DNA of 57,295 nt, the filler included, from Sanchytrium tribonematis (taxonomy: Eukaryota), in assembly GCA_018985235.1 (NCBI GenBank). It is 5 parts of 5 records of this genome, joined end to end, with 100 filler letters (N's around TTAATTAATTAA, not from the genome) between each part and the next. Parts side by side here need not be neighbours in the genome. Positions count along the whole stretch, not along the records: positions 11,540 to 22,963 come from JADGIG010000260.1; positions 23,064 to 34,417 come from JADGIG010000262.1; positions 34,518 to 45,863 come from JADGIG010000263.1; positions 45,964 to 57,295 come from JADGIG010000264.1; 1 more part is not named here. One strand, written 5' to 3'. A program made the translations under genes and the position numbers. A model generated the notes under the pieces. It worked only from the letters and a program-made list of their open reading frames with translations, did not search any database and was not told where the DNA came from. Positions within the stretch are counted from its first letter, which is position 1. Every line of letters starts with the position of its first letter. This document shows positions 1 to 57,295 of the stretch, in pieces.

Positions 1-672
1 CTGTCTATTGAATAATGCATTTCGTTCTCCCATTAATTCCAAATCCTGCAACAATTCAAAAATGGATGGAAATTGAATAGTCACTTCTTCGTAATCAATA
101 GTGGGCAAAACAAAGCCAGATTCAGTCAATACACTCCCTATATCCCTAATAGAGGTCATTGGAGATATATAATTGGGATGAAATCCATTTAATCGCTCTT
201 GTTCTGCTAATTGCAAAGAAGATCGTAATTCATATAAAGTGTCACCACCCAATAATGAACCAATAAAACACCCATCTGGGTACAAATGATGATTTATTCT
301 TTTGAATTGGCCTAATAAATCATTCTCCCAATGCAATTTCAAATTAGAAATGATGCATTTTGAAAATGGCAAATCTGTCTCATATTTTGTGCTTATTTTG
401 GATGATAATTGTTTGTTTTTATACATTCCAGTGGGATCTACATTGATGACATGCTTTATTTCATTCATATCTGGATTAATATTATGACTAAAATGTGAAA
501 ATGTACAGTGATCATCAGTGATTTCTGGAAATGGTGTTTTAATGTCATTTAATCTGTCTAATATTTGTTGTGCAGAGTGATGGAATAGATATTGTGCTTT
601 GTGGGTATCTGGATGATTCATCGCAAATTGTTTTTGGATTTGTTTGAGCGCAGCATCAAAAAGGAGTGTCAT
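1..672 (-). CDS. NDUFAF5: Complex I assembly factor / arginine hydroxylase NDUFAF5-like methyltransferase-fold protein, 3'-partial (runs off contig start)
   Basis: Manual translation from ATG at 672 is open to position 1: ...ISNLKLHWENDL...PDGCFIGSLLGGDTLYELRSSLQLAEQER...ISP...ELLQDLELMGERNA matches NDUFAF5 motifs; absent from the ORF track because it has no stop. Confidence 0.9.
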   Translation of the reverse strand, partial: MTLLFDAALKQIQKQFAMNHPDTHKAQYLFHHSAQQILDRLNDIKTPFPEITDDHCTFSHFSHNINPDMNEIKHVINVDPTGMYKNKQLSSKISTKYETDLPFSKCIISNLKLHWENDLLGQFKRINHHLYPDGCFIGSLLGGDTLYELRSSLQLAEQERLNGFHPNYISPMTSIRDIGSVLTESGFVLPTIDYEEVTIQFPSIFELLQDLELMGERNALFNRQ

Positions 673-704
673 GAAAAATATTTATTTCTGAGATTTATAA
701 TTTA

Positions 705-1373
705 TTATTCCATTTCCATCCCATCGACTTGCTCAAATAGGCCTTGTTTAACATCCATTTTCGGATATTCAATTTGGTATTGATCTAATAAATGTTGTCC
801 AAATGCACACATTTTCAACAACATTGGCAATTTACTATCTTTTTCTTGACTCATATTTGATAAAATACTCTGATTAATACAGGATAATACTTTTTCAATT
901 TGTGCCACATCCAATTTCTCAGCTTGACGCAACAACGGATCTTTAAAAACCATGCAACTCATGACATGCTCTAATTCTTCACGATATGGCTTTTCTAATT
1001 CAGCCAATGGTGCTAATTCTTGTGCCATGGCCAATGCGGTATTCATATCTTCATTTCTAATATTCTCAATTAATATTTGCAATTGCAATAAAAACACCAA
1101 TTCTTTATTATTCTCTAATATATCAGAATCTAAATCATTTATAAGTGATTTGGCTTCTTCCACATTACCCGTTTGGATGGCATCTCGAATCGTGGTTCTA
1201 CATTCCATAGTTTCTTCATCAATAAAGAGTGGTTGCATGGATTCTTGAGAGAATTGCGTGGCTGCTTCTTTATATCCTTCAACGACGAAATAGTTTAATA
1301 TTAATTTGTTTAAATCGTGTTCTTGGATATTCACAGCATTATAATTGGCAAACCATGGATTTGTAATGGACAT
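705..1373 (-). CDS. GID8: GID/CTLH complex subunit Gid8/TWA1 (LisH-CTLH-CRA)
   Basis: LNKLILNYFVVEGYKEAATQF LisH motif, CTLH segment IRDAIQTGNVEEA, C-terminal SKLPMLLK. Confidence 0.88.
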   Translation of the reverse strand: MSITNPWFANYNAVNIQEHDLNKLILNYFVVEGYKEAATQFSQESMQPLFIDEETMECRTTIRDAIQTGNVEEAKSLINDLDSDILENNKELVFLLQLQILIENIRNEDMNTALAMAQELAPLAELEKPYREELEHVMSCMVFKDPLLRQAEKLDVAQIEKVLSCINQSILSNMSQEKDSKLPMLLKMCAFGQHLLDQYQIEYPKMDVKQGLFEQVDGMEME

Positions 1374-1409
1374 GAAGATGGAGTGTTTTAAAAAATATTT
1401 GAATATTTA

Positions 1410-2774
1410 TTAATGTTTCCATATTTTAACAAGTTTGTCTTTGCCACCACTCACGGCATAGTCCCCTAATGGACTCCAATCTACTCCAAATACTTGATCT
1501 AAATGTCCTGGTAAATCCATTACTAATTTGCGACTCATGATGGACCATATTTTACAAGTAGAATCTTGACTACAACTCATTAATAATCGTGAATCTGCAC
1601 TAAATATTAATTGGTACACTTTACCAACATGTCCTTTTAATTGAAATAAAAATTCACCTGTTGCATCCCATATCTTGATAGATTTATCAAATGAGCAACT
1701 CGCCATCCATTTGCCATCTGGCGAGAATTGGGCACCTGTGATTGGTTGGAAATGACCTGTCATGTGCTTGATTGGTTTACTGCTGTTGGATTGCCATAAC
1801 ATTAAAGTTTTATCATCTGAAGCACTTAAAATCAACTCAGATTTGATGTGAGATACTTTTAATTTACACGATTCTTGCATGGCTTCAGGTGTTTCAAATA
1901 TTTGCATTTCATGTGAAAATGGTCCTGTTTTTAAAATGAAATCTGTGCTCAATGAGAGTGAATTCACCCAATGCGCATGTCCTTTAAAGACTCTAATGGG
2001 TTTACCAGAATCACTGAATAATCTGATGGATTTATCACGACTTGCGGTGTAAATGCCATTTAATCCCCATTTTACAACAGTCACAGATTGCGTATGGCCA
2101 TTTAAATTGAATAAACATTGTCCTTTCACAATATCCCATATTCTAACAGAATGATCTTTGCTAGCAGATGCCAATTTATTGCAATTCTTATTTTTATGCA
2201 TTGGCTCAAATGAAAGACTGGTAATCATGTCTCTATGGCCCTTTAATTTCCTAATTAATTGACCTGATTGTGCATTATACACACAAATATAATGATCAGC
2301 ACCCCCAGATGCAATAAATTGCGCATTTGGAGACCATTGCAAACTCATGACCCAATTCGAATGCCCCTTTAATATGTGATTAATCGTCTTTGTATGGACA
2401 TCCCATAATCTCACAGTCATATCTCCACTCGCAGATGCAACTATTTGACCATTTGGAGAGAATTGGACTGCTAAAATAGCTTCTTCATGACCTGGCAAAC
2501 TAGCTGCTTGACCGTGTAAAATAGGGACTTTAAAAGTAGATTGTTCTACGCATTCAATGGATAATACTTGCTCATTGTAATCTTTGATGGTGTGATGGAT
2601 ACTTTGTTGGATTAATTGATTTTGGATAAAGAAATTATACTGAAAATCAGTTGGATTTAATGTATTGAGTATTTCTTGTAATTTATCAGTACTAGTGAGT
2701 GCATCAAGTGTCATTGGGGGTCCTATGACATTGTTGTCGACTGTGAATTGAATGACGCAGTCTCTATTTGCCAT
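1410..2774 (-). CDS. RSA4: Ribosome assembly WD40 protein Rsa4/Notchless (NLE domain + WD40 repeats)
   Basis: N-terminal ubiquitin-like NLE region, GHAHWVNSLSLSTDF, C-terminal LPGHLDQVFGVDWSP...SGGKDKLVKIWKH. Confidence 0.92.
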   Translation of the reverse strand: MANRDCVIQFTVDNNVIGPPMTLDALTSTDKLQEILNTLNPTDFQYNFFIQNQLIQQSIHHTIKDYNEQVLSIECVEQSTFKVPILHGQAASLPGHEEAILAVQFSPNGQIVASASGDMTVRLWDVHTKTINHILKGHSNWVMSLQWSPNAQFIASGGADHYICVYNAQSGQLIRKLKGHRDMITSLSFEPMHKNKNCNKLASASKDHSVRIWDIVKGQCLFNLNGHTQSVTVVKWGLNGIYTASRDKSIRLFSDSGKPIRVFKGHAHWVNSLSLSTDFILKTGPFSHEMQIFETPEAMQESCKLKVSHIKSELILSASDDKTLMLWQSNSSKPIKHMTGHFQPITGAQFSPDGKWMASCSFDKSIKIWDATGEFLFQLKGHVGKVYQLIFSADSRLLMSCSQDSTCKIWSIMSRKLVMDLPGHLDQVFGVDWSPLGDYAVSGGKDKLVKIWKH

Positions 2775-2823
2775 GACACTCCTAGTTTGAACCTTGAAAT
2801 TGCAAATTTATTACTTAAAAGAA

Positions 2824-4263
2824 ATGAGTACTGAATATGCCTTACAGGATGCTGTGATTAGAAATGACATTAAAATGGTTAAACAATTATTAAAATCAAC
2901 AAATCAACCCTATATCATCCATTTAAAGGATAATGACGGTAAAACAGCATGGCAATACTTGGGATGTCATTTAACCAACTCTAATACCATTAAAATATCC
3001 AATAGTCTTATTAAACATGGTGCAGATCCATTTATCTCCTATGATAAATCCATATTTCAAATTCATTGCGAATCCAATTCCATTTTATTCCATCATTTCC
3101 TCAAAAATTACAAGTTATTTCACTTGAATGCGCATCAACAAGGACTATTAGTGTATATTCTCACTCATTTTAAGAATACCCAGCATATTAAATATGCGAT
3201 TCAGTCCAGTTTGCCATTAAATACATTTCCAGCTATTTATAATTCAAATTTGGATATTCAAATACCATTATATCATTATTATTTACTAGTTAAATACGGA
3301 TTTGATATTAATTATCAAGATCCTCACAAATACACTATTTTACATTTAGCATGTCATCAAATAAATTATAAAATCATTTGTAAACTCGTTAAATATCATC
3401 CAAATTATACTTTATGTAATAACGTAGGTGAACATGCCTTGTTTTCATTATTTAAATCTAAGAAATCACCCAATTTAATCAAAATACTTAAATTATTAAT
3501 CAATCAATTCGATTTAAATCATTTAAACTATAAATATAATGCAATGATACATGTATTAGATTATAAGCAGGATATGGTAGATGTTTTATCCATTTTAATC
3601 AAACATAATGCCAATTTAAATTTACTCAATTCTGATGGCCACCATGTCATTCAGATTATTCTAGATACGGTAGATGGTAGTGACATGCAACACCATCTTG
3701 TTTATCAACATTTAAAAGTATTATATCAACATCCCATTCAATGCAGAATCTTTGGAAATGCAAGAATATTTGGAAATTCCCCCTTGTTTTACTACGCGTG
3801 TTCAAAATCAATTCATTTTAAAATCATCCAATTCTTTCTCAATTACTATCAAATTAATGAATTAGACTCAGATATGCGCAATATTCTCCATTATGCATCT
3901 ATATTTGGTGAATATTCTAAAATCCATATATTATCCAAATTCAACATCAATACGCTATATTATCAACAAGATCGAGATGGGAATACCCCACTCATGTCAT
4001 TTATCATGCATATGCATCATAGATCTGATCATATGGCTGTATTTCAATCATTATTGCAATTTGAACCCAATTTTGAAATTTATATTTTATTGAAATTGCG
4101 ATTTAATGATTGTGCCATGTTGATATTTGAGTATTTGACTAGTATTTATTTGTTAAATCATATAAATGAGAGTATATGGGATATTCAAAGTGGGATATAT
4201 GTAGAAATGATTGAACATGCGATTTATAGATTTATGAAATATCCATTTTTAAAACGTAATTAA
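2824..4263 (+). CDS. Ankyrin-repeat protein
   Basis: Repeated ankyrin motifs (DNDGKTAW, DINYQDPHKYTILHLAC, RNILHYA, DRDGNTPL); first ATG at 2824. Confidence 0.8.
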   Translation: MSTEYALQDAVIRNDIKMVKQLLKSTNQPYIIHLKDNDGKTAWQYLGCHLTNSNTIKISNSLIKHGADPFISYDKSIFQIHCESNSILFHHFLKNYKLFHLNAHQQGLLVYILTHFKNTQHIKYAIQSSLPLNTFPAIYNSNLDIQIPLYHYYLLVKYGFDINYQDPHKYTILHLACHQINYKIICKLVKYHPNYTLCNNVGEHALFSLFKSKKSPNLIKILKLLINQFDLNHLNYKYNAMIHVLDYKQDMVDVLSILIKHNANLNLLNSDGHHVIQIILDTVDGSDMQHHLVYQHLKVLYQHPIQCRIFGNARIFGNSPLFYYACSKSIHFKIIQFFLNYYQINELDSDMRNILHYASIFGEYSKIHILSKFNINTLYYQQDRDGNTPLMSFIMHMHHRSDHMAVFQSLLQFEPNFEIYILLKLRFNDCAMLIFEYLTSIYLLNHINESIWDIQSGIYVEMIEHAIYRFMKYPFLKRN

Positions 4264-4313
4264 ATAGCCATTTACAATGTTGGAACGTGGGTTGGATTGT
4301 CTAAAATGGCAAC

Positions 4314-4392
4314 TGATCTGTGCGTTGATTTGGTTATCCCCCAAGGAGTCAAAGGGGTGTTTAAAAGAGATTGCCAGTCATTTTAGCAGGAG
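4314..4392 (+). promoter_or_regulatory. Shared upstream motif of prepro-protein family (TGATCTGTGC...GGAGTCAAAGGGGTGTTTAAAAGAGAT)
   Basis: Near-identical motif upstream of the minus-strand paralog (9146-9213); variants upstream of 5430 and 6605. Confidence 0.7.
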
Positions 4393-5022
4393 ATGTTGTT
4401 TACAGCTGTCATTATCACCGCGGGTTTGACTTTTAATACAGCATTACATGACTTGAATTTAGCTGCAATATCTATATATAGACAGGCATTAGAAGCAGGT
4501 TTACTTGTCAACGAAGAAACATTTTTGCAATGTTTGCTGTCTGGAAAAGCTAAATGCGTTGGAAATGTAAAAGTTTTGCGTGCTTCCATTGAAGGCAATT
4601 CTTATCTTCAAAAACTCATGGACAATCTCCAAATGACATTGAAGAAGGAAGATATTGATGAAATGAAGCGAGCCGTGTCTGTGTTACCCTGCCCTTATCA
4701 GCAGCAGTCCATTGAAGTAAGTAAGCGTAGCTTGAAATCAAAATTGCAGACATTTAAAGATCAAACAAAATTTGATACGGTTCAATTGTGTTTATTGGGT
4801 GTTTTCACTGCTACGACAATATCTTCGTCTTCTACGTTGGCTATTGTTGGAATAATCTCATTATTTGATTCTGATAAATATGGTATTTCTAGAGAGGTCG
4901 CCATTGCAATTACAGTGGTTGGATCCGCTCTATTGGCAACACTTGGAATTAGTGCTAAAATTCTGAATGATAAACTAAGTCCTCCCGAAACTCGCAGTTT
5001 CGATGATAATTCACCATCTTAA
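4393..5022 (+). CDS. Secreted/membrane prepro-protein family member 1 (signal, C-x7-C, KR site, two hydrophobic helices)
   Basis: MLFTAVIITA signal; CLLSGKAKC; SKRS; two C-terminal hydrophobic segments; clear homology to 8582-9145. Confidence 0.75.
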   Translation: MLFTAVIITAGLTFNTALHDLNLAAISIYRQALEAGLLVNEETFLQCLLSGKAKCVGNVKVLRASIEGNSYLQKLMDNLQMTLKKEDIDEMKRAVSVLPCPYQQQSIEVSKRSLKSKLQTFKDQTKFDTVQLCLLGVFTATTISSSSTLAIVGIISLFDSDKYGISREVAIAITVVGSALLATLGISAKILNDKLSPPETRSFDDNSPS

Positions 5023-5429
5023 TAAACCAATTAATATTCACTTTATTTCAAATCCACAAGATGCTTCTAGATTTCATTTCCATCCAATCAATTCTCTCTC
5101 ATTTCATTCTGTTTCAAATCGAGTGATTTTTAATTGGTTCAATAGTCTATATAAACTCACGATCATTTTAAATTATAAATGAAATCAAATTCACTGATTG
5201 AATGCAATTGCAAGTCATGTCAATGCTGTGGGTGCTGCCAAAATGGAGTAAAATGTGATTTGTGTCATTGTTAAGGATTTGAAATAAATGAAATGATTAC
5301 AAATTAATCTTGATTGTTCTACAGTCTAAATCACTATAAATCTGCTATATTTGTTTTTAATTGATAGAAATTGAATTGTAGGGGTCAAAAGGAGTGTTTA
5401 AAAAGAATCGTTGTCCATTTGACAGGGAG

Positions 5430-6068
5430 ATGTTGCTTTTTCATTTTATTATGGCTCAGAGTGTAGCAGCAGGTGAGACTCGGCAAGTAACAACTTATTC
5501 AACAAAAGACAACATTAAATCATTTTATAATGAATTATCATTATTAGCTAAAATATCTCATGTGGATCTAAATCGATTGAAAAAATGTCTTCCTGATAAG
5601 GGAATTGGCTGTATTAATCATTTGGATAAATGGATTCAATTAATAGTTGATCATAAGACAGAATCAAATCAACTTTTAACAGAAATGGTCGTAATAGTAA
5701 AATCAAATCAAATAACTGATTCTGAATATGGTAAAAGTGTGGAAGATGCATTAAATAGAAATATTTTTGAATGTGAGATTCCTCAGAATAGATTAAAAAA
5801 GAGAGATGGGTGTTTTAATACAGACTTGATGGCCAAACTAATACAATTGGGTTTTGTATTTATTGGATCAGCTGCTTTCTTGGGCTTGCTTATTAGGGGT
5901 CTACTGGATATTTTTGGAGTTCATGCTACCAGCCTCTCACAAGCTGTTGGAGGCGGAAAAGTAGTAGCCGGAATTGTCATCATAATTTGTGTTTTAGCAT
6001 ATGCAACAAATATTAGGAGAACTTCAAGGCAAACAGATGAAAGTGATGGTACACAATCTCCTGCATGA
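5430..6068 (+). CDS. Prepro-protein family member 2
   Basis: ATG at 5430 after the shared promoter; CLPDKGIGC; LKKRD; two hydrophobic helices. Confidence 0.72.
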   Translation: MLLFHFIMAQSVAAGETRQVTTYSTKDNIKSFYNELSLLAKISHVDLNRLKKCLPDKGIGCINHLDKWIQLIVDHKTESNQLLTEMVVIVKSNQITDSEYGKSVEDALNRNIFECEIPQNRLKKRDGCFNTDLMAKLIQLGFVFIGSAAFLGLLIRGLLDIFGVHATSLSQAVGGGKVVAGIVIIICVLAYATNIRRTSRQTDESDGTQSPA

Positions 6069-6158
6069 TTTGCATTAGTAAATAGTTGAAAATAGATTGA
6101 GGGTGTATGATATCTACAAATAACAAATTGATCACCATATCGCAATCTGTATCTCCTG

Positions 6159-6251
6159 TAAAATAAAGGTCATTCTCAATGATTTCTATCCAATTTCGAT
6201 GATTTATTTTGATTTCATGCGTCATTTCAATGTATAAATGACTCATACCCA
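6159..6251 (+). repeat. 93-bp direct repeat copy 1 (copy 2 at 7235-7327)
   Basis: TAAAATAAAGGTCATTCTCAATG...GACTCATACCCA, 2 mismatches versus copy 2. Confidence 0.9.
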
Positions 6252-6492
6252 AGAGAGATGAGTGTATTAGTAATGCGGAAGTTTTAAACTTGTTTGTCAT
6301 GCTATCTCTATCAAGATTCTCAATTTTTGGATTGGCTAAAGGATTGATATTGATATTTGGTGTAGATGCAAAAGTGAGTCACAACGTAAAGGGGAATTTA
6401 TGGCTATCTTGTCTGTAATTGCAATGTTTGCTATTGTTTATCGTGCTGCAAATTTAAGAAGAGTTGGAGAAGCTACTGTTACACGTTCTTAA
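6251..6492 (+). pseudogene. 5'-truncated, frameshifted paralog of 5430-6068 (mature-domain remnant)
   Basis: Translates KRDECISN...KGLILIFGVDA / ...AANLRR versus KRDGCFNT...RGLLDIFGVHA...ATNIRR; one frameshift near 6390. Confidence 0.7.
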
Positions 6493-6604
6493 TGGCTGTC
6501 CTGTCTGTCTCATCAAATCGCAACAAATCGCAATAATGATCTGTGCACAGTTTAACAGAGGGGTCAACGGGGTCTATAAAAGATTCAAGTCACTTTAGCA
6601 GTGT

Positions 6605-7237
6605 ATGTTGTTGACATTCATCATTTTAGCAGGCACTTCTGGGTATATTATGCAATTAGTAGACAAATTAGCATTAGAAATCAAACCAGATACATTCCAA
6701 ATGAGCCCTAATGATTTATACAATTGTTTATCAAGAAATAGTGTGTCCTGTATTACGAATGAGCAATTGGAACAAGTACTAGGCGTATTAGAGACCCATC
6801 CGCAAAAAACTGTACAATTATTAGAGGCATTGAAACAAAAAGGTATGTCATTGCCAGTATCTCAAGAGACATTGGCTATTCAAAGTGGAATAGATATACA
6901 ACTAATGGCGTGTTCTGTGCATCGGTTGAAAAAAAGAAACAATATTTGCACTCATTATCAAGCATTGTCTCAGAAATATCCAAAAACATTTACTGCCATC
7001 AAGTATTTTTCAATTTTTGGAGAAATTGGTGTAGGTACATGGTCATTTATTGAAGCAGCTTCAAGTGATTCTATTGGTGAAAAGGCTGGATTTGGTATTT
7101 TAAGTGCAATTGGATTATTGGCGTGTGCGATATCTCTTGCATATGATGATAATTTGAATTCATTCAGGGCTTCTAGAGAGAATGTAAAAGAACAAGATGG
7201 AGTGAATGTTGTTACAATGCAAGCATCTCAAGTTTAA
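6605..7237 (+). CDS. Prepro-protein family member 3
   Basis: MLLTFIILA signal; CLSRNSVSC; LKKRN; two hydrophobic helices; shared promoter 6537-6604. Confidence 0.72.
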   Translation: MLLTFIILAGTSGYIMQLVDKLALEIKPDTFQMSPNDLYNCLSRNSVSCITNEQLEQVLGVLETHPQKTVQLLEALKQKGMSLPVSQETLAIQSGIDIQLMACSVHRLKKRNNICTHYQALSQKYPKTFTAIKYFSIFGEIGVGTWSFIEAASSDSIGEKAGFGILSAIGLLACAISLAYDDNLNSFRASRENVKEQDGVNVVTMQASQV

Positions 7238-7327
7238 AATAAATGTCATTCTCAATGATTTCTATCCAATTTCGATGATTTATTTTGATTCCATGCGTCA
7301 TTTCAATGTATAAATGACTCATACCCA
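7235..7327 (+). repeat. 93-bp direct repeat copy 2, 3' flank of 6605-7237
   Basis: Direct match to 6159-6251. Confidence 0.9.
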
Positions 7328-7653
7328 TATGAAACATGAAATGTCATTGAAATGTCACCCAACATGTGACGTGATGGATGCTTTCCGATCTAATTGATTA
7401 AATGTTTTAAAAGTAAAAATTATATAAATTTGAATTCAAGTTGAAATGACATGATATTTTATTAATCAATGACAATCGACACCTCGTCACATCATCATGA
7501 CATCATATCGTCCCCCCATTTGCCAATCAAATCGCAATCCCCCAATCAAATCACTCAATCCAATCAATTGAACACGTCATCCCGATCTTCCATCTGTTAT
7601 AACAGCGTGCTTCCCATACTCGTAAACAGTTGATTCATTTCGTTGATTCAAAA

Positions 7654-8559
7654 ATGAGTTGTTCTTCTATTTCTACTTCACTTCCAAATTCACTTTCAAA
7701 TGATTTCATTAAAATCACCATTACGCCTCCAAAACAGGTCCAATTCTCAAAGCATATCCGTCATTTAAGATTATTCTGTCACCATCAACCCACTAAATCC
7801 AATTTACATTACCAATATGCATTATATCCATTAAATTATCTCCCCCAATCTCCAAAATTAATCAATCGATTATTAAATCATCATAAATCACATTCTATTG
7901 ATTATTATGTCAATCAATCTATCCAACAACACGCTTTAAATCTTAATTTACCTAGAAATGCACTTAAAATCAATCCAAATGTGTCATTGGTCAAATTAGA
8001 GAATTGTTTAATGCGTGATACGGGCATTCTCGAGTTTAATGTACATGTCTCCAATTTACAATTTCATAAATCTGTTATTATTCGATATTCAACTACAAAT
8101 TGGATGAATTATAAAGAAATTACATGTGTTTATAAAAAATCAAGTATTTTAAATAATGAGTATTATTACGGGGTAGATGAGTTTAGTGCCATGTTGGATA
8201 GTCATAAATTGACTCATTCAAATGAATCTAATGAAAATGAGTTGTTAGAATCCAATTTATTGCATGTTTCAAATGCGCTGCCCATTCATCACGTGGAGAT
8301 GCAATTTTGTATTAAATACCAATTAAATGATACGGTGATATGGGATAATAACAATAATAAGAATTATACGTGTTCTGTGCATTTAAAACCAGTAGAATTA
8401 ATGGATTTGATTGAAACTGACTCTGAAATGAGTTCTACAACGAGTTATAGTAAAAATAGTAGAAACAGCAAGAGATCTCATTATTCACAAGTGTCACAAG
8501 TGTCTAGTCACTCGTTTAGTGCAGGGAAATTAAAGAGACAGATTAAAGCAATAAATTGA
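7654..8559 (+). CDS. PP1 glycogen-targeting subunit, CBM21 domain (Gac1/PPP1R3-like)
   Basis: RVxF-like KQVQF; VKLEN; VHVSNLQFHKSVIIRYSTTNW; QFCIKY...WDNNNNKNY. Confidence 0.85.
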   Translation: MSCSSISTSLPNSLSNDFIKITITPPKQVQFSKHIRHLRLFCHHQPTKSNLHYQYALYPLNYLPQSPKLINRLLNHHKSHSIDYYVNQSIQQHALNLNLPRNALKINPNVSLVKLENCLMRDTGILEFNVHVSNLQFHKSVIIRYSTTNWMNYKEITCVYKKSSILNNEYYYGVDEFSAMLDSHKLTHSNESNENELLESNLLHVSNALPIHHVEMQFCIKYQLNDTVIWDNNNNKNYTCSVHLKPVELMDLIETDSEMSSTTSYSKNSRNSKRSHYSQVSQVSSHSFSAGKLKRQIKAIN

Positions 8560-8581
8560 TTTTAAACTTCATATTTATTTA

Positions 8582-9145
8582 TCAGGTGCTATGTGCTGTA
8601 TGCACACCTATACCTCCACCTCCACCCCCAATAAGAAAAGCACCGACAACAGCCATTGCAAATCCTGAGTGAAATGATAGTCCATACAAGCCAGGAGAAA
8701 GAGAGACGAGAACCCCAATCACAAACAACGCCCATACACCAACTGCAATGCCAGTGACAATCAGGCATCCCAAGCAACCTCCTAAACATTCCCCTAAACT
8801 TCTTTTTTTCATCTTACGAATCATTTCCTTACCAGTTGGCGCGTCTCCATGAGAAAATGCTCGTTGTGCGGAACAAACATAATGTTGTTCTTCAAATGAC
8901 AATTTACCCTGGTCAATCTGTAAGTGTGTCGCAATTGCTCTAATCTCTGATTCCTGAACACTCAGAACGTCCCTCATTGCTTCCACATTCCCAAAGCAGT
9001 CTAATCCTCGTTGAGGTAAGCAATCTAATAAATCTTCATCTACCTGCAATCCTTTTGCAATGGCTTCCTTGTAGATTCTCTGAGCCAAGTCAGCGGCATT
9101 TTTGATTGCAGTTGCACTTGCAATGACAACAGTAGTAAATAACAT
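8582..9145 (-). CDS. Prepro-protein family member 4 (Gly-rich hydrophobic mature region)
   Basis: MLFTTVVIA signal; CLPQRGLDCFGNV; MKKRS; two hydrophobic helices; shared promoter. Confidence 0.75.
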   Translation of the reverse strand: MLFTTVVIASATAIKNAADLAQRIYKEAIAKGLQVDEDLLDCLPQRGLDCFGNVEAMRDVLSVQESEIRAIATHLQIDQGKLSFEEQHYVCSAQRAFSHGDAPTGKEMIRKMKKRSLGECLGGCLGCLIVTGIAVGVWALFVIGVLVSLSPGLYGLSFHSGFAMAVVGAFLIGGGGGGIGVHTAHST

Positions 9146-9310
9146 TTTTGATCAAAAGGCACACTGATCTCTTTTAAACACCCCTTTAACTCCTTGGGGT
9201 ATCGCACAGATCAATTGACAATCAATCGTTATCTATCAATTTGCAGAATCATTATCTATTTATGTGCCCTGTGTTTGTCAATTTATTCATAAATTTGCCA
9301 AATTAATTTA

Positions 9311-9742
9311 TTAAACTAATAACCCACTTAAAATGGCAAACATCACAATCATTTGTGGGATTGACGCACTACTAGTTGAATTAGTGCCATTCTCACCCGT
9401 AGAACTAGCTTGTTTCTCACCAATTGTGAATACGGTGGAATATTGAGGAGATCCATCTGCTGGTAATGCTTGAATACTCACTTTACCACTTTTGACATCA
9501 GATGGGACAGTGTAATTTAATTTCTTAAGATCAGAATCGACATCATTGGCAATAGTTTGTAATAATGGGGCATCATTATTGCCTTGGGAATTATCCATTA
9601 AATTGAATGTTAATTTGCCATTTCCTTCTAATACGTCCCATACAATATAGACTTGTTGGCCAGGGGACCATGTGGATGTACTAGTGGGATTAACAATTCT
9701 GATTTTGAGGGATGCGAGTGTCAAGAAGAAGAGAAATTGCAT
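9311..9742 (-). CDS. Ser/Thr-rich GPI-anchored cell-surface protein (Kre9/Knh1-like N-terminal domain)
   Basis: Signal, IVNPTSTSTWSPGQQVYIVW, YTVP, QYSTVFTI, S/T linker, hydrophobic C-terminal GPI-like signal. Confidence 0.75.
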   Translation of the reverse strand: MQFLFFLTLASLKIRIVNPTSTSTWSPGQQVYIVWDVLEGNGKLTFNLMDNSQGNNDAPLLQTIANDVDSDLKKLNYTVPSDVKSGKVSIQALPADGSPQYSTVFTIGEKQASSTGENGTNSTSSASIPQMIVMFAILSGLLV

Positions 9743-9989
9743 ATTTTGTTTAGAGGAGGAAATCGTGATCTGTTTGAGACAGTCTAAATCATAAATGGGC
9801 GAATGAATGCAATGCGGGATGTCAAATGATATATTGGATGTGATGAGTCATTAATTTTAATATTTGGGAGATTATTTTGAGAAAGAGGATGGCGCATAAA
9901 ATGATGTGATTTGGCATTTTTATGGGCTTGTAATTAGCCAGGTCACATATAGTCAATTGATTTATAATCAACGTGATTCTTTCAACACC

Positions 9990-10697
9990 ATGTATTTATG
10001 GATTTTATCGTTATTGGCGTATGATATTGCCAAATATCATGAATTTGAAAATAGAAGACATGCTTTTTATAATGACACGAAATTGGTGAAAGCAGCTGAA
10101 TGCTTTGAACATAAATTGCCCAATTGTTCATTTACTGATTCTAAATTGGTGGGAATGACAAGTGAAATCAGCAATTTGCCAATTTTCACTCAATATTTAG
10201 AAACGCATAAAGTGAAATATATTTTATATCAAAATGACCATTTCACCATTATCCTGAATGATAAATCACCGTATTATACAGGTCAAAATCATAAATTAGC
10301 AGCCAGATCATATGCCCAATTGCTATTATTGCCAAATGCACGTATTTACAATGCTGTCACTTTAAATCACACCCATTTGCCATTATTATATCGAATGATG
10401 GATACCGCACATCGTATATTCAGTTTAAAGAGAAATAGATTGAGAACAGCTCAAAAAATGCGCAAAATTGCATATAACACGGGGAATAATTTGCAATTAT
10501 TTAAAGATGAGCATATTTTCATCACTGATAATTTGATTACTAAGAAATTAAAATATTATGTACATGTACATCCTACTTTAAGTGTGGGACATTTGCATAT
10601 TCATGGGATATTTGAGAATTTAAAACATGGCAGTAAAGATGAGGCAAAGAATATGCCAATGGATGTGATTATGGCGTATCTGGAACACAATAAATGA
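9990..10697 (+). CDS. HIT-superfamily hydrolase (HINT3/DcpS-C-like) with N-terminal signal-like peptide
   Basis: HVHPTLSVGHLHIH histidine triad; LLLLP...IYNAVTL...LLYRM; MYLWILSLLA start at 9990. Confidence 0.7.
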   Translation: MYLWILSLLAYDIAKYHEFENRRHAFYNDTKLVKAAECFEHKLPNCSFTDSKLVGMTSEISNLPIFTQYLETHKVKYILYQNDHFTIILNDKSPYYTGQNHKLAARSYAQLLLLPNARIYNAVTLNHTHLPLLYRMMDTAHRIFSLKRNRLRTAQKMRKIAYNTGNNLQLFKDEHIFITDNLITKKLKYYVHVHPTLSVGHLHIHGIFENLKHGSKDEAKNMPMDVIMAYLEHNK

Positions 10698-10846
10698 AAT
10701 CGATCGTAATGCGCAAGATATTTCATCAATCCCGATGTAATCTAGCAAGTATTTTAAATTAATTGCGAGCAAGAAAGCTTGATTGGTTTGTAACTTAATT
10801 TCAAAGGATTATGATTAAATATGAATATCATTTCTCCCTATTTACA

Positions 10847-11185
10847 ATGATACTTCACTTGACATTATCAGCACTGGCAACTTCCGTCTCAAAACAACCA
10901 AAATCCGAATTTAAACAAATTTTGACTTCAGATCACAATGACTTTAAATGTGGATTGACTTACAAAAGAACCGTCAAGTGTAGCAGCAAAGCAAAAGATA
11001 ACTGGTATTTGATGAAGTTTAAGCATGTAGTTGACATGCAAATTAGAGAATGGGAACAAAAAATATGTGTAAATGAAATTCCTGATATATTGTGGAATAG
11101 TCCACTTCAAATTCCAACATTTGTATGCATTAAAATTGGTGACACGTTTGGAAAATGGGACTCGAAGAAACCCATTCCACAATAA
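10847..11185 (+). CDS. Small secreted protein, 4 Cys, unknown
   Basis: MILHLTLSALA signal; ends CAA TAA A. Confidence 0.55.
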   Translation: MILHLTLSALATSVSKQPKSEFKQILTSDHNDFKCGLTYKRTVKCSSKAKDNWYLMKFKHVVDMQIREWEQKICVNEIPDILWNSPLQIPTFVCIKIGDTFGKWDSKKPIPQ

Positions 11186-11215
11186 ATTGAAATCTGAAAT
11201 CTCAGAATATTTTTC

Positions 11216-11439
11216 ATGACACTCCTTTTTGATGCTGCGCTCAAACAAATCCAAAAACGATTTGCAATGAACCATCCAGATACCCATAAAGCACAATATC
11301 TATTCCATCACTCTGCACAACAAATATTAGACAGATTAAATGACATCAAAACACCATTTCCAGAAATCACTGATGATCACTGTACATTTTCACATTTTAG
11401 TCATAATATTAATCCAGATATGAATGAAATAAAGCATGT
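11216..11439 (+). CDS. NDUFAF5: Second, inverted copy of NDUFAF5 5' region (partial, runs into contig end)
   Basis: Near-identical to the reverse complement of 449-672, with about 5 substitutions (one Q->R). Confidence 0.8.
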
Positions 11440-11539
11440 NNNNNNNNNNNNNNNNNNNNNNNNNNNNNNNNNNNNNNNNNNNNTTAATTAATTAANNNNN
11501 NNNNNNNNNNNNNNNNNNNNNNNNNNNNNNNNNNNNNNN
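11440..11539. other. Artificial contig linker N44-TTAATTAATTAA-N44
   Basis: Six-frame stop linker, identical at four places. Confidence 0.99.
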
Positions 11540-12709
11540 CAATTAAATCACCCTGAATATCTCCATTTTAAATATTATGAAAAATGGCAAAATTATCAAG
11601 ACTCTATTTCTGATTCATATAAAACGATTCCATCTAAAAGACATCATTATATGGATGCATTTAGAGGTATAGCATCTATTATCGTGTTTATGGCTCACTT
11701 TACTGACAAAATGCATGTATCTCAAGATTATTTGAATTCAATGACTTCATCCCATTTCACAAATGTGCGTCAATATGCAAATCAAATGGTCACTTTATTT
11801 ATAGTAATGAGTGGTTATATATTGACACTCGTGTATTCTAATTATAGCTTTAAAAATCTAATTATAAAGCGCATTTTAAGATTTTATCCAATTCATATTT
11901 TGACTTCAATTTCATATTTCATACTTATTTATTACATTTCTCAATATGAATCTGTATGGTCAGTCGTATTATCACCTCAGAAAGTAATGAAATGTATCTC
12001 ATTAACATTTACATGGCCAGAATTCAATTATCCAAATACAAAACATCCCACAGATTTAAATGATTTCTTCTTTTCATGTAATTTGCCATCATGGTCCTTA
12101 TCTGTTGAATTAATACTCAATATGACATTATTTATGGCATTTCAATGCTCAGAAATGGCTATTTTGACTGTATTTGAATATTTCATGATATTTGGTGCTT
12201 ATATGCAATATTCTAGGATATACATCAATTTCTATTATTTCTACATGGCCTGTCTCTTTTGTAAATACACCCAACATATTCAAATCACGCTCATTCCATT
12301 TCGAATGATGTTTGATATTCTCTCCGTATTTTTATTTGCCAATTTGAAATGGATTTTGACGCTTCCTTATTTGACCATGTCACACTATTTCATGTTAATT
12401 CTATTTAGTACATCTCAATCCCTTATGATTTACAAGATATTATCATTAAAATGCTTTAAATGGCTTGGAAATATCTCATTTTCACTTTATTTGATTCATT
12501 TACCAATGATATTGTTATTTGATGTATTACATGGCATGAATCCATGGATTTATAATGATTTAGAATATCTATTATTTATTCTATTTGTGATGGTATTGAG
12601 TTGGTTGGTTTATTTGGGAATTGATTTGCAATTTATGAGATATTCAAAGCAATTTGGTAAGAATGAAAAGAAATATGTGCCATTACAGAGTATCAATCAT
12701 GATCAATAA
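11540..12709 (+). CDS. Acyltransferase-3 (OafA/YrhL-like) multi-TM O-acyltransferase, 5'-partial
   Basis: DAFRGIA...AH, FIVMSGY, KRILRFYP, WSLSVE, LGNISFSLYLIH; the frame stays open upstream of 11651 to the contig start. Confidence 0.85.
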   Translation, partial: QLNHPEYLHFKYYEKWQNYQDSISDSYKTIPSKRHHYMDAFRGIASIIVFMAHFTDKMHVSQDYLNSMTSSHFTNVRQYANQMVTLFIVMSGYILTLVYSNYSFKNLIIKRILRFYPIHILTSISYFILIYYISQYESVWSVVLSPQKVMKCISLTFTWPEFNYPNTKHPTDLNDFFFSCNLPSWSLSVELILNMTLFMAFQCSEMAILTVFEYFMIFGAYMQYSRIYINFYYFYMACLFCKYTQHIQITLIPFRMMFDILSVFLFANLKWILTLPYLTMSHYFMLILFSTSQSLMIYKILSLKCFKWLGNISFSLYLIHLPMILLFDVLHGMNPWIYNDLEYLLFILFVMVLSWLVYLGIDLQFMRYSKQFGKNEKKYVPLQSINHDQ

Positions 12710-12771
12710 ATAGACTAGAAAGCAATAAAATACATTTTTATGTCAAATATTGAAATTACCCATCTTTTGAA

Positions 12772-15216
12772 ATGTACGCGCTATTGATGTCATTTTTGGT
12801 TTCTGTCTCTGTAGATTGTCCAATAATCATTCAACTAGCTCTAGATATGGATATAAAGTACACAAACACCGAATATTTTGTGCAGTATGAGAAAGATTGT
12901 TGTTTGGGAGTTGGAGTCATTTGTGAGAATAACAGGGTTGTTGAGCTACATTGGGGATTTGCGCGTAATTATAACAAAGTAACATATCCATTAGTGACAT
13001 TTCCACCAAATCTACGCGTGTTGGACTTTCAGGGAAATTATAAATCAATGACCATTAAAACTTTACCAAAAACGCTTAAAGTATTGGATACCATTTCAAC
13101 TAGTGATATAAGATTCGAATTAAATGCTTTTCCCAATCTAGTTTACTTGGGTCTTGGTGATATTCCAACCGGTATGTCCCGACTACCAAGATTACCTGAT
13201 TCTTTGGAATATATTGATTTACGGTATTATGACGGTCTTGACATTCTGCCATTAAATAGTAGCAATCTAAAAGAACTTTATTGCTCTTATGAATCAGTAG
13301 ATCGACGAACATTCCCTAATTTACCAGAAACCATTGAAGTCGTGGAATTAGACAATGCGGATTTATATGGCCCTATTTCAACCAATTTTAAGAGTCTTAG
13401 AAAGTTGACGCTATTTGGAAGAGATTTGAGTGGTAATGTGACGATTTCTTCACCAAATATCACTCGTTTGTTTCTCTATCAAAATTCATTTGATAATTTG
13501 TTATTGACATACCCGGAACAAGTAACAGATTGTAATTTGGATGGCAACTATTTTGATGCTACGAATGTAGATGTTCTTGGGAGATTACCTAACAGTTGCC
13601 ATTATTTGCTCAAATCTCCAAAATCTCCGGATTGTGACAATGTTATAGAATTTGCAAAACAAACCAATATGCATTTGACAAATATCAACTTCTTCCGACA
13701 TCTGTCAACCATGCCCAATTGTTGTGATGATAGCTATGGAATCATAAAATGTAGCGGAAATCGTATTTCCGAATTGAGATTTTCATTTTCTTCTTCATAT
13801 TTTAATTTTCACTTGAATGGCACTATAAACACCACATTACTCCCGGATTCACTCTCCAAATTGTCATTAGATGGCAATCAATTTGCAGGTCCTTTTCCAA
13901 ATCTCACTAGTCTAGTAAATTTGAGAGAATTGAATTTAGAAAAGAATAAATTTGAGGGATCCATCATGAATTTGCTACCAGATAGCTTAACAACACTCTC
14001 AATTGGCTTCAATAAGCTTAATGGTACCATCCCAAATTTAAAATCACTGGGGCATTTAAGTGCATCCCAAAACTTTTTTACAAATGTAGAAAATAATTTG
14101 ATTGGAACTATGTTACAGAATATCGATATATCTTACAACCAAATTAAGGGTACTATAGACTTGTCCAATTATGTCCCTAGTCTGTTCAATGTTTTTTACT
14201 TTCAAAATAACTTCATTGATAAAATTATGGTAAATTCTGTGTTAACAAATTTCCAATGTGATATTTCATTCAACAATATTTATGATTTTACCAATTTAGC
14301 AAGTTGTACACATGATATACAAAGGTATACAAGCAAATCAGTGGTCCATTTAACCAGAGTGCTAAACTTCCTAGTTATATTCCAAGTCAAATCAAGTATT
14401 TTCAACTTAATGATGTCAATATTATTGGATATTTGCCACAATTATCAGAAGGATTGGAATCTTTAATTTTGACTGGATTGGATTTACAGGGCGGTATTCC
14501 AAATTTGCCTAGCACACTCAAGATATTGTCAATAACTTATTGTAATTTGACGGGAGTGATTCCACAATTGCCACCCAATTTACAGCAACTTAAATTAAAT
14601 GGAAATCAATTGAGTGGTCCGTTGCCAGATTTCCCTGATTCTTTGCAAGTAATTGTACTTGGTGATAAACATAATGAACGCAATTCATTCAATGATATTT
14701 TAAAAGTGAATCAACCAACCACTTTGGTGCTCGGAAATACCAATATTCGTGATTTACAAATAAGTGACACCAGTTTATTGATCAAATGTGATTTATCTTT
14801 TAGTTTACTACTCAATAGCACCAATATTGCCAATTACACCATGTGTGAAGGATTCTATTTGAGTGCAATTCCTGAAACAACGATGAAGTCCATCTCTACA
14901 ATATCAGAATCGTCAACTGAAGCCAGTAATTTTAATTTATTTAGTCATTACTCGTGTATTTTATAAAACACAATCCTTGAGTTTGTCTAATAGTCTATTA
15001 TTCTCTAAAGAATCTCCAATTGAAACTCAAACCACAATACGAGGAAACAATCAATTAATCAAATTCGATGCGCCTCGATTCAGCTTAAATTGGACATGGC
15101 AAGTCATTGCTAGACTTGTTCTCAATTTATTGGTCATCAATAACATTGTATTTAAACTTCCGCGACGCAAACGAGAAAACAAAAAATTTACCCATGATCC
15201 ACTAAGTGGCATGTAA
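12772..15216 (+). pseudogene. Multi-module LRR surface protein (signal, Cys-capped LRR modules, S/T stalk, C-terminal hydrophobic helix + basic tail); frameshift near 14330, 19-nt intron at 14926-14944
   Basis: Two DC..I...CC...C..NR..EL N-caps, LxxLxLxxNxFxG repeats; the third module starts in another frame without its cap; intron removal joins the 14433 and 14977 ORFs. Confidence 0.7.
14926..14944 (+). other. 19-nt spliceosomal intron GTAATTTTAATTTATTTAG
   Basis: Removal gives EA-I-ITRVFYKTQSLSLSN in frame with the 14977 ORF. Confidence 0.8.
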
Positions 15217-15249
15217 GAAACTTGTAATAAATGATCCTTATATTCAAAT

Positions 15250-16575
15250 TTATTGCTTGACTCGTAATTCGAATTCATTTTCCATATTCAACCATTCTTT
15301 TAATTTTTCCAACATTTCTCCTCGTTTGACTGAAATCTGTCCCTTTCCATCTTTTCTCATATCTTTAATCCCAACCATCCCATTCTTAATCTCATCATCT
15401 CCAATTAAAACACTAATAGGAATATTCTCTTTATCACATTGATCAAATTGAGCCTGCATTTTGGGTTTATTCTTCATTTGAGTCTCTGCACTAATCTGAT
15501 GATCCCATAACTCTTGTAATATCATCAATCTCTCATTTAAACACCCACTACCCATTCCAATTACTAATACTTGAGTTGATTTTGATTTTAAATGAGGTTC
15601 AAAAATGGAACATAATCGATCTACGCCCACGCTGAATCCCACACATGGGATATCTTTACCACTAAATGAACCTACTAATTTATCGTATCTACCACCTGCA
15701 CTGATGGTCCCAATAGGGTGATCGAGTAAAATAGCCTCAAAAATGGGACCAGTGTAATAATCCAATCCACGCGCCAATGATAAATCAAAATGGATTCTAT
15801 CCTTGATTTTATATAGACTACAATACTCTAATAATGTTTTTAATTCTGTCAATCCCTGTTTTGCACTCGCATTTTCAAATAATGGATCTTCTAATAATGG
15901 GGTAATATCTCCATTGATTTGGACATATTTACCAATTAAATCAGCTTGTTCTTCTGTACATTGCTTTTGAATCAACTCTTTTTTGACTTCTTCCCACGGT
16001 GTTTTATCTAATTTGTCAATTGCACTTGAAACACTTCGGATATTGGCATCTGGGACACCAGAATATTGGAATAATCCATCTAATAGTAATCTATGGTTTA
16101 ATTTGATTTTAAAATTCAATTTTAAACTGGATAAAACATCATGCATGATTTTCAAGACTTCTGCATCTGGCAACATCACGCCGAATTGACCAGCAATATC
16201 AAAATCACATTGAGTGAATTCTCTGAATCTGCCTTTGGTCATATAGGGCTGATCACGGCGATACACTTTACCCAATTGAAATCGTTTCATGTGTTGTTTT
16301 TTGGTTAATGCCATGTATCTGGCAAATGGGATGGTTAAATCATATCTTAAACTGAGTGTTTCACCACCTTGATCTGCCAAATCATAGATTAATTTCTGAT
16401 CTTCTCCGTATTTATTCATTAATAAATCTCTTCGTTCAAAAGAAGGCGTGTCAATTTGCTCACCGCCATGTAATTTGAAAATGTATTGGATGGTTTGACA
16501 GACATGTTCACGGACAATGATTTCATTAGAATGGAAATCTTTGGTTCCTTTTGGAAATTTGACAGAAATGCGCAT
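15250..16575 (-). CDS. HTS1: Histidyl-tRNA synthetase
   Basis: PKGTKD, LRYDLT, KVYRRD, GRFREFTQCDFD, LARGLDYYTG, GGRYD, anticodon-binding domain. Confidence 0.96.
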   Translation of the reverse strand: MRISVKFPKGTKDFHSNEIIVREHVCQTIQYIFKLHGGEQIDTPSFERRDLLMNKYGEDQKLIYDLADQGGETLSLRYDLTIPFARYMALTKKQHMKRFQLGKVYRRDQPYMTKGRFREFTQCDFDIAGQFGVMLPDAEVLKIMHDVLSSLKLNFKIKLNHRLLLDGLFQYSGVPDANIRSVSSAIDKLDKTPWEEVKKELIQKQCTEEQADLIGKYVQINGDITPLLEDPLFENASAKQGLTELKTLLEYCSLYKIKDRIHFDLSLARGLDYYTGPIFEAILLDHPIGTISAGGRYDKLVGSFSGKDIPCVGFSVGVDRLCSIFEPHLKSKSTQVLVIGMGSGCLNERLMILQELWDHQISAETQMKNKPKMQAQFDQCDKENIPISVLIGDDEIKNGMVGIKDMRKDGKGQISVKRGEMLEKLKEWLNMENEFELRVKQ

Positions 16576-16601
16576 ACGTGTCAAGGGGTTGAAAATTGGA
16601 T

Positions 16602-18173
16602 TTATTGTTTTTTGCTTTGACCATATTCATTTCCCATTTCACCTGTGATTTTATTAATGTATTTCTTATATTCCGCATCTTGTTTTTTGATCTTATCAAT
16701 CTTTTTAGATGCGATAAAGCCTGCATCTTTTCTAATTTGTCGTAGAGTAGATTTTTGAACATTTTTAACTCTTTTCTTTAATCTCATGGTTTCATTCTTA
16801 AATGCTTGACCAAATAATGGGATAGAAGTGGTCAAAATGGTCTTTTGTTTAATTTGCAATTGCAACATATTGGTTTCATCTTCTGTTTCATTCATAATTT
16901 GTTTAAATACACTTTTACATGGATGAGATGCTTCAAATTGAAATAATACATCAAATTGTGGTTTCATTGATTCTAAATCACCCATTTCTACTAAAAATGG
17001 CTTCAAATGTTGAATAGCCACGTGATTTAATCCCATTGTCTTGTAATATCTTAATGCATATACATAGATCTCAGTATTTAATAGATATTGTGATTCTGAA
17101 TAAGTATGAATCAACTGGCACATTTTTAATCCATTTTCAACGCATTTTAAACAATCATTTTCATTCATTTGCAATTTAAAACTGATTAAATTTAATATGG
17201 CACTCATTGCAGTACTAGTAGGCGTATATAATTTACTCATCAATTGGAATAAATGACATAAATACCCCTCCTGACACCATTTGCCAATATTTGCCATTTT
17301 TGATGAAATGAGCAAATGGAATGATTTAGCAGTTTCTATTGGATAATCAAATGATAAACTGAATAAATGAGGATAAATTGTCATGATTTGATCTGTATTG
17401 AGCATTGGAATGCACTGGATGAGATGTTGTTGCAATTGGATTAATTGAGTAGATTGATTAAAATGCAATATACGTAATTTGTGGAGATATTCGGGAGATA
17501 ATGATTGCATAAATTCTTCGAATAATGGAAAATCGATAGATTCTACTACCAAATCATCATTTTCTTCGATTTCTGAATCATTTTCATTTTCTGACATTAT
17601 TTCTTTCTCAGATGCTTCAGAATCCGACTCACTTTCTGCTTCTTTTATCTCTGCTTTCAATTTCTCTTGTTCTTCTAATACGATTTCATGTATACTCTTG
17701 GTTCTATCCACAGCAATAGCCCGCTTATCACCCACCAATGATCTCATATTTAAATCATATTCATCTGGATCAGCCATTTGATACTGTGGATCTTTAATAA
17801 ATGGTTTAATCTCTCTAAATGCATCATCAATCTTGCTAGACTGCATCGTCAATTTATATTGTTCATTTTGTCTCTTCATTTTCAATTCTTTGTGATGCGC
17901 AATTACTTCATTTAATGTCTGTTTGCGCTGAATATTGGGATCATTAAAATCTACAGAGTCGTCATCACTACTCCCAATATAATCCTGTTGATCATAATTA
18001 ATAGGTTGGCCATGATGGGTTAATTCTAATGAATTTGATGATAATTTGCCAAATTGACGTTTATCCCTTCTGTCTTTTAATTTGGATGATTTATTTTTGG
18101 ATTTTAGTTGATGGGTGATTCTGGATTGTCGTCTTTTAGTTGATGCTGTTGGTTGTCTGTCAAATGGATTCAT
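16602..18173 (-). CDS. NOP14: Nucleolar protein Nop14-like (shortened)
   Basis: MNPF start, LTHHGQ, EVIAHHKELK, YDLNMRSL..DKRA..DRTK, C-terminal RQIRKDAGFI. Confidence 0.8.
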   Translation of the reverse strand: MNPFDRQPTASTKRRQSRITHQLKSKNKSSKLKDRRDKRQFGKLSSNSLELTHHGQPINYDQQDYIGSSDDDSVDFNDPNIQRKQTLNEVIAHHKELKMKRQNEQYKLTMQSSKIDDAFREIKPFIKDPQYQMADPDEYDLNMRSLVGDKRAIAVDRTKSIHEIVLEEQEKLKAEIKEAESESDSEASEKEIMSENENDSEIEENDDLVVESIDFPLFEEFMQSLSPEYLHKLRILHFNQSTQLIQLQQHLIQCIPMLNTDQIMTIYPHLFSLSFDYPIETAKSFHLLISSKMANIGKWCQEGYLCHLFQLMSKLYTPTSTAMSAILNLISFKLQMNENDCLKCVENGLKMCQLIHTYSESQYLLNTEIYVYALRYYKTMGLNHVAIQHLKPFLVEMGDLESMKPQFDVLFQFEASHPCKSVFKQIMNETEDETNMLQLQIKQKTILTTSIPLFGQAFKNETMRLKKRVKNVQKSTLRQIRKDAGFIASKKIDKIKKQDAEYKKYINKITGEMGNEYGQSKKQ

Positions 18174-18307
18174 CCGTGTTTTGTAATAAAACTCCTTTTA
18201 TTTGTAAACTTGATTTGATCAGAGTAATCATAAGTGTAATGGTTGATCAGCTTTTGAAAAGATTTTGAATTGGTTAAACATTTTTGAATGAATAAGTCTA
18301 TTTTAAT

Positions 18308-18964
18308 TTATTCTTCTACTTCAAGTGCTGCCACTTTTTCCATCTTCTCTCTTAATTTCTTTCTTTCAAGTCTTTTTTCTTTTTCTTGTATACGCTGTAG
18401 TTCTTGCAATGCTTTTTCCTTTCTCATTTGAGTTTGATTAATATCATCTAAAACATCCAAAGATGGCCCAATAATCCGCACAATAATCAACGGTGCATAA
18501 TTCTTATGCAATACTTGATTCCCAGAATGTATTCCTTCACAAATCATGACATTAACAACAGGAAATAGCATGGCTATTGAAAATACAAATACCCCAACGG
18601 TATGATTGATATATTTAGTCAATAAAGCACCTAATATCCCAAATACAACCCCACTAATAGAGAATAAAATGGCACACATGGCTGCCAAATTATATGCCAA
18701 AGTATGTCCAAATTGTCGCAAATGAGTGTAAATGCGATTGAAAATGGAATTGGATTGGCATTCTGATAATTGTTGTTTAATGATAAGTGGGTTATAAGAT
18801 GATGTCGTGGCTTTAATTTCGCATTTAGGGAATGATTTGAGGGATCTTTTGGAGAGAATTGCACAAGATTGGTCAATTTCAATTTTAGAGATGCCATTCA
18901 ATTGTGATGTGAATTGATCCATGTGTTGCTGAAGGGTTAGAGTGAGTACTAGAGGATAGAACAT
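18308..18964 (-). CDS. Secreted/membrane protein with two TM helices and charged coiled-coil tail
   Basis: MFYPLVLTL signal, SKRS, two hydrophobic helices, KE-rich end. Confidence 0.6.
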   Translation of the reverse strand: MFYPLVLTLTLQQHMDQFTSQLNGISKIEIDQSCAILSKRSLKSFPKCEIKATTSSYNPLIIKQQLSECQSNSIFNRIYTHLRQFGHTLAYNLAAMCAILFSISGVVFGILGALLTKYINHTVGVFVFSIAMLFPVVNVMICEGIHSGNQVLHKNYAPLIIVRIIGPSLDVLDDINQTQMRKEKALQELQRIQEKEKRLERKKLREKMEKVAALEVEE

Positions 18965-19089
18965 GTTTAAAAGGAGATAGATGGGATAGAGATGGGTTAA
19001 TCAGTTGACACAATAAATTGCGACACTTTGGCAAAGGGATTTGTCATAAATTGCGACATCTTCAAGTTTAAATATCAATTGACAAACAT

Positions 19090-19800
19090 TTATTGCAAGA
19101 GCGAAGGAGAGTTGCTTTTCAAGTCGGCAAATAATCTCAACAAAGTCTCTGTCTTATACAAACTCCAAACAGATAAAGCATTTTTGTTCTCAAATGAGGT
19201 TTCGAGTCGGGGATCCTCAGAAATGATTTTTCTATAGTTATCTTTCGTATGTTGATACCAGTCTACAAAATATGAAGGAAAACGTCTAAATTCCACAAAT
19301 GCTATTAGTAATTTCCTAATCTTAATTTCGGTACACACACTATCAAACGCACAATATAGAATAAAATCAAATCTAATGGATTTATCGAGATGATCCATCT
19401 GAGAATTATCATCATTCGAAATTTCGCTAAAGATATTGTGATACTTTGCCACTTTATCTAGGTTTGAAAGCAGGATTTGAATATTGGATAGTTGCACCTT
19501 AAATTCAGAATTTCGAACGTATAAAAGCAAGTTTTGCTCAATTACCCATTCTTTTAGAATTGCATATTTTGAATCGGAACTAATGATTGAAGAAATGATA
19601 ACAATTACAGTCGCCGCTTGACAATCATTTGAAGCAGCACACTCACTAAGAATATTAAGTTGCCAATTTAAGTCAATCACGGAAGCATTCTCATTAAATG
19701 CCGTTGGTACATAAACTTGCCCATTAGATTGCTGCATGCTGTTGATCATCTTGAACAAATCCACATAGGAGACTGATAACACCAATGGTAAAAAGAGCAT
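19090..19800 (-). CDS. Secreted Cys-motif protein, paralog of 19922-20860
   Basis: W..xILSEC..SNxC and ILxCAFDxxCT shared with neighbour. Confidence 0.65.
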   Translation of the reverse strand: MLFLPLVLSVSYVDLFKMINSMQQSNGQVYVPTAFNENASVIDLNWQLNILSECAASNDCQAATVIVIISSIISSDSKYAILKEWVIEQNLLLYVRNSEFKVQLSNIQILLSNLDKVAKYHNIFSEISNDDNSQMDHLDKSIRFDFILYCAFDSVCTEIKIRKLLIAFVEFRRFPSYFVDWYQHTKDNYRKIISEDPRLETSFENKNALSVWSLYKTETLLRLFADLKSNSPSLLQ

Positions 19801-19921
19801 CTAGGAGAGGATCGCACTTTCTATTTATGTATGAAGAGGAGGTTTCTGTCCAACCCAATTGTGAATTCCAATTGGTAAGGGGATCTTCTAGAATATTTCC
19901 CATTTTAGACGCATCATTCAT

Positions 19922-20860
19922 TTAAATAATATTTATTTGATTCAATTTGAGTGATGCTTCTACCAATATAATTGCTTTCTGTAAAGCATCATCATTTTGA
20001 TGATCATTTAAATATCTCAATAAATTAGTTGCAAAATCACTCGAATATCCATATTGTTGATTCATTAATTCAATGATTTTCATCATCTTTGCAATCGTGC
20101 ATAGATTATCAAATGCACAAAATAATAGTATTTTTGATTTAATCTCATTTAAATTTACATGTTTACCATTAAAAATATGGTGATAAAATGACAAATCACC
20201 CGTATTTTCAAATATATATTGAATAAATGGCAATTTGTATTTGAAATTTGTTATTTGATTTACATAATTAATCATATTATCGAGATATCCCCATTCAGAT
20301 AATTTGGGATTTTTGATTTTATATACAATTTGACGTATTAATTCAATAGCAATTGATTTATCACACATTTCAAGATTGATACAGTCTTTTAAGATGTGTA
20401 AATGCCAATCTTTATCAATTAATGTGGCTTCATTGTCAAAATGAGATGGGTTAATTTTAGATTGATCAAATGGGTGTAATTTGACTCTTAATTTAAAGAA
20501 TAAATCAATATAATTTGGAGGGAATTGGTGCACTTGATCCGGAATGATCTGAGTTGGTAATGATGGATTTAAGAGAGCCATTTGATGAATAATAAATAGT
20601 TCAGTGGATAAATAACAAATGTTGGATTTGGCGCATTCTGATAATATGACAGTTTGCCAATCTGGGCTTAATTTGGATGCAAATATACGGAAATTTGGAG
20701 AGGACTCATTATAGCGAAATGGATTATTAGCTAACAGTATATTGATTGATTGAAATAGAATAGAGAAAGACCCAGGGTCAGTATTTTGTAGTGAGATTGC
20801 CTGACTTTTTTCACCTGATAGTACGATTGTAAATGCAATTAATAAAAAGAGTAAATTCAT
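19922..20860 (-). CDS. Secreted Cys-motif protein with internal duplication
   Basis: Two W-x3-IL-x2-C-x5-C units plus ILLFCAFDNLCT. Confidence 0.65.
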   Translation of the reverse strand: MNLLFLLIAFTIVLSGEKSQAISLQNTDPGSFSILFQSINILLANNPFRYNESSPNFRIFASKLSPDWQTVILSECAKSNICYLSTELFIIHQMALLNPSLPTQIIPDQVHQFPPNYIDLFFKLRVKLHPFDQSKINPSHFDNEATLIDKDWHLHILKDCINLEMCDKSIAIELIRQIVYKIKNPKLSEWGYLDNMINYVNQITNFKYKLPFIQYIFENTGDLSFYHHIFNGKHVNLNEIKSKILLFCAFDNLCTIAKMMKIIELMNQQYGYSSDFATNLLRYLNDHQNDDALQKAIILVEASLKLNQINII

Positions 20861-20971
20861 TTGAGAGGGGAACGTGAGAGTCCGTTTTCTTTCGGAAATT
20901 GAAAGGGGAAAATCACGCAGTTTTACGGAATGGTGATTGGTAAATTGAAATTAGTTAAAAAATTCCATCAT

Positions 20972-21580
20972 TTATTGATTGAATACTTTGTTGAATTGTT
21001 TCTTAGCTTTCTCTTGAGTAGCAGCATCATTAATGTTGTCCTTGACTTGTTCTGCTTTGTTTTTCATTTCATCTTTTTGAAAACTCACTTTTCCTTTTGC
21101 TTTACCAATGGCATCTTGTGTTTGCTCACCGACAGTGGGTTCTTTGGCATATTGACCCTGTCCAGTTGCCCATTCGTATGTATCTTGGACTTTATCAGCT
21201 AATACGTTTTTGGAGTCTTCTGCAGATTGTTGGGCATTATTTGCTGTTTGTTGAGCAGATGCTTTGGCATCATCTACTTTTCTTTCGACTTTGTCAGATG
21301 TATTCTCATATTTGCCAGAACCAGTAGCCCATTCATACGTATCTTCAATTTTAGAAGTCAACGTGTTTGCAGCTTGCTCTCCTTCTTTTTGGGCATTATT
21401 GGTCATTTTAGTTCCCTGCTTTTGAGCATCGTGTGCTGCTTCTTGCGTACTATTCGCCATTTCTTGTGCTTTGCTTTCTGCTGTTGATTTGACGTCAGCT
21501 GCTTCATTTTCAGCCATTCCGACTAAATTCTTTGCGGTTTGAGTGACAGATTCCAAAATAGTTGGTTGATTTGAACTCAT
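20972..21580 (-). CDS. LEA-like hydrophilic stress protein, tandem paralog 1
   Basis: A/K/E/Q/T-rich amphipathic repeats, two DTYEWATG motifs; ATG at 21580 matches paralog start MSSN. Confidence 0.75.
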   Translation of the reverse strand: MSSNQPTILESVTQTAKNLVGMAENEAADVKSTAESKAQEMANSTQEAAHDAQKQGTKMTNNAQKEGEQAANTLTSKIEDTYEWATGSGKYENTSDKVERKVDDAKASAQQTANNAQQSAEDSKNVLADKVQDTYEWATGQGQYAKEPTVGEQTQDAIGKAKGKVSFQKDEMKNKAEQVKDNINDAATQEKAKKQFNKVFNQ

Positions 21581-21810
21581 TGATAATAAGTGGGAGTCGT
21601 CTCCTTTTATGCCATTTGAAAAATCCTTGGGTTTAAACACAGGTTTTGCTTCCAATCACATTCACTGATTTTCGGTAACATCAGATCTGTAATATCAATC
21701 GGACCATTCAACACTTTGCAAGTACGATGGTAATAATCGATGTCTCGATCTTCACAATTTGGTAATCTAGAGTGTTAATATGGTCATAATTCAAATAAAA
21801 ATCATTTTAT

Positions 21811-22518
21811 TTACGAAGTCATCTTTTCTACCTTCTTCTTTCCTTTTTCTTGTGTAGCACTATCGTTTATATTGTCTTTTACTTCATCTTTCTTGTTCTT
21901 CAACTCATCCTTCTTCTGGCTCATGGCTCCTTTAGCTTTTCCAACTAAATCTTGTCCTTGCTCAGCAACAGATGGCTCGTTGGAATATTTACCTTTTCCA
22001 GTAGCCCACTCATAAGTATCTTCAATCTTCTCAGCTAAGATACTTTTGTTGTGTTCTGCAGATCTCTCAGCGTTATTTGCAGTATCTTCAGCAGATTCTT
22101 TAACATCTTGAGCGGTTCCTTTTGCTGATCTTTTAACATCTTCAGCAGTAGATTGAGCAGATTCTTTCATGTTTTCAGCTTTCTTTGACGCCATTTCTCC
22201 AACAGATGGCTCATTAGAGTATTTTCCTTGTCCAGTAGCCCATTCGTAAGTATCTTCAACGGTGTGAGTCAAATTGTTAATTAATCCTTCACCCTTGCGT
22301 TGCGCATCATGAGCAGTTTCTTTAGTAGATTGTTTGGCATCATCTACCAAGTTATTGTTGGCTGTTTTGTTAGCAGCACGTTGAGATTTGTTTGCGACTT
22401 TGTTGGCTTGATATTCTCCCTCAGCTTTAATATCTTGCGCTTCATCACCAGCCATACCGACTAGATTCTTTGCGGTTTCTGTAACAGATGCGATAATACC
22501 TTGATTGTTTGAACTCAT
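21811..22518 (-). CDS. LEA-like hydrophilic stress protein, tandem paralog 2
   Basis: 11-mer-like repeats (AQDVKESAEDT), two DTYEWATG motifs. Confidence 0.75.
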   Translation of the reverse strand: MSSNNQGIIASVTETAKNLVGMAGDEAQDIKAEGEYQANKVANKSQRAANKTANNNLVDDAKQSTKETAHDAQRKGEGLINNLTHTVEDTYEWATGQGKYSNEPSVGEMASKKAENMKESAQSTAEDVKRSAKGTAQDVKESAEDTANNAERSAEHNKSILAEKIEDTYEWATGKGKYSNEPSVAEQGQDLVGKAKGAMSQKKDELKNKKDEVKDNINDSATQEKGKKKVEKMTS

Positions 22519-22712
22519 TGTTATTTGCGGGCATTTCTCGATTAAATAGCTACTTAAATGTGTCGACTATCTTTAGACTCGGATTTGATTTGTTGATAGA
22601 CCGCCATTGATGATTTGCTTTGATTTTAGATGGTCTAGAGCACTCAAATGCCAATCACGTGGATGGAAAGGAACATGTTGGGTTTAAAAATACCTTGTGA
22701 CACACGGGATAT

Positions 22713-22963
22713 TTATTTTCTTTTAAACAGGTTGATGAAGCCATCTTTGCTAGTTCTTCTGCTTGATTTTATTTTCATATTCTCTGCGGATTGATTTAAT
22801 TCGCTAGATAATGCGATGGATTGAGTTGATTTTTCAATTTTTTGAACATCTTCGTATTCTACATTGATTTGCAATGATTTCTCAAATTCATCAACATCAT
22901 TTAATAGCTCATTGATACTAGTACTTATTTGACTTGTCCGATTGACATCTTTTGAGTTGCCAG
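22713..22963 (-). CDS. 3' end of unknown gene cut by contig end
   Basis: Open frame GNSKDVNR...GFINLFKRK*. Confidence 0.5.
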
Positions 22964-23063
22964 NNNNNNNNNNNNNNNNNNNNNNNNNNNNNNNNNNNNN
23001 NNNNNNNTTAATTAATTAANNNNNNNNNNNNNNNNNNNNNNNNNNNNNNNNNNNNNNNNNNNN
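22964..23063. other. Artificial contig linker
   Basis: N44-TTAATTAATTAA-N44. Confidence 0.99.
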
Positions 23064-23593
23064 CATCTTTTTAAGATATTAAACGATGTCGCTTTGCATT
23101 TTTGCTTGGCAATTTGAAATAGGCAGTAATTTTAAAATCTGTTCTCCAGAACATAAATTCAGATAAAAATTGAAACTTTTCATATCCCAACACTTCTTCT
23201 AGACGGTTCGTACAAATCAAGAACAAATGCAACAGTGTCATTTATAATAGAAAAGTGAATTTAGATTCTGTGGTTTTGCATTTCCAATCAGATGAGAATT
23301 AAATCAGTTAATAAAAAATTTTAAAGAAAAAAAAATAAATATTGAATGAATTAAATATAGATTTTAACAAAAGAGAACAAAAAGAGTCGAAATAATTATT
23401 CAAGACAAATTAACATGTCAACTAGTGGATATTTATTTCGATGACGAGACTTTATTTTGGTACATAAATGACAATGCCAGCTTTAAAAAGGTAATTGTCT
23501 AAGCTCATTATGAAATTAATTCAACTGATCTATTTAAAAATGGGGCTTTTATTTGGTGGTAAAACACGATTTTTCAATATTCTAGGATAAAAC

Positions 23594-24494
23594 ATGGAAT
23601 TAAATTTTGAGCCGTACTACGACGCTATTCACAGACCTTTTTTTGCGGTTGAAAATGCCGTTCTCGCAATTCTACCGTTTAAAATGAATGTTCCTTTTTT
23701 GTCTAAAAGCGAGCACTCAAAGCATATGCCTTTTATGAGCGTCGAAATTCCAATTATATTTTTGACACTATATTGTTGTATCTCATATTGGGGCACTAAA
23801 AGAACCACAAGGTTTGATCATCCTTTTTTCAAGGTTGCTGTAAATGTATATAACGCATCCTTGGTGGCGCTTAGCGCTTTCATGGTGTTAACGATATTAA
23901 TCGAAACAACAAGATTAAATTACTCTTGGTTTAACAATGGGATCGATGAAAGCAAGAGAGCTCTACCTCTAGCAAAGGCCTTATCAATATTCTATTTGAG
24001 CAAATTTCCAGAATTGCTAGACACTGTTATCATGGCTATCAAAGGAAACACTCGCCAGATTTCATTTTTGCATGTTTATCATCATACAAGCATTATCATT
24101 TTTTGGTACTGTATCATGTATTCTACGCCTTATAGCGAAGCTTACTTTACCGCTTTTCAAAATTCATTCATTCATACTTTGATGTACAGCTACTATTTGA
24201 TGACAAGCCTCAAAATCGGAACATACTTTACCAAAAAATTGAAAAAGTATATGACACAAATGCAAATGGTATCAATATCTTATATAGGCTCAATTCGTCA
24301 TGAACTGCTTTCAAACCTTTTATAACTTCTCGGCTTACTTAAAAGGTGAGGCTAAAGGTTATCCAATTGAACAGAATTTCTTCTTATTTATTTACATGAT
24401 TAGTTTGTTGTACCTATTCGGTAATTTTTACTCCAAGGACAGACAGAGAGAAAAGAAACAAGACGAAGGTGTCAAATTGGAGAAAGTCGAGTAA
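23594..24494 (+). CDS. ELO/GNS1 fatty acid elongase, 2 exons (23594-24268, 24288-24494), 293 aa
   Basis: FYLSKFPELLDT, FLHVYHH, NSFIHTLMYSYY; TQMQM|AQF restored by intron removal. Confidence 0.92.
24269..24287 (+). other. 19-nt intron GTATCAATATCTTATATAG
   Basis: Restores the conserved elongase TxxQxxQF motif. Confidence 0.92.
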
Positions 24495-24510
24495 ATGTTT
24501 GAAATAGTTT

Positions 24511-24897
24511 TTATTCTTTATCAACTGTAGCAATAGTTGGGTTTGTTACATAGAGACCGAATTGTGCGCACTTATCTAAAATTGATCTCTTTTTCTTCAG
24601 AGATACCTTTGCCTTGACTTCAATTCCATAAGTAAGTGGATCCATCATATATTTTTCAACGTCTGAGACATTTTCAACCCAAACTTTATATAATCCATTA
24701 GGTAGCAAATGTTTGTTGTGGTTTCCATAGCCGATAGACGGCATTGGGATACACCCTTTGAATCTTCTTCTTACACAACTGTCAATACCATTAGGTTTTC
24801 TCCAACTAGTCTTAACTCTGTCGTATCTATCAGAATGATGTCTTTTAAATTGCTTTGTTCTTTTTTTGGTAGACTGTTTTAACAACGATTTAGCCAT
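24511..24897 (-). CDS. RPL32: 60S ribosomal protein eL32
   Basis: KKRTKQFKRHHSDRY...WRKPNGIDSCVRRRFKG..MPSIGYG. Confidence 0.95.
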   Translation of the reverse strand: MAKSLLKQSTKKRTKQFKRHHSDRYDRVKTSWRKPNGIDSCVRRRFKGCIPMPSIGYGNHNKHLLPNGLYKVWVENVSDVEKYMMDPLTYGIEVKAKVSLKKKRSILDKCAQFGLYVTNPTIATVDKE

Positions 24898-24981
24898 CTC
24901 TTAACTACAGGAGACTTTCCAAAGCAAGTCTGCACGTGAAAATATTTCGAAACTAAATACCTATTTGACCCCGTGATTTAT

Positions 24982-26674
24982 TTAATCTTGATACTTTGGT
25001 CCAGCTGCAATTGTTTCTTTATCAGCTTGATCCTTATATAGATCGAAATTCTTAACAAATAAATCAGACAACTTTTTAACGGTTGACTGGTATTCTTCTT
25101 GAGGACCTTTCCACGCTTTGATTGGATTCAACACTTCTGCAGGAACACCATCACACTTCTTGGGAATGTGTAAATTGAAAACTGGATACGTTTCATAATC
25201 CTCTTTTTCAAGAGAACCATTATGGATGGCATCAATTATGGCTCGAGAGTATTTCAAAGAAATTCGTTTGCCAACTCCATATTTACCACCATTCCAACCC
25301 TAAATAAAAATAAGATACAGTGTTAATAAGCCATGCATTAGCTTTATGATGTTGCATCTTGTCAGCTAGCATACTTGCGTATTTTGTTGGGTGCCAAACT
25401 AAAAACGGTTGCCCAAAGCAAGCACTAAAAGTTGCAGTCGGTTCGGTAACACCTTCCTCAGTGCCGGCAATCTTAGCTGTATAGCCACTGATAAAGTGGT
25501 ACATGGCCTGCGCACTTGTCAACTTAGAAACGGGAGGTAAGACTCCAAAAGCGTCACAAGTTAACAAAATAATGTTCTGCGGATGACCTCCCAAACAAGG
25601 TATTTTGGCACCAGGGATGTAGTCAATTGGGTATGCGCAGCGAGTGTTTTCTGTCAATGCGACTGAGTCGTAGTCCACAACTCTAGTCTTAGGATCAAAT
25701 ACAACATTTTCCAAAACACTACCGAATTTAATTGCATTGTAAATTTCTGGTTCTTTTTCTCCACTCAAACCAACACATTTAGCATAGCATCCTCCTTCAA
25801 TGTTAAAAACGCCCTTTTCCGTCCAAACATGTTCATCATCACCAATCAATTTTCTATGCGGGTCGGCACTTAAAGTGGTTTTTCCAGTTCCACTCAAACC
25901 AAAAAAAAGACTCACATCCCCTTTCTGACCTTCATTTGCACTTGAGTGTAAACTTAATACCCCCGCTTTCGGCATCAAGTAATGCATAACTGTAAAGACG
26001 CCTTTCTTCATTTCACCAGCATATTGAGTTCCCAGAATGACCATTTCACCTCTTTTAAAATCAATGGAAACGCTAGTTGTGCTAGTCATTCCGGTCGTGT
26101 ATCTATTCGCAGGAAATTGGCCCGCATTAAAGACAGTAAAGTCAGGATGCCCGAAATTCTCAAGTTCTTCTTTCGATGGTCTGATCAACATATTGTGCAT
26201 AAATAATGCATGATAAGCTCGGCTGCAAACAATTCTGATTTTCAATCTGTAATCCGGATCCCATCCGGCGTATCCGTCAAAAACATAGAGTCTTTCTTTG
26301 GTGTTTAAATAGTCAATGGCTCTTTCACGATTAATCATAAAAGTGTTTTCACTAAGCTTGATATTGGGAGAATTTCCACCCCACCAAACATCACTTACAT
26401 TCTCAACTACCCGTTTATCTTTCGGGGAACGACCTGTTTTGCTTCCGCTAGAATTAATTAAAGCTCCAGCTTCACTGATAAATGCAGATTCATATTTCAA
26501 AGCATCTTCATACAAAACCGCAGGTGAAGCATTTCTTTTGATGTATTTGGAATAGTCGATTCCAGCCTCTTTATGTAATTGTTCCTTAATCTGATTTATA
26601 AAGTCCACATCGTCAACATCAGCAGGAATCATCGATAAACTCCGTTGCATTTTCGAAAGAGTTCTTCGTAACAT
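24982..26674 (-). CDS. PCK1: ATP-dependent phosphoenolpyruvate carboxykinase, 2 exons, 557 aa
   Basis: [56 protein letters not shown] restored by intron removal. Confidence 0.97.
25300..25318 (-). other. 19-nt intron GTATCTTATTTTTATTTAG
   Basis: Restores the conserved PEPCK segment [25 protein letters not shown]. Confidence 0.95.
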
Positions 26675-26749
26675 TGAGGAGAAGCTTGTACGAAAAAATA
26701 CAAATGTGATCCGTGCGCAATCATCGCTTTAGTTCGGGCAGAACATTTA

Positions 26750-27371
26750 TTAATGACTCAATTTTGACATGATATCCAGTCTAGACTTCCATTCTTGAGC
26801 AGGAAGGTCCACAAATTTTAATATATGTGCGAGCCTTTTCAAAAGCAATGTCGAATCTGTGGCAATTATTTCAACCTTTGAATCTATAAGAATAAATTCT
26901 ACTAGTTCCAAAATCTCAGGCAAATCATTTTTAGATTTGAAAGATCCTTTAGAACCAACTCTATCGATGCTCTTCGACGATGCAGCAGGAGAAATCTGAA
27001 TTAATTAAGTTTACCTTAGCAAGTATAGTGGAAGACTTTTGCTTATAGCCAGATGAAAAATTTACCACAGAAGGCTCATCTTGCGCAGACAAAGATGACT
27101 GGGATTTTGATAGCTCCAGTTTATCACTGGCATTCAAAATAAGTGAAGACCTAAACGATCGTCCTAATGTATTAACCTTGTTGGGTAGATTTGGTAAATC
27201 TTTTCCCTGAAAAACTAATAACCTCCCATGATCTGTCAAGGCTATCCATCTGGTCCTTTCTACAAAACTCATCCGTTCTTTTGCACTTCCAATAAATAAT
27301 ATTTCTTCACTCTCACGCAAAAATATTCGCGTTTGTGATGGGGATGTTGGTTTGATATTCATGGATTCCAT
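26750..27371 (-). CDS. Small PH-like protein family member (2 exons, 200 aa)
   Basis: ER...RxRWIALTDHGRLL resembles PDK1/Pkh-type PH strands; C-terminal DLPAQEW; paralogs at 34518 and 34953. Confidence 0.65.
26996..27014 (-). other. 19-nt intron GTAAACTTAATTAATTCAG
   Basis: Removal opens a frame to 26750 that is homologous to the paralog C-termini. Confidence 0.85.
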
Positions 27372-27531
27372 TTGTAAAAGTGGCGTTCAATTAAGTCGAA
27401 TTGATGACTGAGAGTTCAGCGTGTAAGCAGAACTTGGAAAATTTCATCAAGTATACTTTGAGACGATTTACAGTATTTTAAATCTACTCTTATGACTTGA
27501 ATCGAATTTGTTTTGGGTCCAAAAAATTTTG

Positions 27532-28833
27532 ATGACCCAGCAAATGACTGTTGCTAATTATGAGCTCCTTGATGAACTTGGCTATGGTAATTTTTCTAAA
27601 GTCAAGCTTGCAAGGCATGTTAGAACTAATCAATATGTTGCCATCAAAATTATGCAGAAAAGCAAAATCGGGAAAGATTCTCTTCAAAAGGCAGGGAGAG
27701 AGATTAAAGTCATGAGGTTGCTTAATCACCCACACATTGTTAAACTTGATGAAGTTATCGAAACGACAACTCACTTGTACCTCATTTTAGAATATTGTTC
27801 AGGAGGCGATATTTTCGATTACATCGAGTTAAACGGTAAACTTAATGAATCAGAAAGTCGCAAATTTTTTAAACAAATAGTTAGTGCTATAGAGTATTGC
27901 CATGGTAGACACGTTCTCCATAGAGACTTAAAACTTGAGAACTTATTGTTAGATGATCATATGAATATTAAAGTCGCTGATTTTGGTTTTACAAATACAT
28001 ATAAAAAGGATAGAAAATTATTAACCAGTTGTGGTTCTCCCCCTTATGCTGCGCCTGAGTTGTTCTTAGGGAAACCGTATTATGGGCCGGAAATTGATGT
28101 CTGGAGTCTGGGAGTAGTTTTATTTGCAATGTCTTGTGGTAATTTACCTTTTTCTGGGAAAAACATACAAGAAATTAGACGAGAAGTATTGAGAGGGAAG
28201 GTAGCATATCCTAAACATTTAACTGATGATTGTGTGGATTTAATTAGCCGCATTTTAGTTCCAGACCCGCAATTGAGATATAATCTTAATGACATTAAAA
28301 ATCATATCTGGATGAATCAACTTGATGGCAAAGAATGCGTTCCTGATTCAAAAAACTGTAAATCAACTGTCTCTAGCATACACCTTTTTGAGAAAAGCGA
28401 TCAAATTTCTTTTGGCATTGACAAACTACCCAATATTTTCGATGCATTTATATCACAAAACAATCAAGAAGAGCTTTTGTCCAAAAATTTGGGCAAAATA
28501 TGTATAAACGATTTAAGTATGGAAATTTCCGAAACATCGTCTTCGGAAAAGTTGTCGCTAAATGCTCGAAAATTTACATTTGCTACATTTATTCTACCCT
28601 TTGCAGACCCTGACCAATGTAAATCTAAATTGGTGGAAATACTCAATTCTTTGACAATCGAATTTGCGGGAAATGGGTTTCTATTTGATTGCAAGCTTCA
28701 TCAATTGGAATTTGAGCTAGAAATCTGTAAAATTATAAATTTGGATAAGTATGGGTTAAGGCACCGTCGAAAAAAGGGTGATATTGGTTATTATAGATTA
28801 ATATACACGAAAATCTCTAATCTATTCAAATAA
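27532..28833 (+). CDS. AMPK/MARK-family Ser/Thr kinase with C-terminal KA1 domain
   Basis: GYGNFSKV, VAIK, HRDLKLEN, DFG, TSCGSPPYAAPE; KA1-like FELEICKI...RRKKGD..YY. Confidence 0.92.
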   Translation: MTQQMTVANYELLDELGYGNFSKVKLARHVRTNQYVAIKIMQKSKIGKDSLQKAGREIKVMRLLNHPHIVKLDEVIETTTHLYLILEYCSGGDIFDYIELNGKLNESESRKFFKQIVSAIEYCHGRHVLHRDLKLENLLLDDHMNIKVADFGFTNTYKKDRKLLTSCGSPPYAAPELFLGKPYYGPEIDVWSLGVVLFAMSCGNLPFSGKNIQEIRREVLRGKVAYPKHLTDDCVDLISRILVPDPQLRYNLNDIKNHIWMNQLDGKECVPDSKNCKSTVSSIHLFEKSDQISFGIDKLPNIFDAFISQNNQEELLSKNLGKICINDLSMEISETSSSEKLSLNARKFTFATFILPFADPDQCKSKLVEILNSLTIEFAGNGFLFDCKLHQLEFELEICKIINLDKYGLRHRRKKGDIGYYRLIYTKISNLFK

Positions 28834-28837
28834 ACTC

Positions 28838-31800
28838 CTAACTATCTTTTAAGGTCAAAATAAAGATTCTCTGATAAGAAAGTTCTTCTTTTTCATGATT
28901 CGTTACAATAAGCATATGGTCGCAATTATTGTCAAGACATTGTATATGGCTTCCGCGAATAATTTGTTCCAAATCGCCAGTATTGACATCTCTTATTTCA
29001 ATAAAGGAATCATCAAAAGCTAAAATGAATGGCATGCAGAAAGCAAACTGTTTCGGTTGACCTTCCCAATATATTACAAAATCAGGTTTTGCTCGTCTCC
29101 CACTTCTGTCCACAAAAAATGCAAATTCTAAATAAGTAGGTTTTACCATTATAACAAAGTAAAAATAATCCATGAGCCCTGTACAGAGCGATTGGCTGCA
29201 GATTGTCTACCTTGATCGCAAATGCTAAATTTTCATCTTCTGGATCCAAAAGTCCCTGAGTCAACAAAGAGTCCAGGTCTACAATCTCGAAACCTTTAGT
29301 GCAGCCAACACATATTTTGGTCTTTAAAAAATGTATGGAGGTGGATTCGCTAGGTATGTAAAGCTCGCGATACAATTTGACTGCATCACCTGATGCCCTT
29401 TTAAAAAATTTTGATAAGCCAGCATTCTTTTTTTGCTCTGATAGTGGCTCATAAGCCTTAATCGTGCTGCTTAGCGAAGTCGACTTAACGACGCATACTA
29501 GAGGCTTTTGAGAAGATATTCCTGTTTTAAAAAATGAGACATGTGAGCTAATTTTTTTGCAGGAAAGTAAACTTGCAATTTCATTTAAAGATATAATTTC
29601 TTTGGGACAGCTATAAACAACCTTATCAACCATGAATATAATTTGGTCTTCAATGACCTCGACCTGAGACACAAATTCACATTCTATTATTTTTTTGATT
29701 GAAATTTTTTCTCTTTGACCATTAAAATCAGTCAAATCATTATTTATAAATTGAGCAGACGAATGTCTATTAATACTCGTATTTTGAATACTAAGCGTGG
29801 AAAGCATAGGTTCGCTTTTACTTCTATGCTGGAAAACAGCATAATTTGCATGATAAAGACCATCTTGGCAACCAAATATAATAGTGCCATCATTCATAAC
29901 AAACGCGCAATGAATTATAATAGATTGATCAGATATTAATTCCTTACTAGTGATCACATCAAGACATTGTTCCTGGACCAATTTCTGTTGCTTGATAATA
30001 GCTTCAAGCCATGCCTTTCGATCAGCAAAACTACTTGCTACCAATGTAATAGATTCAATTTTTTTCCCCAAGTATTCAATGACAAATTCAAAAGACTTGT
30101 TAAAATTAGTTAAGCTTTCGAGGCTCTGGATGCTATCTGCCTTATTGAGTGAATCGTGAGATAAATTGTGCGGAATAGAAACTTTTGATTGAAAAGGCTC
30201 TTGCGATTCTGATTCCGTACTTTGATCTTTTTTAACTCTTAAAACAAAATCATTTTCTTCTGGCGAATCTCCAATTATAAAATCATTTGACGATAGGAGC
30301 TCCTCGGAATCTTTTCGAATGCTGTCGGCCGCAGGTTCCTTGAAGGCTAAATCGGTTTGACTTTCGGTCATGCTTTCCTGCTGATGTATAATTTGTTGTA
30401 TTAGGTCATTGACATGGCTGTCTGAAACCTTATCCTGGCCACTTAATTCTAAGGTAGCTTCTTTTGAGTATTCATCCTTTTTGGGATTTTTCCTCTCTTC
30501 ATAGCTTTGTTTCAACGATTTTCTACCTGTCAGGGCTGACTCCTTTGCTTTCCGGTACAAACTATTCTTTTTTCGCTCTTGACTCAAGGAGCGCCGCCTC
30601 TCCTCGGTCATATTCTTCCTTGCTAGACCTAACCATCTACTAGCTCCAACAACACTTAAAATTCCGATCTTATGCTCGTCCAAAACATTTTCCAAACTAC
30701 TTATATGTATCAACTGTAACAATAATGGCCAACCACTTATTTTATACTTTTGCTTTTTCTTTCTCATTACAACCAGACAGTTTCCCAAGAGTAACAAATA
30801 TACACTGTCTATTTGATCCCCAATCTTACGCTTTAAAGGACCTTCTCTAAGAATCGTCTGCTCGGGACTAGCCAATTTTAAGGTGTATTTTTTGCGATCT
30901 TTGTTTAAAATCAGTTCATCATACATATTAAGCTTGACCCTGTTTTCGGATTCTCCACTAAGTTCATTGACTTTGGTCATAATATCTTTAATTATATCCA
31001 TACTTCTCTCGTACCAAATGCTCTCGGTTTTAAAATCAAAATGATTGTGAATATGTAAGTGGTATCCCGGTGGACAATCGAGATGCTCTGAAAAATCATC
31101 ATTTAAAACTTTTCGGATGATTGTGCTCATTAGTAAAGAATAGCGTCCTAATCTTGTTGTGGGTCTGTTTAACCAACTTTGAATTTCCAACCTACGCGAT
31201 AATTCATGCTTTTCACAGGCTTGAATGGTTAAAGGATTGGTAATTTTTAAATTATCATAGCGCTGTTTGCTGTAAGGTAATTTCTTGGCAATATCAGTGT
31301 AATATGGAAGTAAAAGTGGAAAGTATCTCTCAAATATGTCTGAAAAATGAATACCAGTGCCATTGGTAAACGCAGACGTGGTAGATTTTCCGAAGATATC
31401 AAATCGTTTAACTATACACAAATACATGTATAAATGAATGGACCTAATCATCCGTATTGTGTCGATTTCGAAAAGACTGTCTTTGCCTAAAGTAGAATGA
31501 AAAACCTCAAATGTGAATAAATCTTTTACGTAGTCTAGTTCAGTTGATAAAAGTTCATTAACAAAGACATTAGATGTGATCAGTTGGTATTGATTCAGGT
31601 TTTCATGAATTGTAATGACGTTTTCCTCGGTACATTCCATGTGAAACAAATCTTTATATCCTATATCATCAAGGATGCCCACATTAATAGGTATTTTAAA
31701 AGGACAGGTACATGAATAACACTGATATATCTGATTAAAATCGCCCTCAACGAATATAGATTTTGCAAGAATTGGCTTACGAGTACATGTGCAGCTCATG

Positions 31801-32027
31801 CAATTTAAAAGATTAATAATAAGTCCTGAAGAAAGTCGTAAATACTGAATGGGAATAATTTGCATGTTATCTAATAAATATGGATAAAACTCTCTTAATA
31901 TAAGTAAAGCCAAGGAACGGTGCATAGGGACAATTTTACAGAGAGTATTGATCATAGAGTGACCCGTCAGTAACCTTTGTTGGTGCAAATGATGTTGTAA
32001 AATCATTGGATAGAGTTGACTTAGCAT
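28838..32027 (-). CDS. Rom1/Rom2-like Rho GEF (DH-PH-CNH), 2 exons, 1056 aa
   Basis: ELLSTELDYVKDL, RPTTRLGRYSLL (DH); CNH segment YIPSESTSIHFLKTKICVGCTKGFEIVDL; FLLCYN|EFAFFVD restored. Confidence 0.88.
29128..29146 (-). other. 19-nt intron GTAAAACCTACTTATTTAG
   Basis: Restores CNH motif FLLCYNEFAFFVD. Confidence 0.92.
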
Positions 32028-32193
32028 TCAATTCTAAACAATGTTTGATCCCAAAGTAAATTGCAAAATGTAACGTCCAAAGCGATTAATTTAAATATCG
32101 AGCGCAACTACTGTATAAAATCAATAAAAATAATCAAAATCATATTTAGTAAATAATTAATTGGAGGAGTATTTGCTGAAACAAAACCTTACA

Positions 32194-33126
32194 ATGTTGC
32201 CATTCAGCCATATTTTGAAGCTGACAGGCCTTGGGATAGGGTTTATGGCAATAAATATAATTGGACACGCCTTCCAAATATTATCACTAACCCTTTACTG
32301 GAATTACTCGCTATTTTACAGCGTGAATAGTAAAATAGTTGGGTTTCTCTGGCGCTTAGCTCAGCAATTATTCGAGCAAGTCAACGGTGCAACTGTTACT
32401 TTTTCAAAGAATGTAGAATCCATAAAGAATGATGGTAAAAATGGGTTTATCATGTCAAATCATTTGAGCTATAGCGATTGGTATTTATTGCACGCTTTTG
32501 CAATGCGAGCTGGAATCTTGGGTTACTTAAGATATTTTGCAAAAGACACTTTAAAATATATACCAATTTTTGGGTGGGGAATGTGGATCATGGGTATGTT
32601 ATTTGTAAAACGAAGCAGCAAGGAAGATGGCGCAAGAATTCAACAGCAATTCCTAAAATTTCAAAAGTGCAGAGATCCTGTTTACATAGTTAGTTTTCTT
32701 GAGGGCACACGTCTCACACAGTCCAAATTAGCACGATCCCAGCACTATTCAAAAGAGAATAACTTTCCCATTCTTAAACACGTGCTATTTCCCAGATATA
32801 AAGGGTTTGTAACAACTATCCAAGCACTTCGAGATAAAGGCCTTACTAAAGTATATGACCTTACCATCGGGTATTACCATATTCCCACACAAACAGTCAA
32901 TGAAGTAATTCCAAGAATACATACACTAAATGCTAGACCTCCAAAAGAATGGAGATTTCATGTTCACGTTGATGAATATATGGTCTCTGACTTGCCACTG
33001 GATAATGCGGGCCTGAGGCAATGGGTTATTGATCGATATGTTGAAAAAGACAAACGAATTGCCAGTTGGTGCCAAAAGTTTCCGAATGTAAAGGATGATG
33101 GAATAATTACACTACCATACTTTTGA
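32194..33126 (+). CDS. Lysophospholipid acyltransferase (PlsC, AGPAT3/4/5-Cst26 type)
   Basis: NHLSYSDW (HX4D), LKYIPIFGWG, FLEGTR, HVLFPR.KGF, VYDLTI. Confidence 0.9.
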   Translation: MLPFSHILKLTGLGIGFMAINIIGHAFQILSLTLYWNYSLFYSVNSKIVGFLWRLAQQLFEQVNGATVTFSKNVESIKNDGKNGFIMSNHLSYSDWYLLHAFAMRAGILGYLRYFAKDTLKYIPIFGWGMWIMGMLFVKRSSKEDGARIQQQFLKFQKCRDPVYIVSFLEGTRLTQSKLARSQHYSKENNFPILKHVLFPRYKGFVTTIQALRDKGLTKVYDLTIGYYHIPTQTVNEVIPRIHTLNARPPKEWRFHVHVDEYMVSDLPLDNAGLRQWVIDRYVEKDKRIASWCQKFPNVKDDGIITLPYF

Positions 33127-33132
33127 ATAAAT

Positions 33133-34161
33133 TTATTGGGTCAAGCTGCTATAAATGTGGATCATTTTGTCCATTCCCCCACTGACGATAAGATTTTCAG
33201 TTGGATGACAGTCAACACTGAGAACGACACCTTCATGGGCGGTAATGGTCTGTTCAATGGCTTTGCTTTGCAGATTCCAAATAAGTATTTTTGAATCTTC
33301 GCTTCCACTCACAATATACTTATTGCCAGTTATAGAAAATGTAGCATATATACAGAATTTCTCATTAGTATGTCCCAAATAGGTCTTCAGACATTTACCA
33401 TTATAAAAATTCCAAAGTTGAAGTTGATTATTTAAAGTCGCACTTAGAATATATTTTCCATTGGGAGAGAATCGAACAAAACTAACAGGTGACGCAGCTT
33501 CATTTACAAGTGTTTTTATACATTGACCTGTGGAAACATCCCAAATTCGGACTAGTTGATCGTAGCTACCGCTGACAATCAACGTGCCATCTCTATTAAA
33601 ATTAATTCCAGTTACGGGATCGGAATGAGCGGGCAATGTTTTCAAACATTCTCCTTTTTCAGCATCCCATATTCTAATTGTTTCATCAAAACTACCACTC
33701 GCAATATAATTGCCTTGTGGTGCATAATTTACACAAAATACAAAATGAGTATGACCTCGCAGTATTTTCGAAGCTTGCAATGATTCAGTATGAGTAGGCT
33801 CAAAAATCCCATAAATACGCAAAGTTTTGTCATCACTGGCACTACAAATATGAACAGAATTTGGATGCCAGTCGATGTCACTAATTCCCTGTGTGTGTCC
33901 TTCCAGCGTTTTAAAAAGAGTGCCTTCAGAAGAGTTCCAGATCTTAATGGTTTTATCTGAAGAGCAACTGGCTATCCATTTTCCATCCGGGCTAAATTTC
34001 ACACAGCTAACCGTTTTTTTGTGTCCTGCCAACTTGTATTTTAATTTGTAATTTGGAGAGGCTGAATCGAGTTTTTGCCTCTTATTATTGTCCAAGTCAG
34101 ATTGAATTTCTTCTGGGGCGGGACGCACCAAATCAGTTTTGACTGCCATTAGATTGGTCAT
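33133..34161 (-). CDS. WDR5: WD repeat protein WDR5/Swd3 (COMPASS)
   Basis: [54 protein letters not shown]. Confidence 0.93.
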
Positions 34162-34417
34162 TTTCACGTGTTTCCTCCTAATCCCGGACTCTAAAAGGAG
34201 TTATTCTTGTATTCCGTTTTTGATTGGATGTTACACGTGAACGTTGTTTAATCAAATTTTTAAGACAATCTCCCTCAATCATTCACACTAAATAGTCTGC
34301 GGTTCTATGTTAATAGAATCTCCTGGGAAATGTTTAGGATATTAATGAATGGTATAGAAAAAAGATCATTTAGATTTTTTGGTTGAACTATTCTACATAT
34401 TTTGTCAAATGTTTATT

Positions 34418-34517
34418 NNNNNNNNNNNNNNNNNNNNNNNNNNNNNNNNNNNNNNNNNNNNTTAATTAATTAANNNNNNNNNNNNNNNNNNNNNNNNNNN
34501 NNNNNNNNNNNNNNNNN
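34418..34517. other. Artificial contig linker
   Basis: N44-TTAATTAATTAA-N44. Confidence 0.99.
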
Positions 34518-34871
34518 TCAACCAGAGCGAACGAGTGCCAAGACAGTGATTGCAGCTCAACCTGATGTTTATTTGAAAAATGACGTGAGACGTAAAAGTT
34601 TCATGGTCATTCAAAACGTATCTAAATGCTTATGTAGCCTGTTCAAGCACCTGTGATTAAACCAGATACAGTCAACGAGTCTGAATTAGAAGAAATGCCA
34701 GAATTAGAATTACTAGATTGTATTCAAATTGACAGGGATTGTGAAGTGGAAATGGATACGCGTTTGAATATGCTGATGATTTGGAGAGACTCACAACGGT
34801 TTAAATTATATGATTTGCCAGTTCAAGAGTGGTATGATCGTATCGTGATGGTCAGAAATTTGTCAGATTAA
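34518..34871 (+). CDS. PH-like family member, 5'-partial, with 20-nt intron
   Basis: DVYLKNDVRRKSFMVIQN|PVQ...LYDLPVQEWYDRI, paralogous to the 34953 gene. Confidence 0.7.
34618..34637 (+). other. 20-nt intron GTATCTAAATGCTTATGTAG
   Basis: Same VIQN|P phase-0 position as the 19-nt intron in the tandem paralog. Confidence 0.85.
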
Positions 34872-34952
34872 AATCAATAAATATATGCATCTCTACGTCT
34901 TCCAAATGCATGTTTCAGTCATGAAACGAGGCCACGTTTTTATTATTGATTC

Positions 34953-35535
34953 ATGAGAAAAAATCAATTATTACTCATTCCATCTTCCCCAGAAACTCTC
35001 AAAAAATATTTAAATCCAAATGAAAATGTGGTTTATTTTGGACATGCATCAGAACGCGTTGGATTACTTTCTAGACCACGGTATATATCCATAACAGATG
35101 AGGGAAGACTACTCATACTCCAAAAAGCATCAACTAAAAAAGATCCCCTTGATTTAAGCACATTATCATTTCAATCCAGTCATTCCGGATTTTCTAGTCA
35201 AAAATCAACTCCAAAAATAGAATCAAAATCAAATCATAAACCAGAATCAGTGGTAGATGGTCAAGATAATGTTTATTTAACCACTGATTCGCGTTTAAAA
35301 AGTTTTCTAGTCATTCAAAATGTCATTTATATTCATGTAGCCCTTTAAAAAAGAAGAAGAGGTACCAGAATTGGATTTATTAAGTGTTTTGATAGTAGAT
35401 GTACTATTTAAAGTGAGTATATCTAGTAAAAATGAATTGTGGATTGAACGTGAAAATGAGAGACATCGATTATATGATTTACCTGTTCAAGAATGGTTTG
35501 ATCGATTAATGCTGATGAAAGAGTTGGCGGAATAA
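34953..35535 (+). CDS. PH-like family member (2 exons, 187 aa)
   Basis: ERVGLLSRPRYISITDEGRLL; after the intron PFKKEEEVPELDLL...LYDLPVQEWFDRL*. Confidence 0.75.
35322..35340 (+). other. 19-nt intron GTCATTTATATTCATGTAG
   Basis: Removal joins VIQN to the conserved C-terminal exon. Confidence 0.88.
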
Positions 35536-35578
35536 AATTATGTACTTTTGTTGTGAGATCACGGGTTGTACATGTGAC

Positions 35579-36039
35579 TATAGCAAGCGAATTGAAGAAT
35601 TGAAATAGAATTGGTCTAAAATCGACGTTTCTCTAGATGTTTTGAGGAGAAAGATCTGAAAATGAATTGAAAAGAGCGATTGGAATTTAAATCTCTAAAT
35701 AAATTTAGATCGCAGTTATATTTGCAAGAAAATTCCTTAGAAACTACCGTCGCTTACATTCAAAACAGAAAAGACATGCATCCTAAAAGAAGAATACATC
35801 TCTCGTCGCCAATTGTAATCAAACATAATGGACAAAACTGGAATATATAAAATTAAAGTAAAAAATATGGCAAATTTTAATATTGTCAAAAGTAGAACTC
35901 AAATCAATATGCCTTAATATGTCAATAAATTTGGTCTTTCTTTCTTTTGAAAATTCTCCTTGAAATTTGAAATTGACCTCTAATTCCAATTCAATTCTCT
36001 AATTTAGATCAAAATTAATTCTTTAATTCGTTTGCTATA
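35579..36039. mobile_element. Non-autonomous TIR element (MITE), 461 bp, 8-bp TSD CATGTGAC (hAT-like)
   Basis: TIR TATAGCAAGCGAATTGAAGAATT versus reverse complement TATAGCAAACGAATTAAAGAATT; TSD at 35571-35578 and 36040-36047. Confidence 0.85.
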
Positions 36040-36078
36040 CATGTGACTCAATCTTTTTAATTTCATTGGTTAAAAGAA

Positions 36079-36153
36079 ATGAAAGGAGTTATTTGTACAA
36101 CCTCAAAATGTATTTAGAGAGAGAAGGCACACACAGAAGGAGATGTTGATGAT
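36079..36153 (+). promoter_or_regulatory. Shared promoter/leader cassette of the WxC secreted family
   Basis: 75 bp nearly identical (3 mismatches) to 42465-42539; variants before 37220, 43676 and 44112. Confidence 0.75.
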
Positions 36154-36869
36154 GTTGATTGCAATTGTGATGGCGGAAGCTGTTCCTTTATATTTCTGGA
36201 AATTGAATTCACCTTTTGTTACTTTCTATGATAATCATGGTGATGTAACTGTTAATAAGAAAAGATGGTCATGTAATAGTTCAATGAACACCCATGGGTC
36301 ACATATCAAGTCCAATGACTGTCTTGACATATTTGACATTCGAAAAGGTACTACAATTGATGTCAATGGTTTATTTAAAGCAGTCAACAAAGCATGGAAA
36401 GAGGGCTATGTGGTACGATTTGGTCTAAATAATCAAATGATTTCACCTAGTGTTGCAGGTCATACTCCGACGGGAGCAGTTTTGACCCTGTAGACCCAAG
36501 GGGGGTCACGAGGGGTAACAAGGGGTTTGAGGGATTTATGATTGGTTCTTATATATTACAAAGACTTGTGATATATAAGGGAACCAATCAATTAAAAGAC
36601 CAAAACACATATAAACGGGACATCCCCGAATAAATATCTATGTCAACGACTTCAAACTATACGCAACACCTAGATTTAGTGAAGATGAATTTCAAGATAA
36701 ATTAAGAAGCATGAACGGCGAACTAAGAGATAGTAGAATAACATGGAGGAAACGAAGACAACGTCGAATCAAGAGTGAAAAATTTCAAGATAACTTAAGA
36801 AGCCTGAACGGCGGCGACGAAAGAATAACAGGTAGAAAACGAAAACACCAAGAAAATACCAATTCTTAA
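36143..36869 (+). pseudogene. WxC secreted protein gene interrupted by solo LTR (167 aa when repaired)
   Basis: Removing the LTR plus one TSD gives ...QMISPR FSEDEFQDKLRSMNG...RKRRQRR...FQDNLRSLNG...RKRKH...* in frame. Confidence 0.8.
36451..36668 (+). mobile_element. Solo LTR, 218 bp, 5-bp TSD CCTAG
   Basis: TGTTGC...GCAACA termini; TSD at 36446-36450 and 36669-36673; TATATAA and AATAAA inside. Confidence 0.88.
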
Positions 36870-37219
36870 ATAAAGTCCCTATTTATTCAACAATCTGTCT
36901 ATTTTCATAATATCCCCATCTCGTTGTGGATTATTCACAAATTCAAATAATTGATACACCAATGGATGTTGAATGGCACGACATGATTGATAATGGGTTC
37001 ACAGAGTCTCTTGCGGTTATTCTTGTTGCTAAAACCATGCGGATAAACAGATTTTAAAGGAGGCATGTTATTTGAAGAGTCGCCGTAATAAAATAAATTC
37101 AAGATGGGCATGGGATAGAAATGGATGACATTTCATGTTTGAAAAAGACAGGGGAATTTGCGATGGAATTGATTAGTGGATGGAAATGAAAGGGGTCTAC
37201 AAAAAATACAAACAAAGAA

Positions 37220-40200
37220 ATGTTTTTGTATTTGATTCATGTAATTGCAATATTTACTTTTCACATAAAAAATGCAAGTGAAAACATCATTGAAATAAGG
37301 GAGATTTCAAATGAGAATAAAGAGAGATCATGGTGCTTGTGGAATTACAATTATGATATGACACAAGGTACATCCAACAGTGCAAATATTAATGACAAGT
37401 GTCGCACGCACGCTAGAGAGAATGTATTTATTGAGGGGACCGTGTCCCTTTATAGGGAATCCGAGACATTTCATTGGCCTTTATTAAGCCACCCCGATGC
37501 TGTAAACTCATTGATCATCGATGGTAGCTATACCAGATCGATAAGCCATCTTCAATGGTCATTGGGACATTCTGCCCACCTAAAGAATGTCCTCTCCTCA
37601 ATTTATGATGCAGACCAATGATGCAGACCATGGAATTAATCGACGAATATTAAGTCGTTCGGGAACTCCATGTCTATCCAATGTAATTGTATTGTTTAAG
37701 TGAAAATGGGTTATTTTAAATGGTCCTTCTTGTTGTGGATCCCATTTGCTGGTTAAATCGCGTTCTGTCTTTCTAATAAATACTAAGTCATTGACTTTAA
37801 ATAAATGTGCAATTCGATTTTTATTTAATCTTGCAACATCTTTGGTAACTTGATTTGGTGTGGTTTTATGTATGTGTTCTAGTGAATTGTACAATGGCAT
37901 TAGCATATTTAAATTGAAAATAACTTCAGAAGGCGATTTACCTAACGAAGAGTGGAATGCGGCGCGTAAGGAGAATGCAATTGATTGGGAATTCCTTGCC
38001 CAATCATTGACACCGGTACAACGAATCATATTGTTGATTGTACCATGCATTCTCTCGCATATGCTATTTGCTGTGGCCATATATGTGGTTGTAAAAGTGT
38101 GGCGAATGCCGTATGAAGCGCACAATTCCGAAATCTCTTTTGATTTCAAATTTGCGCCTTGATCAGAAAGCATCACAAGCGGTCTGGGATAGCGATTAAG
38201 CCACCAGTCATCAATCGCTTGCGATACTGTTGGGGCTAATTGGTTTTGTAGCGGAATCAATTCACACCACCGTGAAGAAATGTCGATGATAGTTAATAAA
38301 TATTTAAATTCTTCATATTCTGGGTCATCTGAGGACGGAAATGGTCCTTGTAAATCAACAGCAATAATTTCAAATGGTGAAATGTTATTATGAATGTCTG
38401 TTGGTTTTAGTTTACCATATTGAAGTGCATTTTTCTTTGATTTTTTACAAATCAAGCACTTGTTTACATGAGATTTGATTTGTTGTCTCATTTTTGGCCA
38501 GAAACAGATTGAATTCAATATGTTATTGGTTCTTATTTCCCCTGGGTGTAAATATGATTCATGTACCCAAGAAATGACCTTATTTTGAAGTGAATGTGGT
38601 ATATAAATTTGTTTATTGTGGAGCAACACTTTTGTGCCTTGTACTTGCTCCAATGTGAGATATTTAAAAGTGTTAAGCTGTTTATTTGTCAGCTTAGAAA
38701 GGTCATTAGTGGCAATGCACGTAATGAAAAGAGATAAAAGAGCATCTTTCTCTTGATGTTCTTTTATAATTTCAATTGAAAAAGGAAAATCGATATTTGA
38801 AATTTCCAACATCTCTGGATGTGGTTCTGACTCATAATATCGGCTTAAAAGATCAGCAACTGGATTATCAGTGCCTTTAATGTGTTTAAATTCGGGATTG
38901 TATTCCTGAATTCGAGCAATATATCGTTGTAAAGTCATTCCTTTGATGGAATTGAGATATTTTATATTTACATTATCACAATAGATAATAATTCTGTGGC
39001 CAAAGAGCATGGTATGTAGATGTTCACAAATTAATTTAATGGCCAAGATTTCTTTCTCACAATGGATTGACGAATTTGGGATTCGCTTAATTTGCGAGAA
39101 TAGAAATAAATTGGTTGAGGAGTGTCATTTTTAATTTGAAAAACGACTCCACCAATTCCGTAATCCGAAGCATCCGTCATAATGTGGAATGCTTGTTGAA
39201 AGTCAGGATAAACGAGAAGGGATGCTTTAGCCAGTGATTCAGTGGCTTGAATCAATGCCGCTTCTTCAATTGTAGTCCACTGGAATTTCACTTTCTCAGA
39301 GGTTAATCTGGTCAGTGGTTGCAAAACGGATGAGAGTTGAGGTATAAATCGGCGAAAGAAATTCAGCGCGCCTAGTACACTGCGTACTTGTCGTCTCGTT
39401 TTTGGACGTGGCAATTTTAGTAAATCGTCTACTTTTGCCGGATCAGGTTGCAATCCTTCAGAATTTAACATAAAGCCGAGATATTTGATTTGTTTTTTTG
39501 CTATTTCGCATTTCTTATTTAATTTAATGCAATTATCTGACAGAATTTGAAATACCTGTCGTAAATGAATTGAATGTTCATCCATATTGCGGGACATGAC
39601 TAAAATATCGTCAATATAAATTCGTACAAATGATAAATGACCTAATAAATGGTGCATCATGGATTGGAATGCCTCAGGTGCGCATGATACACCCATTGGA
39701 AGGCGCAGGAACTCATAAGTTCCAAATGGTAATGAAAATCCGGTAAATTGTCTAGATTCTGGATCCAGCATCACATGAAAAAATCCAGATTTTACGTCTA
39801 GAATAGAAAATATCATACCTGGCACAATGCCCATGAGCAGGTCGTCAATTGATGGGATAGGAAAATTGGTACGTGCAATGTACCTGTTGAGAGTTGCACT
39901 AAAATCAACTACTAATCTACCAGTGCCATCCTTTTTAGGGACAACAAAGTCAGGTGAAGTAAAGATGCCTATTGATTTTGCGATAATATTTTGTTGAAGT
40001 AAATCATCCACTTGTTTTCTTAGAGATCCCATCATTGATTCTAGAATTCTGTAATATTTCCTTCTAAAAGGAGGTGGAGATTTATGAAAGTAAAATTTAT
40101 ACTGGAAATTGCGAACGACACCAGGACTATCTTGAAAAATATCTTCAAATTCTTTGATTAATTTATCCAAATCAGTGTGAATTTCTTCAATTGCAATTGA

Positions 40201-41581
40201 TTGGTCAATGAATATTTGTGCTCATTACAAGCCAAGATACTCTTTTTAAAATCAATTACAAAGTTGAATTCTTTTAATAAATCAACTCCAAGTATGCATT
40301 TGTGAGAAATGCTGTCTGCAATATAAAATTTTACAACTTTAGAAATTGAAGGTGAGATTGCAGTGAGTTGGATAGGTACATCTACTGTACCAAGAATATT
40401 AAATGATGTGCCAGAAGCAGTATAGAACTGGCTATCTGAAATAGTTGGCGTAATGCCAAGATAATTAATAAAATCTTTACTCATAAAACTGGCACTTGCA
40501 CCAGTGTCAACCAACGCATTTGTTGGGTTTCCAGAAATTAAAACAGGCATTGAAGGACGTCCATCAATTACATTTAGAGTGTATCTTGATTTGGACGCAA
40601 GATATCCCTGTTTTAATTCAGGGTCTTCTGTGTGCCCCTTTTTTAAACAGTCAGCAAACGTACAAACAGCACCAGGTGTATGATATGCCGTTTTTGTAGA
40701 CGCATATTTGTTGATGGAATTTTGGGGAATTTTTGGATGCTCTTAAATTTTTTATTTTTTCCAAATTCCTTAAAGGGACGTTTAGTCGGTTGATACATCA
40801 ATTTGTCATTGTATTCAAATTGTTCAATATTAAATTCGGCTCTTTTTGCACGCTTAAAGGCTTCTTCAATATTGGCACAATCCTCAGAAAGAACTTCTTT
40901 CTGTAATTCCGGGCGCAATCCTCTTATAAAGGCAAATAATTTATCTTTTTCTGTGATTTTATCTGATTCCGATCCAGATATATCACAAAGATGAACTTTG
41001 GAGTCAAAAATCAATTTATATTGGGCAGTTGATTGTTGTTTGCCCTGACGGTATGCTCTCAATTCATTGTAATATTGAGCATATGGGTCTTCGCCCACAA
41101 ATTGAAGCTGTAGGCGTTTCATAGCACTTGCTAAGGTTTCTTGAGGGCCAAATGAAATATAACTCATGAGAGCAGCCCCGTTTAAAGCTCGTTGTAAATT
41201 CCACAGTTTGTCAGCCTCTGTCCATTTGGCTTCTTCAGCAATAAATTCGAATTGCTTCTTGAAAAATACAAAATGTTCGTGAGCCTTTATTAAGCCACCC
41301 CGATGCTGTAAACTCATTGATCATCGATGGTAGCTATACCAGATCGATAAGCCATCTTCGATGGTCTTTGGGACAACAAGGAATTGTTTGATAAACTAAA
41401 AGATTATTCAAGAATGAATCTGCTAATAGAGCTTTCTAATATTCGCAACACTGCCAATTATGGCTGTGATTTTCTATTAAGTGAAATATTTGATGTTGGT
41501 CAGTTTGTTGCTACATTACAGTTATGCGGTAATTTGTTCTCAGATGCACCCAGATATCGTAAATTCAATAAAATGGACTGA
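37220..41581 (+). pseudogene. Small secreted protein gene split by Gypsy insertion (37220-37399 + 41381-41581, 126 aa when repaired)
   Basis: ...SANINDK|ELFDKLKDY... joins in frame after removing the element plus one ACAAG copy. Confidence 0.75.
37400..41375 (-). mobile_element. Degenerate Ty3/Gypsy LTR retrotransposon (gag-PR-RT-RH-INT), 5-bp TSD ACAAG
   Basis: DTGA protease, YIDD RT, TDAS RNase H, HHCC + DDE + GPF integrase; 3' LTR 37400-37569 (170 bp) after PPT; 5' LTR truncated to 41283-41375 (93 bp, 2 mismatches); at least 3 frameshifts; TSD 37395-37399 and 41376-41380. Confidence 0.93.
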
Positions 41582-41609
41582 AATTGATTTTGTGCAACAT
41601 GGATCAAAC

Positions 41610-42380
41610 ATGATTTTCTTTTCATTTTGTACATTTGCCAATATGGCATTTCAATCATCAGCATCACTGTCGCAATTAATTAAATTTGCTGCAACTCCAC
41701 AGCATCCAATTTTATCTAGAAATCGACCATTTGCAACTATAAAGGCACCTGTTGCTCACAAACATCCATTTAAGCACATTCAATTAAGTAGTCAACGTGA
41801 TAAAAATGATGAATCTAATCGGAATCTATTATTATCATTTTCCATCCAATTAAAATGGCAATTTAATTTTCCAAATTTGCAATTTTTTACTGATTTATCC
41901 ATCAATGATTTCATCACTCTGCTAATATCTACTCGTGATCAATTATTAAATGCAAATTTATTATCCAATATCAAATCCATTGATTTACAACATGCATTGG
42001 AATCATTCACACCCATAGTTCCAAATTCTAAAAATCAATTCAAATTATCCACTCATCAACAAATCATATTCTCCAAATCACTCTTGTATACACTACACAT
42101 CTGCACCATTATTTCTTATTTAATCCAAAATACCATTAAAAAACGATTATTTTTAGTTTTACTTGTATTGCATTTTGTATTTTATATATTTAAATTATTG
42201 AATATATTACCATTTACACATGTTTGTATCCATTATATCCAATCCTCATATGGATTATTGAATCATTTATTGATGAAATTGACATTTTATGATGTTTTGC
42301 AAATTCAAAAGAATAAAGTGAATCAGAGAATATTAGAAATACAGAATATTGTACGTAATGTAGAGTCAAATCATAAATGA
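41610..42380 (+). CDS. Unknown protein, signal-like start and C-terminal hydrophobic helices
   Basis: MIFFSFCTFA start; the upstream part of the track ORF overlaps the repaired 37220 gene. Confidence 0.5.
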   Translation: MIFFSFCTFANMAFQSSASLSQLIKFAATPQHPILSRNRPFATIKAPVAHKHPFKHIQLSSQRDKNDESNRNLLLSFSIQLKWQFNFPNLQFFTDLSINDFITLLISTRDQLLNANLLSNIKSIDLQHALESFTPIVPNSKNQFKLSTHQQIIFSKSLLYTLHICTIISYLIQNTIKKRLFLVLLVLHFVFYIFKLLNILPFTHVCIHYIQSSYGLLNHLLMKLTFYDVLQIQKNKVNQRILEIQNIVRNVESNHK

Positions 42381-42528
42381 GGTCATTTGAATTCTATTGT
42401 TTAAGAATCAGCGTGATCAGGGGATTCTTGTGATTGTTTTGAGAGCTGTGATTGGTGAATAGAGATGAAAGGAGTCATTTGTACAACCCTAAAATGTATT
42501 TAGAGAGAGAAGGCACACACAGAAGGAG

Positions 42529-42861
42529 ATGTTGATGATTTTGATGGCAATGACCATAGCTTTTGATGCAAAGATTATGAAAGGGGATATCGAATTTATT
42601 ACATTGATTGATAAAACACCTTTAGAAAGCAAATTAGAAAATAAAAGTTGGGAATGTTCTGCCGTTGTGAATCGAAGACCTTTTGTTGTAGAGAATTGTG
42701 ATGTAAAAATGTCATATAAACAAGTTATAGAATTGATATTGGAGTACAAGTCTGAAACAAATCGCGTTTTAATTGGCACTGAAGTTATTTCATATGAAAC
42801 ATATAAAGATGTTTTGAAAGCTATGAACGAACAAAATGAATTAGATCTGGGATATTGGTAA
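42529..42861 (+). CDS. Small secreted WxC-family protein
   Basis: Signal; DKTP..LENKSWEC..ENC; shared promoter. Confidence 0.7.
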   Translation: MLMILMAMTIAFDAKIMKGDIEFITLIDKTPLESKLENKSWECSAVVNRRPFVVENCDVKMSYKQVIELILEYKSETNRVLIGTEVISYETYKDVLKAMNEQNELDLGYW

Positions 42862-43157
42862 TAAATTAAGTAATACATTTACAATAATTGAAAGTTACAT
42901 AAACTTAATCAATAATTAACTACATCTCAATGAAAAGATTATTAATCTGGTAAATTAGCCATTCAATTCAATCACCATTAATGTTCATTTCAAGTGACCC
43001 CCGGGGCACTTGCTCATCCCCGGTGCCATGGAGCTACTAGTGTACAAGTCTCTATGTGCAGGGTTACGGTTCTTCTTCGGGTCTACTAGCGGGTTTTTTG
43101 ATGCTGGTGTTCTCTGAAAAACATTAAAAAAAAGTGACACAAAATACCCCATCAAAC

Positions 43158-43484
43158 ATGATTTGGTATTCCATTGTACTGTCTATTTCCATAACTATTA
43201 AAATTGGTGCGCATATGATTTGCAGAGATCAATTCCCTAGTGAAATAGTGGGTAATAAACTGTGGATATGCGTAACAATGAATGTAAAAGAAAAAAGAGG
43301 ATCACATCTTGGTGAATTAAATGTAGATGAACTTTATAATTTGATTCAAAAATTAAATCCATCTGAAATTCAGTATCAAACTGATATGGTGAATGTAGTG
43401 CAACAACTTGGATTAATAAACGTCGATTTATTTAAAAATTCATTATTAAAACTCAATGGAGAAATTGCCAAGTATCTGATGTAG
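43158..43484 (+). CDS. Small secreted WxC-family protein
   Basis: MIWYSIVLS; CRDQF..GNKLWIC, similar to the 44899 protein. Confidence 0.65.
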   Translation: MIWYSIVLSISITIKIGAHMICRDQFPSEIVGNKLWICVTMNVKEKRGSHLGELNVDELYNLIQKLNPSEIQYQTDMVNVVQQLGLINVDLFKNSLLKLNGEIAKYLM

Positions 43485-43675
43485 AATCACTTGATAATAC
43501 AATGATGCAAGTCAATGGCGTATAAATGAATCAATAAATGACATTTAGACAGTTTTGCACTGTAAAATGTGTAACCATTTAAAACAGTAAAATGAAATGG
43601 ATTGGTGTAGAGAAATGAGAGGAGTCCATTGTACAACACCAAATTGTATTTGAACAGAATCAATCTCATTTCAAA

Positions 43676-43969
43676 ATGTTGATTTATTTAGTACCTTTAT
43701 TTGCAATTGGGAAAGTTGTGACCATTCAACACAAGGGTGTCAAGATTTATACTTTGAAAGAGAAGTCATCAGAACAGTGGACTTGTAAAGCACATGCTGC
43801 TGACATTAATTTAAAAGATTGTAAAAAGTTCATGAAAACAGAGGATATTGTTGAATTTGTATTTAAGCATCAACATTATGAATTATATGTCAATGCTATG
43901 CGTTTTCATCCATCTATTTATCAAGATGTTAAAGAAGTCATTGAATCGTCATATGGATCAATTGAATAA
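43676..43969 (+). CDS. Small secreted WxC-family protein
   Basis: MLIYLVPLFA; QWTC..DC..M; shared promoter. Confidence 0.65.
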   Translation: MLIYLVPLFAIGKVVTIQHKGVKIYTLKEKSSEQWTCKAHAADINLKDCKKFMKTEDIVEFVFKHQHYELYVNAMRFHPSIYQDVKEVIESSYGSIE

Positions 43970-44111
43970 ATCATTTGATAATGTTTGTTTCAAAATACTT
44001 GTGCAACATTTCATTAAATTGCATTGGCGTAGAGAAATGAAAGGAGTTATTTGTACTACCAATTGTACTACCCCAAAATGTATTTGAAGTCAAATGTGAA
44101 TTGCATTTAAA

Positions 44112-44804
44112 ATGTTTGTTTATTTCACTTTATTATTTGGATTTGTCAAATATTTGAATGTGATTATTTATAATCCAGATAGAAAGCATCGCATTAAATT
44201 ATTAGATCAAACACCCGATAGAAGCATTTTTGATAAATCATGGGATTGTTCAAGTGAGGGAACTTATTCATATCCTGATTTGTTCAGTGGTGAATGGCTG
44301 GATGCCACACATGAACCAGAAAAATGTGAATCAAGCATGGAAACCTATTATATGATTAGATTCATTGAAAAATATGTTAAAGCGCCAGGGTACAAAATTG
44401 AAATTGGAGGAAGAGAACTACAATTCCCTCTTGAGAATGATACTAAAGAAATCATGATAAATTTAAACTGGTCAGCATATTCCAAATTGGATGTGATGAT
44501 TACTGATGAAAAATCAATTAATTTCATTAAATTACAAGATCAATCACCCGATTCGCCCGTTGAAGACAAAAAATGGAAGTGTTTGAGTATGGGATATTCA
44601 TATGAGCAATATAAATCGTATTCAACTTATGGCATCCTTAAAGTATTGGGATGTGATGGAAACATGGATATCAACAGTGTGATTAAATTTATTCAGGGAT
44701 ATAGTCAAGCAGCAAAATATAAAATTGAAATTGGAGGGAAATTGACTAGATTCACTTATCAGAGTAATGTTAAACAGATGATGAAGGATTTGAATAATGA
44801 ATAA
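44112..44804 (+). CDS. Secreted WxC-family protein with tandem duplicated domain
   Basis: Two IKLxDQxPD..DKxWxC...YKIEIGG units. Confidence 0.75.
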   Translation: MFVYFTLLFGFVKYLNVIIYNPDRKHRIKLLDQTPDRSIFDKSWDCSSEGTYSYPDLFSGEWLDATHEPEKCESSMETYYMIRFIEKYVKAPGYKIEIGGRELQFPLENDTKEIMINLNWSAYSKLDVMITDEKSINFIKLQDQSPDSPVEDKKWKCLSMGYSYEQYKSYSTYGILKVLGCDGNMDINSVIKFIQGYSQAAKYKIEIGGKLTRFTYQSNVKQMMKDLNNE

Positions 44805-44898
44805 ATGACATTTGAGATTGACTATTTTTGTATCTCCTTGTGATTTAAAATGGCGAATCAAATTGGATTTAAATGAACACCAAATTCCCCCTTAAAAC

Positions 44899-45615
44899 AT
44901 GATGATGATTTGGTTTTCTATTGTAATGGCATTGGCAGATATTACTGTCGAAACTAATGATTATCGCCAAATTTCATGTCAAGATGAATTTGCAGAAAGA
45001 AAAGTAAAAATCGGTAATAAAATGTGGAAATGTTTAGGGATTAACTTAGACACTAAAAAAGCAGTTAGAAGTGAAAATAATTTGAATGAAATTCTTGAGA
45101 TGATTAAAGACTATGAATCAGTTTTGAAATTGGTTCGAATTAATATCAACAATATGAATTTGAATTTAGAAGCACCATTTGATTCAAAATTGTTTCTCAT
45201 TGCATTGAAATATGGAAATGGTGAATTTAATAATGATTTTCACTTGAGTATACAAAATGTAAATAAGACAGAAACTGTAAATTATGTAGATTTGACAACT
45301 CGAAAGTTAAACATTGAAAAGAAACGATTTCAAGCGGGTGTCAATTTGGGAAAGTATCAAAAAAAGGGCAAAAGACCTAGAGGTAAAAAGAATAGTATTG
45401 GTTTCAAATCATTAGCCGTAGTCGTCTCGGAGTTTCTTAATGATTGTCAAACAAATTCACATCAATGCAAAGTATTTGTCAATGGACAAGTCATTTCATC
45501 ATTGACAACTGTTGCTTATAAATTTTATCTTTTTAAAAAATTGTTTAGTAGTCAAGACATCGAGCAAGCATTTCAAAAAGCCAAACCTGACATGAAAGAT
45601 AAAAAGACGCAATAA
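44899..45615 (+). CDS. Secreted WxC-family protein with basic NLS-like patch
   Basis: MMMIWFSIVMA; CQDEF..GNKMWKC; KKGKRPRGKK. Confidence 0.65.
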   Translation: MMMIWFSIVMALADITVETNDYRQISCQDEFAERKVKIGNKMWKCLGINLDTKKAVRSENNLNEILEMIKDYESVLKLVRININNMNLNLEAPFDSKLFLIALKYGNGEFNNDFHLSIQNVNKTETVNYVDLTTRKLNIEKKRFQAGVNLGKYQKKGKRPRGKKNSIGFKSLAVVVSEFLNDCQTNSHQCKVFVNGQVISSLTTVAYKFYLFKKLFSSQDIEQAFQKAKPDMKDKKTQ

Positions 45616-45863
45616 AATTCAATTTATTTCACTTAATTCCATTTTAGAATCATTTAAAGTGGGAAAATGTAATGAATTCATATCCACATCACAAAATTTA
45701 GTTTTAATATCCTTGTAAAAATCAACTAAAATCAACATTCGTAAGGAATAAAAAAAGATTCTTAAATGTGCTTCAATTAATTGATATTTTTGATTGGTAG
45801 AATACAATATATTGAGTATTAATGAGATGCATACAATGCAAATTAATAGGGAAAAGAATAAAA

Positions 45864-45963
45864 NNNNNNNNNNNNNNNNNNNNNNNNNNNNNNNNNNNNN
45901 NNNNNNNTTAATTAATTAANNNNNNNNNNNNNNNNNNNNNNNNNNNNNNNNNNNNNNNNNNNN
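45864..45963. other. Artificial contig linker
   Basis: N44-TTAATTAATTAA-N44. Confidence 0.99.
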
Positions 45964-46434
45964 TTATCAACCAGTTTGACGGGATATCTCTATTATAAAC
46001 ACAAATTAGAGTATCTACGGACTATATCTGTGTATTCTACATTCACGGCATTGTGTATTGGAATCATTGGATTATTTTATGAGGATTTATTATATAGATT
46101 ATTAATGGGATGTCAATTACTCATTTCTATAGCAATTGGGATTTATTTCATCATTCATAAAACCAATTCTCTAGTCAATGGGAGTATCGTGACTGACAAT
46201 ATGCAAGAATCTCATGTAGATGCAAATAAACAGCCATTAAGTGCAAAATCAATGAAAATTGATACGAAATTGAATAATGTGATGAATGATATTGCTGATT
46301 TTATTAAAGTAGAACAGATTTTTGAGAAGTCACCTGTCAAATCTCCATTAAAATCACCTTCTAGTGCGACTAATACGAATAAAGGAGAATTAAGAAGATC
46401 TATGAGGATTAAAAATCAATCGTTTACTCAATAA
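45964..46434 (+). CDS. Membrane protein, 5'-partial (two TM helices, SP-rich basic tail)
   Basis: Open from contig start; SPVKSPLKSP, LRRSMRIK. Confidence 0.55.
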   Translation, partial: LSTSLTGYLYYKHKLEYLRTISVYSTFTALCIGIIGLFYEDLLYRLLMGCQLLISIAIGIYFIIHKTNSLVNGSIVTDNMQESHVDANKQPLSAKSMKIDTKLNNVMNDIADFIKVEQIFEKSPVKSPLKSPSSATNTNKGELRRSMRIKNQSFTQ

Positions 46435-46445
46435 ATTGATTTTAT

Positions 46446-46657
46446 TTATTCCAAATATTGCTTATCCACTAGTGCTTTATTAATTTCAGTTCTGAGATGA
46501 TTAATTTTGTGTTGAAGTACTTCTTGCACCCTCACTATTTCATTTACAAGTTGTAGAATAGCCTTTAATTCATTTTGACTGGTTTGTTCGTTCACTTTTG
46601 ATATTACAAATAATAATCGATAGATTAATTGGATACATTGTATTGGTTGGTCATTTA
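46446..46657 (-). pseudogene. 3' fragment of a host gene cut by the Gypsy LTR
   Basis: 69-codon open frame NDQPIQC...DKQYLE* ending GAA TAA A, starting at the LTR edge. Confidence 0.5.
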
Positions 46658-49010
46658 TGTAGATTTTAGTGACAAGAATGAGCTAAAGGTAAGGTATTTA
46701 TTAATATCGAGTCTCCTTAAATAGATGGTGCAAGTAATTGCGTGTCACCATCTCTCCAATAAACAATTCTATCATTCCAATCAATTGTGTCGACGTAATT
46801 AACGACATTATCGTCGTCGTTAATGTCATCCATGACATCCTGCCCCTCAGTGGAATCTTCATAGTATGGCATAATTCTTCGAATATTCACAGATTCCACT
46901 TCTCCATTTTCTTTTTCAATTTTAAACACATTTCGACTTTTCAATTCAATAATTTTATAAGGTCCCAACCATGACTTAGAGAATTTGGTCTTTTTAACTG
47001 GATTTTTTAATAAAACCAAATTTCCAACATTGTAATTGTGATCAATTCTGTTTGCATTTTCTCGATTTAAATTGTACAATTTTAATTTCTCATTATCAAC
47101 GTTTCTCTTAGTTATTGGCAAAGAGGGTAAAACCATATCCATTCCAAACACTGCATTTCCTGGCGTGGTGCCTATACTTGAATGGTAACTAGATCTCATA
47201 ATCCAACTAATGGCTGGTAAATGTAGATGCCAATTAGTCAAACCCTTTGTCCTTAAATGTTCATTTACAACTCCATGACTTCTTTCACAAATTGAGTTGC
47301 ATTGGGGATTGTAGCTTGTGGTGTACATGTGGGTTATCCCAAAACTTTCTAACAATTCTTCAAATTCATTTCCTAAAAAGTTGGTACCTTGATCTGTGAG
47401 GACAAACTGCGGGCGAGGGAATTTGCAAATCCAATTTTGATCAAACACTTTAGCAACAGTTTTCCCAGTAGTCTCTTTAAGCGCGATGAGTTCTACTAGT
47501 CTACTTTTAATGTCTATAATGCTCAAAATATACTTGTATTCATTTCCATCTGCATCTTCAATGTCTTCTTCTGTCAAATCTTTATCACTGATAATTGGAC
47601 CAATGATATCACAAGCAACTACTTGGAAATTGCCGATATTTTTATCAATTTCCCCTAATTCTAGTTTCCCATATTTCTTTTTGTTCATCTTAAACACTTG
47701 ACAAGTGTGGCACAATCTCACAAAACTCTTTACATCATCTTGTAATCTATTCCAATGCACATAATTACTAATTGTATTGTACATCCTTTGATATCCGGGA
47801 TGGCCGAATTCATTGTGGGTCCATTCAAGAATCTTGTTTTGCATTACTTTTGGAATAATCATTTTGTAGCTATCTTTCTTGCACAATACTTCGAAACCTT
47901 CAATATCCCTTAGTGTAATGGATTTTGTGCGTAGATACTCTGCATCTCTCAAAAGAAGTGGTGCAAGTTCTGGATCATTGTGTTGTGATTGTTTTATTTC
48001 TTTTGGGGACAATGGAAATAAATCAACAGAAAGCACAGTTGGTGTAATTTGTGCAAAATTCAATCTTGATAAATAGTCTGCGACCATATTGCTAGCACCG
48101 GGAAAGTGGTAGACAATGGGTTGGAAATCACAAATTTCTAAATAATATCTTTGCAACTTGTGACTTGCAGAATTCTCCAAGTACGACAAGTTAAGTGAGT
48201 CAGTAAATATAAATAATTCACATCCAAACAACAGTTTTCGCAAATGCTGCAACACTGAAATCATGGCTAATGCTTCCTTGTGGACTACTGTGTATCTAAT
48301 TTGTGTTGCTGTAAACTTTCTACTATAAAAATAAATTGGACATGGTCCATCTGGATATTTGTATTGCACAATGACGGCGCCTATGCCATAGTCAGAGGCA
48401 TCACAATAAATGTAAAACGGAGATTCAAAATCTGGGTAATACAACAGTGTTTTCTTAATCAAAATATTCTTTACAACAGTTAAACGCTTCTCATGTTCTT
48501 CCTTCCAATCAAATTTGATTCCTTTTTTTGTTAATGCGGACAGTGGTGCTAGTAATGAAGCACAATTTGGAATAAAACGTTGAAAAAAATTGATACTGCC
48601 CAATATACTTCTTAATTCTTTTACACAAGTTGGTGGTGGTAGCATCATCAGAACTGAAATCTTCTCTGGGTTGGCTTTAATGCCTTCTGCTGTCAAGATA
48701 AATCCAAGGTACTTCAATGAATTTGTTGCAAATTGGCTTTTCTTAAAATTGATTCGAACATTGTGAGCAAATAAAATATCCATCACTGTCTTCAAATGCT
48801 TTAAATGTTGTTCAGCAGATTCGGACAGAATCAAAATATCATCCAAGTAAATCAACACAAAGTCTAAATGTCCAATACAGATTGTATCCTTTGGGACAAA
48901 AGACAAAAATTTCCCCTTGCAGATTTCAACATTTGCATCATGATAAGAATGATAGAGATGATCTGTTTCCCACGTGCGTAATAAATTTATTTTTTGCAAC
49001 ATCTTTCACA

Positions 49011-51090
49011 ATGGAACCCAATTCAACTGATATTCTACCTCAAACAGATGAATTGAGTGTCTTTCTACCACCAAATCAACAAATGCTTCAACAGGCACAA
49101 CATAAAGGATATACACGGCTTGAAATTGAAGATTTTATGAAGAATTTATTTGATACCAAATTGACAGAGATGACATTCAAATCGCACGAAGTACCACGTA
49201 AAAAGGGTGGAACATATTTGTATTTAGTGGGCCATTGTAGGGGATTCACTATAATTCCAAGTCAGGAAAATAACAAATGCACCAAAAGATATTGCAAAAT
49301 GGAAATGAGGGCAACACGCAGTCCAGATAACCATTTATTTTATTTTAATTTAAAGGATTTTCAGAATAATGATCTTTTCCATAATCATTCTTTTTCAAAT
49401 TATTCTGTCATTTTCAAAAAGAAAACACTCCAAGCAGACTATCCACAAGTCCTCAAATTTATTGTTGATTCAAAATCTGCTTATTTAACTGTAAAACCCA
49501 TTTCACGCATGATCAATTTGACATTCAATATTGTTTGTTCTAGGAATTTAATAAACAATATTAAAGCAGACTACTACAATTTGGAAGAGTTACTTGTTGC
49601 AAGTCATGAAGTAATTGATTATGAGATGGTTTACACAAATAATGGACCAAATGAGCAGAATATTCAAAACCTGAAATTTCTATTTATTTACTTTAAAAAG
49701 GCATCAGATACTATCAATATTCCATCCCCGGTAGTATTTGATTCTAATTTCAACATTACTGGGATATCCGGATTAAAACTTATTATTTTTAGTGCCAAAA
49801 ATAACATGGGCAAGGCGGTTAATTTAGCAGTGGTTTACATCTATTCTGAGAATATGGACTACATCAAAGATGTTCTAGACATGTTCATTCAATATTATCC
49901 CCATCCCATCGTGTCATTCATGACAGATAGGGACAGTGCATATCTTGCCACTTTAAAAACGCATTTCCCCCATATCCCTCATATGTACTGCATTTGGCAT
50001 ATCATGCAGAATATTCGTATCCAGTGGACATCTATTAGCCAAATACATCGTGAAAGGATTGCCAATTACATCCAATCCATTGCAAATATCAGAATGCAAG
50101 AAGTACTTTCAATTCATTTAGAATGCCCAACAAACCATTGAATATTTAGCAAAGTATATCAATAAACACAATCTACAATCCGTGCAGCAGTGCGTGATTA
50201 ATCTAATCCAGAATAAGGAGAAATGGGCATTTTCATTCTACGCCAATCACATTGCCACATTGGGAATTAAAAGCAGCCAGATTGGCGAATCCATGAATGC
50301 ACTAGTTAAAGCATTAACAGATAGAAGATGTGGACTAGTCAGATCAATTAAAGTCGCATTATTGATCTCAAATGAACAACTTACCCAATTTGACCAAAAA
50401 CTTGCTGAATTACGGCATTTTTATGGGATTGAGGATATTCTATCCCCATATGCTAGCAGATTATTTGATGAGCAATATGACATGGTTAGAAAGTGTCATA
50501 TTGACATGTTTGATTTGTTCGATAATAATAATGTAGTGATTGGGCATAAATTTAATGTCACATACACCAATAGCCTGCGAAATCATATGACAGTCTATCG
50601 TAAGTATCACAGAGTCATGCAGGACTCAGAATGGTGTCATTTGGATGAATCACAAGGCAATCAAGACATCCAAGAAACATTTGTTGTAAAATATACAAAT
50701 GGCTACTTAGAATGCCAATGCAAGCATCAACTAGTATTCCACATGCCTTGCAAACACATATTAGCTGTATACGGAGAGCATTTTGACTCCAAAACACGCC
50801 AATTAATCCCAAATATATGGTATTTCCAAAAATCCTCTTTAGAGACATCCTTGATCATTAGAAACAATCCAGTGGTTCAAGAGGATGTGCTAATAGCAGA
50901 GGATGCCTCCAAAGCTGTTGATTTGGATGTAAAGAAGGTGTATGATCCTGTAGCAACACGAAAGACACTCATCAAGTACGGATACGAATTGAAAGGATTT
51001 TTGGATCGACACAATGTATGTCATTTGGATTTGGAGCGTACATTCAGTGATTTCATGGTGATAATGCATAGACGACACGGCAATAAATGA
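49011..51090 (+). CDS. MULE transposase with SWIM zinc finger, 2 exons, 686 aa
   Basis: FAR1-like C..C..HNH region, FDSNFN, FMTDRD, CIWH, ESMN, CQC...PCKH; intron 50103-50121. Confidence 0.88.
50103..50121 (+). other. 19-nt intron GTACTTTCAATTCATTTAG in transposase
   Basis: Joins the 48882 and 50182 ORFs exactly in frame; fits host consensus. Confidence 0.88.
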
Positions 51091-52484
51091 CTTTGAGTGG
51101 GCATTGACTGGGGGTGTTTTGAGGAGAAACTTGTAATTTTTGTTTTAAAATGCTTAAATATTTTTTATAGCTTTCAAATAAATAGATTAAGAGTTGATAT
51201 TAATGCAAATAGCTTCAAATAAAAATGTTCTATAATGTAGAATGTATTACAAGTAATTGTGTTGGGAATGTTATGCAATGATTTCCATGTTGCACAATTG
51301 ATGTTCAATTTTGTTGTTGAATACTCAAAACTCTCACAAATGTGTCGATCTGAGTAATATTTATGTCAAAATATACCTACTTTTAACTTAATTTAGCTCA
51401 AATACATATTAATATTATCAATTGGCATTTCCTGTGATAAATTGCAACACCCTGCGCAAAGATACTTCATTGATATGGGGTTTTCATTATATTGATGTCA
51501 GAAACCTCAATAAAAGCTATTTAAAATTGTTAATCTGCCACATACAGTATGCTGAATGTTTATGGTATTGATTGGTAGCTAAATGGCAAGCATTTTGTTG
51601 TATAATTTCGAATTATAAGTAATCATTTATTATACACATATATTGTACATATTCATGTATCCAGCAGCATGGTTCTATTAGAAAACCTCGAGTTGATTTC
51701 CCTTTATCGATACGCCATAGAGCACAGACGCTTGCAAATTTTAATCAGTAAAACAGTAGCGTATCAAAAATGAACAAATAAAGATGAATGCTAGATTGTA
51801 GGAACAGACTTGCATATCTTTTCAGTTGTTGATTAGTAGACAGGAACAAAGCAGTGATCTTTGACTTGATCTTTGCATCGAGGGGTATCATCATGATCAA
51901 AATTGCGTAATTTTGATCTTATCTGCTTATCTAGATTTTTGTCTTTTGTCCCATGTAATACGACCCGTGTCCAATAAGACTCTGCATTATTTCCTGGAAT
52001 GCCTCCACTGAAGTGCACAATCCTTGGGGCATTCTTAAATATCTGTATGTCCCAAATGGTAATGTAATGTTTACAAATTTGGCAAATGATTCATCAATTC
52101 TGACTTGATTGTACCCTCCTGTGAGATCAATTGCTGTGAAAATCAGACATCTTGTAATTCTGTACAATAGTTCATTTATGGTAGGAATGTGAACTGATCT
52201 TCTAGCCAAAAATCGATTTAAATACTTGGCATTCATTAACAACCGTAGTTCTCCATTGGGTTTCACCGCAAAGAATCCTGGAACCGTGTGGGATGCTCCA
52301 CTAACTTCTTTCAACATTCCTTCTTTTATCATCTTTTTGATCTTCTTCTTCGCTTTCTTCATAAGTTTAATAGGAATCCCATACGGTTTCACAATTCTCT
52401 TTGGGACTTCCCGAATCAATTCATTTGTAAAAATGAAACGCCTGGAGACCAATTCTCTAAATAACAGCAATAAAAAGCGTTTTA

Positions 52485-55400
52485 CCTTACAGAAAACAGA
52501 AGAATTAAAGTATCAAAGTATCAAACAAGCATTCACAAGTTCCCCTTTACCCAAATCAGTTTATACCATTATTTATTTACATGGATTCCATGATAAATTA
52601 GAGGATTCATATGAATCAATGCCAATTAATCGAGTATGGCACTTGAGATTCAAAGAGTATTATGGGAATAATCAGACGCCAAAGATTACAGGCAATGTTA
52701 TCAAGAGTATCAATTCAATTAAAGATAGTAAAGATCCGAAAAAAATCATTTACGAATTGATGATTGACTCTAAATTCCTCACAATTTTTAGATGATGACT
52801 CATTTCATAAGCCAAAAGACGTCAAATTACAATGGATTTCACCAAAGAGATATTTAGAGAGATTAAATATTGAATTTCACAAGGCATCCAACAATCCACC
52901 ATTAAAACAAATGATTAATGTGCAGATTGTTTCCATCCGCACCCACTATTTAACAGAATCCACCCAATCAATTGCATCATCCATTAATAATTATGTGGCA
53001 GAAAAATCACGTCAATTTATTGGAAATGAAATTAACAAATATGAAAATGAAATTCAACTAGCAACTCAAATCAAATTAACTGCAGTAGAAATGGCAAAAT
53101 ATGAATCAATGGATACCAGACAAGAATCCAAATCACCAATTGTGGTACATCAATATTTTAAATGTTTATGTGAAACATTCCAATTATTTTATCCATCAAT
53201 GAATATTGGAACTATTTACATGAATTTCTATGTCAAGGGAGTTAAAGAGGCTGTTGATAAGATTATTGAGAACGCAAATGAGAATATCAAAGTTTTAACA
53301 AAGGATGAAACAGCATTTATTTTGAATGATTTGATGGAAGAATTGAATGAGGCAAATCAAGCAGATCAAATGGTGGATGCAGCACAGCCAGTACCTCTAC
53401 CAGTTCCACATGCATTACAACAAGAAGCAACAGATGCAAATATGGCAGATGTTGCAAATCATAATATCGAATTTGATTTAATTTTGGATGGGGAATCAAG
53501 AAAAGTCACCAGTGCCCCCAAATTGATCCAAGATGTGTGTCCAGTAGAACCCAAGTACGTATATCAAAATGGGGAGGATATCAGAGATTTACAAGTACCA
53601 GTTGAGAATATGGCAAAATTATTGATTATCCGTAAACATGTGCCAACAACAAGATGTGTTCTAATGGATCAGGGTGCAGAATCAGTATTCCATTTAACAA
53701 ATGATGTCAAGGCAGAGCATGTCATTTCAAATAAACAAGTGGATATGATGCAAAATGGAGAAATAGCGTTGACCATTAATAATCAACAATATAGTCGATT
53801 AACTGACATTCCAAATGTCCCAATCACAACAATGTCAGTAAATTATATTCAGGAGTATCCCAAATCTTTTATTGATCAATTTATTCCAAATTGGAAATTT
53901 CCATTCAAAATACCAAATATGTCCTTTCAAGTCTGGATATTGATATGCTGGTATTATTTCATGATTATTATACTTGCAAATGGGATGATATTTCCATTGA
54001 AATACCATCCACAGACATTGAATTTGAAAATTGCTTCTTGGAATTGCAATGGAGATGTGGACAATATTTTACCACTAGCACGCGCATTTATGATTAACAA
54101 CCACCAGGACATCATGTTTCTTTCAGAAACTAATTATGATGGCAATAAATTCAAAAATAGATTACATGGAGTAAAAGCCATTTCTAGTGTTGAATATGAT
54201 AGAAATGAGCATCCACATTATGGAATGATGCTTTTAGTACTAGACAATGAACTAGCAAAGGAAATAAGCATCATGCATCTATCACCAACAAGAATATCTA
54301 TTTTAATTGACGGATATGCAATTCATGGGATTTACAGAAAACATCGGCAAAATATAGAGCAGCTGATTAGTGAATTACTGGAGATAGAAACAGAGCACCA
54401 TATTATAGTAGGTGACATAAATCACAATTTAATAAATCCTAGGACAGCAAATGACAGATTGGCAGTAGAAATTTTATTAGAATGGAATTTACAAGTTATT
54501 GCTAAAGACCGGAATATCACACGACATCCACGAGTGGCAACACATCAACCAAGTGATATAGATCACATCATTGTTTCTTGTCAATTAGCAGATTTGATTC
54601 AACAAGGAACTGTGCATTTAGTGGGACCAGAATTCTCAGATCACGATATCATATCATTTGAGTGCATATTACCAAGATTTAATCAAATATTGAAAGGTGC
54701 AAGATACAGAATTAATAAATTTGAGGATGTTGATAAGCAAACACAATATGCGGATAAATTGAAAGAGAAGTTGCTTGAAAGTGACATTGTTGACAAATTA
54801 AATAGTGTAGACTCGATGAATTCATTCAGTCAGGCTGTTAAATTGACTCATCACTGCATTAAAGTATCACTAAATGAGACAGTTGGAAAATCTAGTCCAA
54901 AATTGTTAAATTCGTTGAATTTGCCAAATTTGTTGCAGACTAGAGAATTAAATACCATTGTGATAAAATGGATAAGATTGCCAGCTACCATGACTATTTA
55001 AAGACACTCCCTCCACCAAAACAGCTGCAATTTGTAAAAGCAAAAACTGCAATATTTAACAGACAGATTACGCATAATTTGGATGTGAGAAATATAAATG
55101 AGTACAACAGGCGTATATGTGATCCGATGACTAGCCATCCCAATATATCCAGAGAAGAAATTGATCTCGCATTTTCTCAGTCTCAAGGAGATATTCATTT
55201 AATTGATTCTTCTACATTTATTGATATTATTAAGCATCTTCCCAAGCGTAAATGTCATGGAATCAAAGATATTCCTAATGAAAGCATCATTTATGGTGGC
55301 ACATTTCTTCATGAACAACTCCTTAAAATTTTACAAATTATGATTAATACTGGATATGTACCCACTCAAATGGGAATTTCCACATTAATTCCAATTCCCA

Positions 55401-57295
55401 AAGTCATCTCACCTTCTTCAATCACTGAATTTCGCCCTATTTCACTTCTTCTAACAATCAGAAAGATTTTCGAATGTTATTTAAATTTTGCGATTAAAAT
55501 CAAATTACCCCACAACCAATTTGGCTTTCAACGCAACAGTTCCATACATGATGCAGTGATGCACCTTCAGAGACTAATTAAATCAAAATCACGAATAAAT
55601 CAACCAATCCAATACATCTGTTTATTGGATGTTAAGAAGGCTTACGATAGTCTGGATCGGAAGTCATTATTGAATTTATTTGGGGATTGCTCAGGGTAGC
55701 AGCATATCCCCTGCTTTATTTGCATTTTCTCTTTATCCTCTATATGATATTTATGATGATTTATTCAAATTACAATTTTATGCTGACGATATCGCGTTGA
55801 CGGCTAATACAAAACATAATTTAATAAGAGCATTGCGCGAGATTCACAGTAAATTAAATGACATTGGGCTATCACTTAATCCTCAGAAATCAATAATAAT
55901 TACGCATCCTAATTTATTGATTGAAAATGAGCAAATTATGGAAATTCCAACAACTTCAGAATCTCAAAGATACCTCGGTTATTACATAGATATTTGTGGT
56001 GTTAATAAAACAGTCATGTTTGAGAAGAAAAAGAAACAGATTGCATCTAAAATGGGTCATTTGAGATCACTTGGAGTATTCAAGCATGGTTTGCCATTAT
56101 CCATTTCTACCACATTAATGACTGCGCATTTAACCCCTCTAATCGATTTTGGATTCCAGTGTATTCAATATACCAAATTGCAACACAAACAACTACAAAC
56201 AATAATTAAAAAGCATGTCAAGAGGGTAATTGGTGCGAAAATGACAATCCCGAATTCACTTTTAGATTTAATAGCCAAAATGCCAAATACTAAGGATAGA
56301 AATGACTATTTGAATAAAAAGCAGAGAGTGCACTATGGATGGAGATTTTATATAGATAATACAAATGTGAATTTCCATAGAACAAATGGAAGTTTTAAAT
56401 TCCACCCCTATTTATTGCAAAATCCAAAATCAATGACTGCAAAGTTATTAACATGGGATTTTAAACCAAATGCTAGAAGTAATGATTGTAGAACTTGTCA
56501 TAACAGTCATTCATATTTATATGCGCGCTTGAAATGTTTTGCAACTCATCACAATTTACTTGATAATTTGCCTAATCAACCATCCAATGACCAAGGAAAC
56601 AGCAAAACAAATGAGAATGAATATCCAAATGATAATATTCAGGAAAATATCACAGTGGTGGCTTGTGATGCATCAATTTCAAACAATAAAATTGGAATTG
56701 GATTAATTGTGAAAAATGCTACAAATGAGATTACAGATGAAATTAGTTATACAGTACTAGAAAATACAAATAAGAAACCATCATCCACTGAAGTGGAACT
56801 TCTTGGAATCAAGAAATCATTGGATTATTTAATCCAAAATGAAATTGAAAATGGATTAATTATTTGTGATAATATTGGGGCTGTAAAGATATTCAACTAT
56901 TTAAAAAACAAACAAAATGATCCCAGTAAACATGCTTTAGGATATCATTTAAATTATTTACAAAATTACGACATTCCAGGCATTTCAGCAAAATGGGTCA
57001 AAGGACACAATGGAAATGCGATGAATGAGAGATCAGATTATCTGGCTAAACATGCAGATAATAGAAATAGATTATATATGCAATCCATTGCATATTCAAA
57101 ATCGAAACTACAGAATTATTTACACTTATTTGATAAAAAGGTGAATCTTGATTTATTGAACTCAAATCAAGAAAATATATTGAATAATAGAATCAGAGCA
57201 TTTAAGAATCACTTTAATTTACATTGATTGTTATCAGGTATTCAAAATAGTCATTGACTAATTGAGAATCCCTTTAATAAATCTTCTTCTTCTTA
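52485..57295 (+). mobile_element. Degenerate non-LTR retrotransposon (ORF1-like region, APE endonuclease, RT, Cys/His motif, RNase H)
   Basis: SWNCNG, LSET, GDIN, DIDHI, SDH; RPISLL, LDVKKAYD, QGS, YADD, YLG; RNase H DAS..E..D..WVKGH.G..NE.SD; frameshifts and an RT deletion near 55680; AATAAA + (TTC)n tail; left boundary approximate. Confidence 0.9.

What the first reader, a model, noticed from the sequence alone, without database searches (positions are those of the whole stretch)
14926..50121. Ultra-short 19-nt spliceosomal introns with a fixed branch-point geometry in a fungus-like genome
Seen: eight GT-AG introns on four separate contigs (14926-14944, 24269-24287, 25300-25318, 26996-27014, 29128-29146, 34618-34637, 35322-35340, 50103-50121). 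Seven are 19 nt and one is 20 nt. Each removes a frame break, and three restore well-known conserved motifs (PEPCK WLINT|GW, elongase QM|AQF, CNH CYN|EF). All eight end Y-T-H-A-T-N-Y-A-G, with A at -6, T at -5 and T at -8 invariant. No longer intron was needed for any gene. Established: typical fungal introns are several times longer; introns of 15-21 nt are known from heterotrich ciliates such as Stentor (branch A six nt from the 3' end) and chlorarachniophyte nucleomorphs. Inference: an independent opisthokont origin of a ruler-like miniature intron, with only about 13 nt from 5' splice site to branch A, implying a remodelled spliceosome. I cannot confirm whether this has already been described for this lineage.
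Basis: partly seen in the sequence, partly recalled or inferred. Interest (0 to 1): 0.9.

Follow-up and report, generated by a model that had tools for sequence, protein, structure and literature searches.

The report
19-base introns in sanchytrid fungi
Eight genes in this stretch of a sanchytrid, a little-known fungus that parasitises algae, are broken by 19-20-base inserts with splice-site ends that related species carry at the same spots; they are likely true introns, and would be among the shortest known in any eukaryote and shorter than any I found reported for fungi.

Summary
Observation confirmed: all eight GT-AG inserts (seven of 19 nt, one of 20 nt) are at the stated coordinates and each restores a frame. 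A motif-blind scan peaks at 19 nt (8 ORF-joining candidates; 0-3 at the other 48 lengths). Removal joins Pfam positions exactly (ELO 182/183, PEPCK 410/411, CNH 188/190). A tree places the window among named Amoeboradix and Sanchytrium proteins (Sanchytriomycota). Public proteins of relatives run off at the same codons: 15 of 17 read-through tails fit GT..TNAYNYAG at 19, 20 or 21 nt (background 2.4%), so assembly error is very unlikely. No RNA was available: splicing and the branch A at -6 are inferred. The core spliceosome is annotated in Amoeboradix (13 of 15 factors sought); only Slu7 and Prp18 were not found, the pair Stentor also lacks and yeast does not need at short branch-to-AG distance. 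Tiny introns are known from Stentor, mikrocytids, nucleomorphs, myxozoans, dicyemids and microsporidia, so this is a new independent case, not a new kind. I found no paper on sanchytrid introns; the published sanchytrid proteomes were predicted without an intron model and are truncated there. The scan's earlier notes hold no sanchytrid finding.

The parts
14926..14944 (+). 19-nt intron, phase 1, near the end of an LRR gene (12772-15216) that also has an unexplained frame break near 14316-14466
   Evidence: GT-AG, top motif score; joined frame open and ends in a hydrophobic stretch plus basic tail; no homologue test
24269..24287 (+). 19-nt intron, phase 0, in a fatty-acid elongase gene (exons 23594-24268 and 24288-24494)
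   Evidence: Pfam ELO 182/183; uninterrupted Amoeboradix P0130 aligns 226/227; 7 of 8 sanchytrid-clade relatives run off at the same codon
25300..25318 (-). 19-nt intron, phase 0, in the PEP carboxykinase gene (exons 26674-25319 and 25299-24982)
   Evidence: Pfam PEPCK_ATP 410/411; 116 of 116 outside homologues that reach the motif continue with GW; relatives P0001/P0122 decode to 19 nt, P0002 fits 21 nt
26996..27014 (-). 19-nt intron, phase 0, in a sanchytrid PH-like family gene (exons 27371-27015 and 26995-26750)
   Evidence: both exons align to uninterrupted Amoeboradix P0216; weakest motif of the eight
29128..29146 (-). 19-nt intron, phase 1, in a RhoGEF-PH-CNH (ROM-type) gene (exons 32027-29147 and 29127-28838)
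   Evidence: Pfam CNH 188/190 with the split codon between
34618..34637 (+). 20-nt intron, phase 0, in a PH-like family paralogue cut by the contig start (second exon 34638-34871)
   Evidence: same codon as 35322 but a different frame correction; second exon aligns to P0216, E 2.6e-13
35322..35340 (+). 19-nt intron, phase 0, GTC donor, in the tandem PH-like paralogue (exons 34953-35321 and 35341-35535)
   Evidence: both exons align to P0216; 8 relatives run off at the matching place
50103..50121 (+). 19-nt probable intron, phase 0, in a MULE-SWIM transposase gene (exons 49011-50102 and 50122-51090)
   Evidence: MULE domain before, weak SWIM match after; motif outranks all 487 controls; no relative found

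Best explanation
The eight 19-20-nt GT-AG inserts are likely U2-type spliceosomal introns of a sanchytrid fungus, predicted to branch at the A six bases from the 3' end, and the same 19-21-nt design likely holds across Sanchytriomycota. Shown: the sequences, their exact fit to protein families, the placement of the organism, and run-off at the same codons in both named genera and in environmental relatives. Inferred mechanism: a weak donor (GTA, little else) is paired with a branch motif T-N-A-Y fused directly to N-Y-A-G, with no room for a pyrimidine tract; U2 pairs at TNAY, a lariat loop of 14-16 nt forms, and the AG five bases after the branch A is taken as acceptor by proximity. Extra length (20, 21 nt) sits on the 5' side, so the fixed measure is branch-to-AG and the floor is set by the smallest loop the active site tolerates. 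With so short a branch-to-AG distance Slu7 and Prp18 would be unnecessary, as in yeast in vitro, and may have been lost, as reported for Stentor. The introns are sparse (8 in 57 kb) and old: positions are shared between genera and between paralogues, and uninterrupted copies (P0130, P0216) point to occasional exact loss.
For: Motif-blind length peak at 19 nt; exact Pfam joins in 3 of 3 genes where one domain spans the junction; uninterrupted homologues join the two exons residue to residue; frame test picks 19 or 20 nt with 0 of 100 shuffles reaching the score for P0131, P0132, P0134, P0136, P0001 and P0122; 15 of 17 relatives' tails fit the motif at 19 (10), 20 (2) or 21 (3) nt against 2.4% of 5022 control GT starts; named carriers are Amoeboradix gromovi (P0131) and Sanchytrium tribonematis (P0136, P0217, P0223); clade support 100/99; 13 of 15 spliceosome factors annotated in Amoeboradix, Slu7 and Prp18 not; Stentor table lists both as not found; yeast needs neither below 7 nt.
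Against: No RNA, so no spliced junction or lariat was seen. The 17 tails come from only three intron positions and related organisms, so they are not 17 independent events; PH-family junctions were placed by eye and their frame test was inconclusive (4, 23, 34 and 3 of 40 shuffles reached the score); P0135 was not significant (15 of 100); P0133 and P0219 stop too early to decode. 57 kb cannot exclude longer introns elsewhere. Absence of Slu7/Prp18 rests on an eggNOG table that annotates about half of the proteins, on identifiers I recalled, and on a file cut before most of the Sanchytrium sheet. About 13 of the excess GTA..YAG 19-mers are not accounted for by the seven introns.
Confidence: 0.92

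Rival explanations
1. The frame breaks are sequencing, amplification or assembly errors, or decay of pseudogenes, and the GT-AG ends are chance in AT-rich DNA.
For: The window has signs of imperfect assembly (an inverted 260-nt duplicate at the ends of contig 1; an unexplained break in the LRR gene; frameshifted retroelements). For 14926 and 50103 no relative could be tested.
Against: An indel error changes 1-2 bases and would leave six extra codons; the families need exactly 19 removed. Other species and independent assemblies break at the same codons with different interior sequence and with 19, 20 or 21 nt. Contigs of run X1 show no indel or joint at the four introns of contig 3, including a contig with 12 other differences (X1 may be the window's own source). 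Retroelement breaks lack the motif.
Confidence: 0.02
2. The inserts are real introns but only the short tail of a broader length distribution, with an ordinary spliceosome; the narrow range is an effect of small sample and of looking for short frame breaks.
For: Only 8 introns in 57 kb and three positions in relatives were seen; my scans stopped at 60 nt; introns that are multiples of three without a stop, or that lie in untranslated regions, escape the method; most spliceosome factors are present.
Against: No intron of another length was needed in the conserved genes of the window; at three homologous positions none of 15 decodable relatives falls outside 19-21 nt; genes are tightly packed.
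Confidence: 0.12
3. The inserts are removed or bypassed by something other than the spliceosome: ribosomal frameshifting or hopping, RNA editing, or developmental DNA excision.
For: No RNA evidence excludes it; most 19-mers carry no in-frame stop.
Against: The frame correction differs (19, 20, 21 nt) at one homologous site, and the three 21-nt cases end in an in-frame stop; ends are GT and YAG with a branch-like motif rather than slippery runs or TA-bounded repeats; a spliceosome is annotated in the lineage.
Confidence: 0.03

Closest known systems
Heterotrich ciliate introns (Stentor coeruleus, 15-16 nt; PMC9505925, passages read)
   Same: GTA donor, U-rich interior, putative branch A at position 10 of 15 or 11 of 16, that is -6 from the end; Slu7 and Prp18 not found while Prp16, Prp17 and Prp22 are kept.
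   Different: Here 19-21 nt (loop 3-5 nt longer), a clearer T-N-A-Y branch motif, sparse introns, a small parasitic fungal genome; unrelated lineage.
Chlorarachniophyte nucleomorph introns (18-21 nt; as summarised in PMC10245619 section 7)
   Same: Nearly the same length range.
   Different: Nucleomorph is an intron-rich relic organelle genome (more than 800 introns in about 300 genes); here a nuclear genome with few introns and a largely complete spliceosome annotation.
Mikrocytid introns (16-17 nt; PMC10245619, section 7 read)
   Same: Parasite, very narrow length range, conserved intron sequence.
   Different: Rhizarian; only 17-19 spliceosomal proteins identified and no introns in metabolic genes, whereas here PEPCK and an elongase carry introns and 13 of 15 factors sought are annotated.
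Myxobolid myxozoan and Dicyema introns (median 22-27 nt; PMC13644364, main text read)
   Same: Opisthokont parasites with introns under 30 nt, donor reduced to GTa, U2AF kept.
   Different: There the weak A stretch moves away from the AG as introns lengthen; here the A stays at -6. Sanchytrid lengths seen are shorter (19 nt modal) and narrower.
Microsporidian and Rozella short introns
   Same: Short introns in reduced relatives of fungi.
   Different: Microsporidian introns of about 23 nt and longer (recalled) and Rozella 26-30 nt (unchecked scan notes) are longer; sanchytrids are sister to Blastocladiomycota (PMC8371127 section 6), so the shortening is independent.
Branch site fused to the 3' splice site in Trichomonas (PMC12316389, passages read)
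   Same: Fixed branch-to-AG spacing without a pyrimidine tract.
   Different: A 12-nt strict motif and lengths of 23-196 nt there.

Membership tests
U2-type spliceosomal intron | GT..YAG ends on the coding strand | tested here: met
   8 of 8
U2-type spliceosomal intron | Exact removal restores the conserved protein | tested here: met
   Exact for ELO, PEPCK, CNH; both exons match one uninterrupted homologue for the three PH genes; not testable by homology for the LRR and MULE genes
U2-type spliceosomal intron | Branch motif of the YUNAY type (consensus recalled) upstream of the AG | tested here: met
   T at -8, A at -6, Y at -5 in 8 of 8; A at -6 forced by the peptide in 4 of 5 distinct relatives whose length came from the motif-blind frame test and allowed in the fifth; use as branch not shown
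U2-type spliceosomal intron | Position kept in orthologues and paralogues while interior sequence drifts | tested here: met
   Three positions across Amoeboradix, Sanchytrium and environmental relatives
U2-type spliceosomal intron | Absent from mature mRNA; excised as a lariat | not testable with these tools
   No RNA holder listed
U2-type spliceosomal intron | Major spliceosome encoded (proteins and U1/U2/U4/U5/U6) | tested here: inconclusive
   13 of 15 proteins annotated for Amoeboradix in the supplement of PMC8371127; snRNAs not testable, none in the window, no genome held
U12-type (minor) intron | Strict RTATCCTT donor and TCCTTAAC branch motif (recalled) | tested here: not met
   Donor columns 4-8 are mixed
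Ultra-short fixed-length intron systems (Stentor/mikrocytid type) | Lengths within 2-4 adjacent values under about 22 nt | tested here: met
   19-20 nt in 8 of 8 in the window, 19-21 nt in 15 of 15 decodable relatives; small sample
Ultra-short fixed-length intron systems (Stentor/mikrocytid type) | All or nearly all introns of the genome are of this size | not testable with these tools
   Whole genome not held
Ultra-short fixed-length intron systems (Stentor/mikrocytid type) | Loss of step II factors Slu7/Prp18 as in Stentor | tested here: inconclusive
   No hit by name, KO or KOG id in the held part of the annotation file; annotation covers about half the proteome
Introner (transposon-derived intron family) | Many near-identical introns at species-specific new positions, with target duplications | tested here: not met
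   Interiors differ, no repeat at the flanks on inspection, no self-match among them, positions shared across genera

The most novel reading that the evidence does not exclude
A whole fungal phylum, Sanchytriomycota, has only 19-21-nt introns, the shortest typical introns in opisthokonts, and has lost Slu7 and Prp18 in parallel with Stentor: a repeatable rule in which fusing the branch A five bases from the AG lets the spliceosome shed its exon-ligation adaptors and then locks intron architecture in place.
Probability: 0.45. Interest if true: 0.86.

Novelty: new member of a known kind. Interest (0 to 1): 0.72.

Why it matters
It adds an independent origin of near-minimal introns, in true-fungal ancestry next to Blastocladiomycota, at a length below the 22-nt median just reported as the animal record. 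It gives a second lineage with the Stentor geometry (A at -6) and, possibly, the same loss of Slu7/Prp18, which makes the long-standing question of the spliceosome's lower size limit testable by comparison and in yeast minigenes. It also has a practical effect: public sanchytrid protein sets are cut short at these introns (for example PEPCK 463 instead of about 557 residues), so gene counts, lineage-specific gene lists and gene-loss calls for the phylum need re-annotation with a minimum intron length under 20.

Tried and rejected
Whole-genome histogram and snRNA search: no genome held. RNA: no RNA holder listed; not evidence either way. Reads on the transposase contig were not obtained, so 50103 has no read-level check. 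Pattern scan of JGI metagenomes for a PEPCK junction with a 15-39-nt intron gave 2 loci, both chance matches inside bacterial penicillin-binding-protein ORFs by their look. Transposase search found only the window's own protein, 1 of 2080 candidates. Rfam: 0 matches in the window. Frame test on four PH-family tails: inconclusive. PEPCK tree gives the window and three ENA relatives a 100/100 clade but does not resolve its sister group; placement rests on the elongase tree and named EukProt proteins. Four of 15 hits (P0220, P0222, P0228, P0229) were dropped as unrelated repeat proteins; P0216 was used as uninterrupted reference and P0215, P0227 are the window's own. A 17-nt GT-AG candidate at 14325-14341 would restore the first LRR break but lacks T at -8 and Y at -5; I read the break as a deletion scar or misassembly, unproven. 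Candidates at the retroelement frameshifts (39052, 40221, 54932-54976) lack the motif and were rejected. The motif-based count (6 against 0.68) is circular, since the motif came from these introns, and is not used as proof. Literature searches for sanchytrid introns or splicing listed no paper on the subject; one search was too broad to be informative; subscription papers are not searched.
Full report
1. What is in the window. The 57,295 bases are five contigs of about 11.3-11.4 kb joined by N44-12nt-N44 spacers, G+C about 33%. All eight coordinates give GT..AG on the coding strand, seven of 19 nt and one of 20 nt, on contigs 2-5. The 3' columns are G, A, Y, N, T, A, H, T, Y from -1 to -9 in 8 of 8; the donor is GTA in 7 of 8 and mixed after that. 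Each removal gives a joined frame with no internal stop; six are phase 0 and two phase 1.

2. More than chance. A scan blind to the motif asked, for every GT..YAG pair of 12-60 nt on both strands, whether removal joins at least 50 open codons upstream to at least 50 gained downstream: 8 at 19 nt (the seven claimed and one at 41503 without motif), 0-3 at each of the other 48 lengths. The 20-nt intron misses that threshold because its contig starts 33 codons upstream. GTA..YAG pairs number 44 at 19 nt against 23.8 (maximum 36) in 40 dinucleotide shuffles; 15 nt also passed its maximum by one, and the seven introns explain only part of the 19-nt excess. In leave-one-out scoring 7 of 8 outrank all 487 other 19/20-nt GT-AG candidates; 26996 ranks below 24.

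3. The fit to proteins is exact. Scanned as separate, unjoined exons, elongase ends at Pfam ELO position 182 and resumes at 183; PEPCK at 410 and 411; the CNH domain at 188 and 190 with the split codon between. Uninterrupted homologues join residue to residue: P0123 453/454 and P0004 456/457 for PEPCK, P0130 226/227 for elongase; 116 of the 116 other PEPCK hits that reach the motif (of 118 examined) go on with GW. The genes at 26996, 34618 and 35322 are paralogues of one PH-like family; the latter two are broken after the same codon, by 20 and 19 nt, and each length gives the right frame; all three second exons align to the C-terminus of one uninterrupted protein, P0216 (E 1e-10 to 3e-13). The MULE transposase (50103) and the LRR gene (14926) have no such test: the transposase has no relative in the database, and the LRR gene has a second break near 14316-14466 that no motif-bearing intron explains.

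4. The organism. PEPCK is 89-91% identical to unnamed ENA proteins and at most 79% to named Blastocladiomycota, aphelid and chytrid proteins. The elongase search returned eight close relatives (59-71%); three are named EukProt proteins of Amoeboradix gromovi (P0130, P0131) and Sanchytrium tribonematis (P0136). A tree of 19 of the 85 hits, cut at the junction, puts the window in a 9-member clade with them at 100/99. PH-family relatives include Amoeboradix (P0216) and Sanchytrium (P0217, P0223). The window is therefore a sanchytrid; I did not fix the species. Sanchytrids are algal parasites with 10.5-11.2 Mb genomes of about 35% G+C, sister to Blastocladiomycota (PMC8371127, section 6 read).

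5. Relatives carry the same introns. Proteins predicted without an intron model read through an intron and so record its sequence in their tails. All 17 relatives' tails examined (7 elongase, 2 PEPCK, 8 PH family) begin with Val at the homologous junction. A motif-blind frame test, which asks which intron length lets the shifted tail resemble an uninterrupted homologue, picked 19 nt for P0131, P0134, P0136, P0001 and P0122 (same tail as P0001) and 20 nt for P0132, each with 0 of 100 shuffles reaching the score; P0135 picked 19 nt but 15 of 100 shuffles reached it. A motif test (GT, T at -8, A at -6, Y at -5, YAG) is met at 19 nt by 10, at 20 nt by 2 and at 21 nt by 3 of the 17, and at no other length from 15 to 30 that is fully seen; P0133 and P0219 stop too early; 2.4% of 5022 GT starts in the window pass. 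The tails represent three intron positions, so they are not independent trials, the PH junctions were placed by eye, and a frame test on four PH tails was inconclusive. Uninterrupted copies exist (P0130, P0216 from genomic contigs; P0123 may be intron loss or cDNA). Contigs of run X1 cover the four introns of contig 3 with no indel or joint, and none of 27 substitutions falls in them; X1 may be the window's own source.

6. How it most likely works. Shown: sequence, frame, exact fit, conservation. Inferred: U2-type splicing with the branch A at -6. T-N-A-Y matches the degenerate YUNAY branch consensus (recalled) and is followed at once by N-Y-A-G, leaving no pyrimidine tract. The branch A is base 14, 15 or 16 of a 19-, 20- or 21-mer, so added length goes into the loop and the branch-to-AG distance is the fixed part, as in Stentor (A at 10 of 15, 11 of 16; PMC9505925, passages) and unlike myxozoans, where the A stretch moves away from the AG in longer introns (PMC13644364). 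The eggNOG table for Amoeboradix in the supplement of PMC8371127 lists Prp8, SF3B1, the small and large U2AF subunits, SF1/BBP, U1-70K, Isy1, Cwc25, Yju2/CCDC94, Cwc22, Prp17 and Prp16/Prp22-type helicases, 13 of the 15 factors I sought; Slu7 and Prp18 gave no hit by name, KO or KOG identifier (identifiers recalled). The file is cut early in the Sanchytrium sheet, one supplementary file could not be read, and only about half the proteins are annotated, so this is a lead. It is a pointed one: in yeast the need for Slu7, Prp18 and Prp22 in the second step depends on the branch-to-3' distance and vanishes below 7 nt (PMC3392075, passages), and the Stentor table lists Slu7 and Prp18 as not found while Prp16, Prp17 and Prp22 are present.

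7. Known systems. Ultra-short introns are described in heterotrich ciliates (15-16 nt), mikrocytids (16-17), chlorarachniophyte nucleomorphs (18-21) (PMC10245619, passages and section 7), myxobolids (median 22-27) and Dicyema, with microsporidia named as a further exception under 30 nt (PMC13644364, parts 1-2 of 3 read), and Trichomonas (from 23 nt; PMC12316389, passages). So the kind is known and other opisthokont origins exist. For sanchytrids I found nothing: searches listed no paper on their introns or splicing; the genome paper has the word intron once, in a reference, and predicted ORFs from contigs with TransDecoder (section 18); the TPPP paper likewise (PMC10459994, term search only). 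The public records of the window's own genes end in read-through tails (P0121, P0128, P0214, P0215, P0227). The library lacks most subscription journals, so a brief earlier mention cannot be excluded. The scan's earlier notes hold nothing on this genome and no finding with the word sanchytrid.

8. Verdict. Real feature; likely spliceosomal introns (0.92); new member of a known kind, apparently unreported for a fungal phylum; the lineage-wide length limit and the Slu7/Prp18 loss are open and directly testable. Interest 0.72.

Noticed in passing
window 14316-14466: First frame break in the LRR gene; the third repeat module seems to lack its cysteine-containing cap, which suggests a deletion or misassembly; a 17-nt GT-AG at 14325-14341 would also restore the frame but lacks the motif.
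   Followed up: partly
window, six complete intron-bearing genes: The introns lie at 53-91% of the coding length, none in the 5' half, the reverse of the 5' bias usual in intron-poor fungi (recalled); small sample and short first exons are harder to see.
   Followed up: partly
window 50103-50121: A host-type 19-nt intron inside a MULE-SWIM transposase gene; no relative found, so it may be an old or domesticated copy.
   Followed up: partly
window 449-706 and 11181-11439: A 260-nt inverted duplicate (95% identical) at the two ends of contig 1; may be an amplification chimera or a real paralogue.
   Followed up: no
window 26750-27371, 34519-35535; P0216-P0226: A small protein family with a weak PH_3 match, found only in sanchytrids and unnamed relatives, often in tandem; the fold looks split by a long low-complexity insert that holds the intron.
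   Followed up: partly
P0002/P0129, P0001/P0224, P0122/P0233/P0225: Equal longest-contig lengths (12783, 9271, 21027) suggest that elongase, PEPCK and the PH-like gene are neighbours in environmental relatives as in the window; several unnamed ENA records appear to be uncultured sanchytrids, one type with 21-nt introns.
   Followed up: no
PMC8371127 supplement file 4, Amoeboradix rows 1135-1136: SF1/BBP is annotated as two adjacent ORFs on one contig, as expected if a tiny intron splits it.
   Followed up: no
window 37598-41320, 46717-52512, 52764-57227: Frameshifted Ty3/Gypsy-type elements and a LINE-like element with endonuclease, reverse transcriptase and RNase H; their breaks lack the intron motif.
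   Followed up: partly
window 36065-36165 and 42451-42551; 6159-6251 and 7235-7327; 37477-37569 and 41283-41375: Short conserved repeats of 93-101 nt; the first pair lies upstream of small ORFs that begin with a hydrophobic, signal-like stretch, of which the window has many.
   Followed up: no
window 20972-22566: Two tandem hydrophilic repeat proteins with no Pfam match, similar in look to stress-protective LEA-type proteins (label recalled).
   Followed up: no
window 25923-32070 and 32600-34417: Contigs of run X1 differ from the window at 12 and 6 places, which points to two haplotypes in the material.
   Followed up: no
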